IMG/VR virus record: IMGVR_UViG_3300024999_000030
Span: 268,731-332,730 of that record
DNA length: 64,000 nucleotides
Reading direction: 5' to 3' (one strand)
How positions within the stretch are numbered: the first letter of the stretch is position 1; every line of letters starts with the position of its first letter. The notes under the pieces are model-generated. The model ran no database searches and was not told the DNA's origin. It saw nothing but the letters and a program-made list of their open reading frames with translations. The position numbers and the translations under genes are program-made. Below are positions 1 to 64,000 of this stretch, piece by piece.

Positions 1-846
1 GAGAATATAGAAACTGTTCCATTTCGAGTGGGTAAGATTATTAAACCTACTCAAATTTTCCTTGGCATTAATGATAAGGGAGAAGATTTAATACTTAATC
101 TTAATGAAATAACACATACTATTATTGCTGGGGCCACTGGAGCCGGCAAATCAATGTGCATTCATACCATTCTCCATTCCCTTTTAGTTAAGAGTGGGGT
201 TGATATTATATATTTGGACCCTAAAAAAGTAGAAAGCCAATTATATAGTGGTTTAATTAGTTCTAATGGAATTAACTTAGCTTCTAATTCCAGAGACATT
301 TTAAATGAATTGAATCATATTCACAATTGGATGGAAGATAGATATAAATATATGGCCCAGCAACGTGTGCGTGATGCTATGACATCGTGGCTTACTGTTG
401 GGGACCCTAAACTTAAACCAATGGTGTTGGTTTGTGATGAAGTTGGTGATATGATTTCTGAATCACCAGAGGTAAGAAACATTTTACTTTCTTTGTCGTC
501 TAAATCTAGAGCCGCAGGTTTAAGAATTTTTCTAGCTACTCAACGCCCTGACGTTAAAATTATTGACGGAGCAATCAAAGCTAATTTTACCACTAGAATT
601 TGTTTTAAAACTAGTTCTCGTGTAGACTCTTCCATCATATTAGGTTTTGGTGGTGGCGAACATTTAAGAGGAAAGGGCCATGGGATTTTACTTAAATCAG
701 ATGGTACTGTTATTACTTTTAAAGGGGCGATGGTTGATCAAGTTAGACTTAATAAATATAGTATATCTTCGGTACCAGAAGCAAATATTCCAACTCTGTT
801 GAATTCTTCCATGGAGAGATTAAACCAATTAAAGAAATTAAAATAG
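1..846 (+). CDS. ftsK: FtsK/SpoIIIE-family DNA translocase ATPase domain (probably 5'-partial)
   Basis: Walker A AGATGAGKS, Walker B LVCDE, and FtsK motifs RAAGLRIFLATQRP, KANFTTRICF, GGEHLRGKG. The frame is open from base 1 (ENIETVPFRV...), so the true start is probably upstream of the window. Confidence 0.85.
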   Translation, partial: ENIETVPFRVGKIIKPTQIFLGINDKGEDLILNLNEITHTIIAGATGAGKSMCIHTILHSLLVKSGVDIIYLDPKKVESQLYSGLISSNGINLASNSRDILNELNHIHNWMEDRYKYMAQQRVRDAMTSWLTVGDPKLKPMVLVCDEVGDMISESPEVRNILLSLSSKSRAAGLRIFLATQRPDVKIIDGAIKANFTTRICFKTSSRVDSSIILGFGGGEHLRGKGHGILLKSDGTVITFKGAMVDQVRLNKYSISSVPEANIPTLLNSSMERLNQLKKLK

Positions 847-854
847 GAGCAAAC

Positions 855-2081
855 ATGTGGTCAATATTTAAACAAGCAAAACCTGTTTCAAGAAATTTAC
901 CTGATTGGTGTTTTATAGAATATCCCAAACAACTATGTGAAACTTTACATCGCCTATACGTGAGAGCTTATGATAGTCAAATTCTTTCTGGTATGAATCC
1001 CAATGCATTTGTTGATAACATTGGTAAGTTGGGAAGGCTTGAAATTTTACCAAGCCAAAATATAATTTCATCTATCGAAAAATCAGCATATATATATGCG
1101 TCTCTTTTTGGAAATCGAGGTATAGATATACATCCTAATATTCTTAATTTTTTAAATTCTCCAGAACACATTGACACATATGTTCTTAATACTCTTTTTA
1201 GAAAGTTATCTGGAACTCGTAATAATTCTGGAACCCATCTTTTTAGAAGCGGCATAGCTCAAAACTTACTAGCTGATAATATAGCTATGTGCGTATCTGG
1301 ATTAAATACTAATGTGATTGACACTATTCCAAATGAAACATTTAATGGTCCATATTCGTCAATCAAAAAAGAACTTAGTGTGTGGTCTATGGCTGTATTA
1401 CCTTTAGTATATGAATATTTTGATGCGATGAAAATTGCAGATGAATATATAAGAGTAAGAGCTTTAGAATCAGAAGTTCCAGCATTATGTGTTCACCCTA
1501 TGTGTTTAAAAACTTTTAAAATAGATAAACGTATTGTTGATTTATTTAAGTTCTATGTTGTAGATGGCAATAAAATGATTGCTACTTTCTGTTGTGATGC
1601 TCACGCTACTGCCGCTAAAGATAATGGCATTAATTATTTAACTGAACACGTTAATTTTGTATCCGGTCTTAATAAAAATACTAATATTAAATTTGGGCGC
1701 ATTAATAAAAACATGTTTTCTGTGGGCTGGGATAAATGGAAAGAACGAGATTGTATTGTTACATATATAGAATACCCATTATGTCGTCAACCATTTGTAG
1801 CGGAATTAAATAATATTATTGCTTCGGTGTGTGATGATAATAAATGTAGTCCATATTACCCTAGGCTTTACACTCCATTGGAGATTTATAACACAATTTC
1901 TCAATGCACTGTAGCTGAATTATCTAGTTGGCGAGAGTTCTTCATGGCCCATGGTTTAAGCGTTGATGTTGTTGCGTCTAAAAATGAGCGTGAAATATTA
2001 CAGAGAATGAGAGAAACATGGGCTCAAGATAAAGACTTTGGGTTCTTTTCTATGGATGAAAAATTTAAGAAAAACTATTAA
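855..2081 (+). CDS. Hypothetical protein (408 aa) with a Cys/His cluster
   Basis: Long ORF with GGAG RBS. Contains CVHPMC...CCDAH; no recognisable family. Confidence 0.8.
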   Translation: MWSIFKQAKPVSRNLPDWCFIEYPKQLCETLHRLYVRAYDSQILSGMNPNAFVDNIGKLGRLEILPSQNIISSIEKSAYIYASLFGNRGIDIHPNILNFLNSPEHIDTYVLNTLFRKLSGTRNNSGTHLFRSGIAQNLLADNIAMCVSGLNTNVIDTIPNETFNGPYSSIKKELSVWSMAVLPLVYEYFDAMKIADEYIRVRALESEVPALCVHPMCLKTFKIDKRIVDLFKFYVVDGNKMIATFCCDAHATAAKDNGINYLTEHVNFVSGLNKNTNIKFGRINKNMFSVGWDKWKERDCIVTYIEYPLCRQPFVAELNNIIASVCDDNKCSPYYPRLYTPLEIYNTISQCTVAELSSWREFFMAHGLSVDVVASKNEREILQRMRETWAQDKDFGFFSMDEKFKKNY

Positions 2082-2083
2082 TA
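2075..2083 (+). promoter_or_regulatory. CTATTAATA motif (candidate phage late/middle promoter) upstream of the sigma gene
   Basis: Exact copy of the motif found in several other intergenic gaps. A TATAAT at 2090-2095 is an alternative -10. Confidence 0.4.
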
Positions 2084-2107
2084 AAACTGTATAATGTAGG
2101 AGGAAAG

Positions 2108-2926
2108 ATGGCTGGAGATTCCCTTTCTAAACTGGTTGAACAATATTCGCAAGTCTATGGCAGAAAACGCCTTACTAATCAGGAAATGTTCGACAAGATC
2201 AAAGAGTTTCAGGCTACTGAAGATGAAGCGGCTATGATTGAAATGATTGGTGCTAATATTGGTCTCATAATTAAAGACACCTATAGTATTGTTAAGGATT
2301 ACACTCAAGTTGAATCGTATATTGGTAGTGCCATCATTGGCTTTATCGAAGGTGTTAAACATTTTGATGTTGCTAAAAGTGCAGGTTTAACTAATCCAAA
2401 TGGTTATATTTTTGAATGGGTTAGAGCGATGATTCATAAAGATTTTTATAAGGATAAGGCATTTTTATCTGGTCTCACTGGTAAAAATAAAATGATTGTT
2501 AATGCTCTTATCCAGGCAGAGAAGTCTGGGACTCTTTCTACGCCGGATCTTATCGAATCTGTGGCAACTCAATTAAACGAGGATAAGAAAACCGTAACCA
2601 CCGTTCATGCCACCATTGGATCTAAAATTAGTTTGTCTCATATGGACGGTAATGACGTAGTTGATATTCATTATGTTGAACATAATCCAATGGCTGCTGT
2701 TAACATGGCTCATATTAAAACTTCTTTGATGCCTGTTCTTAAAGAAATTTTAACTGAGAGGGAGTTTGATACTGTTCTGTCGCGTATTATGGACGATGAA
2801 ACTTTAGAGACCATTGGTAAGCGTTATGGTGTGTCCAAAGAGGCTGTTCGAATTTATGAAAAGACTGCGTTTAAGAAGCTTCGTGGTGACCATCGGGTCA
2901 AGGCGTTTTTCAATGCCCTGGATTAA
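2108..2926 (+). CDS. Phage sigma-70-family RNA polymerase sigma factor
   Basis: Region 2-like IGANIGLIIK...IGFIEGVKHFD...YIFEWVRAMI and region 4.2 HTH ETLETIGKRYGVSKEAVRIYEKTAFKKLR. AGGAGG RBS. Confidence 0.88.
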   Translation: MAGDSLSKLVEQYSQVYGRKRLTNQEMFDKIKEFQATEDEAAMIEMIGANIGLIIKDTYSIVKDYTQVESYIGSAIIGFIEGVKHFDVAKSAGLTNPNGYIFEWVRAMIHKDFYKDKAFLSGLTGKNKMIVNALIQAEKSGTLSTPDLIESVATQLNEDKKTVTTVHATIGSKISLSHMDGNDVVDIHYVEHNPMAAVNMAHIKTSLMPVLKEILTEREFDTVLSRIMDDETLETIGKRYGVSKEAVRIYEKTAFKKLRGDHRVKAFFNALD

Positions 2927-3098
2927 ATAATGAAAAAGATATATAGTTCATGTGGGTTAAGTAAACCATTATCATGCTTAACTCGCATGACTATATATCG
3001 AATCATAAATAAAATTAAAATAGGAGGTTATATCTTACGAAAAGAAACCTCAAAGAAAGATAAAATAATAAAATAAATTTACCTAGAGGGGTACTCTT

Positions 3099-4352
3099 AT
3101 GCCTACTTATGTTGTTGACACTTCCGTCCTACTTGAAGATCAATCTGTACTTAATGACATGCAAGATTCAGAGCTTATTATCCCATTAGCTGTACTTCAG
3201 GAGTTAGATAATCATAAATGTGATTTAGGATTAGTTGGATATAACGCTCGAACTTTCGTTAAACAACTTGAAAAACTAAGACAAAATGCTTGCTTGACGG
3301 ATGGTGTATCATTCGGTTCTTCATGTTCTTTAAAAGTGGACGTTACAGAGTTTCCCAATGCCACAGCCGATCAAAAAATTATAGCCCTATGTGAGTCCCT
3401 AAAAAAAGAAGCCAAAGATAAAATATTCTTATTGTCTGAAGATATATCTTTGAGGTTAATTGCTGAAGCAAAAGGAATATCTGCTAAATCTGGAATGTAT
3501 ATGCAAGATGAAAGTTTATATAAAGGTGTTAGAGAAATTAGTCTTGAAAAGAATGAAATAGATTCTTTCTTCAAAACAAAACGGGCGCCTATTGATTTTG
3601 CATACCCTAATGAATATTTTATTATGAGGGGAAATGGAAATGGTGGTGCTGTTGGAAAATATAAACAGAAGTCTGGATGCATAGTTCCACTGGGAGATGT
3701 TGATATTGTAAATGATTTTGTGCGTGCTAGAAATGCAAACCAAAGGTTTCTTGTTGATGCTATTCTCGATCCGGATATTTCGATAGTAATGGCGGCATCT
3801 AAAGCTGGTTGTGGAAAAACTATTCTATCTCTTGGGGCAGCTTTATATCTCACTAGACACGCTAAAAGTTATCAACAGGTTGTAATTACCAAGGCCGTGA
3901 CTCCCGTTGGAGGAAAAGATTCCATTGGTTTTCTTCCAGGTTCTTTCGACGAGAAAATGCGTTTCTGGACTTTAAATTTTACTGATAATTTATCGGTGGT
4001 TTCTGATGAAAAGGGTGGTTATGGTTCAGATATTTTTACCTCAGATGACATTGAAGTTTGTTCTTTAATGCATATGAGGGGAAGGTCACTTCATCATGCG
4101 ATTATTATTGTAGATGAATTTCAAAACCTCACTCCAAAAGAAGCAAAGACAATTATCACGAGAGTGGGTGAGGGATCAAAAATTATTTGCTTAGGAGATA
4201 TAACTCAAATTGACGTATCGTATTTAAATGAATATAATAATGGCTTAACTTATATTACTAATAAATTTAAAGAACATGATATTGCAGCTAGCGTATATCT
4301 AGATAAAAATGAAAGATCTCGTCTGTCTAATTTAGCCGCAGAGATTCTGTAA
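3099..4352 (+). CDS. phoH: PIN domain-PhoH family ATPase (PhoH2/YlaK type)
   Basis: N-terminal PIN (YVVDTSVLL, ELDNHK, ADQKII, SEDISLR) and PhoH motifs KAGCGKT, GFLPGS, MRGRSL, DEFQN, GDITQID. Confidence 0.92.
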   Translation: MPTYVVDTSVLLEDQSVLNDMQDSELIIPLAVLQELDNHKCDLGLVGYNARTFVKQLEKLRQNACLTDGVSFGSSCSLKVDVTEFPNATADQKIIALCESLKKEAKDKIFLLSEDISLRLIAEAKGISAKSGMYMQDESLYKGVREISLEKNEIDSFFKTKRAPIDFAYPNEYFIMRGNGNGGAVGKYKQKSGCIVPLGDVDIVNDFVRARNANQRFLVDAILDPDISIVMAASKAGCGKTILSLGAALYLTRHAKSYQQVVITKAVTPVGGKDSIGFLPGSFDEKMRFWTLNFTDNLSVVSDEKGGYGSDIFTSDDIEVCSLMHMRGRSLHHAIIIVDEFQNLTPKEAKTIITRVGEGSKIICLGDITQIDVSYLNEYNNGLTYITNKFKEHDIAASVYLDKNERSRLSNLAAEIL

Positions 4353-4374
4353 AATAAATTACTTAGTTAAGTTG

Positions 4375-4404
4375 CTACTGCATGGTTATTTTATCATGCA
4401 GTAG
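4375..4404 (+). terminator. Stem-loop after phoH (terminator-like or processing hairpin)
   Basis: CTACTGCATG (4375-4384) / CATGCAGTAG (4395-4404) is a perfect 10-bp inverted repeat. The following U-tract is weak. Confidence 0.5.
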
Positions 4405-4425
4405 TGTCTTAATTTGGAGGCACAT

Positions 4426-4815
4426 ATGATAAGTACTGAAGACAGTGTAAGAACATTTTTGGAATGTATTTCTATACAGCCCACTGGAGATGTGGAACAA
4501 GACGCTAAGATTAAAGAAATACTTAAGAAAAGCATTTATGATTTATGTTTTGTTATGGTTCCCGATGTAGATTCTTTAGTTGATGATCGGGGTGTGTTTA
4601 AACCAAGCTCTCCAGAACATGCCGCTGTAATGAAAGCCTTTCTAGGAGAGCAACGTAAAGTTATTTTTTCTGTATTTAGTGGAATAGCTAAACTCAAAGA
4701 AGAAGATGAAAACACAAAATCTGAGCTAAAGGCTGAAATTAAAGAACTTAAATTAGATATGAATAAAATTATGACTAGACTTAAAGGTATTATGAAAAAT
4801 CAACTCACTTCTTAA
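4426..4815 (+). CDS. Hypothetical protein with coiled-coil C-terminus
   Basis: GGAGG RBS places the start at ATG 4426 rather than TTG 4414. Confidence 0.75.
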   Translation: MISTEDSVRTFLECISIQPTGDVEQDAKIKEILKKSIYDLCFVMVPDVDSLVDDRGVFKPSSPEHAAVMKAFLGEQRKVIFSVFSGIAKLKEEDENTKSELKAEIKELKLDMNKIMTRLKGIMKNQLTS

Positions 4816-4840
4816 TTTTTTTAATTGGCATGGAAGTTGC

Positions 4841-5130
4841 TACGCGCGTGCGCGCGTATTATTTAGTATTATTATATTATTATAATAATAAAACAATACG
4901 CCTCAATTGAGGACCACTATTGAGGGGCTCATATGAGGACATCATATGAGGTAAACATATTGAGGCAAACATAATGCGGCGAATATATTGAGACAAATAA
5001 TTAAATTATTAAATTATTCGTCTCATTTATGGTCTCATTATTCTATTGTCTTTGCTAAATAAGGGAGTATTATAGTTATATGTATTATATAATAATTTCT
5101 TTAAATAATTTCTTTATAAGAATGTTTTAA
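4841..5130. repeat. Non-coding iteron-like array with GC palindrome and AT-rich flanks (candidate replication origin)
   Basis: TGAGG-core units at 4908, 4921, 4934, 4947, 4961, 4975 (TGCGG) and 4989 (TGAGA), with 13-14 bp period. Inverted TCTCA at 5021 and 5033. TACGCGCG-TG-CGCGCGTA palindrome at 4841-4858. This is the largest intergenic gap in the window. Confidence 0.65.
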
Positions 5131-5186
5131 AGACATTACGGGAATCTTAAAAGTGTATTTGAAATACAGAGTAAGTTGGAGGAAAT

Positions 5187-5516
5187 ATGATAGTGCTAGC
5201 AATTCTTCTTGGGGCAATAGCAACTGAAGCTACTGTAAAAGTTCTTTTACGTGGATCTATATTTGAATCTCCTAGAAATTGGATTTATTCAAAAATATCT
5301 GATCAAAAATTTATTGGCAAATTAATTCGTTGTCCTTATTGCTTATCGTTTTGGGTATCAATGTTGATACTTATATCAGCATTACATTTACCTAGTTGGT
5401 TCTTGGTTTATGTTTCATGGATGTCTATATGTAGACTTAGCAATATAATTCATGACATCTCTGATAAGATTTATTATACGCAATATGGAACTGGAATCTC
5501 CCAGGATTCAAAATAA
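5187..5516 (+). CDS. Small membrane protein, DUF1360-like
   Basis: Hydrophobic segments and a LIRCPYCLSFWVS motif. GGAGG RBS. Confidence 0.6.
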   Translation: MIVLAILLGAIATEATVKVLLRGSIFESPRNWIYSKISDQKFIGKLIRCPYCLSFWVSMLILISALHLPSWFLVYVSWMSICRLSNIIHDISDKIYYTQYGTGISQDSK

Positions 5517-5530
5517 GAAAGAAGGCTGAC

Positions 5531-5812
5531 ATGCAACAAACTGAAATCAATATAACATTTCCTGTAATTATTGGAGCCCAAGACTATCATGAGTTTATGG
5601 ATTATAGAGATGTTTTAAAAGATATTACTGGTGAACCTATTAAATACATTGAAATACAATCGGAACTTTATGAAATAGAAAACTTTACAGGAAACAAAAC
5701 AGATAAAGATAAACTTATATTTGAACTTACAAATAAATTATCTGGATTAGTAGATATCAAAAAACTTCTTAAAAGAAACCATACTCCATATTGTGCTGTG
5801 TTTTATATTTAA
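5531..5812 (+). CDS. Hypothetical protein
   Basis: 93-aa ORF in a co-oriented run with an AAGG RBS. Confidence 0.65.
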   Translation: MQQTEINITFPVIIGAQDYHEFMDYRDVLKDITGEPIKYIEIQSELYEIENFTGNKTDKDKLIFELTNKLSGLVDIKKLLKRNHTPYCAVFYI

Positions 5813-5824
5813 CACTATTCTTGA

Positions 5825-5853
5825 TTGACTTTTTAATTTATGTATATTATATT
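5825..5853 (+). promoter_or_regulatory. Sigma-70-type promoter TTGACT-N17-TATATT
   Basis: TTGACT 5825-5830, TATATT 5848-5853. One of five exact copies. Confidence 0.85.
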
Positions 5854-5881
5854 TTATAAGCAATAAAAAGAAAGGACTAAA

Positions 5882-7309
5882 ATGATAAGTGAAAGCAAAT
5901 TAAAGTTTTGGATTGAAAACAATCAAAACGTTTTGTTCGTTGGTAAGCACGGAGTGGGTAAGACCGCTAGAGTTTTAAATGCCTTTGAGGAATCAAAACT
6001 TAAATGGTTATATTTTAGTGCTTCCACTCTAGATCCATGGGTGGATTTTATTGGCATTCCAAAAGAAGTAAAAGATGCAAATGGCAATAGTTACATAGAC
6101 TTAGTCCGTCCAAAGGCTTTTGCTGAAGACGATGTAGAGGCTATTTTCTTGGACGAATATAACAGAAGTCCTAAAAAAGTTAGAAATGCAGTAATGGAAC
6201 TCATACAATTCAAATCTATTAACGGTAAGAAATTTAAAAACCTTAGAATTATTTGGGCTGCTATTAACCCAGACGAAGAAGGAGATGGAGAAGAAGGTTA
6301 TGATGTGGAAAAACTCGATCCTGCTCAAAGAGATAGGTTTCATGTAATCGTGGATGTTCCATATAAACCAGATCGTGGATATTTTGTGTCTAAATATGGA
6401 AAGGAAATTTCAGAAGATGCTATTGGGTGGTGGACTGATTTAGATAAAGTTTCTCAAAATAGTGTGTCTCCTAGACGATTAGACTATGCATTAGATTTGT
6501 ATGTTAAAAAAGGAGATCTTAGAGACGTCTTACCAAGCAATGTTAACGTAACTAAACTCATACAAGAACTAGGAGGAAGAAGTACAAAGAAGGCTATAGC
6601 TGATTTATATTCCTCTCAAGACGTAGATAAGTCAAAAATCTTTTTATCGTCTAGAAATAATGTGGATGCTATTACTAAACTATTGAATATAAATGAGGGT
6701 TATAGAAAATTCTTTTTGCCTTTAATTGGAGAAGAAGATCTTGCTAGACTTATGTCAACTAGCAATATCATTTATGAAAACGTTATTCAAGATAGTAAGT
6801 ATGAAAGTATTATACAGGAAATTAAGAAAACAAAATCTTCATTAGCTAAAAGACTAATGAAAGATGTGCCACAAAAAATTAAAGGATATACTTTTTCTTC
6901 TGTGTCTTTAGATAATCCACCTAATGCAAAGCGTTCAAAAAAGTTTACTATAAAAACAGGGGTAGCTATAAGTTACGTTTTATCTAGCAAACGTAGTTCA
7001 TTATATGGAACGTACGATAGAGTATGTGCTATTAATTATATAATTCATAATATAAAATCAACAGATGATATTAAAACTTTTAAAGAATCAATTGAAATTA
7101 TGAAAACATTATTCGAGAGATCTAATTTTACTACAATAAATAAAATAACTCACATAGATCATATTTTTGGTTTTGTTATTAAAAAATTAAGTTTACTGAA
7201 TGGTAGAGATGCAGGTAAAGAACTTTCAATCTTTAATGCTAGCCTATCGGCTATTGGCAAAAATAAATTAAACTTATTCTTAGTAAGTAGGGGCATTATG
7301 TATGTTTAA
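5882..7309 (+). CDS. MoxR-like AAA+ ATPase
   Basis: Walker A GKHGVGKT, Walker B IFLDEYNR, AVMELIQ, sensor AAINP, LDPAQRDRF, SPRRL. Confidence 0.88.
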   Translation: MISESKLKFWIENNQNVLFVGKHGVGKTARVLNAFEESKLKWLYFSASTLDPWVDFIGIPKEVKDANGNSYIDLVRPKAFAEDDVEAIFLDEYNRSPKKVRNAVMELIQFKSINGKKFKNLRIIWAAINPDEEGDGEEGYDVEKLDPAQRDRFHVIVDVPYKPDRGYFVSKYGKEISEDAIGWWTDLDKVSQNSVSPRRLDYALDLYVKKGDLRDVLPSNVNVTKLIQELGGRSTKKAIADLYSSQDVDKSKIFLSSRNNVDAITKLLNINEGYRKFFLPLIGEEDLARLMSTSNIIYENVIQDSKYESIIQEIKKTKSSLAKRLMKDVPQKIKGYTFSSVSLDNPPNAKRSKKFTIKTGVAISYVLSSKRSSLYGTYDRVCAINYIIHNIKSTDDIKTFKESIEIMKTLFERSNFTTINKITHIDHIFGFVIKKLSLLNGRDAGKELSIFNASLSAIGKNKLNLFLVSRGIMYV

Positions 7310-8618
7310 TACAAAAGATGAAATCAGTTTATCTAACGAAGAATTTTCTACTATAGCTAGAGGATTAGATTCTCATCACGCTGTATTTTCTACTTTGTGG
7401 AATTTAGGGAAACCAACATTCACAAACTTAACAGATACAGCAATGGTGTCTTTTGAAGACAACAATGAAAACCGTGTTAACTTTTATTTTAATCCTTCCT
7501 TTTGGAATGAGCTAACAGAATATGAAAGGAATTTTGTAATATGTCATGAATGTCTCCATGTTATTCTTGGGCATGGAGCAAGATTAAAATCTTTATTGAA
7601 TGGTAAATCTAATGCTAGTATAGCTGCGAATGCTAATATAGCTGCGGATATAGTAGTTAATCATATGCTTACTGGGTCTATGGGATTTGATAGAACTAAG
7701 TTAGTTAAACTAAATAAGAATGGATGTTGGGTCGATATAGTTTTTAAAGAAACAGATAAGATTGAAAAGGATAGGTGTCTAGAATATTATTATAACCTTC
7801 TAAATAAATTAGATGAACAAAGTGAAAAAACAACCATAGACGATCATTCTAATCTTAGTGGAACCAATATAGACGGATCAAATAATAATCTTATTGAAGA
7901 TTTAGTAGACGATGTCATCAGGGATTTAAGCCAGGATGATATGAAGTCATTCTCTGATATGGTAGGCCAAAATAAAGAAGAGTCTAATTCTCAACAGCGC
8001 GGAACTATTGCTGGTAATATTACTCAAGTTATAAAACTTACAAAAGTAATTACCAAAAAGAAATGGGAAACAGTTATTAATAAATGGGCACAAAAACAAA
8101 TTAAAGATTCTAATAAAGACCACGAACAATGGGCTAGAACCAACAGAAGATTTAATGAGATATCTTTACTTTCAAATCTATTTCTTCCATCCGAAATGGA
8201 AGTGGATGAGAGGGAACAAGAAGAAACTAAGATAAAAGTTGTATTCTTTCAGGACACCTCTGGATCTTGCCGGGGGTTTGCTAAGAGATTTTTTACTGCA
8301 GCCGCCAGTCTTCCTAAAGATAAATTTGATATAGATCTTTATTGTTTCGATACTCAAGTATATAAAACATCTTTGGAAAGCGGTAAACTTTATGGTTTTG
8401 GCGGAACGTCTTTTTCGATATTAGAAAGTTATGTTTGGAATAATATAGCTCAGCGCGATGAAAAGAAATATCCCAAAGCTATTTTTGTAATTACAGATGG
8501 ATATGGAGATAATATTAATCCGAGAATACCTAAGAAATGGTATTGGTTTTTGTCTTCGTCTTATAGAAGTTGTATATCAAATAAGTGTAATATTTTCAAA
8601 TTATCTGATTTTGAATGA
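7302..8618 (+). CDS. Metallopeptidase-vWA protein (DUF2201-type), partner of the AAA ATPase
   Basis: HExxH motif CHECLHVILGH with ANIAADIVVN, C-terminal MIDAS DTSGS, GGTSF, ITDGY. Confidence 0.85.
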   Translation: MFNTKDEISLSNEEFSTIARGLDSHHAVFSTLWNLGKPTFTNLTDTAMVSFEDNNENRVNFYFNPSFWNELTEYERNFVICHECLHVILGHGARLKSLLNGKSNASIAANANIAADIVVNHMLTGSMGFDRTKLVKLNKNGCWVDIVFKETDKIEKDRCLEYYYNLLNKLDEQSEKTTIDDHSNLSGTNIDGSNNNLIEDLVDDVIRDLSQDDMKSFSDMVGQNKEESNSQQRGTIAGNITQVIKLTKVITKKKWETVINKWAQKQIKDSNKDHEQWARTNRRFNEISLLSNLFLPSEMEVDEREQEETKIKVVFFQDTSGSCRGFAKRFFTAAASLPKDKFDIDLYCFDTQVYKTSLESGKLYGFGGTSFSILESYVWNNIAQRDEKKYPKAIFVITDGYGDNINPRIPKKWYWFLSSSYRSCISNKCNIFKLSDFE

Positions 8619-8619
8619 T

Positions 8620-8648
8620 TTGACTTTTTAACATAATAATCTTATATT
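8620..8648 (+). promoter_or_regulatory. Sigma-70-type promoter TTGACT-N17-TATATT
   Basis: TTGACT 8620-8625, TATATT 8643-8648, followed by an AGGAGGAG RBS. Confidence 0.85.
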
Positions 8649-8669
8649 ATATAGGAGGAGTAAAAAGAT

Positions 8670-8891
8670 ATGGCTAAAGTGTATGTAAGAGATGGTGAGC
8701 CGATTGATAGAGCGTTAAAGCGTTTTACTAATGCAGTATCTAAAGATGGGATTCTTCGTGAGCTTAAGATGAGGGAATATTTTCTCACTGCAACTCAAAA
8801 GAAGAGAATTAAAAAAGAAGAAGCTAGAAAACGTTTCATGAAAAATCTTAAAAAGAAGTTTTCTAAGGAAGACTCACTAAGTAAACGCTAA
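8670..8891 (+). CDS. rpsU: 30S ribosomal protein S21 (phage-encoded)
   Basis: MAKVYVRDGEPIDRALKRF...GILRELKMREYF...KKRIKKEEARKR matches the bS21 pattern. 73 aa, basic. Confidence 0.92.
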   Translation: MAKVYVRDGEPIDRALKRFTNAVSKDGILRELKMREYFLTATQKKRIKKEEARKRFMKNLKKKFSKEDSLSKR

Positions 8892-9064
8892 TGGTTGATA
8901 ATCATATTGACGAAGTCAAACTTAAATTTGCTAATATAAGACAGGCTATCAAAAACTTACCAATCGATGAAGAAGTTAAGGAACAGCTAAATAAAATTTT
9001 ATTTTCTCAGCTAAGGACAATCATAGCATATGTCGGATCAACCGAAGAAAAGCAAACTAGATAA
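8891..9064 (+). CDS. Small hypothetical protein (57 aa, below the ORF-track cutoff)
   Basis: TAATG overlap with the rpsU stop. MVDNHIDEVKLKFANIRQAIKNLPIDEEVKEQLNKILFSQLRTIIAYVGSTEEKQTR fills the gap. Confidence 0.6.
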   Translation: MVDNHIDEVKLKFANIRQAIKNLPIDEEVKEQLNKILFSQLRTIIAYVGSTEEKQTR

Positions 9065-9695
9065 AAAATTAGTAGACGAAATAAAAAAAGAAACAGATAT
9101 CCTCAAGCTTGTAGAAGACTTGGGGCTTAGTGTTATTAAGTCTGCGGGTGATCGATGGATTACCCATTGTTTATTTCATGACGAACGGACTCCCAGTATG
9201 ACCCTATACAGGGAGTCAAATAGTTTTTATTGTTATGGGTGCACAGAAAGTGGTGATGTAATATCTTTACTGCAAAAAGCAAAGAACCTCTCATTTATGA
9301 ATGCTGTTAAATTTTTAGCCGAGAGAGGCGGCATAGATTTAGAATTCTCTAAAAAAGCCACGTTCAATTGGGACGGATACGGCGAATACTCTGAAGAGCC
9401 CGGTACCGCGCTCGACTACGAAGACATGTTTACTTTTGTTGCCATAGAAACTCGCAAGCTCATACAGCAAATCAAACAGACTTTCACAGAAGAATCTGTG
9501 GAGTTTAGCGAGGCTATGTCTTCGATGGAGAGTATTTACCAGAAGTTTGACAACGCCGATATGATTGGTGTAAAGACGATGGCACTCTCTCAGCTTGAAG
9601 ACTTAGCAAACGAGCTAAGGGAGATATTAAATGAAAGTGGGAGTAATCGGGGACATTCACCTCGGGGCATCGTATCACTTCGGACACACTCTTAA
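9030..9695 (+). CDS. Stand-alone CHC2 zinc-finger protein (DnaG primase zinc-binding domain plus acidic helical tail)
   Basis: CLFHDERTPSM...FYCYGC...GDVISLLQ...LSFMNAVKFLA. No TOPRIM domain follows. Confidence 0.85.
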   Translation: MSDQPKKSKLDKKLVDEIKKETDILKLVEDLGLSVIKSAGDRWITHCLFHDERTPSMTLYRESNSFYCYGCTESGDVISLLQKAKNLSFMNAVKFLAERGGIDLEFSKKATFNWDGYGEYSEEPGTALDYEDMFTFVAIETRKLIQQIKQTFTEESVEFSEAMSSMESIYQKFDNADMIGVKTMALSQLEDLANELREILNESGSNRGHSPRGIVSLRTHS

Positions 9696-10812
9696 AGATG
9701 GACTTAATTCCAGATTAACGGATTTCCGAAAAACTTTGGCGTTTTGTATCGATAAGGCTGGTGAGTTTGAAGCGAAGATAGTGGTTCTTGCAGGTGACTT
9801 ATTTAGAAATTCTAAACCAGGAACATTTGAACAAGATGCTTTGTGGGAAGAATTAAAACGTGGATACAAAGTGTATGGAATACAATATGTTATCGTGGCG
9901 GGTAATCATGATATGCCATCATATTGTCGTAAAACAATTAGCACCGTAGCTCACAACATCAATGATAATAGTTATATTACAGCTGTTGATACAATCCAAT
10001 CAATTGATTTTATAGATGACTTTAGTATTGTTGCTATTCCATTTTATAACAAAGTAACTGAAAAAATGAGTAGTACAGAAGATGTATTAGCAAAAATAAA
10101 ATCAGAGTTATCTATTTTAAAAACAAACAAGAAAACATTAGCAATATGGCATTGTATCTCAGAGGGAACTATGTTGGGTGATTTTGTTGGTATGGAAGTT
10201 GATGCCCTCAATGAACCAGTAATTCCACTAACCCTTAGTAAACAATACGATATTTCTGTCTTTGGACATGTGCATAGACATAGTGTTATAGCGAAGGGAA
10301 AGAAGTTTGTAATTAATATTGGATCCATGGAAGTTAATGATTTTACTGATTCAGATCAAAATAAGTGGATGATATTATTAGATACGACAGACATGAAACC
10401 ACAGTTTGTTCAGCTTCCAGTAATTAAAGCAACCACTTTACATCTTACATCTTTTGCTTCTATTCTTCCAGATATGGAAGAAACAATTAAAAAAGAGGAC
10501 GTAGAAAATAAAATAGTTAGAATTATAATAGAAACTAATGAAGACGCCCTTAGAACATATAGTGAACAGTTAGCTAAAGAACACATAGAGACACAATTAG
10601 GTGCATATAAATATATGGGGGCTACATTTAAAATAAAATCAGAAGATGAAAAAAATATCAATGTAGATGTTTCTTCGACCCTATCTGCTAGTGGCTCTAT
10701 ATTGTCTCACATAAGAACGTTCTTGGAGGGCCATGATAAAGAACTTATTGATGAGACTATTTCTTATGTTAAAGGCATCCTATCTCAAATTGAAACTCTA
10801 AACGAGGACTAA
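9631..10812 (+). CDS. sbcD: SbcD/Mre11-like metallophosphoesterase nuclease
   Basis: GDIHLG, AGDLF, AGNHD, WH, FGHVH motifs. Directly upstream of the SMC-like ATPase. Confidence 0.9.
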   Translation: MKVGVIGDIHLGASYHFGHTLKDGLNSRLTDFRKTLAFCIDKAGEFEAKIVVLAGDLFRNSKPGTFEQDALWEELKRGYKVYGIQYVIVAGNHDMPSYCRKTISTVAHNINDNSYITAVDTIQSIDFIDDFSIVAIPFYNKVTEKMSSTEDVLAKIKSELSILKTNKKTLAIWHCISEGTMLGDFVGMEVDALNEPVIPLTLSKQYDISVFGHVHRHSVIAKGKKFVINIGSMEVNDFTDSDQNKWMILLDTTDMKPQFVQLPVIKATTLHLTSFASILPDMEETIKKEDVENKIVRIIIETNEDALRTYSEQLAKEHIETQLGAYKYMGATFKIKSEDEKNINVDVSSTLSASGSILSHIRTFLEGHDKELIDETISYVKGILSQIETLNED

Positions 10813-10813
10813 C

Positions 10814-12964
10814 ATGAGACTAATATATCTTGAAATGACAGACTTTATGGCCTATCACCAGCAAAAAATAACATTCAATGAAAACGGATGCTATGTTATT
10901 TTAGGCAGGAATGTAGACCGATATGGAAAATCAAACGGCGTGGGTAAGAGTGCCATCTTTGTGGCTATCTATGCCGCATTATATAATCAGATTCGTGGTA
11001 AAACTTTAGCTCAGGCTATTCACGCAGGTGCAAAGGGATATAAACTTGAGTTGGTATTACAATCTACAGATGGAACATATTATCAGATTCTTAGAAGTCG
11101 TAGAAAGGATGGAACTTCTACAACATTTTTATTTTCGGATAAAACTGGGGAGTTCAAAGAAGACATAAGAATAGACTTAACGTGCCACGATCAAGATGAT
11201 ACACAAGAAAGAATAAATTCTTTATTAAAAATGAATGCAAAGTCTTTTAGTCATTCAGTATATTTTAAAGAGGATATGGCCTCAGCTTTTGCAAGGGCTA
11301 AAAAGGGAGAAAGATTTGAACTAATAAAAAATTCATTACAGATCGATCAATATGATAAGATAGTTAAAATAGCTAAGGTTGAATTAGATAAAATCAATAT
11401 CAGCGTGTCAGAAATATCAAGTTATGTTGTTGCTGCTGAATCTGGTTTAGCTGATATAGATAATAAACTCATTCAACAAAACATCCACAAAAACGATTTA
11501 GATACATATTATGCTAGCCTTTCAGAAATAGATTCTAAGTTAGCTGAAATTGCTGCTATAAAAATTGGAGTATCTGATTTAGAACAAATGAGGGTGACAT
11601 GTACTAATAAAGTAAAAGCAGCTCAAACAAATTTAGAATCCTCAAATAATAGATTCAATGATTTAAATAGAAAAATTAATGAAGCCAATATTAAATTAGA
11701 AGAATATAGAGGGGACCTTGCTAAACTTAGAATACATTATAAGACATTGTTTGATAATAAGAAAACTATTTCAATTCTTCCAGATGAAGAAGTTTCTAAA
11801 TTAAATGAAGCAATTGCAGTATGTAAGGCTGATATCAAACAGAATCAGGGGACAATAGAATCTTCCAATGAAATGATTATAGCTTTAGGAAAAACCAAAG
11901 GAACCTGTTGCCCTACATGTACAAGTACATTAGATAATAAAAAAAGAAATATACTGATTGATATTGCTAATAAAAATATAGAATCAGCTCATATGTCAAA
12001 TGCAGTTTCAAATAAGAAAATGAATGACTATAACATATTAATTCACGGCAACAATATAAATCTTGGTAAACTTAATGATACTATTAAACAACTTGATCAA
12101 CTCACTGCAAAAGGTAATTCCATTAAAGAAGCCGGAGAGGGATTAAAGAGTATTATATCTTCCCTTCAACCAGAATTAAATGTGGCAGCAAAGCATGTTC
12201 AAGATTATACAGAACAACTTACAAATGCTACAATTGAGTCGACGGGTGTTGAACAACAAATATCTTTAAAATATGACGATAAGATAGAATCACTTTTAAG
12301 TACACAGAAGCAGGAACTACTATCTCACATAGCCACTAGCAATCAAAAGATGGGTATTCTTGTGGAGTCTATTAGGGGTATTAGGGAATCCACTAAAGAC
12401 ATTGGTGCCAAGCAAGAAGCTTTATCAGCATTAAACACAAAGAAAATTGTTGTGGAAAATGTAATCGATAGTTGTTCTAAGAAAGGAGGTATACCATCCA
12501 TACTAATTGGTCAAGCATTAAAAGAAATTGAAAAATATGCGAATCAAGCTTTATCAAGTTTTGATGATTATGATACTTTATCTATTAAGTTTATAACATC
12601 TAAACCAGATGAAATAGACATTATGGTTAGAAAGGACCCAGAGTCTGACTTCAGAGAGTTTGATACATTTTCTGGAGCCGAAAGGTTTATTGTTTCATTT
12701 GCGATAAGAATGGCTATGTCTGAAATTCTATCACATAAATATGGCTCAGACCTTAAATTTATTTTATTAGATGAGGCAGGAACAGCTTTAGATGAATACA
12801 ACATGGGTTTGTTTGCTAATATGCTTAAGAGAATGTCTACAGATAAGTTAGTGTTATGTATCACACACCAAAGAGAGCTTAAAGATCATATTCCACAAAC
12901 GATTTTAGTTAAAAGAAGTGGGGGTAAATCAGAGATAGTGGTCAACAATAAGGAGGAAGTTTAA
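10814..12964 (+). CDS. sbcC: SbcC/Rad50-like SMC ATPase
   Basis: Walker A GKSNGVGKS, long coiled coil with CPTC zinc hook, signature FSGAE, Walker B LLDEAG, H-loop ITHQ. Confidence 0.92.
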   Translation: MRLIYLEMTDFMAYHQQKITFNENGCYVILGRNVDRYGKSNGVGKSAIFVAIYAALYNQIRGKTLAQAIHAGAKGYKLELVLQSTDGTYYQILRSRRKDGTSTTFLFSDKTGEFKEDIRIDLTCHDQDDTQERINSLLKMNAKSFSHSVYFKEDMASAFARAKKGERFELIKNSLQIDQYDKIVKIAKVELDKINISVSEISSYVVAAESGLADIDNKLIQQNIHKNDLDTYYASLSEIDSKLAEIAAIKIGVSDLEQMRVTCTNKVKAAQTNLESSNNRFNDLNRKINEANIKLEEYRGDLAKLRIHYKTLFDNKKTISILPDEEVSKLNEAIAVCKADIKQNQGTIESSNEMIIALGKTKGTCCPTCTSTLDNKKRNILIDIANKNIESAHMSNAVSNKKMNDYNILIHGNNINLGKLNDTIKQLDQLTAKGNSIKEAGEGLKSIISSLQPELNVAAKHVQDYTEQLTNATIESTGVEQQISLKYDDKIESLLSTQKQELLSHIATSNQKMGILVESIRGIRESTKDIGAKQEALSALNTKKIVVENVIDSCSKKGGIPSILIGQALKEIEKYANQALSSFDDYDTLSIKFITSKPDEIDIMVRKDPESDFREFDTFSGAERFIVSFAIRMAMSEILSHKYGSDLKFILLDEAGTALDEYNMGLFANMLKRMSTDKLVLCITHQRELKDHIPQTILVKRSGGKSEIVVNNKEEV

Positions 12965-12968
12965 TTGA

Positions 12969-12977
12969 CTATTAATA
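12969..12977 (+). promoter_or_regulatory. CTATTAATA motif (candidate late promoter)
   Basis: Exact motif in the gap after sbcC, heading the 13021-21565 operon. Confidence 0.55.
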
Positions 12978-13020
12978 AAGTTTCCTCCATATGGCGTATC
13001 ACTATGCCTGAGGAGATACT

Positions 13021-13629
13021 ATGACAATCTATATTTCTAGAATCCCTCTTACTGATGAAGAGATAGAAGAGAGAAGGACAGAAGAGGCCGCGTTAGCGGG
13101 GGTAAGAAGCCAGCACTGTGCTTGTGCTTCTCCTAAACCAGATGCCTGTGATGTAGCTTATGACGCCTGTGGAACCCCATTGTATACGATTACCGCTACC
13201 GAAAGAGATCCATATTACATAGATGATTTAGCTAAAGCAGTTCAAAATGGAAATGGCAGAAATACAATCAGAGTTACTGTAGATGGAAACATTCCCATTA
13301 TTAGAAATGTGGGGCACAAAGGATTTGTTTATCCAGGATATGACGGCATTCCAGATAGTGTTAGGAGTGATCACGCATTTAGATATTTAGCAGACGAGCC
13401 TGTAAACGTAGTGTCCACAATACCACAATACGACGGACTTAAGAGAGTGGTTGGGGTGATAGAAAGATCACAAGAATTTGCTAGGTGGTTTATTATTGAA
13501 TCAGAAATTCAAAGCACACCACCTCCAGCTAGATTAACACCCGCGTATTTCCCAAGAGGGAGAGGAGCAGCACCGTGGTGGAAGACCCAGTATCCTAACG
13601 GGTCACCGTCATCGGGCACAACAACATGA
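13021..13629 (+). CDS. Hypothetical protein (202 aa), Cys/Pro-rich
   Basis: GAGGAG RBS. HCAC...C...C cluster; no recognisable family. Confidence 0.75.
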   Translation: MTIYISRIPLTDEEIEERRTEEAALAGVRSQHCACASPKPDACDVAYDACGTPLYTITATERDPYYIDDLAKAVQNGNGRNTIRVTVDGNIPIIRNVGHKGFVYPGYDGIPDSVRSDHAFRYLADEPVNVVSTIPQYDGLKRVVGVIERSQEFARWFIIESEIQSTPPPARLTPAYFPRGRGAAPWWKTQYPNGSPSSGTTT

Positions 13630-14441
13630 TTGATAAAATTAAGAAAGAAAGATTATCATACTCAAAGATAGATTGTTATAAACAATGTCCTTTTAAATAT
13701 AAAAAGATACACATTGATAAGGATGTACCATTTAAAGAATCTATTGCCGTTAGATATGGACAATTTTTACATGGTATTCTTGAGGACTTAGGTAAGGCAA
13801 TCAAGGACAATGATAATGAGTTTCCAGATAATGTAAATGATATAGTATCTAAGTCTTGGAAAAAATATAAGTCGGCACAGAAGATTTTTGATGGTGCATT
13901 AATTAAAGAGGCTGTAGATATCATACATAACGTTGGTAAAAAATTTAGAGCTACGCCTGATGAAAAAATAGTTGAAGTCGAAAAATCATTCAAAATGGAT
14001 TTGGATGATAAATATTATATCCAGGGTAAAATTGATCAGGTTCTTAAAGTGGGAGATAGGTATTTAATTAGGGATTATAAAACAAATGCAGATACTAAAT
14101 ACTTATTAGCTGATCAATTACAACTTAAAATATATGCTATGGCATATAGTAGATTAAATAATATCCCGGCAGATAAGATTGATTGCAGTTATCTTATGTT
14201 AAGAATTGATTGCCAGGAACCTAAATCTAGTTTTGAACAAAAAGATATCGATGAAACAGAAATTTATTTAAAAACAATTATTAGGGAAATGGAAGTATCT
14301 AGATCCACAGGGACATATAAATGTGTAACTGGGGGTTTATGTCCATGGTGTCCTGTATTTGAAAACTGTCCTACAGCTAGTAAAAATCCTAGGTTCTTAA
14401 CTAAGCGAGCTGAATTAAGGAGCCTTGGTAAGGTAGATTAA
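13626..14441 (+). CDS. PD-(D/E)XK exonuclease (RecB/AddB/Cas4-like, probable Fe-S staple)
   Basis: SYSKIDCYKQCPFKY, HGILE, VEVEKSF, GKIDQV, RDYKT, QLKIYA, and C-terminal CPWC...C. Confidence 0.88.
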   Translation: MIDKIKKERLSYSKIDCYKQCPFKYKKIHIDKDVPFKESIAVRYGQFLHGILEDLGKAIKDNDNEFPDNVNDIVSKSWKKYKSAQKIFDGALIKEAVDIIHNVGKKFRATPDEKIVEVEKSFKMDLDDKYYIQGKIDQVLKVGDRYLIRDYKTNADTKYLLADQLQLKIYAMAYSRLNNIPADKIDCSYLMLRIDCQEPKSSFEQKDIDETEIYLKTIIREMEVSRSTGTYKCVTGGLCPWCPVFENCPTASKNPRFLTKRAELRSLGKVD

Positions 14442-17371
14442 TGAGACTCTACAAGTATTCCGATGATAACAAAAATGTTAATGAAGAAACTAAAGATGGT
14501 CTAGAAGAATCAAAACCTCAATCTTCATCAACAATCCCAGAGATAGAGCCTGGGGAAAATGATGAAATGATTGGGATACTTGTAGAGAGTTTTGCCGATA
14601 CTCTTATATCTTCTTTATGGTCAGATGATTTTCCAATTCCACTATCGGAATTGACGCATCACATAGGACAATTAGGAGAAAATAATTTTATAAGGTCCAT
14701 GGAAAATATTAGGACCTTTTTAAGTAAAATTGGGGCTTTTAAATATGAGGTGCCAATCAACAACAAGGAAGATGCCCTCCAATATATACAATCGTTTTCC
14801 CCTCAGATTAAAGATTTAGGTAAGTCACATGCGATGGCACTGTTACAATTACTTGGTATTAGCGGAAGTAGACCAGAGGAAATCTCATTAGAAACCCCTA
14901 TTGGTAGCCCATCAGCTAAAGGCGAAGAAGGTCGTCCAACTCTAGGTGGGACACTTACAGATAAAAATACACCTCTTAGTGAGTTATTAGATAAAGAAAC
15001 CTATGTAGATAATTTATCTAGGATAAAAGATGTTTATGAAGAAATAGAAAATTTAGATCAGTTGTCACCAGAGGAAGCAGATACAAAACGCGGTCAATTA
15101 CTTACACAATTAAAATCAATTGAAAAATCTTTTTCAGCTTTTGATGTGCCAGAACAAGTAGAAAAAAAAGTAGAACAGCTGTCTATTAAATTACAATCGT
15201 CAAACGCTTTTCAAAGTAGAGTAGAAGAACTTAAGGATAAATATGGTTTAGTGGATATGAAAGATCCTAAAATTTTAGCGTATGCTGCTCAGTTAGATAG
15301 GATGCCACCGATTAAACCAGGTGAGTTTAAAGAGGGGTTTCCAGTTGTTGACTTGTCTACTATTCCAGATATAGCTAAGACTGGCGCCAGCGACATAGCA
15401 AAGTTTTTATTGATAGCTAGATTATCAGAGTCTAAAGTCTTCTTAACGAGAAATCAAAATTCTGGTAGTCCGGTTGGTGGAGGAATGGCCACAAAGTGGC
15501 CCACTACTATATCTGGAACAGATACATTTATGGACCATAGATTTTCATCTAAGAAAGCATTCGTGAATTATTCTGGAAATATTAGCTCATTAAGTTCAGA
15601 AGAGTTTAGTAAAATATTAGATAAATATTTAGGGGGGGCAGAGAAAGCCGGTTCGGGTAGACAAACTTCTTATACATGGCCCATGGTGTTTAGTCAGGCC
15701 TTAGGGTCCTTTATAGGTATGCCCGAAGAAGCTATGTTAAACCTTGGTGCAGAATTAGCAGACGCAATAGAGACTGAAGATAAATCTCAAATTAAAGCTG
15801 TGTTATCAAAATATAAATATAATTCATATGGAGTATTAACAGATACTTCTCATGACTCTTTATCTAAAAATAATTATACTTTTAGTTCTATTTGTACTCC
15901 AACTCAAATGGTAAAGTCTTTAGCGGAAGCTAAGGGAACTAATGCTGAAACAATCCATGAAGAAATGAAAGGTCTTTTACCGAATAGTAAAACGCTTCAG
16001 GGGGCTATAGGACAACCAGTATTTGATAATAGAATGCCAATCATTCCAATGCCCCCAGAGGCACTAGTGGCCATTGCTTTCTATGTTGTGAGGTTATTTA
16101 TAGCCACATGTAGAGCTAATGTAATATCAACAATAGAAGAATATAATTCTAATGAAAAAGTTCAATCAGATATAGAATCTGTTATTAATAATTTAATGGA
16201 TAATTTAAATTCATCTTTAGATTCATCTGGCGATTTTCGTTTATCTGGTGTGACTAAAGCATTTACGAGACCTATTATACAAACCACTAAGCTTCAAAAT
16301 TTTGGGGTATCGGTGGATAAACTTAAATCATTAGCAATGGAAGGTATTAAATTATCATTGCAAAGTGGAGCATTATTATCTTCATCGGAAGCCTCATTCG
16401 ATTTTAAAAAACAGTCGTCATTTAATAGAGAGGCAATTTATAATATTGCCACTACTTTATCTAAAGCCACATTAGATAGTATCCAAGTTGGGGATAAAAC
16501 CATCCCGACCAATATGACTAGTGTAACTTCTGGAACTCGTCTTACGGATTTTAGTTCCAGAAGATTATTAGATGTAGAAAAAGCCGAACAGCATGGTAGA
16601 TATTCATTATCTCAGCCCGAGCAAATTAAAGCAAGCACATCTGAAACTGTTCGTAGATCTATGGGTAGAATGTCAAGTCTTGTTGATAATTGTAATCTAG
16701 TATCTATCATTGGAGTGGAACAAAGCGAAGATGCCACTGTATTTGCCATTCGGTCTAACTCTAGTCCCGTAATACAAAATGGCGGTAAGGGAGCAAAGAT
16801 TACTATCTATACAAATACGGATGGAAAAAGAGAAGAGGTATTATCTTCCACAACTGATAGAATTTCAGTTAAACCATCAATTGGGGACGATAGTGGTAGG
16901 CTGGCATACAAGTTGTTTATATCACCAGCAGTTGATTTTTCTATGGAAGACTTTGATTATGAGCTTAGTATAGGTCAAGAAATTATGTATCAAGCTAGAT
17001 TAGCCACTGAGAAAAACACTCTTGATGTTTGGATTAGAGAAGTTAACAAAGAATTATTTAAGTTTAATGAAATGAAGTCTGAAATGATTCAAGCTATTTC
17101 TTCTAATAATTTATCAAGGGCTATGGAAGTTATGAGAATTAATGAGCTATCTTTAAGGGTGGACCTAAATAGATTTAAAACACTTAATTCAGATTACAAA
17201 TCTATTGTAGATTCTGTAATGAATAAAATTAAAGATAAAGAAGACGTAGATGCATATTCTATTTTTATAAAAGATTATGTATTTAAATGTATAGTGGCTA
17301 TTAATCAAATCAGAACTCAAATTGTTGATTTTAAAAAACAAGCAGCTATTATTCTTGGGGTGGGTAAATGA
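14441..17371 (+). CDS. Large hypothetical protein (976 aa), candidate virion/internal protein
   Basis: Long ORF coupled at both ends (TAATG, ATGA), with an acidic N-terminus after MRLYKYS. No domain recognised. Confidence 0.8.
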   Translation: MRLYKYSDDNKNVNEETKDGLEESKPQSSSTIPEIEPGENDEMIGILVESFADTLISSLWSDDFPIPLSELTHHIGQLGENNFIRSMENIRTFLSKIGAFKYEVPINNKEDALQYIQSFSPQIKDLGKSHAMALLQLLGISGSRPEEISLETPIGSPSAKGEEGRPTLGGTLTDKNTPLSELLDKETYVDNLSRIKDVYEEIENLDQLSPEEADTKRGQLLTQLKSIEKSFSAFDVPEQVEKKVEQLSIKLQSSNAFQSRVEELKDKYGLVDMKDPKILAYAAQLDRMPPIKPGEFKEGFPVVDLSTIPDIAKTGASDIAKFLLIARLSESKVFLTRNQNSGSPVGGGMATKWPTTISGTDTFMDHRFSSKKAFVNYSGNISSLSSEEFSKILDKYLGGAEKAGSGRQTSYTWPMVFSQALGSFIGMPEEAMLNLGAELADAIETEDKSQIKAVLSKYKYNSYGVLTDTSHDSLSKNNYTFSSICTPTQMVKSLAEAKGTNAETIHEEMKGLLPNSKTLQGAIGQPVFDNRMPIIPMPPEALVAIAFYVVRLFIATCRANVISTIEEYNSNEKVQSDIESVINNLMDNLNSSLDSSGDFRLSGVTKAFTRPIIQTTKLQNFGVSVDKLKSLAMEGIKLSLQSGALLSSSEASFDFKKQSSFNREAIYNIATTLSKATLDSIQVGDKTIPTNMTSVTSGTRLTDFSSRRLLDVEKAEQHGRYSLSQPEQIKASTSETVRRSMGRMSSLVDNCNLVSIIGVEQSEDATVFAIRSNSSPVIQNGGKGAKITIYTNTDGKREEVLSSTTDRISVKPSIGDDSGRLAYKLFISPAVDFSMEDFDYELSIGQEIMYQARLATEKNTLDVWIREVNKELFKFNEMKSEMIQAISSNNLSRAMEVMRINELSLRVDLNRFKTLNSDYKSIVDSVMNKIKDKEDVDAYSIFIKDYVFKCIVAINQIRTQIVDFKKQAAIILGVGK

Positions 17372-18060
17372 AAGAGTTTGCATATGTAGTTTCCAGACTC
17401 AAAACAGCCGCTCAACAAACCGGTGAAACTTGCTATATAGTTGGTGGAGCCGTGAGAGATATAATATCTCTTAAGAAGATTAAGGATGTTGATACGGTGG
17501 TGGCAATAAATCCTGAAAAATTTGCCTCAGCATTAGCCTCTACAACGGAGGGAGCAACCGCAGAAGAGGTTCATGCTCCATTTCCATTGTGGTCAGTGGA
17601 TATTAGCGACGTGTCTGTAGATGTAGTTGGGTTAAGAGGAAAGAGTCTTCAAGAAGATATTCAACATAGAAATTTTACTATCAATACAATATACTATGAC
17701 GTAGTAAGAGATAGGTTTGAAGATCCAACTGGAAAAGGGTTTACTGATCTTTATAATGGAGTAATTAATACTGTTACTCCAGATTCTTTTGTTTTTTTTA
17801 GTTCTAGTCCACATGAAATTAATAGCATATTTATAGCAATAAGATTAGTAGCGGATTCCGGATTTAAATTAAGTGAACAATTAAAAAGCGGAATTAGGAA
17901 AGCCTTAGAGCATGGCCTCATTCCCGCTGAGTTATCTAAGAGATCTAAAAAGGAAATACTAAGAACTAGGCTTTCACATAATTTTAAGACCAAAGCTCTC
18001 CCCATAATTGAAGAGCTTGGTTTGGAGCATTTTTATGAAGCTGCCGCTGTTTCTCCATAA
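17368..18060 (+). CDS. Short class II tRNA nucleotidyltransferase/poly(A) polymerase-family head domain (divergent)
   Basis: YIVGGAVRD...DVD, EDIQHRNFTIN (canonical RRDFTIN), DPTGKGFTDL. Lacks the flexible loop and a clear EDxxR. Confidence 0.8.
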   Translation: MKEFAYVVSRLKTAAQQTGETCYIVGGAVRDIISLKKIKDVDTVVAINPEKFASALASTTEGATAEEVHAPFPLWSVDISDVSVDVVGLRGKSLQEDIQHRNFTINTIYYDVVRDRFEDPTGKGFTDLYNGVINTVTPDSFVFFSSSPHEINSIFIAIRLVADSGFKLSEQLKSGIRKALEHGLIPAELSKRSKKEILRTRLSHNFKTKALPIIEELGLEHFYEAAAVSP

Positions 18061-21000
18061 AACCGCCCAGGCGGGATTAAATCAAGCTGTATTTAATATG
18101 GTAGCAGCCGCCACTGATGCAGGATTTAATGCACCAATCTATTTAGCTGGTGGTGCCGCTAGAGATATCATTCTTGGAAAGTCTCCTAATGACCTAGATG
18201 TTATGATAGAAAAAGAAAATGGAGCTGAAGAATTTGGAAAAATTTATTTAAACTATTGTGAAAAAAATAACATTAAAGTTTCTACTCCAGGTAAAGCTGT
18301 GGGTGCTAATTTTGGTGTATATAAATTTAGGCACGATGGTTTAGAATTAGATTTTGCTACTTCGCGTACCGATACTTATACTGAAGATTCTAGGAAGCCT
18401 ACAGTTGAATCTGCAAGCCTTAATGAAGATGCGGAGAGAAGAGACTTCAGTATTAATGCTATGTATGTTTGTATATACGGCACTCCCTCTGTTCAACCAG
18501 ATGACAAGGTTGATATTGGAGGAAGAGAGTTTGGAGTTTATGACCCAACTCATAAAGGAATTAAAGATTTAAAAAATGGAGTTATTAGTTTTGTAAATGA
18601 TGATCATGATTTTACTTTAAGCGAGGACCCCATTAGGGCTCTTAGGGCAGTAAAATTTTCTGGTAGAAAGTTTGGAGAAAAAACTTTTACAATTGAACCA
18701 GAGACATCTAAAAGTATTAAAGATTTTTTAAATTCAGAAAAAGGTAAAGAGCTATATCTTAAAAAGGTTAAACCGGAGAGGCCCTGGAAAGAATTAAAAG
18801 ATATTCTAACTGCTCAGAATTTAAAAGAAGCTATGAAACAGTTTAAGGAAACTGGAGTCAGGGACTTTATTTTTGATTTACCAAAAGAAGAATTTAATAG
18901 TTGGGACATGGATCAACTTAACAAACATCATAATCTTAATTTATATGATCACACAATCTTTGCTATGGAAAATCTTGGAGAAGGACTTCATACTATGGGG
19001 GAAAATGGCCTTCCCATTTCCAAAGACACTGAAGCCACTATACAACTAGCAATGTTATTACATGATGTGGGAAAAAGACATAAAGAATTTAAACCTAGAG
19101 AAGATGGAACAGTTAAATATTTAAAGCATGAAAATAAATCTACAGATGTTTTAAAAAAATATGTTTGGCCGAAGCTGGCACAGTTACCACCAAAAACTCA
19201 AGAGATTGTTAATTACTTTGTGAAGAGTCATATGGATTTTCATAAGTATCCCAAGAAGGATGAGGGAGATATTAGATTTTTAAAGCAGATGATTTATAAT
19301 CTATTGCCTAAAACTTTTGGTGGTTCTCTTGGAGCAGATAAAGAAAAACAGATGGAGATAATGTCTTATGTTGTGAGTTTCTTTGGTAGCGCAGATTCTT
19401 CTGCAAAACAATTAGAGGATGAAGAAAAAAATAAACTAACAAAAGACTACGAAGACTTTGGTAATAGACTTAGATTGTCTAAACCAAGGAACCTTTTGTT
19501 TAATGTTGCTGCTCCAATCATCAAAGAAATATTGACTAATCATGGAGTTCAAATTTATAATAGTGCAATCGGATCTATATATGAATACTTAAATGTTTAT
19601 ATTATTAACGTTTCAGAAGAACCAAAAGATATAATTCAATTTGTATCTAAGCAGACAGAACAAATTCTAACCAATGTAAAAAATTTTGTTAAAGAATTTA
19701 TAAATGAGCATGAAGGAACAAATGAACAAGAGGCGCTTGATAAATATCTTGCCAATGCTCATAAGTTTTCTGGATCAATTAAACATAGGTTTAAAAAAGA
19801 TGCAATCTTTGAAGTGTTGTCGGATTTATATAAAGATAAAAAAATAAATGGAGATGTAAAAATGCCTAAGCTCGTTATTGCTAAATATAAATCTAAAAAG
19901 AAACTCGATACCGGTACAGTTGTATATGAGTATGGAGAAGCCGATAAAAAGAAACGAGCTAAAAAAAAGGCACGTCAAGTGAGAAAGGTGTTTCAAAATA
20001 TTAATAAAATTAAAAAATCTTTTGAAAAAGATCTAAAGTCCGATGATAAAAAAATACAAATGACGGCTTTAGCTGTGGGAATTATTTATCATATTTATGA
20101 GCGGGTAGGCGATAGAGCTAATGTAGGAACAGGCGTTACTTCATTTAGAAAGAAACATATTACAGTAAAAGGAAATAAAGTACAGTTTAAATATGTGGGA
20201 AAATCACATATGAAACAAGATAAAACATTAACAGATTCAACTATAGCCAAAATCATTAAGGAGAATTTAGAAGGTAAAAGTAGTAATGCATATCTGTTTG
20301 ACTATACAGATGAAAATGGTAAAAAATTTGATGTATATTCCAGTGACATTAATGAATATCTTAAATCTTTTAACATTACCGCTAAAGATTTAAGGGCCCA
20401 CGCAGCTAATGATATTTTAATTGCTAAACTTAAATCAGCTGGAAAAGCTAAAGGTGAATCTCCAGAAGAAAAAGAAAAATGGCGTAAAGAAAAACTCAAA
20501 GAATTAATTGAAGAAACAGCTGATGAAATTGGTCATACTCCCGGCATTTGCAAATCATCATATATAGACCCATCTCTTATGGATGAATATATAGCCAGTG
20601 GTAAAATTATTAAATTAGCTGCTGATTTTGATTTGACAGTAATAATTAAACTTGCGGATATTTCTGTTAATCCAAAGATTAAAGAGTTAATGGATAGAGA
20701 ATTCACACCAGAAGAACAATCAATCATTTCAAATCCACATGATGTAAGATCTACAATTAATGATGAAGTGTTCTTACAGGCCTTAAGTAAAGCTAAACAA
20801 CAAGGAACTTTATCTGGTTTATTAGAAATAGTAGAAGATAATGACCCTTCTGCTTTTGGAGTTACCCCGGTTATAGTTGGTGGTAAAGCTATTCCCATTA
20901 TTGGGCTCAATGTTAATAAAATTAAAGAAGAGGCAGCCCAGAAAGGTAAATCGATTGAAGAGGTGTTGTCAGAACAGGTTAAACAATTTTTAGGAGTCAT

Positions 21001-21565
21001 GGCCCATGAGAAAGAACATGTCGAAGGCAAAGGTGAACCTGAAGCTGAAAGAGTACAAAAAGATGAAGTGTCTAAACAAACTTCTCAAGAAGGGTCATCA
21101 TCTAAGCTAACAATGGGCTCTCTTAAGTTGGCATCTACAGATAAATCTCTTTTTCAAAAACTTGGTATTAGAGATATTAGTAATGATACCTTATTAAAAG
21201 TATCCAATAATGTTTTAAAAATTCTTGGAATCCCAAATACCAATCTTAATATAGGACTATTGTCTCTTGGGTATCTTGTTATGCTTGGTAATCACCCCTA
21301 TAGGTCAGAATGGAATATTAGACAAGCTACGGGTTTATCTGAACCAATTAATATTAAGGAAGCACAGACCCTATATAATATTTTAGATAACGCAATAGAT
21401 GAGAAACCTATTGAAGAAGATAAGGCAAAAGAATATTATTCTTTTTCCGATGAAGATAAAATGAATCTAGGTGAACTACAATCACTTAAGTGGGAATCTG
21501 AACCATCCTATGCGGCTGGAACAGGTATGGGATTTTATCCTCAAACACATCCTTTTAATTACTAA
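18035..21565 (+). CDS. Multidomain protein: CCA-adding tRNA nucleotidyltransferase + HD domain + type IB topoisomerase + HExxH segment
   Basis: LAGGAARD...DLD, DFATSRTDTY...SRKP, EDAERRDFSINA, EDPIRALRAVKF; HD domain DHT...LLHDVGK...HE; Topo IB motifs ERVG, VGKS, AKDLR, GHTPGICKSSYIDP; AHEKEH. A GGAG RBS favours the start at 18035. Confidence 0.9.
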   Translation: MKLPLFLHKTAQAGLNQAVFNMVAAATDAGFNAPIYLAGGAARDIILGKSPNDLDVMIEKENGAEEFGKIYLNYCEKNNIKVSTPGKAVGANFGVYKFRHDGLELDFATSRTDTYTEDSRKPTVESASLNEDAERRDFSINAMYVCIYGTPSVQPDDKVDIGGREFGVYDPTHKGIKDLKNGVISFVNDDHDFTLSEDPIRALRAVKFSGRKFGEKTFTIEPETSKSIKDFLNSEKGKELYLKKVKPERPWKELKDILTAQNLKEAMKQFKETGVRDFIFDLPKEEFNSWDMDQLNKHHNLNLYDHTIFAMENLGEGLHTMGENGLPISKDTEATIQLAMLLHDVGKRHKEFKPREDGTVKYLKHENKSTDVLKKYVWPKLAQLPPKTQEIVNYFVKSHMDFHKYPKKDEGDIRFLKQMIYNLLPKTFGGSLGADKEKQMEIMSYVVSFFGSADSSAKQLEDEEKNKLTKDYEDFGNRLRLSKPRNLLFNVAAPIIKEILTNHGVQIYNSAIGSIYEYLNVYIINVSEEPKDIIQFVSKQTEQILTNVKNFVKEFINEHEGTNEQEALDKYLANAHKFSGSIKHRFKKDAIFEVLSDLYKDKKINGDVKMPKLVIAKYKSKKKLDTGTVVYEYGEADKKKRAKKKARQVRKVFQNINKIKKSFEKDLKSDDKKIQMTALAVGIIYHIYERVGDRANVGTGVTSFRKKHITVKGNKVQFKYVGKSHMKQDKTLTDSTIAKIIKENLEGKSSNAYLFDYTDENGKKFDVYSSDINEYLKSFNITAKDLRAHAANDILIAKLKSAGKAKGESPEEKEKWRKEKLKELIEETADEIGHTPGICKSSYIDPSLMDEYIASGKIIKLAADFDLTVIIKLADISVNPKIKELMDREFTPEEQSIISNPHDVRSTINDEVFLQALSKAKQQGTLSGLLEIVEDNDPSAFGVTPVIVGGKAIPIIGLNVNKIKEEAAQKGKSIEEVLSEQVKQFLGVMAHEKEHVEGKGEPEAERVQKDEVSKQTSQEGSSSKLTMGSLKLASTDKSLFQKLGIRDISNDTLLKVSNNVLKILGIPNTNLNIGLLSLGYLVMLGNHPYRSEWNIRQATGLSEPINIKEAQTLYNILDNAIDEKPIEEDKAKEYYSFSDEDKMNLGELQSLKWESEPSYAAGTGMGFYPQTHPFNY

Positions 21566-21571
21566 TTATAT

Positions 21572-21612
21572 AAGTCAACACCATGTATGCTATTTATGGT
21601 GTTGACTTTTTC
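21572..21612 (+). terminator. 13-bp perfect inverted repeat plus U-tract, overlapping the next promoter's -35
   Basis: AAGTCAACACCAT (21572-21584) / ATGGTGTTGACTT (21596-21608), 11-nt loop, running into TTTTT, just after the 21565 stop. Confidence 0.65.
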
Positions 21613-21630
21613 TATTATAATAATTATATT
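21602..21630 (+). promoter_or_regulatory. Sigma-70-type promoter TTGACT-N17-TATATT
   Basis: TTGACT 21602-21607, TATATT 21625-21630. Confidence 0.85.
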
Positions 21631-21651
21631 TATCTTAGACGGGAGGAAAGA

Positions 21652-22002
21652 ATGAATAAACTTATTTGTAGGGGTGGTAAAACCTCTAATGTGGCTTTAG
21701 TAGCTGATGATATTCCTTATGGAAACTTAATTGATTTTAAGTGGACTATTTCCGTAGCTGATCAATATTCTAATTTTTTTGCTCAAGCAGAAAATAATCA
21801 AGATAGTGCTCCATACGTATGGATTGAAGGTCCCAATTGTGAATTAGAATATGAAAGTACCCATGGCCTATGGAAGGTTGTTAGTAATGGAACACCAGCG
21901 GGTACAGCAGTATATTTCAATGGGTCTAAATTAGATAACATGTTAATTCAAGTTTTAATTGTAGCGTACGGATTGTCAGCTGAGGTATCTCCTGGGTCTT
22001 AA
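21652..22002 (+). CDS. Hypothetical protein (beta-rich)
   Basis: GGGAGG RBS and the promoter position give a start at 21652 (MNKLICRGG...), not 21583. Confidence 0.75.
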   Translation: MNKLICRGGKTSNVALVADDIPYGNLIDFKWTISVADQYSNFFAQAENNQDSAPYVWIEGPNCELEYESTHGLWKVVSNGTPAGTAVYFNGSKLDNMLIQVLIVAYGLSAEVSPGS

Positions 22003-22031
22003 TGAATTCATTTTAATAATAGAGGATAGTC

Positions 22032-22316
22032 ATGCCAATTTATGAGTTTGAATGTCAACACTGTCACGAAGTAACAGAAAAAATTTGTTCTTACACGGAG
22101 GCTTCATCTATGGAAGGGGCCCCCTGTGAAAAATGTTTGGAAGGACAAATAAAAAAGAAAGCTAGTGTGCCAGCATTAAAATTTGTTGGTGGTGGCTTTT
22201 ATGAAACGGAATACGCAAGAAAAGATAGAGAGAATGCTAGAATAAGAAAAGACTTAGATACCGCCAGAGTCAATATTGACGAACAGGAAAGAGAAAAGAA
22301 AAAGAAATTAGGGTGA
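22032..22316 (+). CDS. FmdB-family zinc-ribbon protein
   Basis: MPIYEFECQHC...CEKC...FVGGGFYETEY. Confidence 0.85.
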   Translation: MPIYEFECQHCHEVTEKICSYTEASSMEGAPCEKCLEGQIKKKASVPALKFVGGGFYETEYARKDRENARIRKDLDTARVNIDEQEREKKKKLG

Positions 22317-22364
22317 TAATCTAGGAAGATTAATAAAACAAAATATTGATACAGGAGAGTAATT

Positions 22365-23648
22365 ATGAATGTAATGCACCACGCTATGGCTCAGCCCCAT
22401 AAGGTAATTGTAGTAATGGACGACAAGGAAGTTAAGACAGCCATCCATGATTTTTGGGCAGTTAATGGGGCCACTCTAATGAAAGACACCCCTGGCTCAT
22501 GGACCAAAGCTACTGCCTTGAGGGAATATTTGGAAAAACAAAAGGGCAGTAAATTATATTGGGACATGATGTGGGAGTGGATTAGTGATGGTATTAAGAA
22601 AGTACCATTGAAGGTTTATAGAATTTCATCTGTTAGTGTGGACAAATGGGACGAAAAGACTGGAGCAATTCTTTCTGTTGTTGTCGACATAATTCCCAAA
22701 GTAAAACTTGGAGACTATAAAAATATTAAGTTACAGATGCCATCATTTAAAGCCCAACCCAAAGAGGTTGAAGGACAAATCCTGTTAGCGCTTAATCATT
22801 CACCGTTAGCTACTACCGAACAACTTCATAAGGTAATTGAAGCTGGAGACACAGTAGAGATGTCTTACTCTTTAACTAGAGTGGACAACAATGAAGTGCT
22901 TCAAACTAATGTTCGTGATATGGTCCATCTTAGTTCAGGCGCATATGCACCACAATTTGTTTCCGCTATTATTGGGGAGTCTGCTCCAGATAAATTCAAT
23001 AAAACTATTATTTTTCCTGAAGACTATATTCACGAATCTTTACGTGGAGTAGAGGTTAATCTTCAAGTAGAGACCACTGGAGTAATAAAACGTACACTAC
23101 CCACTGAGGAAGCTGAAGCAGTTAGAGAGGGGATGTCGCTGGAAGATTGGCGAGCTAGGTTTGTTATGGAGATTGAAAAAAATAAAAAAGAGACATTTGA
23201 AATTAAAAAAAGAGATTTTATTAGAGCAGAAGCAGAAAAAATTCTGTTAGCTACTTCTGAAATAGATCCAATTCCAGATAGTATGGTAGAGTCAGAAGCG
23301 GAGGCCCTTATGCAAAATCTAGCTAAATCTAAAAATATGACAGTAGATGAATATGCAGCAGAGATGAAGGTGAGTAAAGAATCTTTGTTTGCGGAGCTAG
23401 CATATCTAGCTGTAAGGCGACTTATGGTTAGGTTTGTTGTGGATGCTATCTGTGAAATGGAAGATTTTAAAGCAGATGAAAATAAGACTGAAGAATTTTT
23501 AATTAAATATGCAGCCGAAGCTGGCGAATCAGTAGAAAAAATAAAGACAGATGTTGGAGAAAAAGATATTTCTTTCTTAGTTAAATCTTATATGGTAGAT
23601 GAATTTATTAATCAACATGTGGTTCTAGTGGAACCATCAGTTAGTTGA
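22365..23648 (+). CDS. tig: Trigger factor-like chaperone (divergent)
   Basis: About 427 aa three-domain layout: PKVKLGDYKNIK, FKBP-like IEAGDTVEMSY...APQFVSAIIG...FPEDY...LRG, and C-domain IPDSMVESE...AVRRLMVRFVVDAI. The GFRxG ribosome-binding signature is not recognisable. Confidence 0.82.
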   Translation: MNVMHHAMAQPHKVIVVMDDKEVKTAIHDFWAVNGATLMKDTPGSWTKATALREYLEKQKGSKLYWDMMWEWISDGIKKVPLKVYRISSVSVDKWDEKTGAILSVVVDIIPKVKLGDYKNIKLQMPSFKAQPKEVEGQILLALNHSPLATTEQLHKVIEAGDTVEMSYSLTRVDNNEVLQTNVRDMVHLSSGAYAPQFVSAIIGESAPDKFNKTIIFPEDYIHESLRGVEVNLQVETTGVIKRTLPTEEAEAVREGMSLEDWRARFVMEIEKNKKETFEIKKRDFIRAEAEKILLATSEIDPIPDSMVESEAEALMQNLAKSKNMTVDEYAAEMKVSKESLFAELAYLAVRRLMVRFVVDAICEMEDFKADENKTEEFLIKYAAEAGESVEKIKTDVGEKDISFLVKSYMVDEFINQHVVLVEPSVS

Positions 23649-23655
23649 TTCTTTA

Positions 23656-23684
23656 TTGACTTCTGACATAAAACTATTTATATT
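23656..23684 (+). promoter_or_regulatory. Sigma-70-type promoter TTGACT-N17-TATATT
   Basis: TTGACT 23656-23661, TATATT 23679-23684. Confidence 0.85.
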
Positions 23685-23710
23685 GTAACTGAATGGAGGC
23701 GTAGATGTAG

Positions 23711-24610
23711 ATGTTTGCAAACTTACATACTCATACCGATTATTCTGTATTAGATGGAATGATGACGGTAGATAAGGCTTTTGAAAAAGCCAAGCAGAAT
23801 GGATACTCCGCTCTAGCAATTACAGAACACGCAAATATGGCGTCTTTATTTGTTGCTTTAAAGGCGGCTGAAAAATATGATGTAAAATTTATTCCTGGTA
23901 TAGAATTTAATTTTGCAGATGACACGGGCGACGAGAAGGAATATCATCTCGTCGCTTTAGCTTCAACCCACAATGGACTTAAGTCTATTATGAAAGTTTC
24001 CTATGGGGCTTATTTTAAAGACTATAAGAATCCATATATCACATGGCAAGATCTAGATGAACTAGATAAAGATGGGGTATATCTTTTATCTGGATGTGAG
24101 GCAGGACTATTAGCAAGAAAAGCTTTATTTTTTGGCTCTTCTCGCGGAGGCCAAGTGTTAGATAGATTTTCATCTATGTTTGGTGATAGGTTCTTTGTTG
24201 AATTAAATGCCCCTTACAATGATAGGCAAAAAGATATCAATAGTATTTTATTAGATTTATCTAAACAAAAAAGTGTTCCAGCAATTATGACATTAGATAG
24301 TCATTATGCTAATGAAGCTGATGCGGAATTATTTCCAGTTTTTCAAGCAGTTCAATCTAAACGCACTATCTTTGATAAAGATAAATTTTACGATAGAAGT
24401 TCTTTAATCTCTGAGTCAGCGTTAAGAAATATGTGCGAGTCAGAATTTTCTTCCTCTATAGATAACGCCGCCGTATTAGCTTCTAGATGTCAGGACCCTA
24501 GGGAATATTTAAAAATTAGTGGCTCCTTTCTTATGCCAAAATTTGATGTGAGTTCAACGGACGACTATGAAGGATTTAAGAAGTGGAGGAAGGAAAACTA
24601 TGGAGTATAA
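23711..24610 (+). CDS. dnaE: DNA polymerase III alpha, N-terminal PHP domain (separate gene)
   Basis: FANLHTHTDYSVLDG, ALAITEH, FIPGIE, YHLVALA, LLSGC, DSHY, ending at the LMPKF linker. Confidence 0.9.
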   Translation: MFANLHTHTDYSVLDGMMTVDKAFEKAKQNGYSALAITEHANMASLFVALKAAEKYDVKFIPGIEFNFADDTGDEKEYHLVALASTHNGLKSIMKVSYGAYFKDYKNPYITWQDLDELDKDGVYLLSGCEAGLLARKALFFGSSRGGQVLDRFSSMFGDRFFVELNAPYNDRQKDINSILLDLSKQKSVPAIMTLDSHYANEADAELFPVFQAVQSKRTIFDKDKFYDRSSLISESALRNMCESEFSSSIDNAAVLASRCQDPREYLKISGSFLMPKFDVSSTDDYEGFKKWRKENYGV

Positions 24611-27122
24611 TGAAAGTCATGAATATTTGACTTATCTATGTGTGAAGGGTTGGGATAAAAAACTAGTTCCCTTAAACTTATCTGAAAATAAAAACATAGA
24701 ATATGCACAAAGACTTAAGCATGAATTACAAATGATTAATATGGCTAACTTAGATGATTATTTTTTAATTGTTTATGATATCATGAGATATTGTGATGAA
24801 CAAGGAATTCAAAGGGGACCCGGGAGAGGGAGTTCAGGAGGATGTTTAGTCGCATATCTAACCAATATTACTCATGTAGATAGTATAAAATATGAATGTT
24901 TGTTTTCTAGGTTCTTTAATATTGGTAGACTTCAAACGGGAAATCTTGCAGATATCGATGTGGATATTGATCCTAGATATATTAATGATGTAATTGGATA
25001 TATTAAAAATAAATATGGAGCAGATAAAGTCGCTGCCATTTCCACTGTTGTAAAGCTATTTGGTAAGTCTGCAATTAAAGATGTGTCCAGAGCGCTGGCA
25101 ATTGGAGAAAACGGAACAGGTAAAGCCGAAAACAAGAAAGAGATATTCTCTTTAAGTAATCGTATTACTTCTTTCTTTCCTGATGATCCTAAAGCTACGG
25201 TGGCATCATCCGTATCAACATCCAGTGAGCTTAAGAAATATCAAGAACAGTTTCCAGAACTTTTCGATAAAGCTATTAAATTGGAGGGATTGGTTCGCTC
25301 CAACTCTATTCATGCATGTGGGATGACTATTTCTAGTGTACCCTTAATTGAACATCTACCTATGAAACTTTGTAAAATTAAAGGCGATGAAGATTCAGAG
25401 GAAGAAGATAATAGTTATGGTCAACAGGTACAACTCCGAGAAGTTGTAGACGTGGACATGAAGGTATTAGAGTCTAGGAAATTTTTGAAGTTTGACTTTC
25501 TTAAATTAAAAACTTTGTCCGTGGTTAGAGACACCTTAGATATGATTAAACAAAATCATGACGTTGATATAAAGCTTCAAGATATTAACCTTGAAGATGA
25601 AAAAGTATATGAATATATGTGGAAGGCTCCTAATTTATTAGGTATTTTCCAGTTTGAAAGCTCTGGAATGAGAGATTTAGTCAGAGCAGTAAAACCTAGA
25701 AGTATTGAAGAGTTGGCGCACTGTAATGCTTTATATCGCCCAGGCCCAATCGATTCTGGTATATTAGCTCAGTATATTAAAAGACGACAGGGCAGAGAGA
25801 TGATAGCATATGATCACGTAGCTCTTAAACCTATATTAGAAAATACATATGGGCTACCGGTGTTTCAAGAGCAAAATATGAAGATTGCTCAAACTATCGC
25901 GGGCTTTTCAGAACAAGAAGCTGACATTTTAAGAGCAGCTATGGGTAAAAAAGATAAAGATAAAATGGCCTCTCTTCAATCTAAATTTTTAGATGGGGCT
26001 GCATCCAAGGGATATAATAGGGACTTAGCGGAATATCTATTTGATGCTATTGAAAAATCCAGTAGATATGCATTTAATAAACCACACTCTGTGGCATATT
26101 CTATTATGGCTTATTATACCCTATGGCTTAAATTTTATTATCCTACTGAATTTATTACTGCCAGTATTAATAATGAAAAAGATTGGGAAAAGATTTCTTT
26201 ATTTGTTTTTGACGCACAAGAACATAATATTAAAGTTCTTCCAGTGGATGTATCTAAATCTCAAATTGAATACACCGTTGCAGGTGATAAACAAATTCTT
26301 ACAGGCTTTAAATCTATTAAGGGAGTGGGGGCAATAGCTCCTCAGATTATCGTCGCCCGTGCCCCATACGTAGATTTTGTTGATTTTTTAATTAGAACCC
26401 ATGAGAAGGGTTCTAAGGTAAGCAGTGCAGTTGTTGATGCAGCTAATGCGGTAGGTGGATTTGAGTCTTTAGGTTTAAACAGGGCTACAGTAGAAGCTCA
26501 TTATGATAAAGTAGCAAGCCTACTTAGGGTTGAATATTTAACTAAGGAAAATAAAATTACGGAGATGGTGACAAAATACACTAAAGGCAATGAAACTATT
26601 GATATAGTGAAAGTTGTACAAGAATTAATTTCTAATTCCCCCACAGTTAGTTATGAGTTCGATAAGAGGCAAATGAGATATATTACTAAGGCTCTTTCCG
26701 CTGTATATCCAGAGAAGAAAGATACTGTGTCTGGAGTCCCTATCGAAGACCTACCAGATTGGCCTATGCTCAAAAAATGTAAACTTGAAAAAGCATACCT
26801 TGGATATTTTGTAAGTGGCCACCCCACTAAAGACGTTGCTATAAAACCCAAGAATCACCTTGGCTATGTGAGTAGTATGAATAACGGCGATAAAGTTGAA
26901 ATCGTTGTTTTTATAGAAAGATTAGTAGTAGATAAAATTGTGTCTGGTGGCAAAAGAATGTGTAAGTTTGAAATTTCAGACGCCAGTGGCTCTACAGACT
27001 TAGCGGTGTTTATGAAATCTCATGAGATGTGTCCGATTATAGTTGGGTCAGTATGTCATCTTTTATGTGCGGTCAACGTATTTAACGGCAGAACCTCACT
27101 ACAGTTTGTAAAGGTTTTATAG
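24600..27122 (+). CDS. dnaE: DNA polymerase III alpha catalytic part (palm/thumb/fingers/HhH/OB)
   Basis: GPGRGSSGGCLVAY, LADIDVDID, HACG, KFDFLKLKTL, GIFQFES, ALYRPGP, YAFNKPHS, LGYFVSGHP. GGAGG RBS before ATG 24600. Confidence 0.93.
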   Translation: MEYNESHEYLTYLCVKGWDKKLVPLNLSENKNIEYAQRLKHELQMINMANLDDYFLIVYDIMRYCDEQGIQRGPGRGSSGGCLVAYLTNITHVDSIKYECLFSRFFNIGRLQTGNLADIDVDIDPRYINDVIGYIKNKYGADKVAAISTVVKLFGKSAIKDVSRALAIGENGTGKAENKKEIFSLSNRITSFFPDDPKATVASSVSTSSELKKYQEQFPELFDKAIKLEGLVRSNSIHACGMTISSVPLIEHLPMKLCKIKGDEDSEEEDNSYGQQVQLREVVDVDMKVLESRKFLKFDFLKLKTLSVVRDTLDMIKQNHDVDIKLQDINLEDEKVYEYMWKAPNLLGIFQFESSGMRDLVRAVKPRSIEELAHCNALYRPGPIDSGILAQYIKRRQGREMIAYDHVALKPILENTYGLPVFQEQNMKIAQTIAGFSEQEADILRAAMGKKDKDKMASLQSKFLDGAASKGYNRDLAEYLFDAIEKSSRYAFNKPHSVAYSIMAYYTLWLKFYYPTEFITASINNEKDWEKISLFVFDAQEHNIKVLPVDVSKSQIEYTVAGDKQILTGFKSIKGVGAIAPQIIVARAPYVDFVDFLIRTHEKGSKVSSAVVDAANAVGGFESLGLNRATVEAHYDKVASLLRVEYLTKENKITEMVTKYTKGNETIDIVKVVQELISNSPTVSYEFDKRQMRYITKALSAVYPEKKDTVSGVPIEDLPDWPMLKKCKLEKAYLGYFVSGHPTKDVAIKPKNHLGYVSSMNNGDKVEIVVFIERLVVDKIVSGGKRMCKFEISDASGSTDLAVFMKSHEMCPIIVGSVCHLLCAVNVFNGRTSLQFVKVL

Positions 27123-27123
27123 G

Positions 27124-27152
27124 TTGACTTTTAGAATACTTTGAGCTATATT
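27124..27152 (+). promoter_or_regulatory. Sigma-70-type promoter TTGACT-N17-TATATT
   Basis: TTGACT 27124-27129, TATATT 27147-27152. Confidence 0.85.
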
Positions 27153-27173
27153 GTTATAGGATGAGAGGTATAA

Positions 27174-27530
27174 ATGAGGACAACTAAGAAATATTTTATT
27201 GATAAGATTCTTCATGATCCGAGACAGCGCTTTTATATGAAGAGATCTGAATGTGCAATTATCTTAGAAATTATAATGGAAGCAATTAAGGAATCAATTT
27301 TAAATCAACAGGTGGTAGAATTAAGAGGAATAGGTTCTATTGGTATTAAAGACGTTGGCCCAAAGAGTGTTTATGATTTTAAAGATAATAATACGTACAC
27401 TAAGGAACATATATTGAAGTTAAAATTTTCAGCTTCGCCAGTAATTAAAGAGGAAATTAGAAAATTAAATTCAGAATTAGATTCTGAGGATAAGATTAAA
27501 AGCGACTCAGGAGATGACAATGCAGTGTAA
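27174..27530 (+). CDS. HU/IHF-like DNA-binding protein
   Basis: IMEAIKESILNQQVVELRGIGSI...LKFSASPVIKEEI fits the HU/IHF fold pattern. Confidence 0.75.
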   Translation: MRTTKKYFIDKILHDPRQRFYMKRSECAIILEIIMEAIKESILNQQVVELRGIGSIGIKDVGPKSVYDFKDNNTYTKEHILKLKFSASPVIKEEIRKLNSELDSEDKIKSDSGDDNAV

Positions 27531-28119
27531 TAATTGTAAACATGATATTCCACTAAATATGGCCTTTGCTTATTCAAAGGGAGCCTGTCCATTTTGCGGT
27601 TCAGAATTTTTATCTGATTCAAAAGGATTAGCAATTCAACAGTTTTATAATAAACTATTTGAATGTTTTGGAACTAATCTGGAAATTGATAAAACTTTTA
27701 CTATTCTTGGTTTTCTTTATAGTCCCGGCTCAGAAATAATTATAGAATCTTTAAAGAATTATGGTGACGCTTTTAATGAAATTAGCAAAGAAATATCTAT
27801 TTCGTCAGCTTCCACAGTTGTTGATGTCCCGATAGCTGCCGATGAAGCCAAGGCTTCACCTCCAAATTCATTTAAGCCCCCTAAGCCCCCAGTAAAGAAA
27901 GTCATTAGGCGCTCTGATTCTTCTGAAGATGATTCAAATATCCCATCGGCACCAATGTCTAATACTGGAAAAGATTATTCTATTCCAGAATCAGAAATTA
28001 TAGATTTACCAGAACAATTACAGTCCTTAGCTCGTAATGTAAAAACTAAAGCTGATTATGATTTACTGATGAAGATGGTGGCTGAAACAATGGTGCTGGG
28101 AGATCGTAGTGGCAATTGA
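27520..28119 (+). CDS. Hypothetical protein with an N-terminal zinc ribbon
   Basis: CNNC...CPFCG, Pro/Ser-rich middle. GGAG RBS before ATG 27520. Confidence 0.7.
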   Translation: MQCNNCKHDIPLNMAFAYSKGACPFCGSEFLSDSKGLAIQQFYNKLFECFGTNLEIDKTFTILGFLYSPGSEIIIESLKNYGDAFNEISKEISISSASTVVDVPIAADEAKASPPNSFKPPKPPVKKVIRRSDSSEDDSNIPSAPMSNTGKDYSIPESEIIDLPEQLQSLARNVKTKADYDLLMKMVAETMVLGDRSGN

Positions 28120-28609
28120 ATTTATTAAAGAAGTTTTATCAGCTATAGGTGGAATAAATGAAACTTCATTCCTAGATAAATACACATATATAGATGAGGT
28201 TATTAATCGTATTCCAATGTATAGTTGCATAGATCATAATGTGGCTAAGGAACTGGCGGCTATGTCATTAGCTGGGGCTAATATTTGTTCTGATTTAATT
28301 GGAGAGTTAACCCAAAGATATCAAATGTTAAATATTCTAATGAAAGAAGAGGAGGGAAAAGCTGGATTATTGAGAAGTGGTAAGGGCACAGCTGCAGCAC
28401 AAAAAATGTTTGCCCAAACAGATAAGGGTTTCATTGATGCGGTTACTAAAAAAGCAAACGCAGAAACAATGTTAGAGGCATTAAAAAGAAAATATGATGT
28501 ACTAATGGCTTTACATTATTTGAGTCGAGATATAGTAAAAAGTTTAGCCAAAGCTCCGTCATCGGAATCTTATGATGCGGCAAGCGAAGGTTCTTACGCA
28601 AGGCTATGA
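28109..28609 (+). CDS. UvsY-like recombination mediator (tentative)
   Basis: Helical 166-aa protein with TAAAQKMFAQTD...DAVTKK pattern reminiscent of UvsY. Adjacent to SSB and RecA. Confidence 0.45.
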   Translation: MAIEFIKEVLSAIGGINETSFLDKYTYIDEVINRIPMYSCIDHNVAKELAAMSLAGANICSDLIGELTQRYQMLNILMKEEEGKAGLLRSGKGTAAAQKMFAQTDKGFIDAVTKKANAETMLEALKRKYDVLMALHYLSRDIVKSLAKAPSSESYDAASEGSYARL

Positions 28610-28634
28610 GCCTAAAATAAAAGGAGAAAACAAA

Positions 28635-29474
28635 ATGAGTAATATTTGGGATGAGTTTGAAAAATCTAGCACTGGAGCCGCTAATGGTTCTCAGGGATCT
28701 GCCTCCGTAAAAGACAAGCGTATTGAGTTCAATAAGCCGTCTACTCAGGTTAGATTACTATCCAACAAAGAAGGTTTGAAACGTATGTTTCATTTCATTC
28801 GTGCCGCTGGAACAAAAGGGCGCTCTGTAGTTTGTTGTGGGGAGGGTTGTCCAGTGTGTGCAGTTGGCGATATTCCACAACCTAAGTGGCTTATGGTTGC
28901 CCTAGAGAGGGAAACTCTACGAGTTGGAGTTGTTCAACTTACTAGGGGAATGATGAAGGGAATCTCGGCTCTCCGTAAATTGCAACCTTTTGGCCCAGAC
29001 ATGACGTCGTACGATCTTCTCGTTATTAAGAGCACTGAAAGAAATAAAGATGGAAAGGATCAGACGTCTTATATGGTACATGGTCTACCACAGGGAACCG
29101 TTCCTCAGGTAGACGAAGCGACTCGTAACCGCGTAATTGCGGAAGCTAAAGAGCTAATGGACCACCTTGATGATTTTGCTAAAATTTATTCTCCAGATCA
29201 AACGCTACGGTATCTTGGTTGGGCCACTCCAGGACAAACGGGACCCTCGACTAGTGTTCCCCAGCCATCTAAAGTCACCGTTGCCACTTCCACCTCGGCT
29301 CAGGTAACCCCTCCAACTTTTACACCAGCTACATCAGAAGCGTTCAGTGTTTCCAGCTTCCTATCTAAACCAGAGCCGGAAGCAGATAATACCTTTAAAG
29401 TTGATCCTAAAATTGCCGAGGCTGCGCCATCTGTTGAGCCGGAAGATGAGGATACTCCGCAGTTTAAGCTATGA
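28635..29474 (+). CDS. T4 gp32-like single-stranded DNA-binding protein
   Basis: VRLL...HF...VCCGEGCPVC zinc site, YDLLVIK, acidic C-terminal tail (EPEDEDTPQFKL). AAGGAG RBS before ATG 28635. Confidence 0.75.
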   Translation: MSNIWDEFEKSSTGAANGSQGSASVKDKRIEFNKPSTQVRLLSNKEGLKRMFHFIRAAGTKGRSVVCCGEGCPVCAVGDIPQPKWLMVALERETLRVGVVQLTRGMMKGISALRKLQPFGPDMTSYDLLVIKSTERNKDGKDQTSYMVHGLPQGTVPQVDEATRNRVIAEAKELMDHLDDFAKIYSPDQTLRYLGWATPGQTGPSTSVPQPSKVTVATSTSAQVTPPTFTPATSEAFSVSSFLSKPEPEADNTFKVDPKIAEAAPSVEPEDEDTPQFKL

Positions 29475-30001
29475 TTGTTTTAGCTTTAGATGTTTCATCT
29501 ATTAGTACGGGTTGGGCCAACTTAGCCATATTAAAGGCAAAGAAAGCCAAAGCTCCATTGGCCAAGGTTAAAGGCTTCGGTTGTATTATGCCGAAGTCTT
29601 CCTTGTCCACTGAAAGACTTATTATGTTTGAAAGTCAATTGAAGAGTTTAATTTATGAAGTCAAACCAGATATATGTGTTATCGAAGATCTAAATCATTT
29701 GAGAAATATGGATGTTGTTAAAGTCTTAGCTTCTTTTTTAGGTACAGCTAAAAAAGTGTGTTACGAATATCATAAACAAGAACCCATTTTGATTAGAAGA
29801 TCTCACGTTCTTAAGCAAACTGTTGGCAATGGGGATGCTTCCAAAGAAGAAGTAGTTAAATATATTGAAAAATTATTTAATCTTACCTTACCTGAAATTG
29901 GGAAGGAAGATATTGCCGATGCCATTGTTACTGGTTATTGTTATGTTATTGAAGCTGGAAAAATCCCAACAACAGAAGGAGATGGTAATGGCAAAAATTA
30001 A
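29471..30001 (+). CDS. ruvC: RuvC-like Holliday junction resolvase
   Basis: VLALDVS...TGW, VIED, GNGDASKEEV, DIADAI. Confidence 0.88.
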   Translation: MIVLALDVSSISTGWANLAILKAKKAKAPLAKVKGFGCIMPKSSLSTERLIMFESQLKSLIYEVKPDICVIEDLNHLRNMDVVKVLASFLGTAKKVCYEYHKQEPILIRRSHVLKQTVGNGDASKEEVVKYIEKLFNLTLPEIGKEDIADAIVTGYCYVIEAGKIPTTEGDGNGKN

Positions 30002-31127
30002 AGAGAAAGAGGACAATCCCTTTTCTGATACTAAACGCACTGGTATTCTTAAAAAGTTTTTCGAAGAAGCAGCATGGAATGAAGATAGAGATGCCAAAAT
30101 TACGGTTGTTCCAACATCTTCATTTGCATTGAATTATATTTTAGGAGTGGGTGGCCTTCCTCTTGGCCGTATTGTCCAACTTGCTGGAGCTGAATCTTCT
30201 GGGAAGACTACTCTCTGCATGGACCTCATGCGACATGCAGAGGATATGGGATACAGTTTTTTGTTTTTTGACGTAGAACAAACATATAGTGCTGATCTTG
30301 CAAACAAAATTGGTATTAAGACTCCTCCCTCTGAGTATATGGTTAAGGAGTCTAGGGCCGCTGTTATTTGGTCTAAGCTGATTGGGCCACATAAGGGACT
30401 TAAAAAACAAGAAGGAATTTTATGTCCAGATAGTGAAATTGGAAATTATTTCTTAAAGGAAAAAAATCTTAAACTTATTTTTATAGACAGTTTAAATTCT
30501 TTAATCGTTCCTAGGGTCGAAAATTCAGATTTAGGCACTCAACAAGTTGGAGCATTATCTTCTTTCTTATCTCAAAATCTTCCTTTGCTAGTGCCTAAGT
30601 TAGCCTTTGCTGGCGTTACCCTTGTTGGAATTCAACAGTTGCGCAGTAAGATTGGTGTAATGTATGGGGACCCCACAACAACTTCTGGAGGTCGTGCCTG
30701 GAAACACGATGTATCTGTTTCAATTAACTTGACACCAAGTGAAGCTAAAGACAATAAAATCTTTGATGGCGAGGGTGCGGTTATAGGTACATCAGTTACC
30801 GCTTATATTTCTAAATCTAAAGTTTCTAGACCATATATGAAGGGCCATTATAAAGTAATTTTTGGCCAAGGGGTTGTTGAGCAAGAGCGTGAGGTTTTTG
30901 ATATTGCACTTCGTCGTAGGGTAATAACTAAACCAAACACTCAAAGTTATGAATTTGAAGGAGCAACGTGGCGAGGAGAAAAAGCAATTCTGGAATCAAT
31001 TGCAACAGATGAATCTTTGCGTAATAAAATTATTGCTAGTATTTATGCTCGCCGTTATGAAACTCTAGATGGTGAATTTGATGTAGCTCCACCAGAGGGT
31101 ATGATTTCAGATGATCAAGATGTTTAA
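29988..31127 (+). CDS. recA: RecA/UvsX recombinase
   Basis: GGLPLGRIVQLAGAESSGKTT, FIDSL, IQQLRSKIGVMYGDPTTTSGGRAWKH. AAGGAG RBS before ATG 29988. Confidence 0.95.
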   Translation: MAKIKEKEDNPFSDTKRTGILKKFFEEAAWNEDRDAKITVVPTSSFALNYILGVGGLPLGRIVQLAGAESSGKTTLCMDLMRHAEDMGYSFLFFDVEQTYSADLANKIGIKTPPSEYMVKESRAAVIWSKLIGPHKGLKKQEGILCPDSEIGNYFLKEKNLKLIFIDSLNSLIVPRVENSDLGTQQVGALSSFLSQNLPLLVPKLAFAGVTLVGIQQLRSKIGVMYGDPTTTSGGRAWKHDVSVSINLTPSEAKDNKIFDGEGAVIGTSVTAYISKSKVSRPYMKGHYKVIFGQGVVEQEREVFDIALRRRVITKPNTQSYEFEGATWRGEKAILESIATDESLRNKIIASIYARRYETLDGEFDVAPPEGMISDDQDV

Positions 31128-31142
31128 ATCCAGGAGGATAAA

Positions 31143-31568
31143 ATGTTAACTACTTGTAATAAGTGCGGCTCACAAAAAGAAGTAAGGCTTAGAAAAAGTG
31201 ACAATAAACCAGTGTGTATTGAATGTGGAGCAGAAGTGCCCCTCTCCAATATTATGATTGAAAATATGAAGAGGACTAACGATTATATTACCGCTTCAGA
31301 TAATAAAGTACCATTTGGATGTAAGTGTGATAAGTGCGGAGCTATTGCTGAACTTATTTTTAACTCAACAACTAATAAAGCTGAGTGTACCATTTGCCAT
31401 AAGACCATGGACATTACACCGTTTATGATTAAAGCACTTCAGATTTCTGGTCATTATAATCCATCTAAAGATTCAGTGGTTTCTCTCGAAGAGAAAGAAG
31501 AGGTTAAAAAGAATGTGCCTGGACCCAATAAGCAAACTCGTGGAGCTGTGTCACGCAAATCTAAGTAA
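31143..31568 (+). CDS. Duplicated zinc-ribbon protein
   Basis: Two similar CxxC...CxxC modules (CNKC/CIEC and CDKC/CTIC). AGGAGG RBS. Confidence 0.75.
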   Translation: MLTTCNKCGSQKEVRLRKSDNKPVCIECGAEVPLSNIMIENMKRTNDYITASDNKVPFGCKCDKCGAIAELIFNSTTNKAECTICHKTMDITPFMIKALQISGHYNPSKDSVVSLEEKEEVKKNVPGPNKQTRGAVSRKSK

Positions 31569-32310
31569 CCTTCATAGAGATTATTTTATGAGACGTGGGT
31601 ATAGTTCTGACGCTATGGATTCTTTTAGTGTCGGAACTTTTCCCTTAGATTTAATTGTTGCCTCATTAAACTGTAATCAGTTAATTAATCTTAAGATTTT
31701 ATACGCACCTAAGCCAGGTTCCACATTATATTATTCGGAGTTCAGGGATAGAATTATTATTCCAGTACATGATGCATATGGTAAGGTAGTGGGTATTACT
31801 GGGAGATTGTTAACAGAGGATCCAAATAGAGGTAAATATTACAACAGCGATTACCCAAAGGTATCTACATTATTTAATTTACATAGAGCTAAAAATGAAA
31901 TTATAAAATCTGGATATGCCGTAGTAGTAGAGGGTAATTTAGATGTGGTGGCTATGTGGGATGCCGGAATTAAAAATGTTGTGGCCTGTACTGGGGCATT
32001 TATTACTCCAAAGCAAGTTCGTAAGTTACTTAGGTATACCGATAAAGTTTTAGTGGCAACTGATAACGATAATGCAGGTCACGCTTCTTATACTAAGTTT
32101 CTTAAAAATTCAGCGTATTATATTGAAAACAAATCGCTTAGCTCTATTAGAATTATTCCTCCATTCGGCTTAAAAGATCCAGATGATTTTATTAAAAAAT
32201 ATGGAGCTAACACATGTCGGGAGTGGGTTGCCGCAGGCGCCCGGCATCTCACATGCAACGATGGCAACGATACTACTAGCTTCAAAGGAGTGTGGAATGT
32301 CTGTAAATAA
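31513..32310 (+). CDS. dnaG: DnaG-type primase catalytic/TOPRIM domain lacking the zinc-binding domain
   Basis: FRDRIIIPV, GITGR, KYYNS, LFNL, VVVEGNLDV, ACTG, ATDNDNAG, KDPDDFI. Confidence 0.9.
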   Translation: MCLDPISKLVELCHANLSNLHRDYFMRRGYSSDAMDSFSVGTFPLDLIVASLNCNQLINLKILYAPKPGSTLYYSEFRDRIIIPVHDAYGKVVGITGRLLTEDPNRGKYYNSDYPKVSTLFNLHRAKNEIIKSGYAVVVEGNLDVVAMWDAGIKNVVACTGAFITPKQVRKLLRYTDKVLVATDNDNAGHASYTKFLKNSAYYIENKSLSSIRIIPPFGLKDPDDFIKKYGANTCREWVAAGARHLTCNDGNDTTSFKGVWNVCK

Positions 32311-32887
32311 AGGACGCAGTAAGCGTTATCAATATAAGTTTAGAGAAATACCAGTGGAATCTATGGATGTTTTTTCCGATAACATGGCCCTTCACAATGC
32401 AGAAAATATATCTAGTGCACAAAAACAAAAGCAAAAAGAAGGAATTCTAGGTGCTATTTTTGAAATAGCAGACGAACAATTAACACAAAGACAAAAAGAT
32501 ATTTTGTATTGTAGATATGTTTTGGGCTTAACTCAGGTTGAAATAGGTAAGCGACTCGGAATTACTCAGAGTTGTGTTTCCCTTCAAATTAATGGTATTC
32601 CTAATTATACTTATTCTAAGAAACATGGTGGAATTTTACCTAAGCTTAAGAAAATGTGTGTTGGAGAAGCGGCTGTTGCCTCTGGGTCGGCTACAACTGA
32701 AGAGACAGACGCCCTTCTTAAAACAATCAAGAGTAGAATTAAAAAAGCTCATCCCGAATATACAGAAATAGATTTAACTAGAAAGGCAGTAGAGAGCTTA
32801 TCAAACATGGGGAAAATATCAGATTTATTTGAAATGTTAGTTAAAGATGACATTGAGTATGACGAAGAGGATCTTTCTCACACATAA
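32297..32887 (+). CDS. Sigma-70 region 4-type HTH protein (no region 2)
   Basis: LTQRQKDILYCRYVLGLTQVEIGKRLGITQSCVS. AAGGAG RBS before ATG 32297. Confidence 0.8.
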   Translation: MSVNKGRSKRYQYKFREIPVESMDVFSDNMALHNAENISSAQKQKQKEGILGAIFEIADEQLTQRQKDILYCRYVLGLTQVEIGKRLGITQSCVSLQINGIPNYTYSKKHGGILPKLKKMCVGEAAVASGSATTEETDALLKTIKSRIKKAHPEYTEIDLTRKAVESLSNMGKISDLFEMLVKDDIEYDEEDLSHT

Positions 32888-32892
32888 TCTTC

Positions 32893-32901
32893 CTATTAAT
32901 A
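32893..32901 (+). promoter_or_regulatory. CTATTAATA motif (candidate late promoter) at the start of the head block
   Basis: Exact motif in the intergenic gap at the replication/structural boundary. Confidence 0.6.
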
Positions 32902-32948
32902 ATTAAGTATACCATTGGCGTGAGCCATATTCTTTTGTGGAGGACACA

Positions 32949-33437
32949 ATGGGCTACTGGGAAGAGTTAGATAAAATTGTAAAAAGAAGTACTGACAGGC
33001 AGGTAGAAGGGGGCCCTATTAATTTAAAGATTGGGTCTGAACTACCTGTCGATCAGTTTAATCTATATTTTGTTAAGACTGCTTTTGATCTTTGGCAGCT
33101 TGATCCAAACGTACAAATGGACGATGCATACTGGCGACTAGATAAGGATCGTGGTTGCTTTGTAAAGCTTTATGAGGGCCAAGCAGAATCACACGATCAC
33201 CGCTGGAGTGTATATGCGGACAATGATAATGATAAGATTTCTGTAGCATACAAGGGTGATGCCATTGCCACCATGGAGCTTAAGAGTTTTGGTTTCGGCG
33301 CGGGCATCGATTTAATTACTATTAAACGCAGTCTACTTAAATTATTAAGCACTAAAGAGGGACAGGATTCTGTTCTTAGTCTTGTAGCAGAAACTGAGCG
33401 TAAATTAATTACTCGCAAATATCCTGAGTTGTCATAA
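32949..33437 (+). CDS. Hypothetical protein, putative virion protein
   Basis: GGAGG RBS before ATG 32949. Contains FVKTA. Confidence 0.75.
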   Translation: MGYWEELDKIVKRSTDRQVEGGPINLKIGSELPVDQFNLYFVKTAFDLWQLDPNVQMDDAYWRLDKDRGCFVKLYEGQAESHDHRWSVYADNDNDKISVAYKGDAIATMELKSFGFGAGIDLITIKRSLLKLLSTKEGQDSVLSLVAETERKLITRKYPELS

Positions 33438-33445
33438 GAGATGAT

Positions 33446-34276
33446 ATGAGATTAACCACAGCTGAAACTAAAGCAGATATTTTTTTATTCCCCAGACTAC
33501 AGCTTATTGCTGCTAATTTAGAATTACAGGGATTATTACAAGATTTATTACAAGTGGCTTTAGATAATGAAGTGGAAGCTGAGGTAGAGGTTCCAGAAGA
33601 GGAAGCGGTTATGTCGGAAGAAAATACAATTCCCAATGAAAAAGCTCCCACTGAAACTAAATCTGAGACCTCTTCTGATTTATTAAACGTTCCCTCTTCT
33701 GAACCTTCGATTATGGAAAACAAGAGTGCCACCATTCAGGGTAAAATTAAAACAGCTGTTCAAATGGAATCAGCTTCTAAAGCTGAAGCAACAGATGCTT
33801 TAGCCAATGTGATAGTAAAATTAGCTAATTTATCAAAACAAATTGTTAGAGTTGTAGACGGGGCATCTGAAATAACATCTACCTTGGGACTAGAAGACGA
33901 TGAAGAGTTTTCAAATAAAATGTTAAAAATTCTTATATCTGGTCTTTCTTCAAAGGGAAATAATACAGCTGTAAAGAATTTTCTTAATCTTAAGGATGCT
34001 CCTAACTCTGTTCCATCAGATTTATATATTGTTATCGATGATGTAATTAAACAATATTTTGAAAAATCTGATCATAAAAAAGAAATTACGGGCCCCATTA
34101 GACAAATATTACAAAATGGATCAGCCCGAGCCCCCTCTGCTAGAGCCCTACATCAGCATTGGTTTTTGGTGAAACTTCAATCTGAACTTAGGAAAGTTAT
34201 TAAATGGACACCATCCACTACACCAACTGAGGTAGCTCCAGAGAAGAAACCAGAAGTACTTGAGGGCAATATATGA
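33446..34276 (+). CDS. Hypothetical acidic protein, putative internal head protein
   Basis: Acidic low-complexity segment with IKTA and VKLA motifs. Confidence 0.7.
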   Translation: MRLTTAETKADIFLFPRLQLIAANLELQGLLQDLLQVALDNEVEAEVEVPEEEAVMSEENTIPNEKAPTETKSETSSDLLNVPSSEPSIMENKSATIQGKIKTAVQMESASKAEATDALANVIVKLANLSKQIVRVVDGASEITSTLGLEDDEEFSNKMLKILISGLSSKGNNTAVKNFLNLKDAPNSVPSDLYIVIDDVIKQYFEKSDHKKEITGPIRQILQNGSARAPSARALHQHWFLVKLQSELRKVIKWTPSTTPTEVAPEKKPEVLEGNI

Positions 34277-35214
34277 AATACGATAAATTAATTAAGTTGT
34301 CTTTTTTATCTAGAAAGCTAGAGTTATTAAAATTAGCGGAACCAATGCCCGCAGTGTCGGCTACCCCTCCACCTAAAAAAAATCCACAACTAACAGTCAA
34401 ATTAATGCAAGCATTTAGTATGTTAAGTAGTTTGGCCGCCGGTGAGGATTTGAAAATTATTGAGCAGGGTATAGCTAAAAACCCCACTTTAAAAGAGTCG
34501 TGGGATAGAGTTAAAGGCATGCAATCTAAAATGTCGGGCAGACCAGAAATAATGAAAGATATAGAAGAGGCTAATCGCTTAGCTGTAATTTTTTGGCAAG
34601 CATTAAATAATCTTGAAACTTTATCTGAAAAAGATGTAACTGCTAGAACAAATAAAATTAAAGACTCCGTAGAGGCTTTAAAGAAAAGTGTTAATGAAAT
34701 TTTAAAAAAATCTGATACTAATTCTGCTGACAACAATGCTACCCTATCAATTATGTCAATACCAGCAACCCGTAAAACGTTGCAAGATATGGCGAAGATT
34801 TTAAATGCTAGTGGGGCGTTGGAAGATACTAGAACTAATGTTCTTAATGTCGTAGCTAAACCAGAATCTAAAACGGCGTTGGCTAACATTGCCACTGGAA
34901 TAACGGCCACTGATATATTATCAAAAATTGAATCAGTGGATAAGCCATTGGAAAGAAAACCGATAAGCACTAGAGTTCCAAGCTCTCGTACAAGAACAGA
35001 GGCAGAACCAAGAGCAAAATATAAATTTAAAGGAAAGGCGGCAGCAGCCCTTAATAATATATCTAAATGGTTTGATAATTATGCAAATTTAATTGCATCT
35101 AGTATTAGATCTAGTCAAACAGATAAACTTGTAAGAAGTGGGCTTGCCTCTAAGATAGGAGAGAATCAAGTCGACGCAGTTAAAAAAGAAATCAAAAAAT
35201 TAACTGGCAAATAA
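34273..35214 (+). CDS. Hypothetical helical protein, putative internal head protein
   Basis: N-terminal ...LELLKLA followed by a Pro-rich linker. Confidence 0.75.
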   Translation: MKYDKLIKLSFLSRKLELLKLAEPMPAVSATPPPKKNPQLTVKLMQAFSMLSSLAAGEDLKIIEQGIAKNPTLKESWDRVKGMQSKMSGRPEIMKDIEEANRLAVIFWQALNNLETLSEKDVTARTNKIKDSVEALKKSVNEILKKSDTNSADNNATLSIMSIPATRKTLQDMAKILNASGALEDTRTNVLNVVAKPESKTALANIATGITATDILSKIESVDKPLERKPISTRVPSSRTRTEAEPRAKYKFKGKAAAALNNISKWFDNYANLIASSIRSSQTDKLVRSGLASKIGENQVDAVKKEIKKLTGK

Positions 35215-35227
35215 AATGGAGGATTAC

Positions 35228-36358
35228 ATGAGTAACAATATTTTTAGATTAGCTAGTAAACTGGCGGCGGCGTATAAGGAAATTCCTTATTCTGTCTTGA
35301 ATCGCTTTCTATTAGAAAAGACAGCACAGTTCCCGCAAGATAGAGTTCTACAACACGCTGGCGCAATTATTGAACGTCGCACAGCCAGTCAGCCTTTTGG
35401 GGTTATTACTGTTAAAGATTTAGATACTTTAATTGGTGAGTTGGCATCGTTTGGAGATACAAATCATACACGTAATCTTTTTAGTGTATATTTAACCGAA
35501 GGGCCAGCTAACGCCCCTGCTCGTGCTGGTGAGGTTTTTACTGATGACACAAGAGAGATGAAAAATTCCAATAAAGAAGTAGAAGATATTGCTCCTGTTG
35601 CTGGAGTAGATCCAAAAGAAATTTTTTCTGAATATACAATATCTCGCAAATATGATGCCCAGACCATAGCTAAGGGAGCGGATGTTGTTATGAGATCTGT
35701 TCAGGCTTCCTTTGGAGCAGTTCCAACTTCTATTAAATTTGCCAAGGATACAGAAAAGGGTGTTTCTTATTTTGTTAAAGTTACGGCCAAAGTGGGTAAA
35801 ATGGAAATTGAGGTCCCTATCGAGAAAACAACTATGGGATTTCATAAACCTATTTCTTTTTTATGTAAGTCCGCAGCAGAAGAGGTTATAGAATATACTC
35901 TTAATGCCGATGGCGCCGAGAAGGCCACTAATATTATCGAGCAACAAGCCTCTTTTACTTTTGATGCTTCTTGGTTGAAAATGAATTTTGCTGAATTACG
36001 TAGTGAAATGTTGAAGTCTGCCATAAAGAAAGATTATAAACAAGCAGAAGAAGCTATTCGTCTTATTGGTTCTAAATTTCCTACTATGATGAAAGCTATT
36101 CTTGATGATTTTCAACATGTCTTAGTGGCTTTTCAAAAAGCCGAGAATACTCATTTTTGCAATAAGTGTTCCTTTTATCAGCCAGCTGGGGTTAAGTCAG
36201 CCAGTGTTGATAATTACTGTGCAAGGCTAAGAGCTTCCACTAAGCAAATTGTGAAGTCCGCTAATCCAGAAGAATGTGAAATGCTAGGAGCTTCTATGAA
36301 GCGCACTATCCCTGGGTTTGAGGGAACAATAAGCACAAGCAATATCAAGCTTACTTAA
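35228..36358 (+). CDS. Hypothetical protein with C-terminal Cys cluster, putative virion protein
   Basis: GGAGG RBS before 35228. Multiple K-x-A motifs and CNKC...C...C. Confidence 0.78.
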   Translation: MSNNIFRLASKLAAAYKEIPYSVLNRFLLEKTAQFPQDRVLQHAGAIIERRTASQPFGVITVKDLDTLIGELASFGDTNHTRNLFSVYLTEGPANAPARAGEVFTDDTREMKNSNKEVEDIAPVAGVDPKEIFSEYTISRKYDAQTIAKGADVVMRSVQASFGAVPTSIKFAKDTEKGVSYFVKVTAKVGKMEIEVPIEKTTMGFHKPISFLCKSAAEEVIEYTLNADGAEKATNIIEQQASFTFDASWLKMNFAELRSEMLKSAIKKDYKQAEEAIRLIGSKFPTMMKAILDDFQHVLVAFQKAENTHFCNKCSFYQPAGVKSASVDNYCARLRASTKQIVKSANPEECEMLGASMKRTIPGFEGTISTSNIKLT

Positions 36359-36370
36359 GTGGGAGCCGTT

Positions 36371-36691
36371 ATGAATAGTAAATTAGTGGTTGCCACTTTT
36401 ATAATGGCTAATGAAGTTCCAGCTCCAGGAGAACTGGAGCATGATATGATTTATGGTCCCACTTCGGTTCAAACCAGAAACTGTCCAGATATGCATGGGG
36501 TTCCTATGCAATATATAGGAGAGGGAACATATGTAAATCCTATAACTGGCCAGGTATATGATTTTAAAAATGGTTTTAGATTAGGAGATGAAATAATATC
36601 GCCAGCCAGTATAGAGGAACAACATATAGTGGATAATCCTTTTACTAATGGTGTCCCACATGACGTATATACATTTAGGAGACAGATGTAA
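36371..36691 (+). CDS. Hypothetical protein
   Basis: GGGAG RBS. TRNCPDMHGVPM...YVNPITGQVYDF. Confidence 0.7.
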   Translation: MNSKLVVATFIMANEVPAPGELEHDMIYGPTSVQTRNCPDMHGVPMQYIGEGTYVNPITGQVYDFKNGFRLGDEIISPASIEEQHIVDNPFTNGVPHDVYTFRRQM

Positions 36692-37452
36692 TGCGAGGCG
36701 CAAGTGTTGCTAGACATCCCGACATAGATCATATAATAAGGTTAGTTAAAGCCGGTCAAGGTGCACGCAACATTACGAGTATTATTAATCGTAAATATGT
36801 AGCGGCTCCTAGATATCAAGTCAATTGGATTACCGTAAATGATTTTATTAAAAATTACTTACATTTAGATAAAAAACAAAGAGAAGTTCTCCGGGCCGAA
36901 GCTAAGGCAAATGGAATGGTGGTCTCTAGTGGTCAAATGAAAGAATTAGCCATTCAATCAACCCTGAATCAAAAGACTGATATATTAGATATACAAGAGA
37001 TATTAGCTGAGCGTGAGTTAGATGTTAAAGAAGAACTAGAAAAACTTTACGGTACAGCTCTTTCTGAAATAGATTCGATTAATGCTAAAGTTACTTCAAT
37101 GGGAGATAGGGATTTTGTTGCTGGTAAGGCCACTTTAATAGCAGCTATTGATCAGGTGCGAAAAATTATTGCGGATGTTAGAACTGATCAGTTGGAAGCT
37201 AAGCTATCTAAACATAATGACAATAATCAGGTTGTCTTAAATTTTAATCAAGTTAATGCTCACGTAGATGCTATTAAGCAAGCAGTGGTAGAAACATTTA
37301 GGGAGCAAGGTATGTTACAACAATTGCCAGATTTTCTTAATAAATTATCTGGTAAACTATCTAAGTTGAGCGAAGTTAAGGTTACAACGGCAACGGGAGA
37401 AACGGTTACAATTCAACGACAGAGTTTATCCAATGGAGGGCACGATGAATAA
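36691..37452 (+). CDS. HTH + coiled-coil protein (possible terminase small subunit)
   Basis: N-terminal HPDIDHIIRLVKAGQGARNITSII HTH-like segment then long amphipathic helices. The functional call is speculative. Confidence 0.55.
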   Translation: MRGASVARHPDIDHIIRLVKAGQGARNITSIINRKYVAAPRYQVNWITVNDFIKNYLHLDKKQREVLRAEAKANGMVVSSGQMKELAIQSTLNQKTDILDIQEILAERELDVKEELEKLYGTALSEIDSINAKVTSMGDRDFVAGKATLIAAIDQVRKIIADVRTDQLEAKLSKHNDNNQVVLNFNQVNAHVDAIKQAVVETFREQGMLQQLPDFLNKLSGKLSKLSEVKVTTATGETVTIQRQSLSNGGHDE

Positions 37453-38302
37453 AGCTGGGTATCCTCAGCCGACTACATATAATATGAATGAGTTTACAAC
37501 TCAACCCACAGATTTAGAAAGATGGTCTGTGGCATATAAAAACATATGGAGGTTGGTTGAAATTACAGGCACTCCGTTAGGACAAGCTAAGTCTATTATT
37601 TTGCGTGGATGGAAAGATACTGAGATTTCTAGATTTTCATCTTGGATGTCTTATTATGAAAATAAAGATGACATTAAATATAAAAATGTAGATAAATTGA
37701 GTTATTTAGATTGTGATTTCAATATGATAAAACAGGCCGCGCTCAAGGTTGCTGATAACCAAAAATTGTCTACAGAAATGATTAGTCGTATTAAAGAAGC
37801 TAAAACAGTCCAAACTGTTGTTGATTTAATTTATGTGATGAAAAAAGATAAAGTAAAAACTGCAGCCGAAGAAGGCCCGCATAATAAAGAAAGAATGATG
37901 AAAATTTTTAATGTAGTTAGAGATGTTAATAATGAAGTGGCAAGAAAAAAGATAGTGCGTAACTTAGCTCGTGTCTTGTCAATGGATACAGAGGGTTTGT
38001 TTCCAGAAATTCCACAAGCGCTTTCTAAGCTTATTGATGCTTATTCATATTCCGCATCTCGAATTCAAGATGTAATGAATAGACTTGGATTACAAATTAG
38101 TATGATTCCATCTGAAGACGATGGCGAAGAGGGAGAAAAAATTTCACCCGAGGAAGCTAAAGAGAGTTTTTTAGCTCCTAAAGAAAACAAAGAAAAGGCG
38201 AAACCATCTTCCGCTCCAACTCCCGCCATCGCCCCTTTAAATAAACCTTCAACGAAACCAGAAACGCCAATTATTCCCAGACCAGAGAATAGAGGGGTAT
38301 AA
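37445..38302 (+). CDS. Hypothetical protein, putative virion protein
   Basis: GGAGG RBS. IKQAALKVA and VKTAA motifs, Pro-rich tail. Confidence 0.75.
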   Translation: MNKAGYPQPTTYNMNEFTTQPTDLERWSVAYKNIWRLVEITGTPLGQAKSIILRGWKDTEISRFSSWMSYYENKDDIKYKNVDKLSYLDCDFNMIKQAALKVADNQKLSTEMISRIKEAKTVQTVVDLIYVMKKDKVKTAAEEGPHNKERMMKIFNVVRDVNNEVARKKIVRNLARVLSMDTEGLFPEIPQALSKLIDAYSYSASRIQDVMNRLGLQISMIPSEDDGEEGEKISPEEAKESFLAPKENKEKAKPSSAPTPAIAPLNKPSTKPETPIIPRPENRGV

Positions 38303-39954
38303 TGAAAGACGATATTAAAGGGCCCATGGATATAGACATTAATGACGCATCAAATTCTCCCCCAATTGCGGACACCACAATGATTGGGGGTGGCGATGAT
38401 AATGTTCTTCCGTTGGACACTGACGTGAGAAAGTTAAAAATAAAACTACGAAAGATGGCAGAAGCGGATGAACCATCAAAGAAAACATCTGTATTAGGTG
38501 ACGATTTATTATATGCTAAAATATATGCTCCCTTTGATGATATGGTATCTAAAACTGTTATTTTTTTCTCTTCAGACAGATTCAAAAATATTATAGATAA
38601 TGATATATCATTATCTAATCACATAAGAGAAACATATGAAACTATAGAAAAAATTAGAAAACCTCAAGCCCAAAACGCAGACGTGTCTAAGTATTGGTTT
38701 ATGGGGACAATAAGTAAGGTATTTAAAGCCTATGTTGATTCGGTAGATGTTAAATCTAAATCTATGTTTTCAAATGCTAATATAGCAAGTGGTATGTTGT
38801 CAACTCTTATTGAAAAACATCATGACCCCGAAGCAGGAAGTTTATATGCGGGGGGAATGGAGGAGAATGCAATCGGGTCAGCTAAGCATGTTCTTGAATT
38901 GATTAAAGATCTTAATCCACAAGAACTTGTTCAAAATGCTTTATTACATCACGCCTTTGCTAGATTATTATATATTTATGTAACGTATCAGTGGTTCAGT
39001 TCACTTAAACGTTTGGAAGGTGGGCTATCATCTATCTATCCTACGGCTACTTTAATGTCAGTTAAATCAAAAAGAAAAATTATTTCCACTATTCAAATGG
39101 CGCTTGACTCTGCCGGATTTCTACGCCCACCTAAACCCTGGCCCTCTTCAGTGTCAGACGTTAGAATTATATCCTCTAAAGCTTATGAAGTTTTGGGAGA
39201 TTTTCCATTTTTAGGTGTTGCTATTGATAATGATGTAGCGGTGGCCCTTGAGCGTGCTTCTAAAATTAAAGCCATAGAATTTCTTCAAAGTAATTATGAT
39301 AACATTATACTAGAAAGAAAAGACAGAAAAGGAAAAGTAATATATGATAAATCTTTTTTTGACGATGTTAGTCAAATAGAAGAGATTAAAAAACAAGATA
39401 AACTTTTAATATATATGAAAATAGTAAATCAAATTTTAGCAATAAAATTACCAGAACTGTTAGATATCAATAGATATAATTTTAAAGAAAGTCGCCTCGC
39501 TCCTAGGGCACATACCCTGAGCACTATGAAGGCTATTTCCACATTACTTTCAGCGGTTAAAACTCGTCCCCTCGCGGAAAATAAAATTGACGAGTATTCC
39601 ACGTTTATTATGCAATTGATATGGGCAAAAATCCAATATGATTGGCGTACCTCTATGCAAGATTCTGATATAATTGATTCTCCTGTGTTTGTTTCTTTAG
39701 ATAAAGCTGTTTATCACGAATCTAAAGCCAGTCGAGCTAGATTTAATTTCTTTTTTAATCAACAAACAGCCCCTAAGCAAGACAAAACCATAGACACGGA
39801 GTGGTCAAAAACAGTTGTATACTCAGATAGAACAGATAAATCTTTTAATACAGCGGCAACCTGGAAGGAGACACATCCCCTAAAACCAGAAATAAAAATA
39901 CAAGATGTGGACTTAGTCGGATTGTTTAATTCAATGCTGAAAGAATTGAGGTGA
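38302..39954 (+). CDS. Hypothetical protein (550 aa)
   Basis: Coupled ORF with an acidic N-terminal extension ending LRKMA. Confidence 0.78.
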   Translation: MKDDIKGPMDIDINDASNSPPIADTTMIGGGDDNVLPLDTDVRKLKIKLRKMAEADEPSKKTSVLGDDLLYAKIYAPFDDMVSKTVIFFSSDRFKNIIDNDISLSNHIRETYETIEKIRKPQAQNADVSKYWFMGTISKVFKAYVDSVDVKSKSMFSNANIASGMLSTLIEKHHDPEAGSLYAGGMEENAIGSAKHVLELIKDLNPQELVQNALLHHAFARLLYIYVTYQWFSSLKRLEGGLSSIYPTATLMSVKSKRKIISTIQMALDSAGFLRPPKPWPSSVSDVRIISSKAYEVLGDFPFLGVAIDNDVAVALERASKIKAIEFLQSNYDNIILERKDRKGKVIYDKSFFDDVSQIEEIKKQDKLLIYMKIVNQILAIKLPELLDINRYNFKESRLAPRAHTLSTMKAISTLLSAVKTRPLAENKIDEYSTFIMQLIWAKIQYDWRTSMQDSDIIDSPVFVSLDKAVYHESKASRARFNFFFNQQTAPKQDKTIDTEWSKTVVYSDRTDKSFNTAATWKETHPLKPEIKIQDVDLVGLFNSMLKELR

Positions 39955-39957
39955 TAA

Positions 39958-42465
39958 ATGTCTAATATTTTAATTGCTGAGGATAAAACCGCTCCCTCGT
40001 ATGTAGAACAATTTAATTCTAAGATTGCTATAGATGTAGATCAAGCAGGACAATATAGTGGACTTAAGGTTTTATCTTCTGGTAAAGATTATTTTATTAT
40101 GACTCGCTCATCTAGATCGGAAGATATAACCGTTAATCTTATTTTAACAATAATGTCTGGAAATTTTAGCGGCTCCTCAATTAAAAGAATGGAAAGAGTT
40201 TCTCCAATGGTCCCCGGGACCCAACGTCTATCAGACCAAAAAATAGACACAACTTCAACCAATGTGTTTAAATCTACAGTAGGTGTGGCCCTGAATGATA
40301 TTTATATGAGGGCAATTGGAATGCATAAGGTTTTATCTGGAGAAGATGTAAACCTTTCTCCTCTTGGTGGTAAATCTATAAAAGATGAAATTGAGGAATC
40401 AAGAAGAGAGGTATCACAATTATTACAAAGTTATCTTCAAATATATAATAAACCATTAGGTTCAGTTTCAATTGATGTTAATGAAATTTTATCTTTTGCA
40501 ATGGCTAAGTATGCAATTGAATTGGAAAATTTAGCTATGCAAAATCTCAATAGTTTAATGATGCCAATTATGAGTAATGTTATAATTCCAGAAGCAAAAA
40601 AACTCACTAAAGATTTAGTTAACAAAACAATTCAAGAGTGGAAAGATGGTATTAAATCTGGAGATCCAAGAGAGATTTTGGGATCATCAGACTATCAAGC
40701 TTTAAGTTCCAATCTCTTTAAGCCCCTAGAGAACATGTATAGAGATATGGTAGTATCAGCTAACAAATCTGCGGATGTTATGATTAGTGTTGTTGAAAGA
40801 GTAACGGATGGATATAGCAAAGCTTTAGATAGCGTAATTAAAGAAGGTATTGATAATTATTTTATTTCTTCGACTCTTAAATTAGCCACAGATTCTGCAT
40901 TACAACCAAGTGTTATACATATGGTTTCTCAATATTCATCGATAAATGCAGTAGCACAGGCAATTCCCCGAGCAGCTAAGGTTTTTTTCCATGCCATAGA
41001 TGACAAAGTAAAAAACACTTCTGGCGAAAATAAATCGTGGAATGTTGTTAATATAGCTCCACATTTGATTCAAACAAAACCAATGGATACTTTTCAGGAT
41101 AGGGCTATGGCTGCTTCTCCATCGGTAAACTTATTATCATTAACTAAAACAGCTGCCCTTGAACTTATGGCTAATGGAAAAATTAATGATGCTTTGGTGG
41201 TTACTAAAATAGCAGCGAATTTATCCCGAGCTGATAATTTCAGTACAGATAATCTTAATTTACTTTATTTTGCTTTACAGGCAGTGGATAGTATAAGTAC
41301 GGGAGAGGGAGGAAGAGCTATTAAATTGACGGGTATTGTTTCTGGTCGTGCTAAAATAGGAGACTCTATTCGCAAAATAGCTTTTCCATTAACTAAAAAC
41401 ATTCCTATTCTACAAGACAATCTGAGAGTTATGACGAGTATAGATAAAGTAGTTTTAATGTTGGAAGTAAAAGATGAAATGCTTAAAGAATACAGTGAGG
41501 CTATAATGGCCACCCTTGACTTAGACTCAGTTAGAAAGAAAGAATTAAGTCAATTTGGGGAGTGGGGACAATTTGGTAAAGATGGAATAATGCTTAGAAC
41601 TTGTCAGTCTGTAGCGGATATTATAGAGGTTTTACAAGAGTTATTTATTATATCTACGGCCATTGCTGTGGGACCATATGGTAAAGATTTATTGATTTCT
41701 TTATCTGCTGCTAAACAGATGGAAGATTTAGATGAAAGAAGACAAAGTTTAGCTACTGAAGTTAAAAAATCTATAGATTGGTATAGTGCAACAGTTCAAA
41801 AACATAAGGGTCAACTTCCTCAATCAGCTTATACAAAAGACTGGATGAGTCAATTAAGGGCCCACACGATTACTTCTATGCGGGATATAGATGATTACTA
41901 TAATAGTGTATATATACCTTCCCTTGAGGCTGTGAGAGAGGCTGGCGCCTACATGGGACAGCTTATGAGGTCTGGTAATTTACCAAATAGTTTTGCTCAA
42001 TTGGTGTATGCAAAAGTTAGGTCTCAAACATTCGACTCTTGCCCATTCGGTTTAATAATTCCAAAGGGGTGTCAGTCGGCTGGGAGATTTATTGATAAAT
42101 TAGATCCTGTTTTGCAAAATGATAAAGAGGAAGAGGCTGCTAAAAAAGAAGCAAGTAATAGATATAAATTACATGAAGCAATAGAGGACAGTAAAATTGA
42201 ACCTTGTAAATGTAAATATTTACGTTCCCTTATGGAAGAACATAATGTACCCTCAGTGGTGTGTAATTGGGGAGAGGGGGACGGATTAGGACACGATTCA
42301 ATCGATTTTACTGAAGGTTTAGGAGCATACTATCCGAACACCTTCATGAGTGGCTTGTTCAGTTTGCCGTCTGCTTTGGGCCCAGAGGGTCGTGAATCTT
42401 GGTTTGCTAGGTCACCCGGCACCACCCCATTTGGGCAGACCTCATGGACGACTCCCGGCCTATAG
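39958..42465 (+). CDS. Hypothetical protein (835 aa) with C-terminal Cys-rich domain
   Basis: GAGGTG RBS. TKTAA and TKIAA motifs; CPFG...C...CKC...C. Confidence 0.8.
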   Translation: MSNILIAEDKTAPSYVEQFNSKIAIDVDQAGQYSGLKVLSSGKDYFIMTRSSRSEDITVNLILTIMSGNFSGSSIKRMERVSPMVPGTQRLSDQKIDTTSTNVFKSTVGVALNDIYMRAIGMHKVLSGEDVNLSPLGGKSIKDEIEESRREVSQLLQSYLQIYNKPLGSVSIDVNEILSFAMAKYAIELENLAMQNLNSLMMPIMSNVIIPEAKKLTKDLVNKTIQEWKDGIKSGDPREILGSSDYQALSSNLFKPLENMYRDMVVSANKSADVMISVVERVTDGYSKALDSVIKEGIDNYFISSTLKLATDSALQPSVIHMVSQYSSINAVAQAIPRAAKVFFHAIDDKVKNTSGENKSWNVVNIAPHLIQTKPMDTFQDRAMAASPSVNLLSLTKTAALELMANGKINDALVVTKIAANLSRADNFSTDNLNLLYFALQAVDSISTGEGGRAIKLTGIVSGRAKIGDSIRKIAFPLTKNIPILQDNLRVMTSIDKVVLMLEVKDEMLKEYSEAIMATLDLDSVRKKELSQFGEWGQFGKDGIMLRTCQSVADIIEVLQELFIISTAIAVGPYGKDLLISLSAAKQMEDLDERRQSLATEVKKSIDWYSATVQKHKGQLPQSAYTKDWMSQLRAHTITSMRDIDDYYNSVYIPSLEAVREAGAYMGQLMRSGNLPNSFAQLVYAKVRSQTFDSCPFGLIIPKGCQSAGRFIDKLDPVLQNDKEEEAAKKEASNRYKLHEAIEDSKIEPCKCKYLRSLMEEHNVPSVVCNWGEGDGLGHDSIDFTEGLGAYYPNTFMSGLFSLPSALGPEGRESWFARSPGTTPFGQTSWTTPGL

Positions 42466-42467
42466 TA

Positions 42468-42475
42468 TATTAATA
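42468..42475 (+). promoter_or_regulatory. TATTAATA motif (candidate late promoter)
   Basis: Core octamer in the intergenic gap. Confidence 0.45.
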
Positions 42476-42510
42476 AGTTTATATCTAAATTGCAATGTTG
42501 GAGGAGTAAA

Positions 42511-43251
42511 ATGAAATATGAGATTGCCACTGATCTTCAGGTAAAGAGCGAAGCTAAAGAGCCTGTTGTCGCAGCAGAACTTTCTATTAACGATAAAATA
42601 AAGAAAGAAGCTTCTGGCCGCCACGTTTATGATGTAGACTCTGCTAGTGGGAAAGAGGCATACGGTAGAAGTCTTGATTCCGCTATTGAATTTCTGTGGG
42701 AAAAGGTAAATCGTAGTGTTGACGTGAGGGCAGATAATAAACTCTCTATTCAACGTGCAGCTAGCTATTATGGTGAAATTGATAAGGCTATTTCTACCAT
42801 CGTTCGTTCTGATGTAGCTGGTATAATGTCTAATGAAGATCTATCTAAGTTTGAAGAAATCCGCATTGCTATTAATAAAAAACATGAGGATGTTCTTAAA
42901 ACCGCATTAGCAGTACACAACAAACCATCTAACGATGAGTGTTTGGAATGTGGTACGTTACTATATGGCGGTAAATGCATTGCCTGTGAGGGTGATGGCG
43001 ATATGGTTAAAGAGGCAGGTTCCCCCGCATTACAATTCTTTGAGAGTGGTTTTATTGTTGGAGTTGCCACCGACATTATGAATTATGTTGTTACTTCAGG
43101 TATGAACTTAACTGATGCGGTTAACACTGCCAAAGAATCATTCGGACTTACAAAACGTGAGGAATATCGTTTGCGTAAATATCTTAACTATATGGGAATG
43201 GTTGCGCCGCAAATGATTTGGCTTCCTCCTTCGGAAACTAGATTTTCTTAA
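42511..43251 (+). CDS. Hypothetical protein with zinc ribbon, putative virion protein
   Basis: GGAGGAG RBS before ATG 42511. CLECG...CIAC; KEA and KTA motifs. Confidence 0.78.
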   Translation: MKYEIATDLQVKSEAKEPVVAAELSINDKIKKEASGRHVYDVDSASGKEAYGRSLDSAIEFLWEKVNRSVDVRADNKLSIQRAASYYGEIDKAISTIVRSDVAGIMSNEDLSKFEEIRIAINKKHEDVLKTALAVHNKPSNDECLECGTLLYGGKCIACEGDGDMVKEAGSPALQFFESGFIVGVATDIMNYVVTSGMNLTDAVNTAKESFGLTKREEYRLRKYLNYMGMVAPQMIWLPPSETRFS

Positions 43252-43269
43252 AAATGGGGGCTCTCACAT

Positions 43270-43830
43270 ATGGCAATAAAAACCTGGAAGGAGTTGCTAT
43301 CTGCCATAGATCCAACTCTGGACGCATCTAATATAGCTTTAACACAAATTTCTGCTAGTTTAGAACTGCCCGACGGAAGAAAGATTGACCTTCCAATCCG
43401 GGCAGATTCTACTGTAGATAGTCTTAAAGCAGCCTTTACTCTTCCTTCTCCCCCAAAAGAAGAGCCTGAACCTGAATCTCAACCACAGATTTTACCAACG
43501 GCTCCTAAAATAACAAGTAAAATGCGTCAGTTCATGAGAGAGTTTTTTGAAACTGAAGCTGATCAAAAAGAATTTATAGAGTTTGCTGCTTTTGATGATA
43601 AGGCTAAGCAGTTTTTTGGCGACGTGTCTAATCCTATAGAGGCCTATGAAACTGAATATCAAGCTATTCCTGGTGTTACAGATTTAGAAAAATTTAAGAA
43701 TTTCTTATATAATAAACCCACGCCCGCATCCCAACCTACCCCTGAGGCAAAAGTTGAGACGCAGCCTATCCCAGCTCCCGCTCTTACTAATAAATCGGTA
43801 GGCAAGGGCCCCAAGAAAAAGAAACAGTAA
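43270..43830 (+). CDS. Hypothetical Pro-rich protein
   Basis: 186-aa ORF with Pro/Glu linkers and a Lys-rich tail. Confidence 0.72.
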   Translation: MAIKTWKELLSAIDPTLDASNIALTQISASLELPDGRKIDLPIRADSTVDSLKAAFTLPSPPKEEPEPESQPQILPTAPKITSKMRQFMREFFETEADQKEFIEFAAFDDKAKQFFGDVSNPIEAYETEYQAIPGVTDLEKFKNFLYNKPTPASQPTPEAKVETQPIPAPALTNKSVGKGPKKKKQ

Positions 43831-43866
43831 GACAGATTAGTCCCCTATTATAAGACGGAGGAACGT

Positions 43867-46800
43867 ATGGCTTTCACCCTGTATTCCGCTAAAGGTAAAG
43901 AAAAGGAAACTAAGACACCTAAAGGCCTAGAGGAAGTTGAAACTTTATTTCCAGGCCAGGGCTCTCTTCAGTCCGCACAAACCGCTCTGCAGGCTACCCC
44001 TAAAAAACCTAAGGCCGAAAAGAAAGAGCTGGTAAAATCCAAGGGTAAACCAAAATTAACAACTAAAGAATCTCCAGAGGCACTTGATTTAGAGGAATCT
44101 GAGCAACCAGAAGATACTTCTAGTTCTTTGGCGGAAACTTTTGAAAAAGCGGAATCGATTACCAGGAAAAAGGGACCATATAGTTTTAATGCTAACTCTC
44201 AATATGAAATTGATACGGACCCGTATTATAGAGTATTTGAACATCGTGGTAAAACTATTATTTCTAGTCAGCCAGACACATATATCGTTATGGATTATAA
44301 AACCGGTTCTTATAATGTGGGATATAAACTTGGGGATGGATCTGTATCTTGGTCTAGATTAACTTCACGCAGTAAAGTTTTAGTTGCTAAAATGGTTAAA
44401 GCTTTGGAAAATGTACCAAGTGATCCAGAAGCAATCAACAATCCCAATGAACCTCAAGGGTCCATGGATTGGGGACAAAGACTCGGAAAATTCTTACACC
44501 TCACTAAACGCGCAGTTGCTTATGGTAATGCTGCTATCTTTAATATTTATATTGCGTCTGGTGAAGGAATTATTCCAGAACCAGATTGGCAAAATAAAAC
44601 TTTTGTAAAATCTGGCGAGTATTATAAGCCGGTTGGGGAAACTTGGGAACCAGAAGAAGCCTTTGTGTGGTATAAGGTTATAGCTTCTGTTTTAGGAACA
44701 CCACAAGAGTGTTTACTTGGAATGGCTAAGCATCGTGGAACCTCTACATTTGACATATATATTGCTGATGTAGACGGTTCAAATTCTCATAAAGCCAGAA
44801 TAGCTGATATAAAATTGTTTAATTATATTTCTGGTGATCAAATTGATATCACGGAAATTAATGATTATTATGAAAAATTTTCCAATAAAGAATCAGCCAA
44901 GCAAGTTGTTTCGGCAGACACAATTGCTACAGATCTTGCCACTGAAGAGGTTAACAAACTTGATTCTTCTACATTCTTCTTTGTTGATGGAAACGCCCCC
45001 AAAAGAATTATAACAGGAACTAGATATGAAATTTTAAGAGAAGGAAGCAAAGCATATATTAAAGCAGCTAGTGGTCCAGCTAAAGCGTTTCATTCTGATC
45101 TTAATTTAAGAACAGCTTTAAATGCTGAATCTATTCCCCTTTCAGAAATAGACCAGGTAGCCAGAATCACCAATAGAAAATCAGGTTTTTACCATGCTGA
45201 TATGAAAGCGAAAATGGAAAATGTAATAGCCCAAGGACACGCTGTTCAGTTTGAAATAGGGTCTATGGGAGACGATGGGACTTTTTATCCAACAGGTAAA
45301 GATGAAGACGTTTTCTGGGCAATCATTCCTACAGGTAGGGATTTTTATATGGAGGTGTCTAAGATTGAAGGTGGTTCTGCTTCTATTACTGCTGACACTA
45401 AAACATTGGAAATGGTGTCTACCTCCCCTGCAAGTCCAGATCAACTTAAAGTAGTGTCTAAACTTATTAGTTCTGTGTATCCGGTTTTCTCTAAAGAAAC
45501 ATATGGGGATGAGGCCCTTAGAGAGCAATTCTCATCGTTATTAATTACACCCCCACCCAATCCATTATATGGTTTTGATTTAACTTCTAAGCATAAACAA
45601 TCTAAAGAATTGCTTTTATTATTTATAAATTATATGTTTAATAATTTAGAAGCTAAATTAACTAAAGACACTGATTATGCAATTACAAGTAAAGAAAATG
45701 TGCTCGCTAAAGTAGATTCTTATTTAGGTAGAGTCACTAAATTAGATGCAGATAGCTTAGCACAATTGTTTTTTGGATCTCCTATAACTCATATTAATGC
45801 TGATTATATTGATAAATTTTATGAAGATATAGTGGGCGCAGGTGCCGATCAAGACTTAGCCTCCACCGAAGAGGGTTTAGGTCAACTTCGCCGCCGTGGT
45901 AAATTTGTAGATTCATATATTCAAAGCCCCATGATAGGGCAGCAAGAAGCGGGTAAATGGTTTATTAAGGCTGTGGAAGCAGTTACTATTGAACCCAGTG
46001 GTATATATGTTATTGAAAAAACTAAACATGGTACGACTAAGAAAAAACAAAATATCTATTTAGCTGAAAGAAATCTTGATTTTGAAAGTGGTACAGACAC
46101 TAGTCGTTTACCTTTTGGTGCTGTGTCTTTCAGTATGATAGATTTTAGAACTGGAAATATAGTCGCCAATGTTATGGCTAAAGAATCCGGTAAATATAAT
46201 TTTCAAGAAATATCTAAAGATGATTTTATTAAAGCATTTTACTCCAGTAGGCCCACTCAAGAGACGCTTGCTCAACGCTTAACTTCCGATCTGAAGGGTA
46301 TCGGATTAACCACGCCTAAAGCAAAAACCGTGTCTAAGCAATTGGTTGGTCAATTAGCAGCCTTATTATCTGACCCAGAAATTATTGCTAATATTCTTGG
46401 TGTTCCAGAAGAAGATGTAGCAACCTGGTTACACGGCCCCGATAAACTAGATGAAAAAATTCTTGCAGAAACCATTGCGTATTTTTCTTCGTTGTTAGGG
46501 GAAGATAAATACATGGGCCCATCCGTGGCCCTAGAATTAGAAAAACTAGTTTCGCAGCTCACGACTAAAGCTAAAAAATTTAATGCTAAAGATTTTATAG
46601 AATCAGCTCCAACAATTGCTGCTGAACTTATGCTTATTGTTTTGAATAAATTACGTGGGACTGACCTTATGTATAAGGTGGCTACTGAGGCCCGCAGGTC
46701 CCTAGACGCTTACTATAATAATACTGGTACTGCCGCATTTGTTAAGGTGTCCACTGGCTTATATAGTGGTCCATGCGCAGTTTTTTCTGATAAAAAAGAT

Positions 46801-49800
46801 GAAAGCAAAATTATTCTTTATCAGGAAGGTAGAATATACAATATAGATAGTGAGGATGCAAAAGAAAGTTTAATTACAAATACCATATCTAGTAAAAATG
46901 TATTTTATGTTGCCTCTATGGGGCAAACGGCAGTAAAAGCTGATGTGACTATGGTTGATAAAGCTGACCGTCTTGCAGCTGAAAATATAGCAATCAAAGA
47001 TATTATGACGTTTGTAACTAGTTATAATGGTGACACTATTTCTCCTGCGGATTTTATAGAATTTTTACAAACCACTATTGTAACTAAACTCAATGTTAAG
47101 CTTAGTTCTAATATGCTTAATAAAGTTGGGCGTATGGCGGCGATGCCTAAGGATGCATTTACACAAGAAAAAGCCCAACAGATTGCAAAAATATTTTCTG
47201 CCGCTGCATTTATTCCTAGAATTTTAGGGCATATTATGATTTATGATATTGCTGCTGGAAAATCTGGACAAATGCTTAAAATTTACAGAGATGTGGTTAC
47301 CACAAATGGATTCTGGGCACCAGTTCCAAGCGATTGGTCTGTGGATCCTAAGGTAGAAAAAAGTGGTATTGTGGTTTATGGAAATTCTAGAGAGTCTTAT
47401 ATTAAAAATCTTATCACGGCCACTCGACCCGCTCCAGCGTTTGGAGATATGGAAACAACTATTGCTTCTATGGATAGAGATTGGGGTACTTCTCCAGAGT
47501 CTCAGGCAAAAGTATATGACTTTTTTAGAAAGGTTAACTATGTTTCTGGCATGTGTTTAGCTAAAGTGGTTTCCTTTGAGGATGGTGAGGAATCAGGTGA
47601 ATCTGAATTTCAAAACATTCAAATTGTAAATCAAAAAATTCAGACTTTCTTTATGGGTCCTAATAAGAAATCATTAGCTTCTAATCTTAGATATGTAATT
47701 GAATCTGGACATAAGAGACTTAGTAAAGATGTAAGACTATATGACCCATCCACTCTCGCCAGAAAGGTGGCATACTGGGCCATGCAGAATTTACATATCT
47801 CAGCTTCGTTTATTGGGCTGTCCTCTAATAGTACAGTAGAATTTAATCGATCTTCTTTTGTGGATTTGATTAATGCATACTTAGCAATGCCAGAAAAATT
47901 CAAAGCGGATAATTTATATACCGATGCTTTGTATGCCGCTATTAAGGTTTCTTTGAGTCGAGCGATGAATATTATTATGACAGATCGCCGTTATCAATTA
48001 GAAAGAGAGACTATCTTAGCTAGAATTCCAGAAGAATATCTTAGTGACGATGCGGTTAGTCGCAGCAAACAAGTTGAATTGGTTCAATATTTAACTCAAG
48101 CGCTTATGTCTTATTGGCTTTCTAATCTCGCAAGCATCTCAGCTCCATCTGGTAAAATGAAAGTAAATCAAAAATTTACTGGTTTTGAAGATTTAGTCCG
48201 TGATCCAGATGAAGTGGTAGCGGGTTTAGCGGCTGCTTCACCAGAATATCTTATCGGTATGTTGTTGTGGACTTTAGCGGATAATAAAGTACAACGTGCT
48301 GTTCGTTCATCCCTGGGTGGCGCCAATACTGGTATTACTTTCCAGGATACTATGCAGCCCGATAAACTCACATTAACCCAGATGCAACAGTTACTTCATG
48401 AAACGTTAGGTTCCTTTACTGTGTCACTTATGTCTATTTTAGATAAGTCTGGACATATTTTAAATAAATATTATAACGTTGCTATTTTAAAAGATTATAA
48501 TAAATCTAGGATTAAGAATAAAGATTTAAGTCTTAGAGCTTTTGCTGAGGCAACCATTAATGATGAATATAGGGCTGCTAAAATTGCCGAAGCCTGGTCT
48601 CCTGCATTTGAAGAAATGAAAACAAGGGCTACGGTTGCAGAATGGAAATCATCTGGTGTGAAGGGCGTTATGAGTCCATCTTTTGCATTGGCTTCTAAAT
48701 TTGGGGCAGGGGCAGTAATAGCTCAAGGTATGAGTGATGAATCTCATGTGAATAATGGTGTACCATTCCTCATTACTGCAATGCAAGCAATGACTAAAGA
48801 TCATAGATTCGCTTTTAAGATGACTGCTGATATTCTAGAACATGAAGATTTTTCAGAAACGCTTCCATTTGCAGCCCAAGAGATTAAACGAATTCTAGAG
48901 GCTGGTAAATTTAAGTATAATTATAAAAATAAATTAGACGCAGATAGTCTTAAAAAATATTTATTGAATGTTTATTTTGAAATCAGACGTCGTAGACAGG
49001 GTGCTTACTATGTTCGGCCAGAAGACTCTATGGCAACGATGGAGGGCCAGACCACTGCATTCGAGGAAGTTGTAAAGGAATTAGCAAATAAAAAAGATGG
49101 TCTTACTAAATATAGTTTTGGCGACATTCAGAAGGAATTTAATTTTGCTTCGCTTCCGCATAAAACTAAAAAAGAATTTACACCTATGGATAAATTCTTT
49201 GAGGTGTTTAAGAAACAGTTAACAGAAAGTGGAATGAATCATATGGGTGCGTTTTCTTCTATCATGCAAACGTTTAATTATAGTAAAAATTACGCCTCGT
49301 TTCCATTATTAGTTTATATGATGAAAAGAAATCTTGGTACTATTCCCAATCTTTCTGATATTCAATATAACAAAGATTTCTTTGAAACAATGGGCCGGGC
49401 TCTTGCAGCCACAGTTATGGATGTTTCTAAACTTAATACAATGACTGATGCTGCAGCTAGGGGAATGCAAAAAAGCTTTGTGTCTGGTGGTTTAAATATT
49501 TCGACTGTCATTTCTAATATTATGGCATTTGTATATTGTTTAAATAATCCAGATATTGGGCAACATCTTAGGGAATTAAATAAACTTGATTCAGCTGGAA
49601 GAGTATCTCTTAACAGGAAAATGATGTCTACTCGATATGGTATTTCATCTCACGCTAAAGAAGTATTAGGCGTTCCTAGTGTGTCTGTTTCACCGGATTT
49701 TGTTGGTATGTTAGATCAAAGTAGGGTAAGTAGTCTAGCGGAAGCAATTAGAGCCTTTAGTAGTAGGCATCAAGATATTGAAGATGTAGTAGACTACATT

Positions 49801-52800
49801 CATGGTGAAGCTACGTATATTCCAGAAGAAGCTAAAAAACTATTTGAAGTCTTCGCTTCTATGGCAGGGCACCAATTAAATTCTACATCTCAGGCAGTAA
49901 GAATTGGAAACGATGAAGCTATTGATAAAGTTACGTCTGGAAATTATGATGCTTCATCTGAGCCCAGTCACAACGCATTTGTTGTGGATGCTATAAATCA
50001 AATTAACGAAAATCTGGTTTATAATGTTTTTGGGGCCACTGAAGCTAAGATGAAGTTTAATCCTAAAAAACCATTTGACACCGGGGCCATTCCAGTAGAT
50101 CAATTTTCTAACTTTACAGATGCTATGAAGGCCGCCATGAAGGCTCATAATATTAACACTTCTGATGATTTAATCGGAATGATTTATAATACCCGTAGAG
50201 ATTTTCAGTCTAGTGGTGAACAGTTGTATGATATTATTTGCAAAATGGTAACGTCAATGTTACCAAAGCAAGCCCCAGATTCAGGGGCTATGCCAGCTTC
50301 TCCCTCTTCAGACGCTGCTTGGAACTTCTATGTAACTCAAGATGGCGTTGACTCACTAGTACCAAAAGCCCTTAAAGATGAAATTATTAATGCGGATGTA
50401 GAAGATATATCTGTAGCTGATGTATTAGCAATGGCAGAAAAGGTTTTTGAAACGCTTTCTATTAAATTAACGGGTAAGGCATTAGATGATTTAGCTACAG
50501 TAAAGCCTAAACTTTCTATTGGACAAAAGGCATTAGATAAAAACTTTTCTACGTTGAAGGCTGATATTTCAAACTTAATTAATAATAAAGAAGAATTAGG
50601 CGATGATGAATACGCCACACAGCTTTATAATATGTATAGTAAAAATAATCGTCTTGTGGTGTTAAAATTTGTGGCCGATAACTACCAAACTATTGGAACA
50701 ACTCCTTTGGAGGCTTGGGACAAAATTGCCGCCATCATGAATAATAAATTATATTTAACGGATAAGTCTTCACAGACTATCGTAGATAAATTTAAGAAAT
50801 CTTTACATAAAACAGGGGGTAATAAAGAATATCCATTTGCGTCCACTGGCTCCTTTGATAATGAAGTTCATGATTTAGCATATCTTGCCACAGAAATAGC
50901 TATTACTTTATCATTACCTCATGGTAAAGTTACTGAAACATTTTCAGTTCCCGTGGACATTCAAAACAATCAAATGGACGTACAACGATATTATCGTACG
51001 GTAATGGCTACAAATGCAGAAAAACATGTGGCCACATTAAGAACAGATATTAAATCATTAACTAGTAAATATCAAGACTTGGTAAATGGAGCACCTGTTA
51101 AAGATACGGTGTTAGCCCTATCTAAAATTATTTTAGATAAGAAACACCGCTTAGATTTAGAGGGAGTGGCGTGCAAGACTCTCATTAGGCCTATGCCGTT
51201 ATCAGAAAGAATTGAAACTAATGTTTTAGAAGATGTTGCTAAAACAGTTTTAGTTTTACCAGCCCGTGCCCTTAAAAGCAGTGATGATAAAACTACCCAT
51301 TATATTGTTATGCAAGATTTAACTTTTAAAAAAATTACCTTAATTCCATATAAAAATCTACCCACAGACATAGCAAAAGAGATGAAAGACTCAGGAAGCG
51401 TCGTAGTGGAATTATATCCTGGAGCTGAAAGCGATATAGCAGTTTTACCAAGTGTCATGGGTTCTGATATTTCTTCAGCCTCTTCAGCTGTGGCTTCACA
51501 TCTCAACGAAGCCTTGGGTGATAAAGTTCCCACAGACAAAGCAGAAGCCCTTCTCGTTTTATTTGGCTATCAACTTAGTTCAATTATAATGGCATTAACC
51601 GATACGCTTACGACTTTTGAATCATATCGCATGGCTATTATTAAAAGAATGGGTTTCAATAGTGGGTCTTATGCGGTTATCAGTCCTTCATTATTGGAAA
51701 TCTCAGAAACAGTTCCAATTATTCAAAAGAATGATTTACCTGTTTCTTTTAAAGAGTTTTTATCTGACATGGACATGGAAGATCAAAATATATATTTAGA
51801 TAAAGAATCTTTGAAAGATTTAGTTAAAACTGTAGTGCCAGTTAAAGTGTTAAAGGTAGATAGGACTTTGAGTGGACGAAAGTGTGCTATTGTTTCTATA
51901 GACATTCCAGGTGAGGTGATTAAATCAAAAAGTGTCCCAACTGTACAAAAACCACCTAGCAGAAGAATTATTGCAAACGTACCATATGAATATTTATCTT
52001 CAGCCGCTGCGGAAAAAACATTACCTGGAGTATATTTTGCTGTTAGGGAAAGGTTAATTTATTCACTCAGTCATCCTATTCCCGGTAAAGAAGCCCTTCT
52101 TAAAAAATTTGAAATCGGGCCAACAGATCCAGCTATGATAAATACTACATGGTTACGTAAACATTTGAATGGTATTCAACAAGCTGAAGAAGCTGGTGCC
52201 ATATTACCTGGAACCACAACCCAAGCTAAACGTCTTTTGGATCGAAAGTTTGCTGAGCCGGCGCGTACAATTGAGCCTTTAATTGGTAAACTTTCAAAAT
52301 CTCCAGTTATTATTGCGCGTGATTTACACTCAACCGTTTTGGATGTGTTAAAGAGAACTTGTAAGGGAGATGAACAAGCATCGATGGATATAGATTCGCA
52401 CTTAGCTCCAATTATGCCTAAAATGTATTCTCTTACACCAGTTAAAACCAGAACATTGGCAAATGCATCTGGACAAAAAAGCATTCGTTTTGATAGTGGA
52501 TCCGAATTGGTTAATGCATATTGGTTGCCTTCTACAAATGCTGACGCTGATTTTCAGAAGAATATCGGTAAATATTATGATACGGCTAGGGCGATATACG
52601 GGGTGAAGAAAACCAAATCTGCTGGCCTTATCAAAGCTATGTCTGAGGCGACGATTATTGCTCCCGCTGAAAAAGCGTTGGCTTTATTAAATGAGTCTTT
52701 ATTGGTTGCAGAAGAAGTAAACGACGATTCAATGATTAAAATTTTATCCGCTGCAATTGAATCCATCCAAGATCATTTTTCTGATGATTTAGTTTCCAAT

Positions 52801-55800
52801 CAATCTTTAGTTCTCTTGACTAGGGCTCCTCTTGGTGATCGCTCTATTATTATACCAGTAAGTAAAAATATGTTTTGTTCATTACAACAGCTGATGGCTT
52901 ATTATACAAACTGGAGTACATTAAAGAGTAAATTAGTTATGACTCCAAAGCTAGCAGAAGTAATGTCCGGCGGCCAAGAACTGCCATGCTCATTTACTTA
53001 TTTGGAATCGTATGCGGATGGTAGTGAAATCAAAGTGCGTATCGCAGATATGGGAGATGGTTTTAAAGTGGTCCCCCATAAATTCATTTTAAAAAGCCCC
53101 ACCACTGGAGCTGATTTAGGTGTAGCAACTGGCGGGTCTAACTCATATTTAGAAGATAGCTCTGCTAGAGCAGATAAAGACTTTGTTAAATCTAAGGACG
53201 ATAAGGCGATTAAGGTATTAAACCCATCTGCCCTTTCTCGTATTAGAAATGTAAATGGGCTTAGATTAGTTGTCTATAATGGTCAGTCTTTTACTAAGAA
53301 ATTCGAAGCACCTATTTTACCAAATGCAATTAGTGGTATTAAAATTAAATTTGAACCTCAGCGTGCAATTGTAATGTCTGGAGATAGATACGAAATAGTA
53401 TCTGATGCTTCTGTGTCTCTCAATCCAGACTTTTCATTGCGGGCAACCAGAGAGCGCGGTAAACTGAAAGGCGGTGGTTACGACCTTAAGGTTAGCGATA
53501 GTCGAAGTACATTTGTTAGAACTATTTCTGGTGACGAGCAGCTTAAACGTATTAGAAGTATGATGGATAGGGATGCCACTATTTATGAAATACTGGGTGC
53601 TGAATTTGGCAACTTGGGCGATATTATTAAAGAACAAATGAATCAAATTGCCATTACACAGAAAGCACATCGCACTGCCGAACTAAGGCAAGAACAGGGT
53701 GGAGATGCAGATCTCTGCGCAGATTTAAGGGCCCTTGGTAGTAAGTTCCAAACCAAAGGTCGTGGATCAGATGAGCGCGTTATTGAGATTCCAGACAATA
53801 CAATTTTTGATGATTTAAATAAACTTAAATGCATTGGTATTGGTACTAAAATACAACCCCTAATCCACCCCACGATAGAGGGGGTGGAAGATACTCCCGC
53901 AGTGAATGCTTCTATAGCATTAAATACGATTGATGTGGTAAAGCGTGCTAAATTCAAGAGGGCTGGATTTGCTTCGGGTGGGGGTGTAAATCTTTTAAAC
54001 GATTTAATTGGTAAGAGAAAACCAGGCGCTACATCATCCCCATTACAGGCTTCTTTACAACATGTATACAATACCGTTCTTAATGATGGATGGAATGAAT
54101 TTATTAATAAATATGAAATGTCTGCAAGTAAACAATTTGCTAAGAAAAATCCATATATAAATTTAATCGATAACTATAAGAAACTATTAGAAGCTAAACA
54201 AAATGGAGTTTCTCTTGGGACTGAAGCCGATAGGCAATTTAAAGCTTTGAGTGCTGTAATTGGCGCTGGTAAATCTTATTTAAATATGTCTATGTCTAAG
54301 GTAGAAGAACTAATTAAAGACGATACCCATAAAGCTGTTTTGTCTAGGTTCCACGATATTACAGACATAGAAAAAATGATTACGAATAGCCATAAAGATG
54401 GACGAGGACAACACGCTTCACGTGTTTCAAAACAATTATTTCTTTTGGGATCCATTCTAGCTTATTATATTTATTTAGCTAAACATGAACCAACAGTAGA
54501 GTCAGCCGATGCTCTTAAATGGTACGAGCGTTTTCTTAAAACTGAAGCCCAAGGAATAGTATTTAATTTTATTAAGCAATTTGGGTTGTTGGATGCGGGG
54601 GCTAGATTGGGTATCACGGGCGTTAGGGGCAAATCTAAGAATTTATTTATTGCTAAATCACCAGATCTTGCAAACGTTACTCGGCAGCTAGAGGAAAATA
54701 TTAAAATCATAACCGATAGTATTGCTGCTAACGATGGCACAACTGGCTATGTAATGGGATTATCTAATTTCTTTGGTTTGATGCCTTTAAGTAATCGTGT
54801 TTTAATTAATGTATTGTTTAAAGATATTTCTCCCTTTGGTGTGAAACGGGATGAAAAAAATCCACAGGTGAAAGAGGTATCTGAAGCATTAAATAATTTA
54901 TTTCAAGAAATAATGCTGGGAGATAGTTCTGTATTACAATTGGACGCTAGCACTAATATGGCTATTGGTGAATTACCAGCCACATTTCTTCCAGAAAATT
55001 TCCGTAAATTATTAGCCATTGAAGAGGAATATATTCCAGAAGAAGAACTAGAAATGGATGAGGGTGAAGATTTAACACCTGAACAAATTGAAGCTTTGGG
55101 GCGCAATGCCGATATGTTAATTATACAATTTAAGAAAGCTATGCCTATCCGATTTGCTAAATTAATATCTAAGCCTCGAAAACTTAAGGTGACCACTATG
55201 AAATGTAAAACTTTTGGAGATACAGACTTAGTTACAGAACCATCAAGTCCCATGAATATTCCAGAAGATAATAAACGTAGACAAGAACAAGCCTCGTCTA
55301 AACTGCTGTTGTTTAAATATGCAGATGAAAATGTTATTGATGCTCAAATAGAAGAATTACGCATTGTGTTAGCTGAAAACAATAAAAACATGCAAGAAAT
55401 GAAAGAACAATGGACTAGGGTTCTTGTTAATTCTATAGACTTAAAAGACATAGATGAAAAAGAAAGAATCAAATTTGCAGAAGACACATTTAAAGATTTT
55501 ACTAAATTTATTTATAAGCGTGATAATCTTTATAAGAATGTGGATCAATTACCAGCTATGCTAGAAAAATTGTATGAAATTATATCTGGCGGTCATAAAT
55601 ATGATAAAATACCAACAGCTTTTATGCAAATGTTTTTTAGCTATAGGTCTCCAGCGTATAGTTTAATGCGTAGTATGGTGTCGTTATTTAATGACAATAG
55701 TTTTCTAGCTGAACAAAATGCTTTAATTGAAGATGTTATTTCATCTAATAGTTTAGATACATTTGAAGATGGAAATAAATCGATGGAAGGAGAGGATGCG

Positions 55801-55833
55801 CCAGAAGGCACTTTAATGAATCCACACACCTAA
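43867..55833 (+). CDS. Giant hypothetical protein (3988 aa), candidate internal/ejected virion protein
   Basis: Uninterrupted 11.97-kb ORF with GGAGG RBS and a near-match late motif CTATTATAA at 43845. No catalytic motif recognised. Confidence 0.9.
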   Translation: MAFTLYSAKGKEKETKTPKGLEEVETLFPGQGSLQSAQTALQATPKKPKAEKKELVKSKGKPKLTTKESPEALDLEESEQPEDTSSSLAETFEKAESITRKKGPYSFNANSQYEIDTDPYYRVFEHRGKTIISSQPDTYIVMDYKTGSYNVGYKLGDGSVSWSRLTSRSKVLVAKMVKALENVPSDPEAINNPNEPQGSMDWGQRLGKFLHLTKRAVAYGNAAIFNIYIASGEGIIPEPDWQNKTFVKSGEYYKPVGETWEPEEAFVWYKVIASVLGTPQECLLGMAKHRGTSTFDIYIADVDGSNSHKARIADIKLFNYISGDQIDITEINDYYEKFSNKESAKQVVSADTIATDLATEEVNKLDSSTFFFVDGNAPKRIITGTRYEILREGSKAYIKAASGPAKAFHSDLNLRTALNAESIPLSEIDQVARITNRKSGFYHADMKAKMENVIAQGHAVQFEIGSMGDDGTFYPTGKDEDVFWAIIPTGRDFYMEVSKIEGGSASITADTKTLEMVSTSPASPDQLKVVSKLISSVYPVFSKETYGDEALREQFSSLLITPPPNPLYGFDLTSKHKQSKELLLLFINYMFNNLEAKLTKDTDYAITSKENVLAKVDSYLGRVTKLDADSLAQLFFGSPITHINADYIDKFYEDIVGAGADQDLASTEEGLGQLRRRGKFVDSYIQSPMIGQQEAGKWFIKAVEAVTIEPSGIYVIEKTKHGTTKKKQNIYLAERNLDFESGTDTSRLPFGAVSFSMIDFRTGNIVANVMAKESGKYNFQEISKDDFIKAFYSSRPTQETLAQRLTSDLKGIGLTTPKAKTVSKQLVGQLAALLSDPEIIANILGVPEEDVATWLHGPDKLDEKILAETIAYFSSLLGEDKYMGPSVALELEKLVSQLTTKAKKFNAKDFIESAPTIAAELMLIVLNKLRGTDLMYKVATEARRSLDAYYNNTGTAAFVKVSTGLYSGPCAVFSDKKDESKIILYQEGRIYNIDSEDAKESLITNTISSKNVFYVASMGQTAVKADVTMVDKADRLAAENIAIKDIMTFVTSYNGDTISPADFIEFLQTTIVTKLNVKLSSNMLNKVGRMAAMPKDAFTQEKAQQIAKIFSAAAFIPRILGHIMIYDIAAGKSGQMLKIYRDVVTTNGFWAPVPSDWSVDPKVEKSGIVVYGNSRESYIKNLITATRPAPAFGDMETTIASMDRDWGTSPESQAKVYDFFRKVNYVSGMCLAKVVSFEDGEESGESEFQNIQIVNQKIQTFFMGPNKKSLASNLRYVIESGHKRLSKDVRLYDPSTLARKVAYWAMQNLHISASFIGLSSNSTVEFNRSSFVDLINAYLAMPEKFKADNLYTDALYAAIKVSLSRAMNIIMTDRRYQLERETILARIPEEYLSDDAVSRSKQVELVQYLTQALMSYWLSNLASISAPSGKMKVNQKFTGFEDLVRDPDEVVAGLAAASPEYLIGMLLWTLADNKVQRAVRSSLGGANTGITFQDTMQPDKLTLTQMQQLLHETLGSFTVSLMSILDKSGHILNKYYNVAILKDYNKSRIKNKDLSLRAFAEATINDEYRAAKIAEAWSPAFEEMKTRATVAEWKSSGVKGVMSPSFALASKFGAGAVIAQGMSDESHVNNGVPFLITAMQAMTKDHRFAFKMTADILEHEDFSETLPFAAQEIKRILEAGKFKYNYKNKLDADSLKKYLLNVYFEIRRRRQGAYYVRPEDSMATMEGQTTAFEEVVKELANKKDGLTKYSFGDIQKEFNFASLPHKTKKEFTPMDKFFEVFKKQLTESGMNHMGAFSSIMQTFNYSKNYASFPLLVYMMKRNLGTIPNLSDIQYNKDFFETMGRALAATVMDVSKLNTMTDAAARGMQKSFVSGGLNISTVISNIMAFVYCLNNPDIGQHLRELNKLDSAGRVSLNRKMMSTRYGISSHAKEVLGVPSVSVSPDFVGMLDQSRVSSLAEAIRAFSSRHQDIEDVVDYIHGEATYIPEEAKKLFEVFASMAGHQLNSTSQAVRIGNDEAIDKVTSGNYDASSEPSHNAFVVDAINQINENLVYNVFGATEAKMKFNPKKPFDTGAIPVDQFSNFTDAMKAAMKAHNINTSDDLIGMIYNTRRDFQSSGEQLYDIICKMVTSMLPKQAPDSGAMPASPSSDAAWNFYVTQDGVDSLVPKALKDEIINADVEDISVADVLAMAEKVFETLSIKLTGKALDDLATVKPKLSIGQKALDKNFSTLKADISNLINNKEELGDDEYATQLYNMYSKNNRLVVLKFVADNYQTIGTTPLEAWDKIAAIMNNKLYLTDKSSQTIVDKFKKSLHKTGGNKEYPFASTGSFDNEVHDLAYLATEIAITLSLPHGKVTETFSVPVDIQNNQMDVQRYYRTVMATNAEKHVATLRTDIKSLTSKYQDLVNGAPVKDTVLALSKIILDKKHRLDLEGVACKTLIRPMPLSERIETNVLEDVAKTVLVLPARALKSSDDKTTHYIVMQDLTFKKITLIPYKNLPTDIAKEMKDSGSVVVELYPGAESDIAVLPSVMGSDISSASSAVASHLNEALGDKVPTDKAEALLVLFGYQLSSIIMALTDTLTTFESYRMAIIKRMGFNSGSYAVISPSLLEISETVPIIQKNDLPVSFKEFLSDMDMEDQNIYLDKESLKDLVKTVVPVKVLKVDRTLSGRKCAIVSIDIPGEVIKSKSVPTVQKPPSRRIIANVPYEYLSSAAAEKTLPGVYFAVRERLIYSLSHPIPGKEALLKKFEIGPTDPAMINTTWLRKHLNGIQQAEEAGAILPGTTTQAKRLLDRKFAEPARTIEPLIGKLSKSPVIIARDLHSTVLDVLKRTCKGDEQASMDIDSHLAPIMPKMYSLTPVKTRTLANASGQKSIRFDSGSELVNAYWLPSTNADADFQKNIGKYYDTARAIYGVKKTKSAGLIKAMSEATIIAPAEKALALLNESLLVAEEVNDDSMIKILSAAIESIQDHFSDDLVSNQSLVLLTRAPLGDRSIIIPVSKNMFCSLQQLMAYYTNWSTLKSKLVMTPKLAEVMSGGQELPCSFTYLESYADGSEIKVRIADMGDGFKVVPHKFILKSPTTGADLGVATGGSNSYLEDSSARADKDFVKSKDDKAIKVLNPSALSRIRNVNGLRLVVYNGQSFTKKFEAPILPNAISGIKIKFEPQRAIVMSGDRYEIVSDASVSLNPDFSLRATRERGKLKGGGYDLKVSDSRSTFVRTISGDEQLKRIRSMMDRDATIYEILGAEFGNLGDIIKEQMNQIAITQKAHRTAELRQEQGGDADLCADLRALGSKFQTKGRGSDERVIEIPDNTIFDDLNKLKCIGIGTKIQPLIHPTIEGVEDTPAVNASIALNTIDVVKRAKFKRAGFASGGGVNLLNDLIGKRKPGATSSPLQASLQHVYNTVLNDGWNEFINKYEMSASKQFAKKNPYINLIDNYKKLLEAKQNGVSLGTEADRQFKALSAVIGAGKSYLNMSMSKVEELIKDDTHKAVLSRFHDITDIEKMITNSHKDGRGQHASRVSKQLFLLGSILAYYIYLAKHEPTVESADALKWYERFLKTEAQGIVFNFIKQFGLLDAGARLGITGVRGKSKNLFIAKSPDLANVTRQLEENIKIITDSIAANDGTTGYVMGLSNFFGLMPLSNRVLINVLFKDISPFGVKRDEKNPQVKEVSEALNNLFQEIMLGDSSVLQLDASTNMAIGELPATFLPENFRKLLAIEEEYIPEEELEMDEGEDLTPEQIEALGRNADMLIIQFKKAMPIRFAKLISKPRKLKVTTMKCKTFGDTDLVTEPSSPMNIPEDNKRRQEQASSKLLLFKYADENVIDAQIEELRIVLAENNKNMQEMKEQWTRVLVNSIDLKDIDEKERIKFAEDTFKDFTKFIYKRDNLYKNVDQLPAMLEKLYEIISGGHKYDKIPTAFMQMFFSYRSPAYSLMRSMVSLFNDNSFLAEQNALIEDVISSNSLDTFEDGNKSMEGEDAPEGTLMNPHT

Positions 55834-55834
55834 A

Positions 55835-57817
55835 ATGAAATGTAGTGTTTGTAAATTACAATTTGAGCCATTAACTAGCCATGAAATAAGTATGTGTCCT
55901 GATTGTAAAATTTTTTTAGCCCGTTCTCCAAAAGACCATCAAATAGATGTTCCTGAAGAGGCAAAGGAAATTGCAGTTCCAGTAGCAAAAACATTTGCTA
56001 GAGATTTGGCTTCTGCTTTTGAAGATGTAGACGTAACTAGATGGTGTGAAAAATACGTTAGCTTACCCGATAGTGATGCTCCCTTTGGCGTTAATGATTG
56101 TGGAAGGGATTATTTAAAAGAACCTTTTTATTATATTACTGGCGAGGCTTTATCTAAGGAAGGTAAACCAACTGTTATTCTTAAGGGTCGTCAAGTAGGT
56201 TTTTCTGTTTCTTCTTCTGCTTTATATTTGTATCTTTTAAATTGTGGTTTATATACAGATCTAAGAGTCCTTCATGCTTTTCCATCTTTATTAAACTCAG
56301 CTTCTTTTAATGATGAAAAGGTGGAAGTAATTCTTTCTAAATCGGAACACATTAGACGCAGAACATATACATCAGAAACCATGTGGTTCGATGAAGATTC
56401 TAAACAGTTAAATAGTAAACCCAAATACATTGGTAAGTGGACACAACGTGTTAAGCAATTTCAGGGTAATAATTTTTTAGTAATAGATGCTACCTCTAAG
56501 GACTCTGGCCGTCTTCGTGGTCAAACTTTCCATATTATATTTTATGATGAAGTTCAGGATATGGCTAGGAAAGCTATAGAAAATCTAGAAGAAACATTAA
56601 CGACATCACCATATGGTCCACCAGGTTTAGGCGTTAAGGTGTATTTTGGTACCCCATTTAATGAAGGTACACATTTTCATGCTTTATGGCTTAAAACAGA
56701 TCAAAGGTATTATCATTTAAAATGCCATACTTGTAATGAAACATATCCATTTTATCAATATGGCTCTGATTCTTGGCGTGAAATATGGGTCGAAAAACAC
56801 ACAGTTAAATGTCCTAAGTGTGGAGCATTGGAAGATAAACGTAAAGCTGTTACGGGTGGACTTTGGGTTCCGCAAAACCCGACATCCCCAATGCGAGGAT
56901 ATCATTTTAATCAATTATATGTTCCGACACTTTCAAAGGAAAGTGTTCTTTCTAAAGAAATTGATAAAGCTCCCCAACAGTTTCAAAATGAAGTCCTTGG
57001 GGAATTTTATGTTGGCGCTATGTCAGGGGAATCTTATAGAGAACTAGTATTAAGTTGTGCTGATAATCAAGTATCATATCCTCAATATATTGAGCCTTAT
57101 ACTTCTACCACAGTAACATTGGGAGTAGATTGGGGAGGAAAGATAGATGAAAGGTCCCCACAAGGTAGTTATACGTACATATTAATACTTTCGCATAAAG
57201 ATGGGAAGATGCAAGTAGAAAGATTAGAAAGGGTGGACTCTCGTGACCCAAGCGAGCAAGTCCAAAGAGTGAAAGATTTGTTTATAAAGTACTCTGTTAT
57301 TCAGGGTGTAGGAGACATGGGTTATGGTTTGGCTCAAATCTATGAACTCCAAAAGGAATTCAATCGCAGGGTATTAGGCTGCCACTCCGTGTCAGCTAAA
57401 AATGTTTATAACTACAATGAATCATCTATTCCTCCCTTCGTTAGTGTAAATAAAGATATGGTTATAGATGAGGTTTTATCTCAATTTAGAAATTCTAGAT
57501 TTGTGTTGCCATATAAAACCACCGAAGATCAATTTTTAACAGAAGCCCTAGCAGAAGAAACAGCAGGTCTGTTGCCAGCTGAAAAGCTAGTTAATGGAAA
57601 TAGAATTAAAACATATGGAAAACGTGGATCAAAAACAATAGATGGTTTTATGGCACTTATGTATGCTTATATAGCCATGAGATATACACTATCTGGCGGT
57701 TTTTCTTCTGATGTGCAAACCACTTACGGCGCGGGTAGAGCGATGCCCCTTCCAAGAAAAGTTAGTAATTTACCATCTAGTTTAATGTCAAGAATGAAAT
57801 CGAGCGGTAGAAGATAA
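55835..57817 (+). CDS. terL: Terminase large subunit
   Basis: Walker A KGRQVGFS, Walker B IFYDEVQD, GTP, zinc ribbon CHTC/CPKC, nuclease LGVDWGG...GDMG...IDGFMA. Confidence 0.92.
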   Translation: MKCSVCKLQFEPLTSHEISMCPDCKIFLARSPKDHQIDVPEEAKEIAVPVAKTFARDLASAFEDVDVTRWCEKYVSLPDSDAPFGVNDCGRDYLKEPFYYITGEALSKEGKPTVILKGRQVGFSVSSSALYLYLLNCGLYTDLRVLHAFPSLLNSASFNDEKVEVILSKSEHIRRRTYTSETMWFDEDSKQLNSKPKYIGKWTQRVKQFQGNNFLVIDATSKDSGRLRGQTFHIIFYDEVQDMARKAIENLEETLTTSPYGPPGLGVKVYFGTPFNEGTHFHALWLKTDQRYYHLKCHTCNETYPFYQYGSDSWREIWVEKHTVKCPKCGALEDKRKAVTGGLWVPQNPTSPMRGYHFNQLYVPTLSKESVLSKEIDKAPQQFQNEVLGEFYVGAMSGESYRELVLSCADNQVSYPQYIEPYTSTTVTLGVDWGGKIDERSPQGSYTYILILSHKDGKMQVERLERVDSRDPSEQVQRVKDLFIKYSVIQGVGDMGYGLAQIYELQKEFNRRVLGCHSVSAKNVYNYNESSIPPFVSVNKDMVIDEVLSQFRNSRFVLPYKTTEDQFLTEALAEETAGLLPAEKLVNGNRIKTYGKRGSKTIDGFMALMYAYIAMRYTLSGGFSSDVQTTYGAGRAMPLPRKVSNLPSSLMSRMKSSGRR

Positions 57818-57831
57818 TTTAGGAGATCAGA

Positions 57832-60648
57832 ATGGACGATGCTAAATTTTACCAGGGTGACGTTAAAGGTTTCAACCCATTGGACGAGCTTTCTCCCGCT
57901 CGTCGTGACCAATTAAAAGGGGGGCCCAGTAAAAAGTCTACCGCCGGAGTTAAAACTGGTGATATTACTTTAAATATGCCCGCCGCCGCAGTTGATTCAA
58001 CCAAGTCTTTATCTGCTTATAAAACTGCTTCAGAAAACGGTGGAGGCGGATCTGTTAGAACAATTCCGAGAGTTTATTCACCTCTATTTGAACTTTCTAA
58101 TTTACAGCTTCCGAGGGATAGGCGTACTTTAAATGCGTGGTGTCGACATTTTTATTCCACTCATCCTCTAGTTAGAAACTGTGTTAATCTTCATGCAACG
58201 TTTCCAATTTCTAAATTTGAAATCACTTGTGATGAAAAAACTATTGAAACTGAAATGAATGAATTAGCTGAAGACATGAGACTAATTCATGTGTTGTATG
58301 GTGTGGCACTGGTTTATTGGATGTTGGGGGAAGCTTTTCCTTATGGAGATTGGAACGATAATGATAAGACTTGGCGCCGATGGGTTGTTCATAATCCTGA
58401 TTATGTAGATGTTAAATATTCTGCCGTTACGATGGAACCACTTATTGCATTGCAACCAGACGATACCCTTAAGCGATTAGTTAAAAGTAATGACCCTAAG
58501 GATAAATATATTAGAGCTACATTACCAAAAGAAATAGTATATTATATTTCTAGAGGTATGAATATTCCTTTGGATTCTTTTAATGTTACGCATGTTAAGT
58601 TTTTATCTGAACCATATGATCATCGTGGTACAAGTATTATTGCCTCTTGCTTTAAGGATTTAATGTTATATGATTTACTTAGAGAAAGTGAATATGCTCA
58701 AGCAGCCAATCTTATTAATCCATTAACTCACGTGAAGTTGGGTGATCCATTAGGTCGTTGGCGCCCTTCCGATGAAGACTTGGCTCAATTTAGAGACATT
58801 TTTGTTGATTTGCAATTTGACCTTGATCCTAAATTAATTACACATGGCGCTGTTCAAATTGAAAAGGTCGGCAATGCGGGCGGAATAATTGACACCACCC
58901 CCAAGCTTGATCGTATTATTAAAAATATTATGGCAGGTTTAATGGTTCCAGAGGGAGTTATTACTGGTGAAGGTCCAAATTATTGTTACGATGAAGAAAC
59001 AGAAACTTTAACTAAATCTGGATTTAAAAAATATAATGAAATTACTGACATAGATGAGATTGCTACGTTTAACCCCACCACCAAACTTATTGAATACCAA
59101 CATTATAATGAGAAGATTGTTAATCAATATGATGGGAACATGGTTCATTTTAAAACTAAATTCATGGATATAAAGGTTACCCCCAATCATAAAATGTATG
59201 TTAGGGATCGTAAATCTTTGGAGTGGGGAACCGTAGAAGCCTCAGATGTTAAGCTTAGAAGTAATATTCTAGATCATGGAGACTGGGTTGGCAATACCCC
59301 GTCTGTAATTGAATATGGTGGTTTTACTTTTACACCTAAAGAATTTATTAATTTAATTTTCTACACGTGGACCAGAAGTAGGGTAATCGAAGAAGCTGGT
59401 GAGAAAGTAATGATTTATAAATATGCTCAACGCGGTCCAGCAGTGGAATGGAAAGATGCCCTCGTGGTGCTTGGCGTTAAGTATGATGCAAAGTATAAGG
59501 GTTATGTAATGCGGGACCAAAACTTTATAAACCTATGTCAGAAAGAAATTAATAGTGAATTTGATCATTGGAAATTACCAAGATTAATTGGCGAATGGAG
59601 TAAACACGACATTTATGAAGTCCTCAATAGATTAGCGGGAAAACATGGCATTGCTAAAAAGAGTTATGTTAGTAGACGTGGTTTATTATTACGTGCTTCT
59701 TTTGCTTTATATTCTAAAGAATTGTTGGATTTTATTCAAGAACTATTCTTTAAGTGTGGATATTCTACTAGAATCGAAGCTGAATTTAAACCATGGAGAA
59801 ATAAAACTATTTATAGAATGAATTTTTCTCATGTTGCTAAACAGACGGCAAGAATTATTGACACTAGATCTAAGGGCAAGACTCGTAAAGATTGCAAAGC
59901 TGAAGTGCCCTACAATGGTATTGTATATTGTTTTGATGTTCCCCCTAATCATCTTTTTATCACTAGAAGAAATGGATTGGTTACTATACAAGGGAATAGC
60001 ACGGCTTCTGTGGGATTAGAAGTCTTACGTCAGAGATATTTAATGTTCCGAGACGAATTAGAACATTGGATTCGTAATAAGGTTATGAAACCAATTGCAG
60101 TGGCTAGAGATTGGACTGTGACCGAATCTAAACAGAAAAAATTAATTATTCCAAGAATTCAATGGAATAAACTTACGCTTAAAGATTTAAATGATTATAT
60201 GCAAAAGGTGGCAGAGGGACATAATACCGCTAAGGTTGTCTCACGCGATTCGTATTTAAAAAGCTTAGATTTAGACCCCGATGAAGAGCTTGAGAATAGA
60301 AGAAAAGAAATGATTGAAGATGCTATTCTTACAAAAGAAAAAAACATTCTTTATTCTCCCGCTTATACTTTATCTGAACTTCGTACGCTTAACACCGATT
60401 CTCTAATTGAAGATAGAGTTGTGCCTGGAGCTAATCAACCACCTTCTGGCCCTGGAGCAGGTGGCCAAGGTTCCCCAGATTTCTCTGGTGGTTTAGGTGG
60501 GTCTATGCCAGATTTAGGTGGTGGGCTTGGCGCCCCACCTGAAGGCGAAGCCCCACCTGGCGGCCCACCAGATATTGGTGGTCCTCCTGAAACGGGATCA
60601 CCAGCATCTCCTGGTGGCCCCCCGCCCCCCGCAGGGCCTCCTCAATAA
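57832..60648 (+). CDS. Portal protein containing an intein
   Basis: Follows terL. FYSTHPLVRNCVNLHATFP, RGTSIIASCFKDL, THVKLG, IMAGLMVP and IPRIQWNKL are portal-like, with a Gly/Pro-rich C-terminal tail. Confidence 0.85.
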   Translation: MDDAKFYQGDVKGFNPLDELSPARRDQLKGGPSKKSTAGVKTGDITLNMPAAAVDSTKSLSAYKTASENGGGGSVRTIPRVYSPLFELSNLQLPRDRRTLNAWCRHFYSTHPLVRNCVNLHATFPISKFEITCDEKTIETEMNELAEDMRLIHVLYGVALVYWMLGEAFPYGDWNDNDKTWRRWVVHNPDYVDVKYSAVTMEPLIALQPDDTLKRLVKSNDPKDKYIRATLPKEIVYYISRGMNIPLDSFNVTHVKFLSEPYDHRGTSIIASCFKDLMLYDLLRESEYAQAANLINPLTHVKLGDPLGRWRPSDEDLAQFRDIFVDLQFDLDPKLITHGAVQIEKVGNAGGIIDTTPKLDRIIKNIMAGLMVPEGVITGEGPNYCYDEETETLTKSGFKKYNEITDIDEIATFNPTTKLIEYQHYNEKIVNQYDGNMVHFKTKFMDIKVTPNHKMYVRDRKSLEWGTVEASDVKLRSNILDHGDWVGNTPSVIEYGGFTFTPKEFINLIFYTWTRSRVIEEAGEKVMIYKYAQRGPAVEWKDALVVLGVKYDAKYKGYVMRDQNFINLCQKEINSEFDHWKLPRLIGEWSKHDIYEVLNRLAGKHGIAKKSYVSRRGLLLRASFALYSKELLDFIQELFFKCGYSTRIEAEFKPWRNKTIYRMNFSHVAKQTARIIDTRSKGKTRKDCKAEVPYNGIVYCFDVPPNHLFITRRNGLVTIQGNSTASVGLEVLRQRYLMFRDELEHWIRNKVMKPIAVARDWTVTESKQKKLIIPRIQWNKLTLKDLNDYMQKVAEGHNTAKVVSRDSYLKSLDLDPDEELENRRKEMIEDAILTKEKNILYSPAYTLSELRTLNTDSLIEDRVVPGANQPPSGPGAGGQGSPDFSGGLGGSMPDLGGGLGAPPEGEAPPGGPPDIGGPPETGSPASPGGPPPPAGPPQ
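58984..59997 (+). mobile_element. Intein (338 aa) in the portal gene, with degenerate LAGLIDADG-type insert
   Basis: Block A CYDEETETLT, block B VTPNHKMY, block F/G VYCFDVPPNHLFITRRNGLVTIQGN, followed by Ser(+1). Confidence 0.9.
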
Positions 60649-60651
60649 TGG

Positions 60652-60660
60652 CTATTAATA
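60652..60660 (+). promoter_or_regulatory. CTATTAATA motif (candidate late promoter)
   Basis: Exact motif right after the portal stop. Confidence 0.6.
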
Positions 60661-60703
60661 TAGTTGTGTTGTTTTGGGTCTTATTACTTATGGAGTAGTG
60701 TAA

Positions 60704-61555
60704 ATGAAATTAGCTTCTAACACGAGTCGTACATATAGCCTTGAGGAAATTAAATCCTTAAAGGTTTTATCTTCTAAACTTAGTGACCATGCACGTATTA
60801 TTGCTTCATTTGTTTCTGGTATTAAAAATAGCGATGTTACTAGATTAATTGCTAGCGATGAATTGATGAAAAAATTAACTGAGCTGGATGGAGAAGTAGA
60901 TAAAGCTAAAGATATGAAAGAATTAAATGCTTTATTGAGCGGTTCCATCGACTTGAGGGTATCTAATCAACTTGATGTTCCACAAAAAGAGGTAGAATCG
61001 GTATCAGCTAAAGCTAAAGAACAGGCAGCAGGAACACTTTTACAGCCTACTGGAAGTATTAGGGAGAATAAATCTATGAAAAATATTATTAAAGAAGCAT
61101 TAAACGATGCCCCTCCAATGCCGGTTCCAGATTCTCCAGCGGCAGCTGCTCCTCCACCATCCCAAGAAGACAACACCCTTGTTGCTATTTTAAATACTGT
61201 TAACCTTGGTCAATTTGTAGATGCTATGCAAGGTCAAAAAAATACAAATGTTCTTGCTGTTATGCAAGATTTGAAACAAGAATTAGATAATGCAGCTAAG
61301 ACGGCTGGATCTGAAGCTTTATTTGCATATGATTTAAGAGGTAAAGCTGCCGCAGCTCAACAGTCTGCCGAAGACTCTATGCAGTCGGTTGCTGATATGA
61401 AAAAACAAATTAACGTTGTTTTACAAGCACTTAAGAGTTTTATGGATTTTGCTAAAACTAATTCTCCAAGTCAACCTTTACAGTCTCTTCAGACCAACGT
61501 TGAGGCACTTATCTCTGGTATTAATGATGGCATGAAAGATGCCGATGTGAAGTGA
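60704..61555 (+). CDS. Hypothetical helical protein, putative internal head/scaffold-associated protein
   Basis: Starts MKLA|S; also contains IKEA and AKTA, Ala/Pro linker, coiled coils. Confidence 0.78.
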   Translation: MKLASNTSRTYSLEEIKSLKVLSSKLSDHARIIASFVSGIKNSDVTRLIASDELMKKLTELDGEVDKAKDMKELNALLSGSIDLRVSNQLDVPQKEVESVSAKAKEQAAGTLLQPTGSIRENKSMKNIIKEALNDAPPMPVPDSPAAAAPPPSQEDNTLVAILNTVNLGQFVDAMQGQKNTNVLAVMQDLKQELDNAAKTAGSEALFAYDLRGKAAAAQQSAEDSMQSVADMKKQINVVLQALKSFMDFAKTNSPSQPLQSLQTNVEALISGINDGMKDADVK

Positions 61556-61564
61556 GGAGGATAT

Positions 61565-61717
61565 ATGTTAGTTAAAACTGCAATTGTTGGCGAGGTAATT
61601 CTTTGTGACAAATGTGGGCATTGTCATGAACTCGAATCCCCTTGTTTGTTTGAAACTCCTGTTGAAAAAATAAAAACAGAGGAAATAATCGATCAGAAAA
61701 AGGGCCAGAACGATTAG
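61565..61717 (+). CDS. Small Cys/His-rich protein (50 aa, not in the ORF track)
   Basis: GAGGAGG RBS. MLVKTAIVGEVILCDKCGHCHELESPCLFETPVEKIKTEEIIDQKKGQND. Confidence 0.75.
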   Translation: MLVKTAIVGEVILCDKCGHCHELESPCLFETPVEKIKTEEIIDQKKGQND

Positions 61718-61719
61718 GT

Positions 61720-61728
61720 CTATTAATA
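61720..61728 (+). promoter_or_regulatory. CTATTAATA motif (candidate late promoter)
   Basis: Exact motif in the gap before the 61775 and protease genes. Confidence 0.6.
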
Positions 61729-61774
61729 GTAATTCATTAAACAGGCACAAAAGTGTGCTGTAAAGGAGAGTAGC

Positions 61775-62137
61775 ATGCGAAAAAATTTTAGTTTTAGTGA
61801 GCTACAAGGGGCCCTTCGCACTACCAGCCTCACCAAGACGGCGTCGGCACTTAATCCTGGGGAGATGTCTCCAGAACAAGCGCTTGAAAACATTTGCACC
61901 GTTGGTGATACGCTGGATGCCCATGGCCTAGAGCAGGAAACCGAGAAGCTCACAGCTTCTATTCAGGTTCTTATGTCTCTGATTAAGACTGCTGCTAAAG
62001 AGAACAGTTTTGAGATGACATTTAAATGTCCAGACTGCGGAGCCGAGATTGAAGCTGAAGTTGAGATTGAGGGAGATGGAGAAGGAGAGACCGAAGAACC
62101 CAAGAAGGAAAAAGAGGATGAGGGCTCAGAGGAGTAA
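61775..62137 (+). CDS. Hypothetical acidic protein with CPDC motif
   Basis: AAGGAG RBS. TKTA and IKTA motifs flank the central segment. Confidence 0.78.
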   Translation: MRKNFSFSELQGALRTTSLTKTASALNPGEMSPEQALENICTVGDTLDAHGLEQETEKLTASIQVLMSLIKTAAKENSFEMTFKCPDCGAEIEAEVEIEGDGEGETEEPKKEKEDEGSEE

Positions 62138-62140
62138 GTC

Positions 62141-64000
62141 ATGCTTATTAAAATGGGCGAAGCCGCAGGACCCTCTTCAGCTTTTCAGTTTGTTACTCCA
62201 GATGAGGCTCTTGAATCTCAGATAGTGAGTGAGCGGTTCGCAAAGTTTTTAGAAAAATTTAAATCCGCTGCTGATAATCACTCTATCAAGGGCCCTTCTG
62301 TCGCTCCGTATCGTAGTGATGATTTTCTTTATTTTAAAACAGTAATTATGCACGCAGCAGAACGATCAAATTTAGATAAAGCTGGAGAACTTACTGGAGA
62401 TGGTAAGTTTCTTATTACAAAAGAAAGTGATAAAGAAATTTGGCGTTGGACATCCGATAAGGGAATCTATCCATATGCAAATGCTAATGGAGATATTTTT
62501 CCAGAAGATGAGCTAGTAAAAGCGGCAAGTACTTGGGTTGGCAAGGGATTATATTGTAATCATCAATCTAATGATGTTGAAAAGCTTAGAGGTATTATTG
62601 TTGATACCATTTATGATAAGGCTTCCAAAGAATTGTGGGGCCTGGTTGCATTAGATAAGAAAAATTTTCCCATTCTTGCTGCTCAAGTAAAAAACGGTAC
62701 TATTCGTAATGTATCTATGGGGACAGCGGTAAAGCGTTCCTATTGTACGCTTTGCGGAAACATGGCCGTTGTGGAAGCAGATTATTGTGATTGTATTAAG
62801 CGGGGAATGAAAAATCGTGTAGTTGGTAATACATTGGTTGGGGAAATTAACGTTGGGCTGACTGGTGTGGAATTATCGTTGGTGGGTGTTCCCGCAGATA
62901 AAGATGCAACGATTAGACACGTCTATGCGAGCTTACAAGCCCAACTTGCAGAAATTAACGCAGAACTTAGTACCGAAGCTTCTGATGATGGTATACAGAA
63001 GGTTGCTGAGTTGAAAGAACAGATAGATGCAGTTGAGCGCACAATTAAGCGCGATAAGGAAAAAAAGTCTATAGGAGGCATTACAATGCTTACAGTTGAA
63101 GAGAGGGAAAAGCGTGCGGCAGATCGCCGTAAGATTCTAACTGCTTATATGCAGGGTACGACTGAACCCAAACCCGGCCAGGTAAATTATCCCCCTGAGC
63201 CTATGAATGAGCAGCTTCGTGGTGAGGAGCTTGCTAAATCTAAGAGAGAGGAGTCTGCTACCGCCCCCCAAATGGGTGATAAAGGTGGAGACCAGAAAGT
63301 GCGCACCGAGCAACAGAGGACTGTTGCTGAGAGAAAGACTGATCGTGAACAGCTTCGTCAGGCATACATGCAGGGTACGACTGAACCTACCCCAGGTGGT
63401 CAATATACTCCTGAACCTATGAATGAAAAACTTCGTAATGAGGAGTTGTCTAAAGCCAAGGGCGAAGAGACAAGCACTTGCTCTGCTATTAATCAGACCA
63501 ACTCTATTAAAGAGAAGTTGCAACGCGCCTCTTATCTTGGCGCACGATTTGTGTATGCTAAAGATGAAGAAGGCACTGTAATTCCTGAGCAGTCTTTTTG
63601 GGCTGTACACGCCACTGATGCTCCTCAGGCAGAGTTCACCGAGGAAAATTCAATTCTAACGGTATCCGCTTCTGAAGCCTATGGTAATGACCTCCATAGA
63701 GTAGCTAAAGATGACACTGGTAGTGATGATCCTGAGGGACGTACTAATTGGCAGTTTATGGCTAGTAAAGCTTATGGTAATGAACTCGTAGCTTTTATTA
63801 AGGATGCTGGTATTGACACCGTGTTTGCAACATTTAAAGTAGCTGAAGATCCCGCTCTAGCGGCTGGGTTGGAAGCACCGCCTGAAAGCGAGCCAATTTC
63901 TGGAACGGATCCTTTGGCTGAGCCTGAAGCTCCTATCTCTCCTGAGCTTCCCGGTGAAGAGGGATCTGAGGAAGATAAAGATAAGGTTACAACTAGCGAA
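62141..64000 (+). CDS. Prohead (capsid maturation) protease-scaffold fusion, 3'-partial, missing from the ORF track
   Basis: GAGGAG RBS, frame open for 620 codons to the window end. NANGDIFPEDEL, LYCNH (His141), VSMG (Ser192), CTLC..CDC, ELSLVGVPAD fit the HK97/assemblin-fold protease pattern. Confidence 0.88.
   Translation, partial: MLIKMGEAAGPSSAFQFVTPDEALESQIVSERFAKFLEKFKSAADNHSIKGPSVAPYRSDDFLYFKTVIMHAAERSNLDKAGELTGDGKFLITKESDKEIWRWTSDKGIYPYANANGDIFPEDELVKAASTWVGKGLYCNHQSNDVEKLRGIIVDTIYDKASKELWGLVALDKKNFPILAAQVKNGTIRNVSMGTAVKRSYCTLCGNMAVVEADYCDCIKRGMKNRVVGNTLVGEINVGLTGVELSLVGVPADKDATIRHVYASLQAQLAEINAELSTEASDDGIQKVAELKEQIDAVERTIKRDKEKKSIGGITMLTVEEREKRAADRRKILTAYMQGTTEPKPGQVNYPPEPMNEQLRGEELAKSKREESATAPQMGDKGGDQKVRTEQQRTVAERKTDREQLRQAYMQGTTEPTPGGQYTPEPMNEKLRNEELSKAKGEETSTCSAINQTNSIKEKLQRASYLGARFVYAKDEEGTVIPEQSFWAVHATDAPQAEFTEENSILTVSASEAYGNDLHRVAKDDTGSDDPEGRTNWQFMASKAYGNELVAFIKDAGIDTVFATFKVAEDPALAAGLEAPPESEPISGTDPLAEPEAPISPELPGEEGSEEDKDKVTTSE
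63086..64000 (+). CDS. Nested in-frame scaffold-like gene (internal start at Met316 of the protease ORF)
   Basis: AGGAGG at 63073-63078, 7 nt before an in-frame ATG. The product MLTVEEREKRAADRR... is charged and acidic. Confidence 0.65.
   Translation, partial: MLTVEEREKRAADRRKILTAYMQGTTEPKPGQVNYPPEPMNEQLRGEELAKSKREESATAPQMGDKGGDQKVRTEQQRTVAERKTDREQLRQAYMQGTTEPTPGGQYTPEPMNEKLRNEELSKAKGEETSTCSAINQTNSIKEKLQRASYLGARFVYAKDEEGTVIPEQSFWAVHATDAPQAEFTEENSILTVSASEAYGNDLHRVAKDDTGSDDPEGRTNWQFMASKAYGNELVAFIKDAGIDTVFATFKVAEDPALAAGLEAPPESEPISGTDPLAEPEAPISPELPGEEGSEEDKDKVTTSE
63143..63469 (+). repeat. Two ~36-aa repeats in the scaffold region
   Basis: AYMQGTTEPKPGQVNYPPEPMNEQLRGEELAKSKREE (63143-63253) and AYMQGTTEPTPGGQYTPEPMNEKLRNEELSKAKGEE (63362-63469). 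Confidence 0.9.

What the first reader, a model, noticed from the sequence alone, without database searches (positions are those of the whole stretch)
14441..64000. Recurrent hydrophobic-K-x-A motif: a candidate proteome-wide prohead-protease cleavage code
Seen: the motif sits at protein starts or domain junctions again and again. Examples are SRLKTA|AQ (17368), FLHKTA|QA, IIKLA|AD, IIKLA|DI, SLKLA|ST (18035), FVKTA (32949), IKTA and VKLA (33446), LLKLA|EP (34273), RLASKLA|AA, LEKTA, CKSA|AE, VKSA (35228), IKQA|ALKVA and VKTA|AE (37445), LRKMA|EA (38302), TKTA|AL and TKIA|AN (39958), IKKEA|SG and VKEA|GS (42511), LFKYA|DE (giant protein C-terminus), AYKTA|SE (portal), MKLA|SN (60704), MLVKTA (61565), TKTA|SA and IKTA|AK (61775), FKSA|AD and FKVA|ED (protease). 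It often ends a short leader or precedes an acidic/Pro linker. Established: T4 gp21 and phiKZ gp175 process many head proteins at short motifs (ending in Glu), while herpesvirus assemblin cuts after Ala. Inference: this phage's protease cuts after K-x-A, and the motif works as a tag that predicts which orphan proteins and enzymes are packaged in the head.
Basis: partly seen in the sequence, partly recalled or inferred. Interest (0 to 1): 0.88.

Follow-up and report, generated by a model that had tools for sequence, protein, structure and literature searches.

The report
Predicted Lys-x-Ala head-protease cleavage motif
In this 333-kb groundwater phage and its relatives (including Bacillus phage G), a short Lys-x-Ala motif is strongly over-represented at the starts of head-gene proteins, which most likely marks where the capsid maturation protease cuts; this specificity has not been described in the papers I could search.

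Summary
The listed motifs all exist. That range mixes 18 kb of replication genes and a 3988-aa giant protein with the true late genes.

In the late, non-giant proteins (32937 onward), [LIVFM]-K-x-A occurs 36 times against 15.6 expected. It ranks first of 303 patterns in a blind scan.

- Bacillus phage G head module: K.A is rank 1 of 363 (z 5.4).
- Three metagenomic relatives: z 6.1.
- Mycobacteriophage Spud: R.A and K.A both enriched.

Other evidence:
- The motif concentrates in the first 80 residues (61 vs 13.8, z 12.4).
- Only the K-x-A spacing and order is enriched.
- K and A are conserved in orthologs while x varies.
- It flanks the protease core in 38 of 41 homologs.
- It marks the portal and capsid-protein leader junctions.
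- The same scan on T4 recovers the known I/L-x-E code.

Best reading: an assemblin/gp21-fold protease, fused to a scaffold-like tail, cuts after [K/R]-x-A. No cleavage was observed directly. The claim that the motif tags the CCA/topoisomerase enzymes or the giant protein for packaging is not supported. This is a new variant of a known kind.

The parts
62141..64000 (+). 5' part (619 of 947 codons) of the protease-scaffold fusion gene. The protease core is roughly aa 60-265. Invariant H71 (62351-62353), H141 (62561-62563) and S192 (62714-62716). The rest of the gene lies beyond the window (L001:11438-14281).
   Evidence: PHROG head maturation protease, E 1.4e-13. 43% identical over 152 aa to phage G gp19. 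Invariant His/Ser in 26 homologs. The AlphaFold model's best PDB matches are T4 gp21, EBV protease and HSV-1 protease. Full length taken from the contig.
62258..62269 (+). FKSA (P4-P1), with P1 = Ala43. It sits at the end of the N-terminal leader helix, just before the protease core. Predicted autoprocessing site.
   Evidence: 38 of 41 homologs carry F-x-K-x-A at the equivalent place. Most have a second LKK[IV]A|P[KR]A 7 residues later; phage G gp19 has VKTA|A and VKIA|P. The site is conserved in L005. The model shows helix 27-46 followed by a low-confidence linker.
62996..63007 (+). QKVA (P1 = Ala289), in the helix that follows the protease core. Candidate C-terminal autoprocessing site, separating protease from scaffold.
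   Evidence: Many homologs have L-x-K-L-A|D at about residue 266, right after the core; phage G gp19 has LKIA|S at 276. Conserved in L005.
63797..63844 (+). IKDA|G (63797-63808) and FKVA|E (63833-63844), in the scaffold-like part of the fusion protein ahead of a Pro/acidic linker.
   Evidence: Both K and A are kept in L005 while P2 changes (VKEA|G, FKTA|A).
58018..58029 (+). YKTA (P1 = Ala66) in the portal protein. It lies at the junction between the non-conserved N-terminal leader and the conserved portal core. Predicted propeptide cut.
   Evidence: A [K/R]-x-A sits at the same aligned position in 5 of 6 portals: ours, L005 (two copies), L010, L011 (RLA) and phage G (RKMA|S). This is in an otherwise unalignable region followed by a Gly-rich linker.
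60704..61555 (+). 283-aa orphan between portal and protease, with MKLA|S at its very start (60704-60715) and IKEA|L (61088-61099).
   Evidence: Both sites are conserved in the L005 ortholog, which is only 56% identical overall.
61565..61717 (+). 50-aa ORF beginning MLVKTA|I (VKTA at 61571-61582).
   Evidence: It is a called gene on the source contig. The site is conserved in L005. The L011 counterpart starts MLIKRA|L.
61775..62137 (+). 120-aa orphain just upstream of the protease, with SLTKTA|S (61832-61843) and SLIKTA|A (61982-61993).
   Evidence: The first site is conserved in L005. Both score high with a flank matrix trained only on other genomes.
32937..43830 (+). Block of eleven late orphan genes that carries much of the excess. 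The best-supported sites are:
- VKTA 33072-33083
- LKLA 34327-34338
- EKTA 35315-35326
- IKQA 37727-37738
- LKVA 37742-37753
- VKTA|AEE 37853-37864
- RKIA 41371-41382
- KKEA|SGR 42601-42612
- VKEA|GSP 43006-43017
   Evidence: No Pfam or PHROG matches. K-x-A was observed 37 times against about 27 expected. Conservation against syntenic relatives: L013 (43-80% identical per protein) 21 of 37 vs 16.1 expected; L014 (16-55% identical per protein) 12 of 29 vs 5.4 expected. TATTAATA lies just upstream of 32937 and 42490.
43867..55833 (+). 3988-aa giant protein. It is NOT part of the motif-enriched set.
   Evidence: phi-K-x-A ranks 159 of 247. K.A is 19 vs 28.3 expected (P = 0.03 for depletion). Only 5 of 15 sites are conserved in L005 against 6.3 expected. 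No family match.
14441..32887 (+). The motif is at chance level here.
   Evidence: Annotation. Early proteins: KxA 56 vs 61.1; phi-KxA 21 vs 17.6. No N-terminal excess.

Best explanation
The window comes from a 332.7-kb huge phage whose head module is related to that of Bacillus phage G.

Its capsid maturation protease is a serine protease of the T4 gp21 / herpesvirus assemblin type, with invariant H141 and S192. It is made as a 947-aa fusion with a long scaffold-like tail.

Proposed mechanism (inferred, not shown): the fusion protein co-assembles into the prohead. It then cuts itself and other head proteins on the carboxyl side of Ala in the motif [L/F] or [V/I] - Lys(Arg) - x - Ala, followed by a small or polar residue (P5/P4 hydrophobic, P3 basic, P2 often Thr and never Gly/Pro, P1 Ala, P1' Ser/Ala/Gln).

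Most functional sites lie within the first ~80 residues, so cleavage would remove short N-terminal leaders. The predicted substrates are the protease itself, the portal, the major capsid protein (LVRYA|Q at residue 20) and a set of orphan late proteins.

Shown here: the motif statistics, its positional bias, its conservation and its replication in related genomes. Inferred: that the motif is a scissile site, that the cut is after Ala, and that the tail is a scaffold.
For: 1. Enrichment is confined to late non-giant proteins. phi-KxA is 36 vs 15.6 and ranks 1 of 303; early and giant proteins are flat.

2. It replicates independently:
- Phage G gp4-gp28: K.A 59 vs 32.7, rank 1 of 363. The rest of the first 50 kb gives 31 vs 32.3.
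- Relatives L009/L010/L011: phi-K.A 57 vs 26.2, rank 1.
- Mycobacteriophage Spud: R.A rank 1 and K.A rank 6.

3. N-terminal concentration. phi-x-K-x-A is 61 vs 13.8 in the first 80 residues (z 12.4; next pattern z 3.4), and each genome is significant on its own.

4. Only K-x-A is enriched. KA, K..A and every A...K order are not. Codon usage at the sites is ordinary and the 9-mers are diverse, so the signal is at protein level. No paralogs among the late proteins.

5. Conservation of K and A with variable x:
- 30 of 36 vs 19.6 expected against L005.
- 12 of 29 vs 5.4 expected against L014.
- No excess in the giant protein or in early genes.

6. Sites flank the protease core in 38 of 41 homologs.

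7. In the capsid-protein family, the N-terminal extension carries the conserved I-V-K-Y-A|S-I-L. Ala20 is invariant in 41 aligned sequences. Phage G's capsid protein lacks both the extension and the site.

8. The portal has [K/R]-x-A at the leader/core junction in 5 of 6 genomes.

9. Calibration. The identical scan on T4 head proteins returns I.E (rank 1) and L.E (rank 4), the known gp21 code, and nothing in T4 tail proteins.

10. Protease family: PHROG hit, invariant His/Ser, and best fold matches to T4 gp21 and herpes proteases.
Against: - No proteolytic product or neo-terminus has been seen. Everything is sequence statistics.
- Fold matches are weak (TM 0.23-0.38, E 5e-3).
- About 40% of phi-K-x-A instances are expected by chance, so individual sites cannot be called.
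- Several sites sit in conserved, probably folded regions, where neighbouring residues are more conserved than K/A (35216 family).
- A flank matrix trained on other genomes separates late from early sites only modestly (P = 0.02).
- The second conserved capsid-protein site (LLKEA|L, residue 55) lies in a segment that the solved phage G capsid protein retains. It is therefore probably structural, which shows that conservation alone does not prove cleavage.
- The position of the scissile bond relative to the motif rests on analogy (T4 L-x-E|, herpes V-x-A|S) and on the small-residue preference at P1'.
Confidence: 0.65

Rival explanations
1. K-x-A is a functional short motif of head proteins but not a scissile site. 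It could be a docking or targeting peptide recognised by the scaffold, portal or protease (a capsid-targeting signal), or a recurring helix-capping feature of leader helices. Any cleavage would happen elsewhere, or not at all.
For: - Sites often lie inside predicted or conserved helices (protease leader helix 27-46; 35216 N-terminus).
- The conserved capsid-protein site at residue 55 lies in a region kept in the solved phage G capsid protein.
- No direct evidence of cutting.
Against: - A three-residue motif with fixed P3/P1 spacing is the known signature of gp21-type cleavage codes. So are a small P1' residue, many copies per protein, sites flanking the protease core, and sites at leader/core junctions.
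- The same scan recovers the T4 code.
- Docking motifs are usually longer and present once per protein.
Confidence: 0.18
2. One reading: the motif is a proteome-wide tag across 14441-64000. It would also mark the CCA-adding/topoisomerase enzymes and the giant protein as head-packaged, processed cargo.
For: - N-terminal SRLKTA|A (17368 protein) and FLHKTA|Q (18008 protein) exist. The latter scores well with the cross-genome flank matrix (3.5).
- LFKYA|D near the giant protein's C-terminus is conserved in L005.
Against: - No enrichment in early proteins by any definition, and no N-terminal bias there.
- In the giant protein K.A is below expectation and its sites are not preferentially conserved.
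- With 56 chance K-x-A in the early block, a few good-looking N-terminal ones are expected.
Confidence: 0.08
3. The recurrence is a chance or compositional artefact of Lys- and Ala-rich helical proteins.
For: Late proteins are somewhat richer in Ala.
Against: - Within-protein and within-80-residue shuffles control for composition.
- Other spacings and the reverse order are flat.
- The signal replicates in five genomes of different G+C content.
- Site conservation exceeds background.
Confidence: 0.03

Closest known systems
T4 gp21 prohead protease and its (L/I)-x-E cleavage code (also phiKZ gp175 and SPN3US gp245, S/A/G-x-E)
   Same: - Serine protease encoded between portal and capsid genes. 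T4 gp21 is the best structural match.
- Many head proteins carry a three-residue motif with P3 and P1 determinants, mostly in N-terminal leaders.
- Motif copies flank the protease's own core.
- The blind scan that finds K.A here finds I.E/L.E in T4.
- The phiKZ motif is as cited in PMC13282480.
   Different: - P1 is Ala and P3 is Lys/Arg, instead of P1 Glu.
- An extra hydrophobic preference at P4/P5.
- The protease is fused to a ~680-aa scaffold-like tail.
- Sequence identity to gp21 in the structural alignment is only 16-17%.
Herpesvirus assemblin (HSV-1 VP24/UL26, CMV UL80a), which cuts (V/L/I)-x-A|S (consensus from my own knowledge of the family)
   Same: - P1 Ala and a small P1' residue (Ser is the enriched P1' in phage G).
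- Protease made in frame with a scaffold-like protein and predicted to release itself.
- EBV and HSV-1 proteases are the next-best fold matches.
   Different: - P3 is basic here rather than hydrophobic.
- There are dozens of candidate sites in many proteins rather than two sites (R and M).
- No detectable sequence similarity.
Bacillus phage G head module (gp14 portal, gp19 protease, gp27 capsid protein; PDB 6WKK)
   Same: - Capsid protein 54% identical, protease core 43%, portal 38%.
- Same gene order.
- Same K-x-A excess in head-module proteins.
   Different: - Phage G's protease is a stand-alone 300-aa protein.
- Its capsid protein lacks the ~40-residue N-terminal extension and has no K-x-A.
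- Hydrophobic P4 is less marked.
- I found no published cleavage motif for phage G. The key paper, PMC7316594, was not available.
Cluster C mycobacteriophages (Bxz1/Spud): gp97 protease-scaffold fusion and gp99 capsid protein
   Same: - Protease core 32% identical. It is fused to a long tail (1369 aa; annotated 'tape measure' in the record).
- Basic-x-Ala is the top-ranked pattern in the head module.
   Different: Arg replaces Lys as the commoner P3 residue in this high-G+C phage. The enrichment is weaker (z 3.5 and 2.9).

Membership tests
Assemblin-fold capsid maturation serine proteases (T4 gp21, HK97 gp4, phiKZ gp175, herpes assemblin) | Shared protease fold | tested here: inconclusive
   The AlphaFold model (pLDDT 79.5) has T4 gp21 (5JBL, prob 0.82, E 5e-3), EBV protease and HSV-1 protease as its top five PDB hits. 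TM-scores are only 0.23-0.38.
Assemblin-fold capsid maturation serine proteases (T4 gp21, HK97 gp4, phiKZ gp175, herpes assemblin) | Conserved catalytic Ser and His | tested here: met
   H71, H141, S192 (in V-S-M-G) and E244 are invariant in 26 homologs. The third triad residue was not assigned.
Assemblin-fold capsid maturation serine proteases (T4 gp21, HK97 gp4, phiKZ gp175, herpes assemblin) | Profile similarity to annotated head maturation proteases, and a position between the portal and capsid genes | tested here: met
   phrog_18299 'head maturation protease', E 1.4e-13. Gene order is TerL, portal, two or three small genes, protease..., capsid protein. No Pfam family matched.
Assemblin-fold capsid maturation serine proteases (T4 gp21, HK97 gp4, phiKZ gp175, herpes assemblin) | Proteolytic activity on head proteins | not testable with these tools
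   Needs expression or virion proteomics.
Motif-directed prohead processing (T4 L/I-x-E, phiKZ S/A/G-x-E) | A short motif over-represented specifically in head-module proteins | tested here: met
   K.A or phi-K.A ranks first in the window's late genes, in phage G and in L009-L011. It is absent from early genes. T4 serves as positive control.
Motif-directed prohead processing (T4 L/I-x-E, phiKZ S/A/G-x-E) | Sites concentrated in N-terminal leaders and flanking the protease core | tested here: met
   First 80 residues: 61 vs 13.8. Protease homologs: 38 of 41. Portal and capsid-protein junctions.
Motif-directed prohead processing (T4 L/I-x-E, phiKZ S/A/G-x-E) | Glu at P1 | tested here: not met
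   The enriched pattern has Ala at the last fixed position. No x-x-E pattern stands out. It works like these systems but with a different specificity.
Motif-directed prohead processing (T4 L/I-x-E, phiKZ S/A/G-x-E) | Observed mature N-termini at the motif | not testable with these tools
   No peptide-level data were available. The phage G proteomics supplements and the 2020 phage G paper are not held.
Herpesvirus-type (V/L/I)-x-A|S sites | Ala at P1 with a small P1' residue | tested here: met
   P1 is Ala by definition of the enriched pattern. P1' is enriched for Ser (phage G 12 vs 4.3), Ala (this phage 15 vs 6.2) and Gln.
Herpesvirus-type (V/L/I)-x-A|S sites | Hydrophobic P3 | tested here: not met
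   P3 is Lys (Arg in Spud and in this phage's capsid protein). The hydrophobic preference is at P4/P5.
Phage G-like head module | Homologous capsid protein, protease and portal in the same order | tested here: met
   54%, 43% and 38% identity respectively. Synteny.

The most novel reading that the evidence does not exclude
A basic-x-Ala cleavage code is shared by the maturation proteases of a very large clade of huge phages. The clade includes Bacillus phage G, cluster C mycobacteriophages and more than 1,600 metagenomic capsid-protein relatives. Its P1-Ala preference is closer to herpesvirus assemblin than to the Glu-specific T4/phiKZ enzymes. If so, processed head and ejected proteins could be predicted from sequence alone in uncultured huge phages.
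Probability: 0.55. Interest if true: 0.72.

Novelty: new variant of a known kind. Interest (0 to 1): 0.62.

Why it matters
Proteolytic maturation codes are known for only a few phage groups: T4 (L/I-x-E) and phiKZ/SPN3US (S/A/G-x-E).

A predicted [K/R]-x-A code for the phage G / huge-phage / cluster C mycobacteriophage lineage would do three things:
- Give a sequence-only handle for picking out processed head and possibly injected proteins among the orphan genes of uncultured huge phages.
- Correct annotations. The Spud 'tape measure' gp97 is a protease-scaffold fusion.
- Add a P1-Ala phage enzyme to the comparison with herpesvirus assemblin.

It can be tested directly, because phage G and Bxz1-like phages are cultured and virion LC-MS/MS data for phage G already exist.

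The blind X-x-Y scan, which recovers the T4 code, may also be a generally useful way to infer protease specificity from a head module.

Tried and rejected
- Pfam and PHROG scans of the orphan late proteins and the giant protein gave nothing usable.
- Megablast of 55000-64000 against GenBank phages found no match.
- Literature searches for a K-x-A / Lys-x-Ala prohead cleavage motif, for phage G processing and for Bxz1 capsid processing found nothing relevant.
- The 2020 phage G structure/proteomics paper (PMC7316594) is not held. The supplements of the 2025 phage G multi-omics paper are not held. No peptide-level check was therefore possible.
- The AlphaFold model of the capsid protein with its leader was poor (pLDDT 56.8). 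I used it only to note a predicted helix at 9-25.
- A flank-only scoring matrix trained on other genomes transfers only modestly, so I do not offer per-site calls.
- The EKEA site at capsid-protein residue 50 was considered as the propeptide cut. I dropped it because only 21 of 112 relatives have Ala there.
- A DNA-level motif was rejected.
- Paralogous leaders were rejected: no late-vs-late hits at E < 1e-5.
- Helical periodicity and local composition were rejected.
- Depletion of K.A in the giant protein as 'substrate avoidance' is only marginal (P = 0.03) and is left as a note.


Full report
**Where the window comes from.** The window lies on a 332.7-kb groundwater-metagenome phage contig that has been assembled repeatedly in public data. 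All genes are on the + strand.
- 14441-32887 encodes nucleic-acid enzymes. These are two poly(A)-polymerase/CCA-type nucleotidyltransferase-head proteins (the second fused to a topoisomerase IB core), a trigger-factor-like protein, Pol III alpha in two ORFs, RuvC, a UvsX/RecA-like recombinase, primase and a sigma-like factor.
- 32937-43830 holds eleven orphan genes.
- 43867-55833 is one 3988-aa protein with no family match.

After these come the large terminase (55835), the portal (57832), three small orphans and a gene with a head-maturation-protease domain (62141). On the full contig that last gene is 947 codons long. It is followed by seven genes, the last being the major capsid protein (L001:19406-20386).

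**Check of the observation.**
- K-x-A: 105 observed vs 109.8 expected from within-protein shuffles.
- [LIVFMYTA]-K-x-A: 60 vs 49.1.

Partitioning by function changes the picture:
- With the giant protein included: phi-K-x-A still 43 vs 23.9 (z 3.9).
- Early proteins: 21 vs 17.6.
- The reversed motif is flat.

A blind scan of all phi-X-x-Y patterns puts K.A first of 303 (z 5.1, next 3.0) in late proteins. It ranks 75th in early proteins and 159th in the giant protein.

**Independent replication.**
- The capsid protein is 54% identical to Bacillus phage G gp27 (PDB 6WKK). The protease core is 43% identical to phage G gp19.
- In phage G's head module (gp4-gp28), a blind scan of all X-x-Y patterns ranks K.A first of 363 (59 vs 32.7, z 5.4). 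The other genes in the first 50 kb give 31 vs 32.3.
- Three metagenomic relatives, whose proteases are about 40% identical to this one (L009-L011), give phi-K.A 57 vs 26.2 (z 6.1, rank 1).
- In mycobacteriophage Spud (protease 32% identical, high G+C), R.A ranks first and K.A sixth.

Pooled sites define the motif:
- P5: Leu/Phe
- P4: Val/Ile
- P3: Lys
- P2: often Thr, almost never Gly/Pro
- P1: Ala
- P1': Ser/Ala/Gln

**Controls.**
- Only the K-x-A spacing is enriched (286 vs 199, z 6.5). KA, K..A to K.....A and every A...K arrangement are at or below expectation. This excludes local Lys/Ala richness and helical periodicity.
- Codon usage at the sites is ordinary, and 26 sites use 23 different 9-mers, so the signal is not a DNA motif.
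- The late proteins are not paralogs of each other.
- As calibration, I ran the same scan on T4 gp20, 67, 68, 21, 22, 23 and 24. It returns I.E at rank 1 (29 vs 13.8) and L.E at rank 4, which is the experimentally known gp21 code. T4 tail proteins give nothing, and K.A is only rank 13 in the T4 head set.

**Position.** In the first 80 residues of the five head modules, [LIVFM]-x-K-x-A occurs 61 times vs 13.8 expected when shuffling is confined to those 80 residues. That is z 12.4, rank 1 of 293, with the next pattern at z 3.4. Each genome is significant alone (this phage 10 vs 3.1). The window's early genes are not.

**Conservation.**
- Against L005 (portal 81% identical; other orthologs 47-89%), 30 of 36 K-x-A sites in non-giant late proteins keep both K and A, against 19.6 expected from the background rate. 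P2 often changes (FKVA to FKTA, VKHA to IKRA). In the giant protein, 5 of 15 are kept vs 6.3 expected.
- For the orphan block, syntenic relatives L013 and L014 give 21 of 37 vs 16.1 and 12 of 29 vs 5.4. Early genes give 4 of 7 vs 4.2.
- Conservation is not uniform. In the 35216 family some sites are lost in distant homologs, and one (VKSA|S) lies between invariant cysteines. Only a subset of instances can be functional.

**Landmark substrates.**
- *Protease.* 38 of 41 homologs carry F-x-K-x-A about 40 residues from the N-terminus, just before the core. Most have LKK[IV]A|P[KR]A seven residues later, and many have L-x-K-L-A|D just after the core. Phage G gp19 has VKTA|A, VKIA|P and LKIA|S at these places. 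This phage has FKSA|A at residue 43.
- *Portal.* A [K/R]-x-A lies at the same aligned spot, immediately before the conserved core, in 5 of 6 genomes.
- *Capsid protein.* 112 distinct N-termini from relatives share D-A-L-x-Q-I-V-K-Y-A|S-I-L in the N-terminal extension. This phage has ELVRYA|Q, and Ala20 is invariant in the 41-sequence alignment. Phage G's capsid protein lacks the extension and has no K-x-A.
- A second conserved [K/R]-x-A at residue 55 falls in a segment that the solved phage G capsid protein retains. It is probably structural.

**Protease family.**
- PHROG head maturation protease.
- H71, H141, S192 and E244 are invariant.
- The AlphaFold model (pLDDT 79.5) has T4 gp21 and then EBV and HSV-1 proteases as its best PDB matches, at low TM-scores.
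- No Pfam model matches.
- The C-terminal ~680 residues contain two A-Y-M-Q-G...E-P-x-P-G...P-E-P-M-N-E-x-L-R repeats and acidic/Pro-rich linkers. I infer that they are scaffold-like.
- Spud gp97, annotated 'tape measure', has the same protease-plus-long-tail layout.

**Interpretation.** The best-supported reading is that this lineage's maturation protease cuts after [K/R]-x-A, mostly removing short N-terminal leaders. This parallels T4 (L/I-x-E) and phiKZ (S/A/G-x-E, PMC13282480), but with a P1-Ala specificity reminiscent of herpesvirus assemblin. Placing the scissile bond after Ala is an inference from those analogies and from the small P1' residues. Nothing here shows cleavage.

I found no publication describing this specificity in the searchable library. 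The most relevant phage G paper could not be read, so prior description cannot be fully excluded.

**Verdict.** This is a new variant of a known kind. It is of moderate to high interest, because it can be tested at once in cultured relatives.

Noticed in passing
window 58984-59997 (portal aa 385-722): The portal gene carries a 338-aa insertion that begins with Cys385 and ends Gly-Asn722, followed by Ser723. The flanks join exactly onto uninterrupted portals of relatives (ours 386 to L010 405; ours 723 to L010 406). There are weak Pfam Intein_splicing and PHROG intein-like hits. This is most likely an intein. L005 has it too.
   Followed up: partly
window 23711-24610 and 24567-27122: DNA polymerase III alpha is split into a PHP-domain ORF (299 aa) and a core ORF (851 aa). 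They overlap by 44 nt in different frames. This could be a split gene or a programmed frameshift; not resolved.
   Followed up: no
window 17368-18060 and 18008-21565: Two adjacent poly(A)-polymerase/CCA-type nucleotidyltransferase-head proteins. The second (1185 aa) is fused to a eukaryotic-type topoisomerase IB catalytic core (Pfam Topoisom_I, E 1e-21), which is an unusual fusion.
   Followed up: no
window 22365-23648: A phage-encoded protein with trigger-factor N- and C-terminal domains (Pfam Trigger_N and Trigger_C). A ribosome-associated chaperone homolog is uncommon in phages.
   Followed up: no
window 43867-55833: A 3988-aa ORF directly upstream of the terminase, with no Pfam or PHROG match. 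K-x-A is below expectation (19 vs 28.3), mainly in the first 2000 residues (6 vs 14.7). L005 and L013 have orthologs (63% identical in L005).
   Followed up: partly
window 63092-63270 and 63326-63500 (protease-scaffold aa ~318-376 and ~396-453): Two copies of a module A-Y-M-Q-G-T-T-E-P-x-P-G...P-E-P-M-N-E-x-L-R-x-E-E-L. Relatives carry the same module as K-x-A|Y-F-Q-G... (L009 10933 protein, P0028 C-terminus). It may be a conserved scaffold or capsid-binding element that starts right after a predicted cut.
   Followed up: partly
L001:14352-14762 (N-terminus) and L001:15495-16226 (C-terminus), just beyond the window: A shared peptide phi-K-phi-A|D-x-L-D-x-x-G-Y (VKLADELDKEGY and IKIADALDEAGY) occurs in two different downstream head-module proteins. 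L009 has LIKKTADELDV. Function unknown.
   Followed up: no
window: 13 sites, e.g. 32894, 42468, 60653, 61721: All 13 TATTAATA matches are on the + strand (6.1 expected on both strands). Several lie just upstream of late genes (32937, 42490, 60704, 61775), but others lie upstream of 2108 and 13021.
   Followed up: partly
window 62744-62788 (protease aa 202-216): Three invariant cysteines (C202, C205, C216) lie inside the protease core of all 26 aligned homologs. This suggests a metal-binding or disulfide insert that I do not recall being described for T4 gp21.
   Followed up: no
L012 (Mycobacterium phage Spud) 13860-17969: gp97, annotated 'tape measure' in the GenBank record, has the head-maturation-protease core at its N-terminus and lies two genes upstream of the capsid gene (gp98 between). 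It is more likely a protease-scaffold fusion.
   Followed up: partly

What the first reader, a model, noticed from the sequence alone, without database searches (positions are those of the whole stretch)
18035..21565. CCA-adding enzyme-HD-topoisomerase IB polyprotein with cleavage-like sites between modules
Seen: one frame carries an intact class II tRNA nucleotidyltransferase (DxD, RRD, EDxxR), an HD domain, and a Topo IB core with all catalytic positions (ERVG, GKS, DLR, GHT, SYIDP; Tyr at 20561). It also has an HExxH segment (21005-21019). K-x-A sites end the 11-aa leader (18067), fall just after the topoisomerase (20620, 20656) and fall after the HExxH segment (21133). An in-frame GGAG...ATG at 19850/19862 sits exactly at the topoisomerase start (MPKLVIA|KYK). 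Established: CCA enzymes with HD domains repair tRNA 3' ends, and Topo IB relaxes DNA without ATP. I do not know of these two being fused. Inference: a virion-loaded polyprotein, cut into a tRNA-repair enzyme and a topoisomerase that act straight after injection.
Basis: partly seen in the sequence, partly recalled or inferred. Interest (0 to 1): 0.87.

Follow-up and report, generated by a model that had tools for sequence, protein, structure and literature searches.

The report
Phage tRNA-repair enzyme fused to topoisomerase
An uncultured large phage encodes one real 1176-residue protein that joins a tRNA CCA-adding/HD enzyme to a minimal type IB topoisomerase; this pairing recurs in dozens of giant phage multi-domain proteins, but nothing supports the proposed cutting sites.

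Summary
The ORF (18035-21565, +) is real, uninterrupted and identical in three other assemblies. Domain mapping confirms a class II tRNA nucleotidyltransferase with an HD-like region (res ~22-470). A unique helical linker follows (471-609), then a type IB topoisomerase with all five catalytic residues (610-865), then a conserved 310-residue tail with HExxH.

The fusion is lineage-specific. The closest relatives encode topoisomerase+tail as a separate 564-aa protein starting exactly at M610, behind the same GGAG-N8-ATG; one of them keeps a decayed 5' stub of the CCA gene. More distant relatives fuse the upstream short nucleotidyltransferase directly to the topoisomerase. The topoisomerase is therefore probably made both fused and alone.

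The pairing is not unique. At least 33 of the best 150 cluster representatives combine this minimal TopoIB with a class II nucleotidyltransferase. Many are 1400-3400 aa and also carry RNA-end-healing domains (2H, HAD_SAK_1, LigD phosphoesterase) or polyvalent-protein domains (LPD1, ART-PolyVal).

K-x-A sites occur at chance frequency and are not conserved. The fold around HExxH is unresolved. The gene sits in the replication/repair module, not among head genes. "Cleaved virion polyprotein" is unsupported here, although two giant relatives lie directly after terminase and portal.

The parts
17368..18060 (+). Upstream gene for a short (230 aa) class II nucleotidyltransferase with head and neck only. 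It has HRN in place of motif B (RRD) and no EDxxR. In distant relatives it is the partner fused directly to the topoisomerase.
   Evidence: Pfam PolyA_pol E 1e-17. PHROG 2244. Orthologous to the N-termini of P0002, P0009 and P0010, E 1e-40 to 1e-46.
18035..21565 (+). Whole fused ORF, 1176 codons plus stop, about 133 kDa. The start overlaps the last 26 nt of the upstream gene in another frame, with GGAG 8 nt upstream.
   Evidence: Identical in L006, L013 and L014.
18137..18874 (+). Nucleotidyltransferase head (res 35-184) and RNA-binding neck (res 218-280), with motifs A (GGAARD...DLD), B (RRD) and D (EDPIR).
   Evidence: Pfam. PHROG 2244 covers res 35-422, E 7e-45. PDB 3h37, 1vfg and 4wbz. Motif positions.
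18998..19246 (+). HD-like region (YDH at about res 304-306, LHDVGK at 342).
   Evidence: Pfam HD E 0.022, below cut-off. NCBIfam multifunctional CCA model aligned over res 35-408. Stand-alone homologues all have PolyA_pol-RNAbd-HD.
19445..19861 (+). 139-residue helical linker with no detectable relatives. It is absent from the closest relatives and kept open in frame.
19838..19844 (+). A7 homopolymer 18 nt before the topoisomerase ATG. One A fewer would give GAT AAA AAA TAA, that is two separate genes.
   Evidence: Read from the sequence. The same A7 is in L013 and L014, and L006 has no difference from the window in this region.
19850..19864 (+). GGAGATGTAAAAATG: Shine-Dalgarno, 8-nt spacer and the topoisomerase's own start codon (M610). 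It is conserved where the sequence is intergenic in relatives.
   Evidence: P0008 and P0158 start exactly here.
19862..20629 (+). Minimal type IB topoisomerase: an N-terminal beta-hairpin (LVIAKYK...VVYEY) plus the full catalytic domain. Catalytic residues are R in ERVG, K in GKSH, R in DLR, H in GHT and Y843 (20561-20563).
   Evidence: Pfam E 1e-21. PDB sequence match 2f4q residues 88-304. AlphaFold pLDDT 70-92 and Foldseek 2f4q E 8e-11.
20630..21562 (+). C-terminal extension found only in this phage group. It has HEKEH at 21005-21019, a conserved PYRxEWNxR block (21296-21322) and a conserved terminal KWExxPS...PQxHPxNY motif (21488-21562).
   Evidence: Conserved in 5 of 5 relatives. No Pfam, PHROG, NCBIfam or PDB sequence hit. 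Model pLDDT 47.

Best explanation
This is a genuine single gene in an uncultured large phage (a contig of 333 kb exists). It is a lineage-specific translational fusion, not a polyprotein with cleavage sites.

How it arose. A complete class II tRNA nucleotidyltransferase with an HD-like region lies between a short nucleotidyltransferase gene and the topoisomerase IB gene. It has no stop codon, so translation from 18035 runs through a 139-residue linker into the topoisomerase and its conserved tail, giving a product of about 133 kDa. The topoisomerase keeps its own ribosome-binding site and ATG at 19862, so a 63-kDa topoisomerase+tail protein is probably also made by internal initiation (inferred).

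What it does. The protein is a small member of a large, largely unannotated set of phage multi-domain proteins. In that set, a minimal TopoIB (last hairpin of the N-domain plus the catalytic domain) is repeatedly joined to class II nucleotidyltransferases and to RNA or DNA 3'-end-healing domains. The most likely roles are inferred from the families:
- The nucleotidyltransferase/HD half restores damaged tRNA 3' ends.
- The TopoIB half carries out ATP-independent strand cleavage and rejoining on the phage's own DNA during replication and recombination, which fits its place in the replication/repair gene block.

The repeated, independent fusions suggest the two activities are used together on nucleic-acid ends.
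For: Shown:
- ORF integrity and coding constraint; the same sequence in other assemblies.
- Domain and catalytic-residue mapping.
- Relatives L002 and L007-L012 have topoisomerase+tail as a separate 564-aa gene starting at M610 behind the same GGAGAYGTAAAAATG.
- L002 retains about 170 nt of the CCA gene's 5' end as a frameshifted stub. The CCA gene was therefore ancestral to this clade and later lost.
- L001 and L003 fuse the short nucleotidyltransferase directly to the topoisomerase.
- At least 33 of the top 150 representatives carry both domains. Both orders occur, for example P0019 as Topo-CCA-HD.
- Co-occurring domains in two censuses of these proteins (21 that also carry the nucleotidyltransferase, 39 with the topoisomerase only): 2H in 5 of 21 and 3 of 39 proteins, HAD_SAK_1 in 1 and 5, and single cases of RNA ligase, LigD 3'-phosphoesterase, LigD PrimPol and PTP-SAK.
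- The catalytic R, K, R, H and Y positions are invariant or at least 90% conserved across 39 family members.
- The window's CCA-HD groups with TopoIB-linked CCA-HD modules rather than with cellular enzymes (SH-aLRT 93, long branch).
- The gene block is replication/repair and is syntenic in relatives.
Against: - No expression or protein data, so internal initiation is inferred only. A GGAG-ATG pair deep inside an ORF occurs about 8 times in 19,900 codons, and the Met is absent in L001 and L003.
- The fusion differs from two separate genes by one base in an A7 run.
- NCBIfam scores for the CCA part are far below the equivalog cut-offs (111 bits against 439). CCA-, A- or poly(A)-adding specificity is therefore open.
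- HD is below the Pfam cut-off.
- The TopoIB lacks most of the N-terminal DNA-clamping domain.
- No tRNA genes were found in the window.
- The function of the tail and its HExxH is unknown.
Confidence: 0.55

Rival explanations
1. The protein is a virion-packaged polyprotein that is cut, at K-x-A sites or by its own HExxH module, into a tRNA-repair enzyme and a topoisomerase. Both then act right after DNA injection.
For: - Giant homologues combining TopoIB and the nucleotidyltransferase are encoded immediately after terminase and portal on two unrelated contigs.
- Some homologues carry LPD1 and ART-PolyVal domains.
- HExxH is conserved in 5 of 5 tails.
- Polyvalent proteins often carry zincin peptidases that are predicted to autoprocess (PMC5512222).
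- From memory: poxviruses package their TopoIB in the virion.
Against: - K-x-A occurs at chance frequency (11 against 8.9 +/- 2.6) and is not conserved.
- No peptidase family match; the tail model has pLDDT 47, and the best fold match is a YbeY-family protein at E 0.17.
- In this phage and all its syntenic relatives the gene lies in the replication/repair block, about 34 kb upstream of terminase and portal.
- The module border is already explained by a gene start.
Confidence: 0.1
2. Coupled end-repair. The TopoIB domain works on RNA or on ribonucleotide-bearing ends rather than as a DNA-relaxing enzyme. One option is sealing or creating 2',3'-cyclic phosphate/5'-OH breaks without ATP. The nucleotidyltransferase, HD, 2H or phosphatase modules on the same chain would then heal or extend those ends.
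For: - The recognisable partners of this TopoIB clade are mostly RNA or 3'-end-healing domains: PolyA_pol, 2H, HAD_SAK_1, PTP-SAK, LigD_N, tRNA_lig_CPD and HD. Only 1 of 21 giant proteins has an RNA ligase.
- Fusion to class II nucleotidyltransferases arose repeatedly and in both orders.
- Type IB enzymes make 2',3'-cyclic phosphate at ribonucleotides, and yeast Top1 can reverse such nicks (PMC12143597).
- The DNA-clamping N-domain is reduced to one hairpin.
Against: - All evidence is guilt by association.
- Most of each giant protein is unannotated. Other partners (GNAT, PAP2, ART, LPD1) are unrelated to RNA repair.
- Residues matching the DNA-contacting Tyr pair of poxvirus TopoIB (VYEY) are invariant.
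- The local context is DNA replication.
- Healing domains such as CPDases would destroy the cyclic phosphate that sealing needs.
Confidence: 0.2
3. The fusion is incidental or artefactual. The two enzymes really act as separate proteins. Either the true sequence has a stop in the A-run, or read-through is a recent neutral accident and only the internally initiated topoisomerase and a non-essential CCA enzyme matter.
For: - One base in A7 separates the fused state from the split state.
- The closest relatives have lost the CCA module altogether and keep a stand-alone topoisomerase.
- SD+ATG is preserved.
Against: - The same A7 and the same fused frame are present in L013 and L014, and the near-identical L006 has no difference from the window in this region.
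- The 139-codon linker is kept open.
- Nucleotidyltransferase-TopoIB fusions are common elsewhere.
Confidence: 0.12

Closest known systems
Bacterial and poxvirus type IB topoisomerases (D. radiodurans TopIB 2f4q/3m4a; variola/vaccinia TopIB 2h7f, 1a41)
   Same: Same catalytic-domain fold (Foldseek E 8e-11 to 1e-9). Same five catalytic residues. Same Y-x-Y hairpin before the catalytic domain.
   Different: About 25% identity. Only the last hairpin of the N-terminal clamp domain is kept. It carries a 310-residue tail with HExxH and sits within a multi-domain chain.
Class II CCA-adding enzymes with an HD domain (E. coli-type multifunctional Cca; ~470-aa PolyA_pol-RNAbd-HD proteins)
   Same: Head, neck and HD order; motifs A, B and D.
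   Different: 27-33% identity to any stand-alone enzyme. Below all equivalog cut-offs. Extra 139-residue linker and C-terminal fusion.
Polyvalent proteins of phages and conjugative elements (Iyer et al. 2017, PMC5512222) and 'Swiss Army Knife' RNA-repair proteins (Pfam HAD_SAK_1, PTP-SAK)
   Same: Several unrelated nucleic-acid enzymes on one phage polypeptide. Relatives carry LPD1, ART-PolyVal, HAD_SAK_1, 2H and zincins, and two sit after the portal.
   Different: That paper's text names no topoisomerase IB domain; its only 'topoisomerase' hit is a reference title. The window's protein has no LPD or PolyVal hallmark domain and lies in the replication block.
Stand-alone TopoIB of jumbo phages (phiRSL1, Lu11, PaBG; PMC7824862)
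   Same: A phage-encoded tyrosine-recombinase-fold topoisomerase I in large phages.
   Different: Those are described as single-function replication enzymes; no fusion to RNA-repair modules is reported. No INPHARED phage has the fusion.

Membership tests
Class II tRNA nucleotidyltransferase (PolyA_pol head, PF01743) | Head domain above Pfam threshold, with motif A G-G-x-x-R-D ... D-x-D | tested here: met
   74.9 bits against a cut-off of 23. GGAARD at residue 39 and DLD at residue 53.
Class II tRNA nucleotidyltransferase (PolyA_pol head, PF01743) | Motif B (RRD) and the nucleotide-selecting motif D (EDxxR) | tested here: met
   RRD at 135 and EDPIR at 197. Aligned to T. maritima 3h37.
Class II tRNA nucleotidyltransferase (PolyA_pol head, PF01743) | Equivalog-level match to a curated CCA-adding model | tested here: not met
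   The best is TIGR02692 at 111 bits against a cut-off of 438.8. All ten models are below their cut-offs.
Class II tRNA nucleotidyltransferase (PolyA_pol head, PF01743) | Adds C-C-A (rather than A only, CC only or poly(A)) to tRNA | not testable with these tools
   Needs an enzyme assay.
HD phosphohydrolase domain | Pfam HD above threshold, with the H...HD...D metal ligands | tested here: inconclusive
   15.5 bits against a cut-off of 22. YDH and LHD are present. Homologues with the same layout score significantly for HD.
Type IB topoisomerase | Catalytic-core family match and fold | tested here: met
   PF01028 at 77.8 bits against a cut-off of 23.7. PDB 2f4q E 1.6e-17. Foldseek E 8e-11 on a confident model.
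Type IB topoisomerase | Catalytic pentad Arg-Lys-Arg-His/Asn-Tyr | tested here: met
   ERVG, GKSH, DLR, GHT and SYI align to the DraTopIB catalytic positions. Conserved across family members.
Type IB topoisomerase | N-terminal domain that completes the clamp round duplex DNA | tested here: not met
   The match starts at DraTopIB residue 88 and variola residue 66. Only one beta-hairpin precedes the catalytic domain.
Type IB topoisomerase | Relaxes supercoiled DNA through a 3'-phosphotyrosyl intermediate | not testable with these tools
   Needs a relaxation and covalent-complex assay.
Zincin-like metallopeptidase (including MPTase of polyvalent proteins) | HExxH on a helix, conserved among relatives | tested here: met
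   HE..H is invariant in 5 of 5 tails. The motif lies at the end of a predicted helix.
Zincin-like metallopeptidase (including MPTase of polyvalent proteins) | Zincin fold with a third metal ligand; family-level match | tested here: inconclusive
   No Pfam, PHROG or PDB sequence hit. Model pLDDT 47. The best fold hits are YbeY-family proteins at E 0.17-6 and BlaR1 at E 3.
Polyvalent protein (Iyer et al. 2017) | Two or more unrelated effector or enzyme domains on one phage polypeptide | tested here: met
   Nucleotidyltransferase, HD-like, TopoIB and HExxH tail.
Polyvalent protein (Iyer et al. 2017) | Hallmark associated domains (LPDs, MPTase-PolyVal, ART-PolyVal, etc.) | tested here: not met
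   None in the window's protein. Present in some homologues.
Polyvalent protein (Iyer et al. 2017) | Encoded with head/packaging or DNA-transfer genes and delivered with the DNA | tested here: not met
   Here it lies in the replication block. Location is met for L004 and L005. Delivery itself cannot be tested here.
Proteolytically processed viral polyprotein | Conserved cleavage motif at module borders, above chance | tested here: not met
   K-x-A is seen 11 times against 8.9 +/- 2.6 expected. Not conserved in relatives.

The most novel reading that the evidence does not exclude
The minimal TopoIB that forms the hub of these phage multi-domain proteins is not, or not only, a DNA-relaxing enzyme. 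It would be an ATP-independent transesterase for RNA or ribonucleotide-bearing ends. It would seal or remodel the 2',3'-cyclic phosphate/5'-OH breaks that host anticodon nucleases and other RNases make, working with the nucleotidyltransferase, HD, 2H or phosphatase modules fused to it. In the giant relatives it would be delivered from the capsid. That would be a new class of RNA-repair enzyme and a new counter-defence route.
Probability: 0.15. Interest if true: 0.9.

Novelty: new variant of a known kind. Interest (0 to 1): 0.6.

Why it matters
Type IB topoisomerases in phages have been treated as stand-alone replication helpers. CCA-adding enzymes in phages have been treated as tRNA-repair accessories.

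This survey shows that one distinct, minimal TopoIB clade is repeatedly fused to class II nucleotidyltransferases and to 3'-end-healing domains. The fusions range from an 800-residue protein to chains of 3400 residues, and they arose independently and in both orders. I found no description of this association in the literature I could search.

That gives a concrete, testable link between strand-transferase chemistry and nucleic-acid end repair in phage-host conflict. The window's protein, with its natural unfused and differently fused relatives, is a small and tractable entry point for biochemistry.

Tried and rejected
1. Nucleotide and protein searches of 50,697 deposited phage genomes found no close relative and no fusion. 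Only separate CCA hits and one TopoIB hit came back.
2. Tail (res 866-1176): nothing from Pfam, PHROGs, NCBIfam or a PDB profile search. Two AlphaFold runs gave low confidence for the tail, so Foldseek hits to YbeY/zincins (E at least 0.17) are only a hint.
3. The linker (res 430-612) searched against all collected homologues gave nothing below E 0.09. Apparent extensions of some alignments into it are artefacts.
4. K-x-A as a cleavage signal is rejected.
5. Assembly artefact is rejected as the main reading, on four concordant assemblies.
6. Programmed frameshift at the A7 run: considered. The fused frame is the zero frame and no canonical slippery heptamer fits, so it was not pursued.
7. No tRNA genes or Rfam families in the window, so no local link to phage tRNAs.
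8. The promoter scan found a TTGACT-18-TATAAT site at 19532-19561, but the total count is at chance level.
9. The giant 3988-aa ORF and the other window proteins share nothing with the TopoIB-containing proteins except the short nucleotidyltransferase.
10. Burroughs and Aravind 2016 (PMC5062991) could not be read, so I cannot exclude that it mentions TopoIB.

Full report
OBSERVATION

The window is a densely coded, single-strand phage region. The finding's frame is open from ATG 18035 (GGAG 8 nt upstream) to the stop at 21563-21565, giving 1176 codons.

Family and structure matches:
- Pfam: PolyA_pol head (res 35-184, E 9e-21), PolyA_pol_RNAbd (218-280, E 2e-5) and Topoisom_I (638-841, E 1e-21).
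- Pfam HD scores only 15.5 bits against a cut-off of 22.
- PHROG 2244 'tRNA nucleotidyltransferase' spans res 35-422.
- The topoisomerase part aligns to D. radiodurans TopIB residues 88-304 (E 1.6e-17) and to variola TopIB, with Arg, Lys, Arg, His and Tyr843 at the catalytic positions.
- Its AlphaFold model is confident (pLDDT 70-92) and finds 2f4q/3m4a and the poxvirus enzymes by Foldseek (E 8e-11 to 1e-9).
- Only the last hairpin of the N-terminal clamp domain is present.
- The CCA half matches class II enzymes (3h37, 1vfg, 4wbz) but stays far below every NCBIfam equivalog cut-off. Its nearest stand-alone relatives are ~470-aa PolyA_pol-RNAbd-HD proteins at 27-33% identity.

IS THE FUSION REAL?

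The 139-codon stretch between the HD region and the topoisomerase has no relatives. It is nevertheless stop-free, while the other two frames have 8 and 24 stops; chance is about 1e-6.

An A7 run at 19838-19844 means one base fewer would create TAA 13 nt before the topoisomerase ATG. Three further assemblies carry the same sequence:
- L006 (ENA): 99.96% identical, differing only by a SNP at 23007 and a 3-nt indel at 24761-24763.
- IMG/VR contigs of 112 kb (L013) and 333 kb (L014), from two metagenomes.

I accept the fused ORF as real. Reads were not available.

HOW THE FUSION AROSE

- The best hit in 1.84 billion representatives is a 564-aa protein (P0008, 72% identity). It aligns to residues 610-1176 starting at its own residue 1.
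- Its contig L002 aligns to window 16956-18202 and 19837-21565. It therefore lacks the body of the CCA gene but keeps about 170 nt of its 5' end as a frameshifted stub.
- A sister group (P0158, nine contigs) has the short nucleotidyltransferase, a 51-nt spacer and then the 564-aa topoisomerase+tail.
- In all three lineages the topoisomerase ATG is preceded by GGAGAYGTAAAA.
- More distant syntenic relatives (L001, L003; about 44% identity) fuse the short nucleotidyltransferase directly to topoisomerase+tail, giving 807 and 816 aa. That nucleotidyltransferase is the orthologue of window ORF 17368-18060, not of the CCA module.

So the CCA-HD gene was present in the ancestor of the window/L002/L007 clade and was later lost in two lineages. 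In the window it reads without a stop into a topoisomerase gene that still has its own start. About a third of the window's genes use GGAG at this spacing (15 of 46). Deep internal GGAG-ATG pairs are rare, about 8 in 19,900 codons. Internal initiation is therefore likely, but it is inferred.

THE WIDER FAMILY

About 330 representatives match at E<1e-30, nearly all through the topoisomerase module at roughly 40% identity. Two thirds of the top 150 are 700-3400 aa. At least 33 of the top 150 also contain a class II nucleotidyltransferase.

Pfam censuses of these proteins found, besides Topoisom_I:
- RNA and 3'-end-healing domains: 2H/LigT-type phosphoesterases, HAD_SAK_1, PTP-SAK, LigD 3'-phosphoesterase, LigD PrimPol, RNA ligase (one case) and HD.
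- Others: LPD1, ART-PolyVal, GNAT, PAP2 and zincins.

Complete CCA-HD modules occur with the topoisomerase in several architectures:
- P0019: Topo-CCA-HD (the reverse order)
- P0015: Topo-CCA-HD-PrimPol
- P0017: Topo-CCA-HD-2H-LigD_N
- P0133: Topo-ART-CCA-HD

In a quick tree the window's CCA-HD groups with P0159, P0015 and P0017 rather than with cellular enzymes (SH-aLRT 93, but on a long branch). On two unrelated contigs (311 kb and 81 kb) the giant protein is encoded directly after terminase and portal.

The polyvalent-protein paper does not list TopoIB among its domains. Searches for 'topoisomerase IB' together with tRNA nucleotidyltransferase, RNA repair or phage virion found nothing relevant. 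Stand-alone TopoIB in some jumbo phages is known.

CLEAVAGE AND PROTEASE CLAIMS

K-x-A occurs 11 times against 8.9 +/- 2.6 in shuffles. HExxH is invariant in five tails, as are a PYRxEWNxR block and the terminal KWExxPS...PQxHPxNY motif.

The tail has no family or PDB sequence match. Its models are poor (pLDDT 47). The only recurrent fold hints are YbeY-type metal hydrolases and BlaR1 at non-significant E-values. A zincin-like metal site is possible; a processing protease is not shown.

CONTEXT

Genes from 2 kb to 33 kb:
- a sigma-like factor and PIN-PhoH
- the DnaG zinc ribbon, SbcD, SbcC and a PD-(D/E)XK exonuclease
- a 976-aa unknown protein, the short nucleotidyltransferase and the fusion
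- a trigger-factor homologue, PHP and DnaE as separate genes, RecA and the DnaG core

Terminase and portal are at 55.8-60.6 kb, after a 3988-aa ORF with no family match. The block around the fusion is syntenic in all relatives. This favours a replication/repair role here rather than capsid cargo.

MECHANISM

Shown: the domain identities, the intact catalytic residues, the conserved internal start and the recurrent fusions.

Inferred: the N-terminal half repairs tRNA (or other RNA) 3' ends. The topoisomerase half cleaves and rejoins strands without ATP, by default on phage DNA during replication and recombination. Both a fused and an unfused topoisomerase are made.

The repeated linkage to end-healing enzymes keeps a more novel reading open. 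Type IB enzymes make 2',3'-cyclic phosphates at ribonucleotides, and yeast Top1 can reverse such nicks (PMC12143597). This clade might therefore act on RNA or ribonucleotide-bearing ends. I give that about 0.15-0.2.

VERDICT

The polyprotein and virion-cargo interpretation is not supported for this gene. The fusion is a new variant within known kinds (multi-domain phage repair or polyvalent proteins), and the wider association appears undescribed. Interest 0.6.

Noticed in passing
relatives P0003, P0004, P0036, P0062, P0090, P0110 and others; window 19871-19891: A short motif of the form [KR][VI]A[AS][KR][WYF][LK] ('RVAARYL') occurs 99 times in 157 homologues, against 1.1 in shuffles. It sits just before the TopoIB module, often again right after it, at other module borders and at the extreme N- or C-termini. 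The window has one degenerate copy (LVIAKYK), modelled as the first strand of the N-terminal hairpin. It could be a structural strand, a docking motif or a processing site.
   Followed up: partly
window 17368-18060: A second, short class II nucleotidyltransferase directly upstream (230 aa). It has no tRNA-binding body, HRN in place of RRD and no EDxxR. The phage thus has two tandem nucleotidyltransferases, and relatives fuse this one to TopoIB. Its substrate is unknown.
   Followed up: partly
window 43867-55833: A 3988-aa ORF immediately upstream of the large terminase with no Pfam hit. It has no similarity to the TopoIB-containing giant proteins.
   Followed up: partly
window 22365-23648: A phage-encoded trigger-factor homologue (Trigger_N and Trigger_C; TIGR00115 E 2e-37, below cut-off). 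It is conserved at the same position in all syntenic relatives.
   Followed up: partly
window 23711-24610 and 24567-27122: DNA polymerase III alpha is split into a PHP-domain gene and a polymerase-core gene that overlap by 44 nt. Relatives L001 and L007 show the same split, so it is a real feature rather than an error.
   Followed up: partly
window 9030-9695 and 31513-32310: DnaG primase appears split into a zinc-ribbon gene and a catalytic-core/Toprim gene about 22 kb apart.
   Followed up: no
window 57832-60648; L004 5345-9586: The portal protein is unusually long (938 aa) and has an internal stretch matching PHROG 85. The related jumbo contig's portal is 1413 aa with a LAGLIDADG hint, possibly an intein or insertion.
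   Followed up: no
window 21488-21562: The last ~25 residues of the tail are predicted disordered. They carry an invariant KWExxPS...PQxHPxNY end in all five relatives, which looks like a short docking motif.
   Followed up: no
window 20606-20659: IIKLA(A)D occurs twice, 12 residues apart, just after the topoisomerase. It is present in the close relatives, while L001 and L003 keep only the first copy.
   Followed up: partly
window 19532-19561: A near-consensus sigma-70-like site (TTGACT-18-TATAAT, 11 of 12) lies inside the linker, about 300 nt upstream of the topoisomerase ATG. The overall count of such sites is at chance level.
   Followed up: no
window 23007 and 24761-24763: The only differences from the independent assembly L006 over 10.2 kb are one SNP and a 3-nt (TTT) indel in the polymerase gene. 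This is population-level variation in the same phage.
   Followed up: yes
window 3099-4352 and 7302-8618: A PIN-PhoH fusion protein and a DUF2201_N putative metallopeptidase are encoded upstream of the replication block.
   Followed up: no

What the first reader, a model, noticed from the sequence alone, without database searches (positions are those of the whole stretch)
43867..55833. 3988-aa orphan protein directly coupled to the terminase gene
Seen: a 12-kb single ORF with no internal repeats or catalytic motif that I could recognise. It has a charged, flexible N-terminus and an acidic C-terminal region with LFKYA|DE. terL begins 2 nt after its stop with no obvious RBS, which suggests translational coupling. 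Established: very large head-packaged proteins in other phages include N4 virion RNA polymerase, crAss-like ejection/RNAP proteins and P1 DarB. Inference: an internal or ejected protein of unknown function. It is not repeat-like as tape measures usually are, and it lies in the head rather than the tail module.
Basis: partly seen in the sequence, partly recalled or inferred. Interest (0 to 1): 0.7.

Follow-up and report, generated by a model that had tools for sequence, protein, structure and literature searches.

The report
Giant orphan protein with terminase-coupled end module
A real 3988-residue gene of an uncultivated groundwater jumbo phage joins a fast-evolving giant body of unknown function to a small conserved end module; sister phages encode that module as a separate gene, and it is always read straight into the DNA-packaging motor gene.

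Summary
ORF 43867..55833 (+, 3988 aa) is real, has no repeats, and matches no Pfam, PHROG, PDB or cultured-phage sequence. terL starts 1 nt after its stop without a ribosome-binding site. The ORF assembles identically in several independent contigs, so it is not chimeric.

New findings:
- The family is tiny. An exhaustive profile search of 1.84 billion proteins gave 7 hits. All members sit just upstream of terL in one clade of jumbo myovirus-like phages.
- The protein has two parts. The body (aa 1 to ~3777) is 23% identical to a relative whose TerL and portal are 57-59% identical.
- The C-terminal module (aa ~3778-3988) is a confident 7-helix bundle plus an acidic tail. It has no fold relative.
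- In two sister phages this module is a separate gene with its own SD, lying between the giant gene and terL.
- The stop/start junction with terL is kept in all six relatives. Their TerLs share a clade-specific N-terminal Cys4 extension.

Best reading (confidence about 0.4): the module is an adaptor at the small-terminase position that links a giant late protein, probably virion-associated cargo, to the packaging machinery. TerL is made by termination-reinitiation. The body's function remains unassigned. Tape measure, RNA polymerase and polyvalent effector are not supported.

The parts
43857..43861 (+). Shine-Dalgarno GGAGG of the giant gene
   Evidence: Sequence read. The same GACGGAGGA-n-ATGGC context occurs in relative L037.
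43867..55833 (+). Giant ORF, 3988 aa plus stop
   Evidence: Identical in independent contigs. Full-length collinear homologs: P0002 (3881 aa, 65% identity) and P0003 (4349 aa, ~23% identity).
43867..44166 (+). Charged, low-complexity N-terminal ~100 aa
   Evidence: 18% acidic, 17% basic, hydropathy -1.0, lowest entropy of the protein. Not clearly conserved in the distant homolog.
43867..55197 (+). Giant body (aa 1-3777): fast-evolving, non-repetitive, no known domain
   Evidence: No Pfam, PHROG or PDB hit for it or for its homologs. No hit in INPHARED phages. ESM Atlas uninformative. 23% identity to G003 versus 57-59% for TerL and portal. The AF2 model of aa 2790-3777 has low confidence.
53107..53268 (+). 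Best-conserved blocks of the body (GVAT-x-GSN and R-x-RNVNGL, aa 3081-3134)
   Evidence: The only 15-residue windows with 8 or more residues identical in all three full-length homologs. Function unknown.
55186..55200 (+). Possible internal start: AAGGTGA, 5 nt, then in-frame ATG (Met3778) at the body/module boundary
   Evidence: It is one of only 3 in-frame starts in the whole ORF with an SD match of 5 or more bases. Equivalent SD+ATG sites occur in g37 (Met3667) and g38 (Met4087). The g38 site aligns with the start of the standalone genes. Suggestive only.
55198..55320 (+). Linker of the C-terminal module (aa 3778-3818), includes LFKYADE
   Evidence: pLDDT under 50. Poorly conserved.
55321..55746 (+). 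Core of the C-terminal module (aa 3819-3960): 7-helix bundle
   Evidence: AF2 pLDDT is 76-92 over most of the core, falling to 65-69 in the outermost blocks. 18 invariant columns in 8 sequences. Standalone in L039 and L060. No fold relative.
55747..55830 (+). Disordered acidic tail ending in the conserved A/S-P-x-G-S/T-L motif
55831..55837 (+). Stop/start junction TAA-A-ATG between the giant gene and terL
   Evidence: Relatives have TAATG overlap (L039, L060, L061), TAA-GA-ATG (L037) and TAG + 9 nt + GTG (L038).
55835..57817 (+). Large terminase (660 aa)
   Evidence: phrog_675 E 5.7e-60. The homolog in L060 carries PF05876 GpA_ATPase.
55841..55906 (+). Clade-specific Cys4 motif (C-x2-C-x14-C-x2-C) in the N-terminal extension of TerL
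   Evidence: Present in all six TerLs of the giant-bearing clade. The first ~50 residues are absent from the TerLs of the ~35%-identical relatives.
42490..43830 (+). Two upstream genes (253 aa, conserved; 186 aa, fast-evolving) that bound the giant's slot
   Evidence: The 253-aa protein has homologs (~358 aa) just upstream of a ~200-aa Cys-rich ORF and terL in distant relatives. The 186-aa protein has no homolog there.

Best explanation
The gene encodes a two-part late protein.

Shown:
- The body (aa 1 to ~3777) is a lineage-specific, rapidly diverging, non-repetitive polypeptide with no detectable enzyme domain.
- The last ~210 aa are an autonomous module: a linker, a ~140-aa helical bundle and an acidic tail with a conserved terminal motif.
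- This module exists as a separate gene in two sister phages.
- It always ends at, or overlaps, the terL start codon.
- It occurs only in the clade whose TerL carries an extra N-terminal Cys4 segment.

Inferred:
- The module is a protein-protein adaptor working with the packaging machinery. It occupies the small-terminase slot and may be this clade's TerS equivalent.
- It tethers the giant body to that machinery, covalently in fused phages and non-covalently in split ones.
- The body is most likely a virion-associated (head-internal, possibly ejected) cargo or structural protein.
- TerL is translated by termination-reinitiation of ribosomes finishing the module.
- A free copy of the module may also be made from the internal SD+ATG at Met3778.
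For: Modularity:
- An exhaustive profile search found only 7 proteins. They include 236-aa and 298-aa standalone versions.
- In L039 and L060 the standalone gene lies between a large ORF and terL. That large ORF is cut by the contig start and is homologous to the end of the giant body (profile E 1e-58 and 2e-39).
- The standalone gene has its own conserved CGGAGG-n9-ATG.
- L039 and L060 are different phages (45% identity in the upstream ORF) from different assemblies, so the split is not a sequencing error.
- The TerL tree puts them as sisters inside the giant-bearing clade (92/95; clade 100/100). One fission event is therefore enough.

Structure: AF2 gives a confident helical core with disordered flanks.

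Coupling: the stop/start spacing to terL is -1 to +9 nt in six relatives, and the window has no SD.

Co-occurrence: the TerL Cys4 N-terminal extension is found only in this clade.

Slot: in ~35%-TerL relatives the conserved upstream genes keep their order, but a ~200-aa Cys-rich ORF takes the place of the 186-aa gene plus the giant gene.

No other TerS: three Pfam TerS families are absent from the whole genome, and no neighbouring gene has a PHROG terminase-small hit.

Late/head context: terL, portal, protease and MCP follow on the same strand.

Fast evolution: the body is 23% and the module 26% identical, against 57-59% for TerL, portal and the 253-aa neighbour.

Internal start candidate at the module boundary.

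Precedent for a C-terminal region needed for encapsidation of a giant virion protein: N4 vRNAP (PMC5512222, read).
Against: - No HTH or basic DNA-binding segment is conserved in the module. It is acidic.
- The TerL + module complex prediction gave no answer (score 0.00). That is neither support nor refutation.
- As far as I know, a TerS fused to a 3800-aa body has no precedent.
- Nothing here shows that the protein is in the virion.
- The body's fold could not be modelled (mean pLDDT 42).
- The module is not demonstrably homologous to the ~200-aa ORFs that hold the same slot in distant relatives (hhalign probability ~1%).
Confidence: 0.4

Rival explanations
1. Head-internal or ejected giant protein whose C-terminal module is a capsid-targeting, scaffold-like domain rather than a terminase partner. 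This follows the logic of lambda C/Nu3 or the N4 vRNAP C-terminus. Free module made from the internal start (or from the separate gene) co-assembles with portal, scaffold or coat and drags the giant into the procapsid before DNA packaging. Adjacency to terL would then only reflect late-operon order.
For: - All characterised phage proteins of this size that I know of are virion proteins (own knowledge: N4 vRNAP, P23-45 tape measure, P1 DarB).
- The N4 vRNAP C-terminal region is required for encapsidation (PMC5512222).
- The module is acidic and helical, like many scaffolding proteins.
- There is an in-frame SD+ATG at the module boundary.
- The gene lies in the head module and a head maturation protease is encoded nearby.
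Against: - Scaffold-type genes normally lie between portal/protease and the MCP, not upstream of terL (own knowledge).
- The strict stop/start junction with terL is conserved in every relative.
- The co-occurring TerL N-terminal extension is left unexplained.
- No scaffold family or fold hit.
Confidence: 0.28
2. Non-virion intracellular protein, for example an organiser of the replication or packaging site, or a host-takeover or anti-defence factor. It would be expressed with the late genes, and its end module would recruit or regulate terminase. Because TerL can only be made after ribosomes finish 12 kb, the ORF could also act as a translational delay or limiter for TerL.
For: - If the module is a TerS-like partner, the complex sits outside the capsid during packaging and leaves afterwards, so a fused body need not enter the virion (inference).
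- Fast evolution fits conflict-related proteins.
- Coupling without an SD makes TerL output depend on completion of the giant ORF in fused phages.
Against: - I know of no precedent for a non-virion phage protein of ~440 kDa.
- No enzymatic or known defence/anti-defence domain.
- In split phages the module has its own SD, so a delay mechanism cannot be general.
Confidence: 0.17
3. Tape measure or another tail protein misplaced next to the head genes.
For: Size and a probably helix-rich composition (low-confidence model).
Against: - No TMP family hit and no repeats.
- The tail module, with fibre, baseplate wedge and lysin-bearing tail proteins, lies 17-105 kb into the record.
- 3988 aa would imply a tail of roughly 600 nm (own knowledge: about 0.15 nm per residue).
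- The gene is flanked by genes conserved with terL and portal, not by tube or chaperone genes.
Confidence: 0.03
4. Artefact: chimeric assembly, or a non-coding or decayed region that happens to be open.
For: None found.
Against: - Identical sequence in separate assemblies with no gaps or joints.
- Full-length collinear homologs of 3881 and 4349 aa in other phages.
- A 12-kb open frame in AT-rich DNA.
Confidence: 0.01

Closest known systems
Small terminase subunits (TerS; e.g. lambda gpNu1, T4 gp16, P22 gp3)
   Same: The module occupies the gene slot directly upstream of terL and is translationally coupled to it. Its standalone size is ~236-298 aa. It is helical with a flexible C-terminal tail carrying a conserved short motif. 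No other TerS is recognisable in the genome.
   Different: No sequence or fold similarity to any TerS. No HTH or basic DNA-binding part. In four of six lineages it is the C-terminus of a 3.9-4.3-kaa protein.
N4-like virion RNA polymerase (gp50, ~3500 aa)
   Same: A giant single polypeptide of a tailed phage with a helical N-terminal part and a C-terminal region needed for incorporation into the capsid (PMC5512222).
   Different: No T7-like polymerase motifs and no Pfam or PDB hit. Different gene position. The end module can be a separate gene.
Nested protease/scaffold genes (lambda C/Nu3 type)
   Same: A possible in-frame internal start would yield a free copy of the C-terminal domain that a larger protein also carries.
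   Different: The position is upstream of terL instead of between portal and MCP. There is no protease or scaffold homology. The internal start is only predicted.
Polyvalent packaged effectors (P1 DarB and relatives; Iyer et al. 2017, PMC5512222)
   Same: Very large phage protein in a portal-terminase phage, fast-evolving.
   Different: Polyvalent proteins are defined by strings of recognisable enzymatic domains. None is detectable here.
~200-aa Cys-rich ORF family upstream of terL in the ~35%-TerL relatives (alignment A6)
   Same: Same slot between the homolog of the 253-aa gene and terL. Helical with an acidic tail.
   Different: No detectable homology (hhalign probability ~1%). It has a central Cys cluster, which the module lacks (except the N-terminal extension of P0006).

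Membership tests
Small terminase (TerS) | Gene directly upstream of terL, same strand, start/stop coupled | tested here: met
   spacing of -1 to +9 nt in six relatives.
Small terminase (TerS) | Match to a TerS sequence family or a TerS fold | tested here: not met
   No Pfam or PHROG hit. PDB profile search empty. Foldseek PDB and BFVD, VIA-wide, AFDB and Atlas give no TerS above noise.
Small terminase (TerS) | DNA-binding domain (HTH or basic N-terminus) | tested here: not met
   No HTH family hit and no conserved basic segment. The module is acidic.
Small terminase (TerS) | Binds TerL | tested here: inconclusive
   Complex prediction score 0.00, verdict 'no answer'. The co-occurrence with the clade-specific TerL N-terminal extension is only correlative.
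Small terminase (TerS) | Ring oligomer of 8-12 subunits | not tested
It needs multimer prediction or SEC-MALS/cryo-EM.
Tape measure protein | Located in the tail module between chaperone/tube and baseplate genes | tested here: not met
   The tail genes are at 17-105 kb of the record. The ORF abuts terL.
Tape measure protein | TMP family match or internal repeats | tested here: not met
Virion RNA polymerase (N4 gp50 / crAss-like / P23-45 TMP-RNAP) | T7-like motifs A-C or double-psi beta-barrel NADFDGD-type motif, or a family match | tested here: not met
   Motif scan. Pfam, PHROG and PDB searches. Fold-level test of the body failed for lack of a confident model.
Polyvalent packaged effectors (DarB-like) | Two or more recognisable enzymatic/effector domains in one polypeptide | tested here: not met
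   No domain in the query or in its homologs.
Head-internal / ejected proteins in general | Presence in purified virions and release on infection | not testable with these tools
   The phage is uncultivated. No proteome is available.
Nested C-terminal scaffold (lambda C/Nu3 type) | In-frame internal initiation giving a free C-terminal domain | tested here: inconclusive
   SD+ATG sits at the boundary in three fused lineages. There are no expression data.

The most novel reading that the evidence does not exclude
The end module is a new kind of packaging adaptor. It replaces a classical small terminase and physically hands a 0.44-MDa protein to the terminase/portal vertex. The DNA-packaging machinery would then load, or be primed by, a giant protein cargo. 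The clade-specific Cys4 N-terminus of TerL would be its docking site.
Probability: 0.1. Interest if true: 0.85.

Novelty: new variant of a known kind. Interest (0 to 1): 0.55.

Why it matters
Small terminases and packaged giant proteins are both poorly understood in jumbo phages. Many jumbo phages have no recognisable TerS.

Here a conserved, confidently folded module without fold relatives sits in the TerS slot. It is alternately fused to, or separated from, a 3.8-kaa body. That natural fusion/fission pair says the two act together.

If the module binds TerL or portal, it would define a new adaptor family. It would also suggest a route by which very large proteins are brought to the packaging vertex.

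The module is small enough (~210 aa) to express and test directly, even though the phage is uncultivated.

Tried and rejected
- Pfam and PHROG scans of the giant and of its homologs P0002, P0003 and the L060 fragment: nothing.
- phmmer against PDB: nothing.
- tblastn against 50,697 phage records: nothing.
- ESM Atlas feature search on both halves: scores 0.55 and 0.69, uninformative. Two earlier calls failed on length.
- Word-indexed homolog searches with the query, with P0003 and with the module profile added nothing real. P0009 is a 941-bp chimeric contig that joins a ferredoxin reductase to a module tail, and I discarded it.
- Metagenome scan with the module profile returned only contigs already known, plus a 5-kb fragment of the close relative.
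- AF2 of aa 2790-3988 gave mean pLDDT 42. The fold search of that model is meaningless.
- Because of that result I used the second structure job on the module rather than on aa 1100-2299 (alignment A4). No fold test exists for aa 1-2789.
- hhalign of the module, and of the upstream 186-aa protein, against the ~200-aa Cys-rich family: probability 1-2%, so homology is not shown.
- Windowed profiles of the three full-length homologs against all ORFs of related loci and of the own genome found no further relative of the body.
- L061/P0008 was first taken as a third split case. Its frame is open to the contig edge, so it is undetermined.
- The N-terminus is not clearly conserved in the distant homolog, so no N-terminal signal is claimed.

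Full report
**1. The observation**

The window is the last 64 kb of a 332,730-bp IMG/VR virus record, which CheckV rates 100% complete. The ORF 43867..55833 (+) is exactly as described. It has 3988 codons and an ATG start, with GGAGG 6 nt upstream. The next gene, 55835..57817, is a large terminase (phrog_675, E 5.7e-60), followed by the portal gene.

The junction reads TAA-A-ATG. The 18 nt before the terL start hold no SD-like motif, although 27 of 45 genes of the window have one. There are no internal protein repeats, no paralog in the genome and no meaningful tandem DNA repeat. The N-terminus is charged and of low complexity, and the last ~290 aa are acidic.

The ORF is not an assembly artefact:
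- It is 100% identical in another IMG/VR contig.
- It stands on 15 contigs in the protein collection.
- It lies without mismatch, gap or joint inside Logan contigs of 140, 149 and 307 kb from three groundwater metagenome runs.
- In the 307-kb contig it lies mid-contig, so the record's ends are arbitrary.

**2. What kind of phage and module**

TerL is only ~22% identical to SPO1-like and other cultured phages. Downstream of the portal come two small genes. Next is an ORF with a head-maturation-protease match that runs over the record's end. Across the junction lies the major head protein, at record 6205-7221 (phrog_2522, E 5.7e-78).

Tail fibre, baseplate wedge and lysin-bearing tail proteins lie at 17-105 kb of the record. 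The giant gene therefore sits at the 5' edge of the head/packaging module of a myovirus-like jumbo phage. It is far from the tail genes.

**3. The family**

Nothing is found in Pfam, PHROGs, PDB sequences, INPHARED phages or the ESM Atlas.

A profile of the last ~1200 aa was scored against all 1.84 billion representative proteins and gave seven hits:
- two full-length homologs, P0002 (3881 aa) and P0003 (4349 aa);
- a 1829-aa fragment;
- four short proteins (151-298 aa) that match only the last ~150-230 profile positions.

P0003 is collinear with the query over its whole length, at about 23% identity.

TerL-based searches of IMG/VR recovered the neighbourhoods. In relatives with TerL 83% and 56% identical, a giant ORF again ends at terL.

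In relatives with TerL ~35% identical there is no giant gene. The upstream genes (homologs of window genes 35216, 36359, 36691, 37433, 39958 and 42490) keep their order. A ~200-aa Cys-rich ORF lies between the homolog of the 253-aa gene and terL.

The giant body has no relative in those loci or elsewhere in its own genome. The giant gene is thus an innovation of one clade. That clade has 100/100 support on the TerL tree.

**4. Two parts**

The strongest conservation between the query and P0003 is in the last ~150 aa.

In two further phages, L039 (an IMG/VR contig) and L060 (a Logan assembly of another run), this part is a separate gene of 236 and 298 aa. It lies between terL and a large ORF that is cut by the contig start. 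That large ORF is homologous to the end of the giant body (profile E 1e-58 and 2e-39).

The separate gene has its own conserved CGGAGG-n9-ATG and overlaps the end of the upstream ORF by 13-22 nt. The two phages differ strongly (45% identity in the upstream ORF), so the split is real. They are sisters on the TerL tree (92/95), so a single fission of an ancestrally fused gene is the simplest history. L061 is undetermined because its frame is open to the contig edge.

AlphaFold2 with eight sequences models the module as follows:
- a disordered linker;
- a core of seven helices, query aa ~3819-3960, with pLDDT 76-92 over most of it;
- a disordered acidic tail ending in a conserved A/S-P-x-G-S/T-L motif.

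**5. Link to the terminase**

In all six relatives the module's stop codon abuts or overlaps the terL start:
- TAATG in L039, L060 and L061;
- TAA-A-ATG in the window;
- TAA-GA-ATG in L037;
- TAG, 9 nt, then GTG in L038.

This is the signature of termination-reinitiation. It is also the usual arrangement of terS and terL (established knowledge for lambda Nu1-A, T4 16-17 and P22 3-2).

The TerLs of this clade, and only these, carry about 50 extra N-terminal residues with a C-x2-C-x13-15-C-x2-C motif. Three Pfam TerS families are absent from the whole genome. A structure prediction of TerL with the module gave no answer and is not used either way.

In the fused genes an in-frame start with an SD-like motif sits at the body/module boundary:
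- Met3778 in the window is preceded by AAGGTGA. It is one of only three in-frame starts with an SD match of 5 or more bases in the whole ORF.
- Equivalent sites occur in L037 and L038. The L038 site aligns with the start of the standalone genes.

This suggests, but does not show, that a free module is also made.

**6. Rates**

Identity between the window and the G003 phage:

| Protein | Identity |
|---|---|
| TerL | 57% |
| Portal | 59% |
| 253-aa neighbour | 58% |
| Giant body | 23% |
| C-terminal module | 26% |
| 835-aa neighbour | 30% |

The giant evolves much faster than the core morphogenetic genes.

**7. Interpretation**

Shown: a real, clade-restricted, two-part gene. Its end module is autonomous, confidently folded, without known relatives, and invariably coupled to terL.

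Inferred: the module is an adaptor to the packaging machinery. The fusion/fission pattern (Rosetta-stone logic) says that the body and the module work together.

By position, size, helical nature and flexible tail, the module is the best candidate for this clade's small-terminase equivalent. However, it fails the sequence, fold and DNA-binding tests for membership, so I do not file it as a TerS.

The body is most likely virion-associated cargo or structure. This rests on precedent, since the characterised phage proteins of this size that I know of are virion proteins. N4 vRNAP needs its C-terminal region for encapsidation (PMC5512222). It also rests on the gene's place in the late head operon. 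It has not been tested.

Rivals are listed separately:
- a scaffold-like targeting domain unrelated to terminase function;
- a non-virion organiser or regulator, including a translational limiter of TerL;
- a tape measure;
- an artefact.

**8. Novelty and score**

No member of the family is named or characterised. The module has no fold relative. As far as I know, a TerS-slot module fused to a ~3800-aa body has not been described.

The general kinds (giant late phage proteins; a small partner gene coupled to terL) are known, so I rate it a new variant of a known kind. I give about a 10% chance that it is something categorically new, namely protein cargo handed to the packaging motor. Interest is 0.55. 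The fusion/fission module is a concrete, testable handle, but the function of 95% of the protein remains unknown.

Noticed in passing
window 58984-59997 (portal gene 57832-60648): The portal carries a 338-aa insertion (aa 385-722) with intein features. It starts with Cys, ends in ...IQGN, and is followed by Ser. It has a weak Intein_splicing match, and a PHROG 'thymidylate synthase' hit that is probably an intein in that family. Relatives L006, L039, L021 and L007 have an insertion at the same site. L016 has one at a different site. Many relatives have intein-less ~570-aa portals.
   Followed up: partly
window 55841-55906 (TerL aa 3-24): TerL has a clade-specific N-terminal extension with a Cys4 zinc-ribbon-like motif (C-x2-C-x14-C-x2-C). 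It is absent from the TerLs of the ~35%-identical relatives. In those relatives the ~200-aa ORF upstream of terL carries a Cys cluster instead.
   Followed up: partly
window 62138-64000 and record start (G000:C1:1-1116): An ORF with a head-maturation-protease match is open to the last base of the record (621 aa). A frame is open for 371 aa from the first base of the record. This is probably one gene of ~990 aa or more across an arbitrary break of a circularly permuted genome. A 307-kb Logan contig holds the window region mid-contig.
   Followed up: partly
G000:C1:7283-8281 (outside the window): A GIY-YIG/HNH-type homing endonuclease gene lies directly after the major head protein gene (record 6205-7221).
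   Followed up: no
L007-L032, ORF directly upstream of terL (e.g. L016:9358-9957): A conserved ~200-aa family has an N-terminal helical part, a central C-x2-C...C-x-C...C-x2-C cluster and an acidic tail ending D-x-A-D-Y-x2-H-A. It holds the TerS slot in the ~35%-TerL relatives. It has no Pfam or PHROG match.
   Followed up: partly
window 39958-42465 (835 aa): This gene has an 895-aa homolog in G003. In the distant relatives only ~150-214-aa homologs occur at the same position. It is a second gene of this neighbourhood that is greatly expanded in the giant-bearing clade.
   Followed up: no
window 43270-43830 (186 aa) and L037:905-1624: The small gene just upstream of the giant has a Pro-rich linker and a Lys-rich tail. 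In L037 the tail is expanded by tandem SQSPTEPTAPSKR-PTLTNKKVPGKG units. It evolves as fast as the giant and has no homolog in the distant relatives.
   Followed up: no
G000:C1:17663-25243, 66288-72161, 85011-91307: The genome has three further very large ORFs: 2526 aa with a tail-fibre match, 1957 aa with a tail-lysin match, and a 2098-aa orphan.
   Followed up: partly
P0009 (941-bp ENA contig): A 236-aa protein joins a ferredoxin-reductase-like N-terminus (Fer2, FAD_binding_6) to the last ~55 aa of a module like P0008. It is most likely a chimeric short contig.
   Followed up: no
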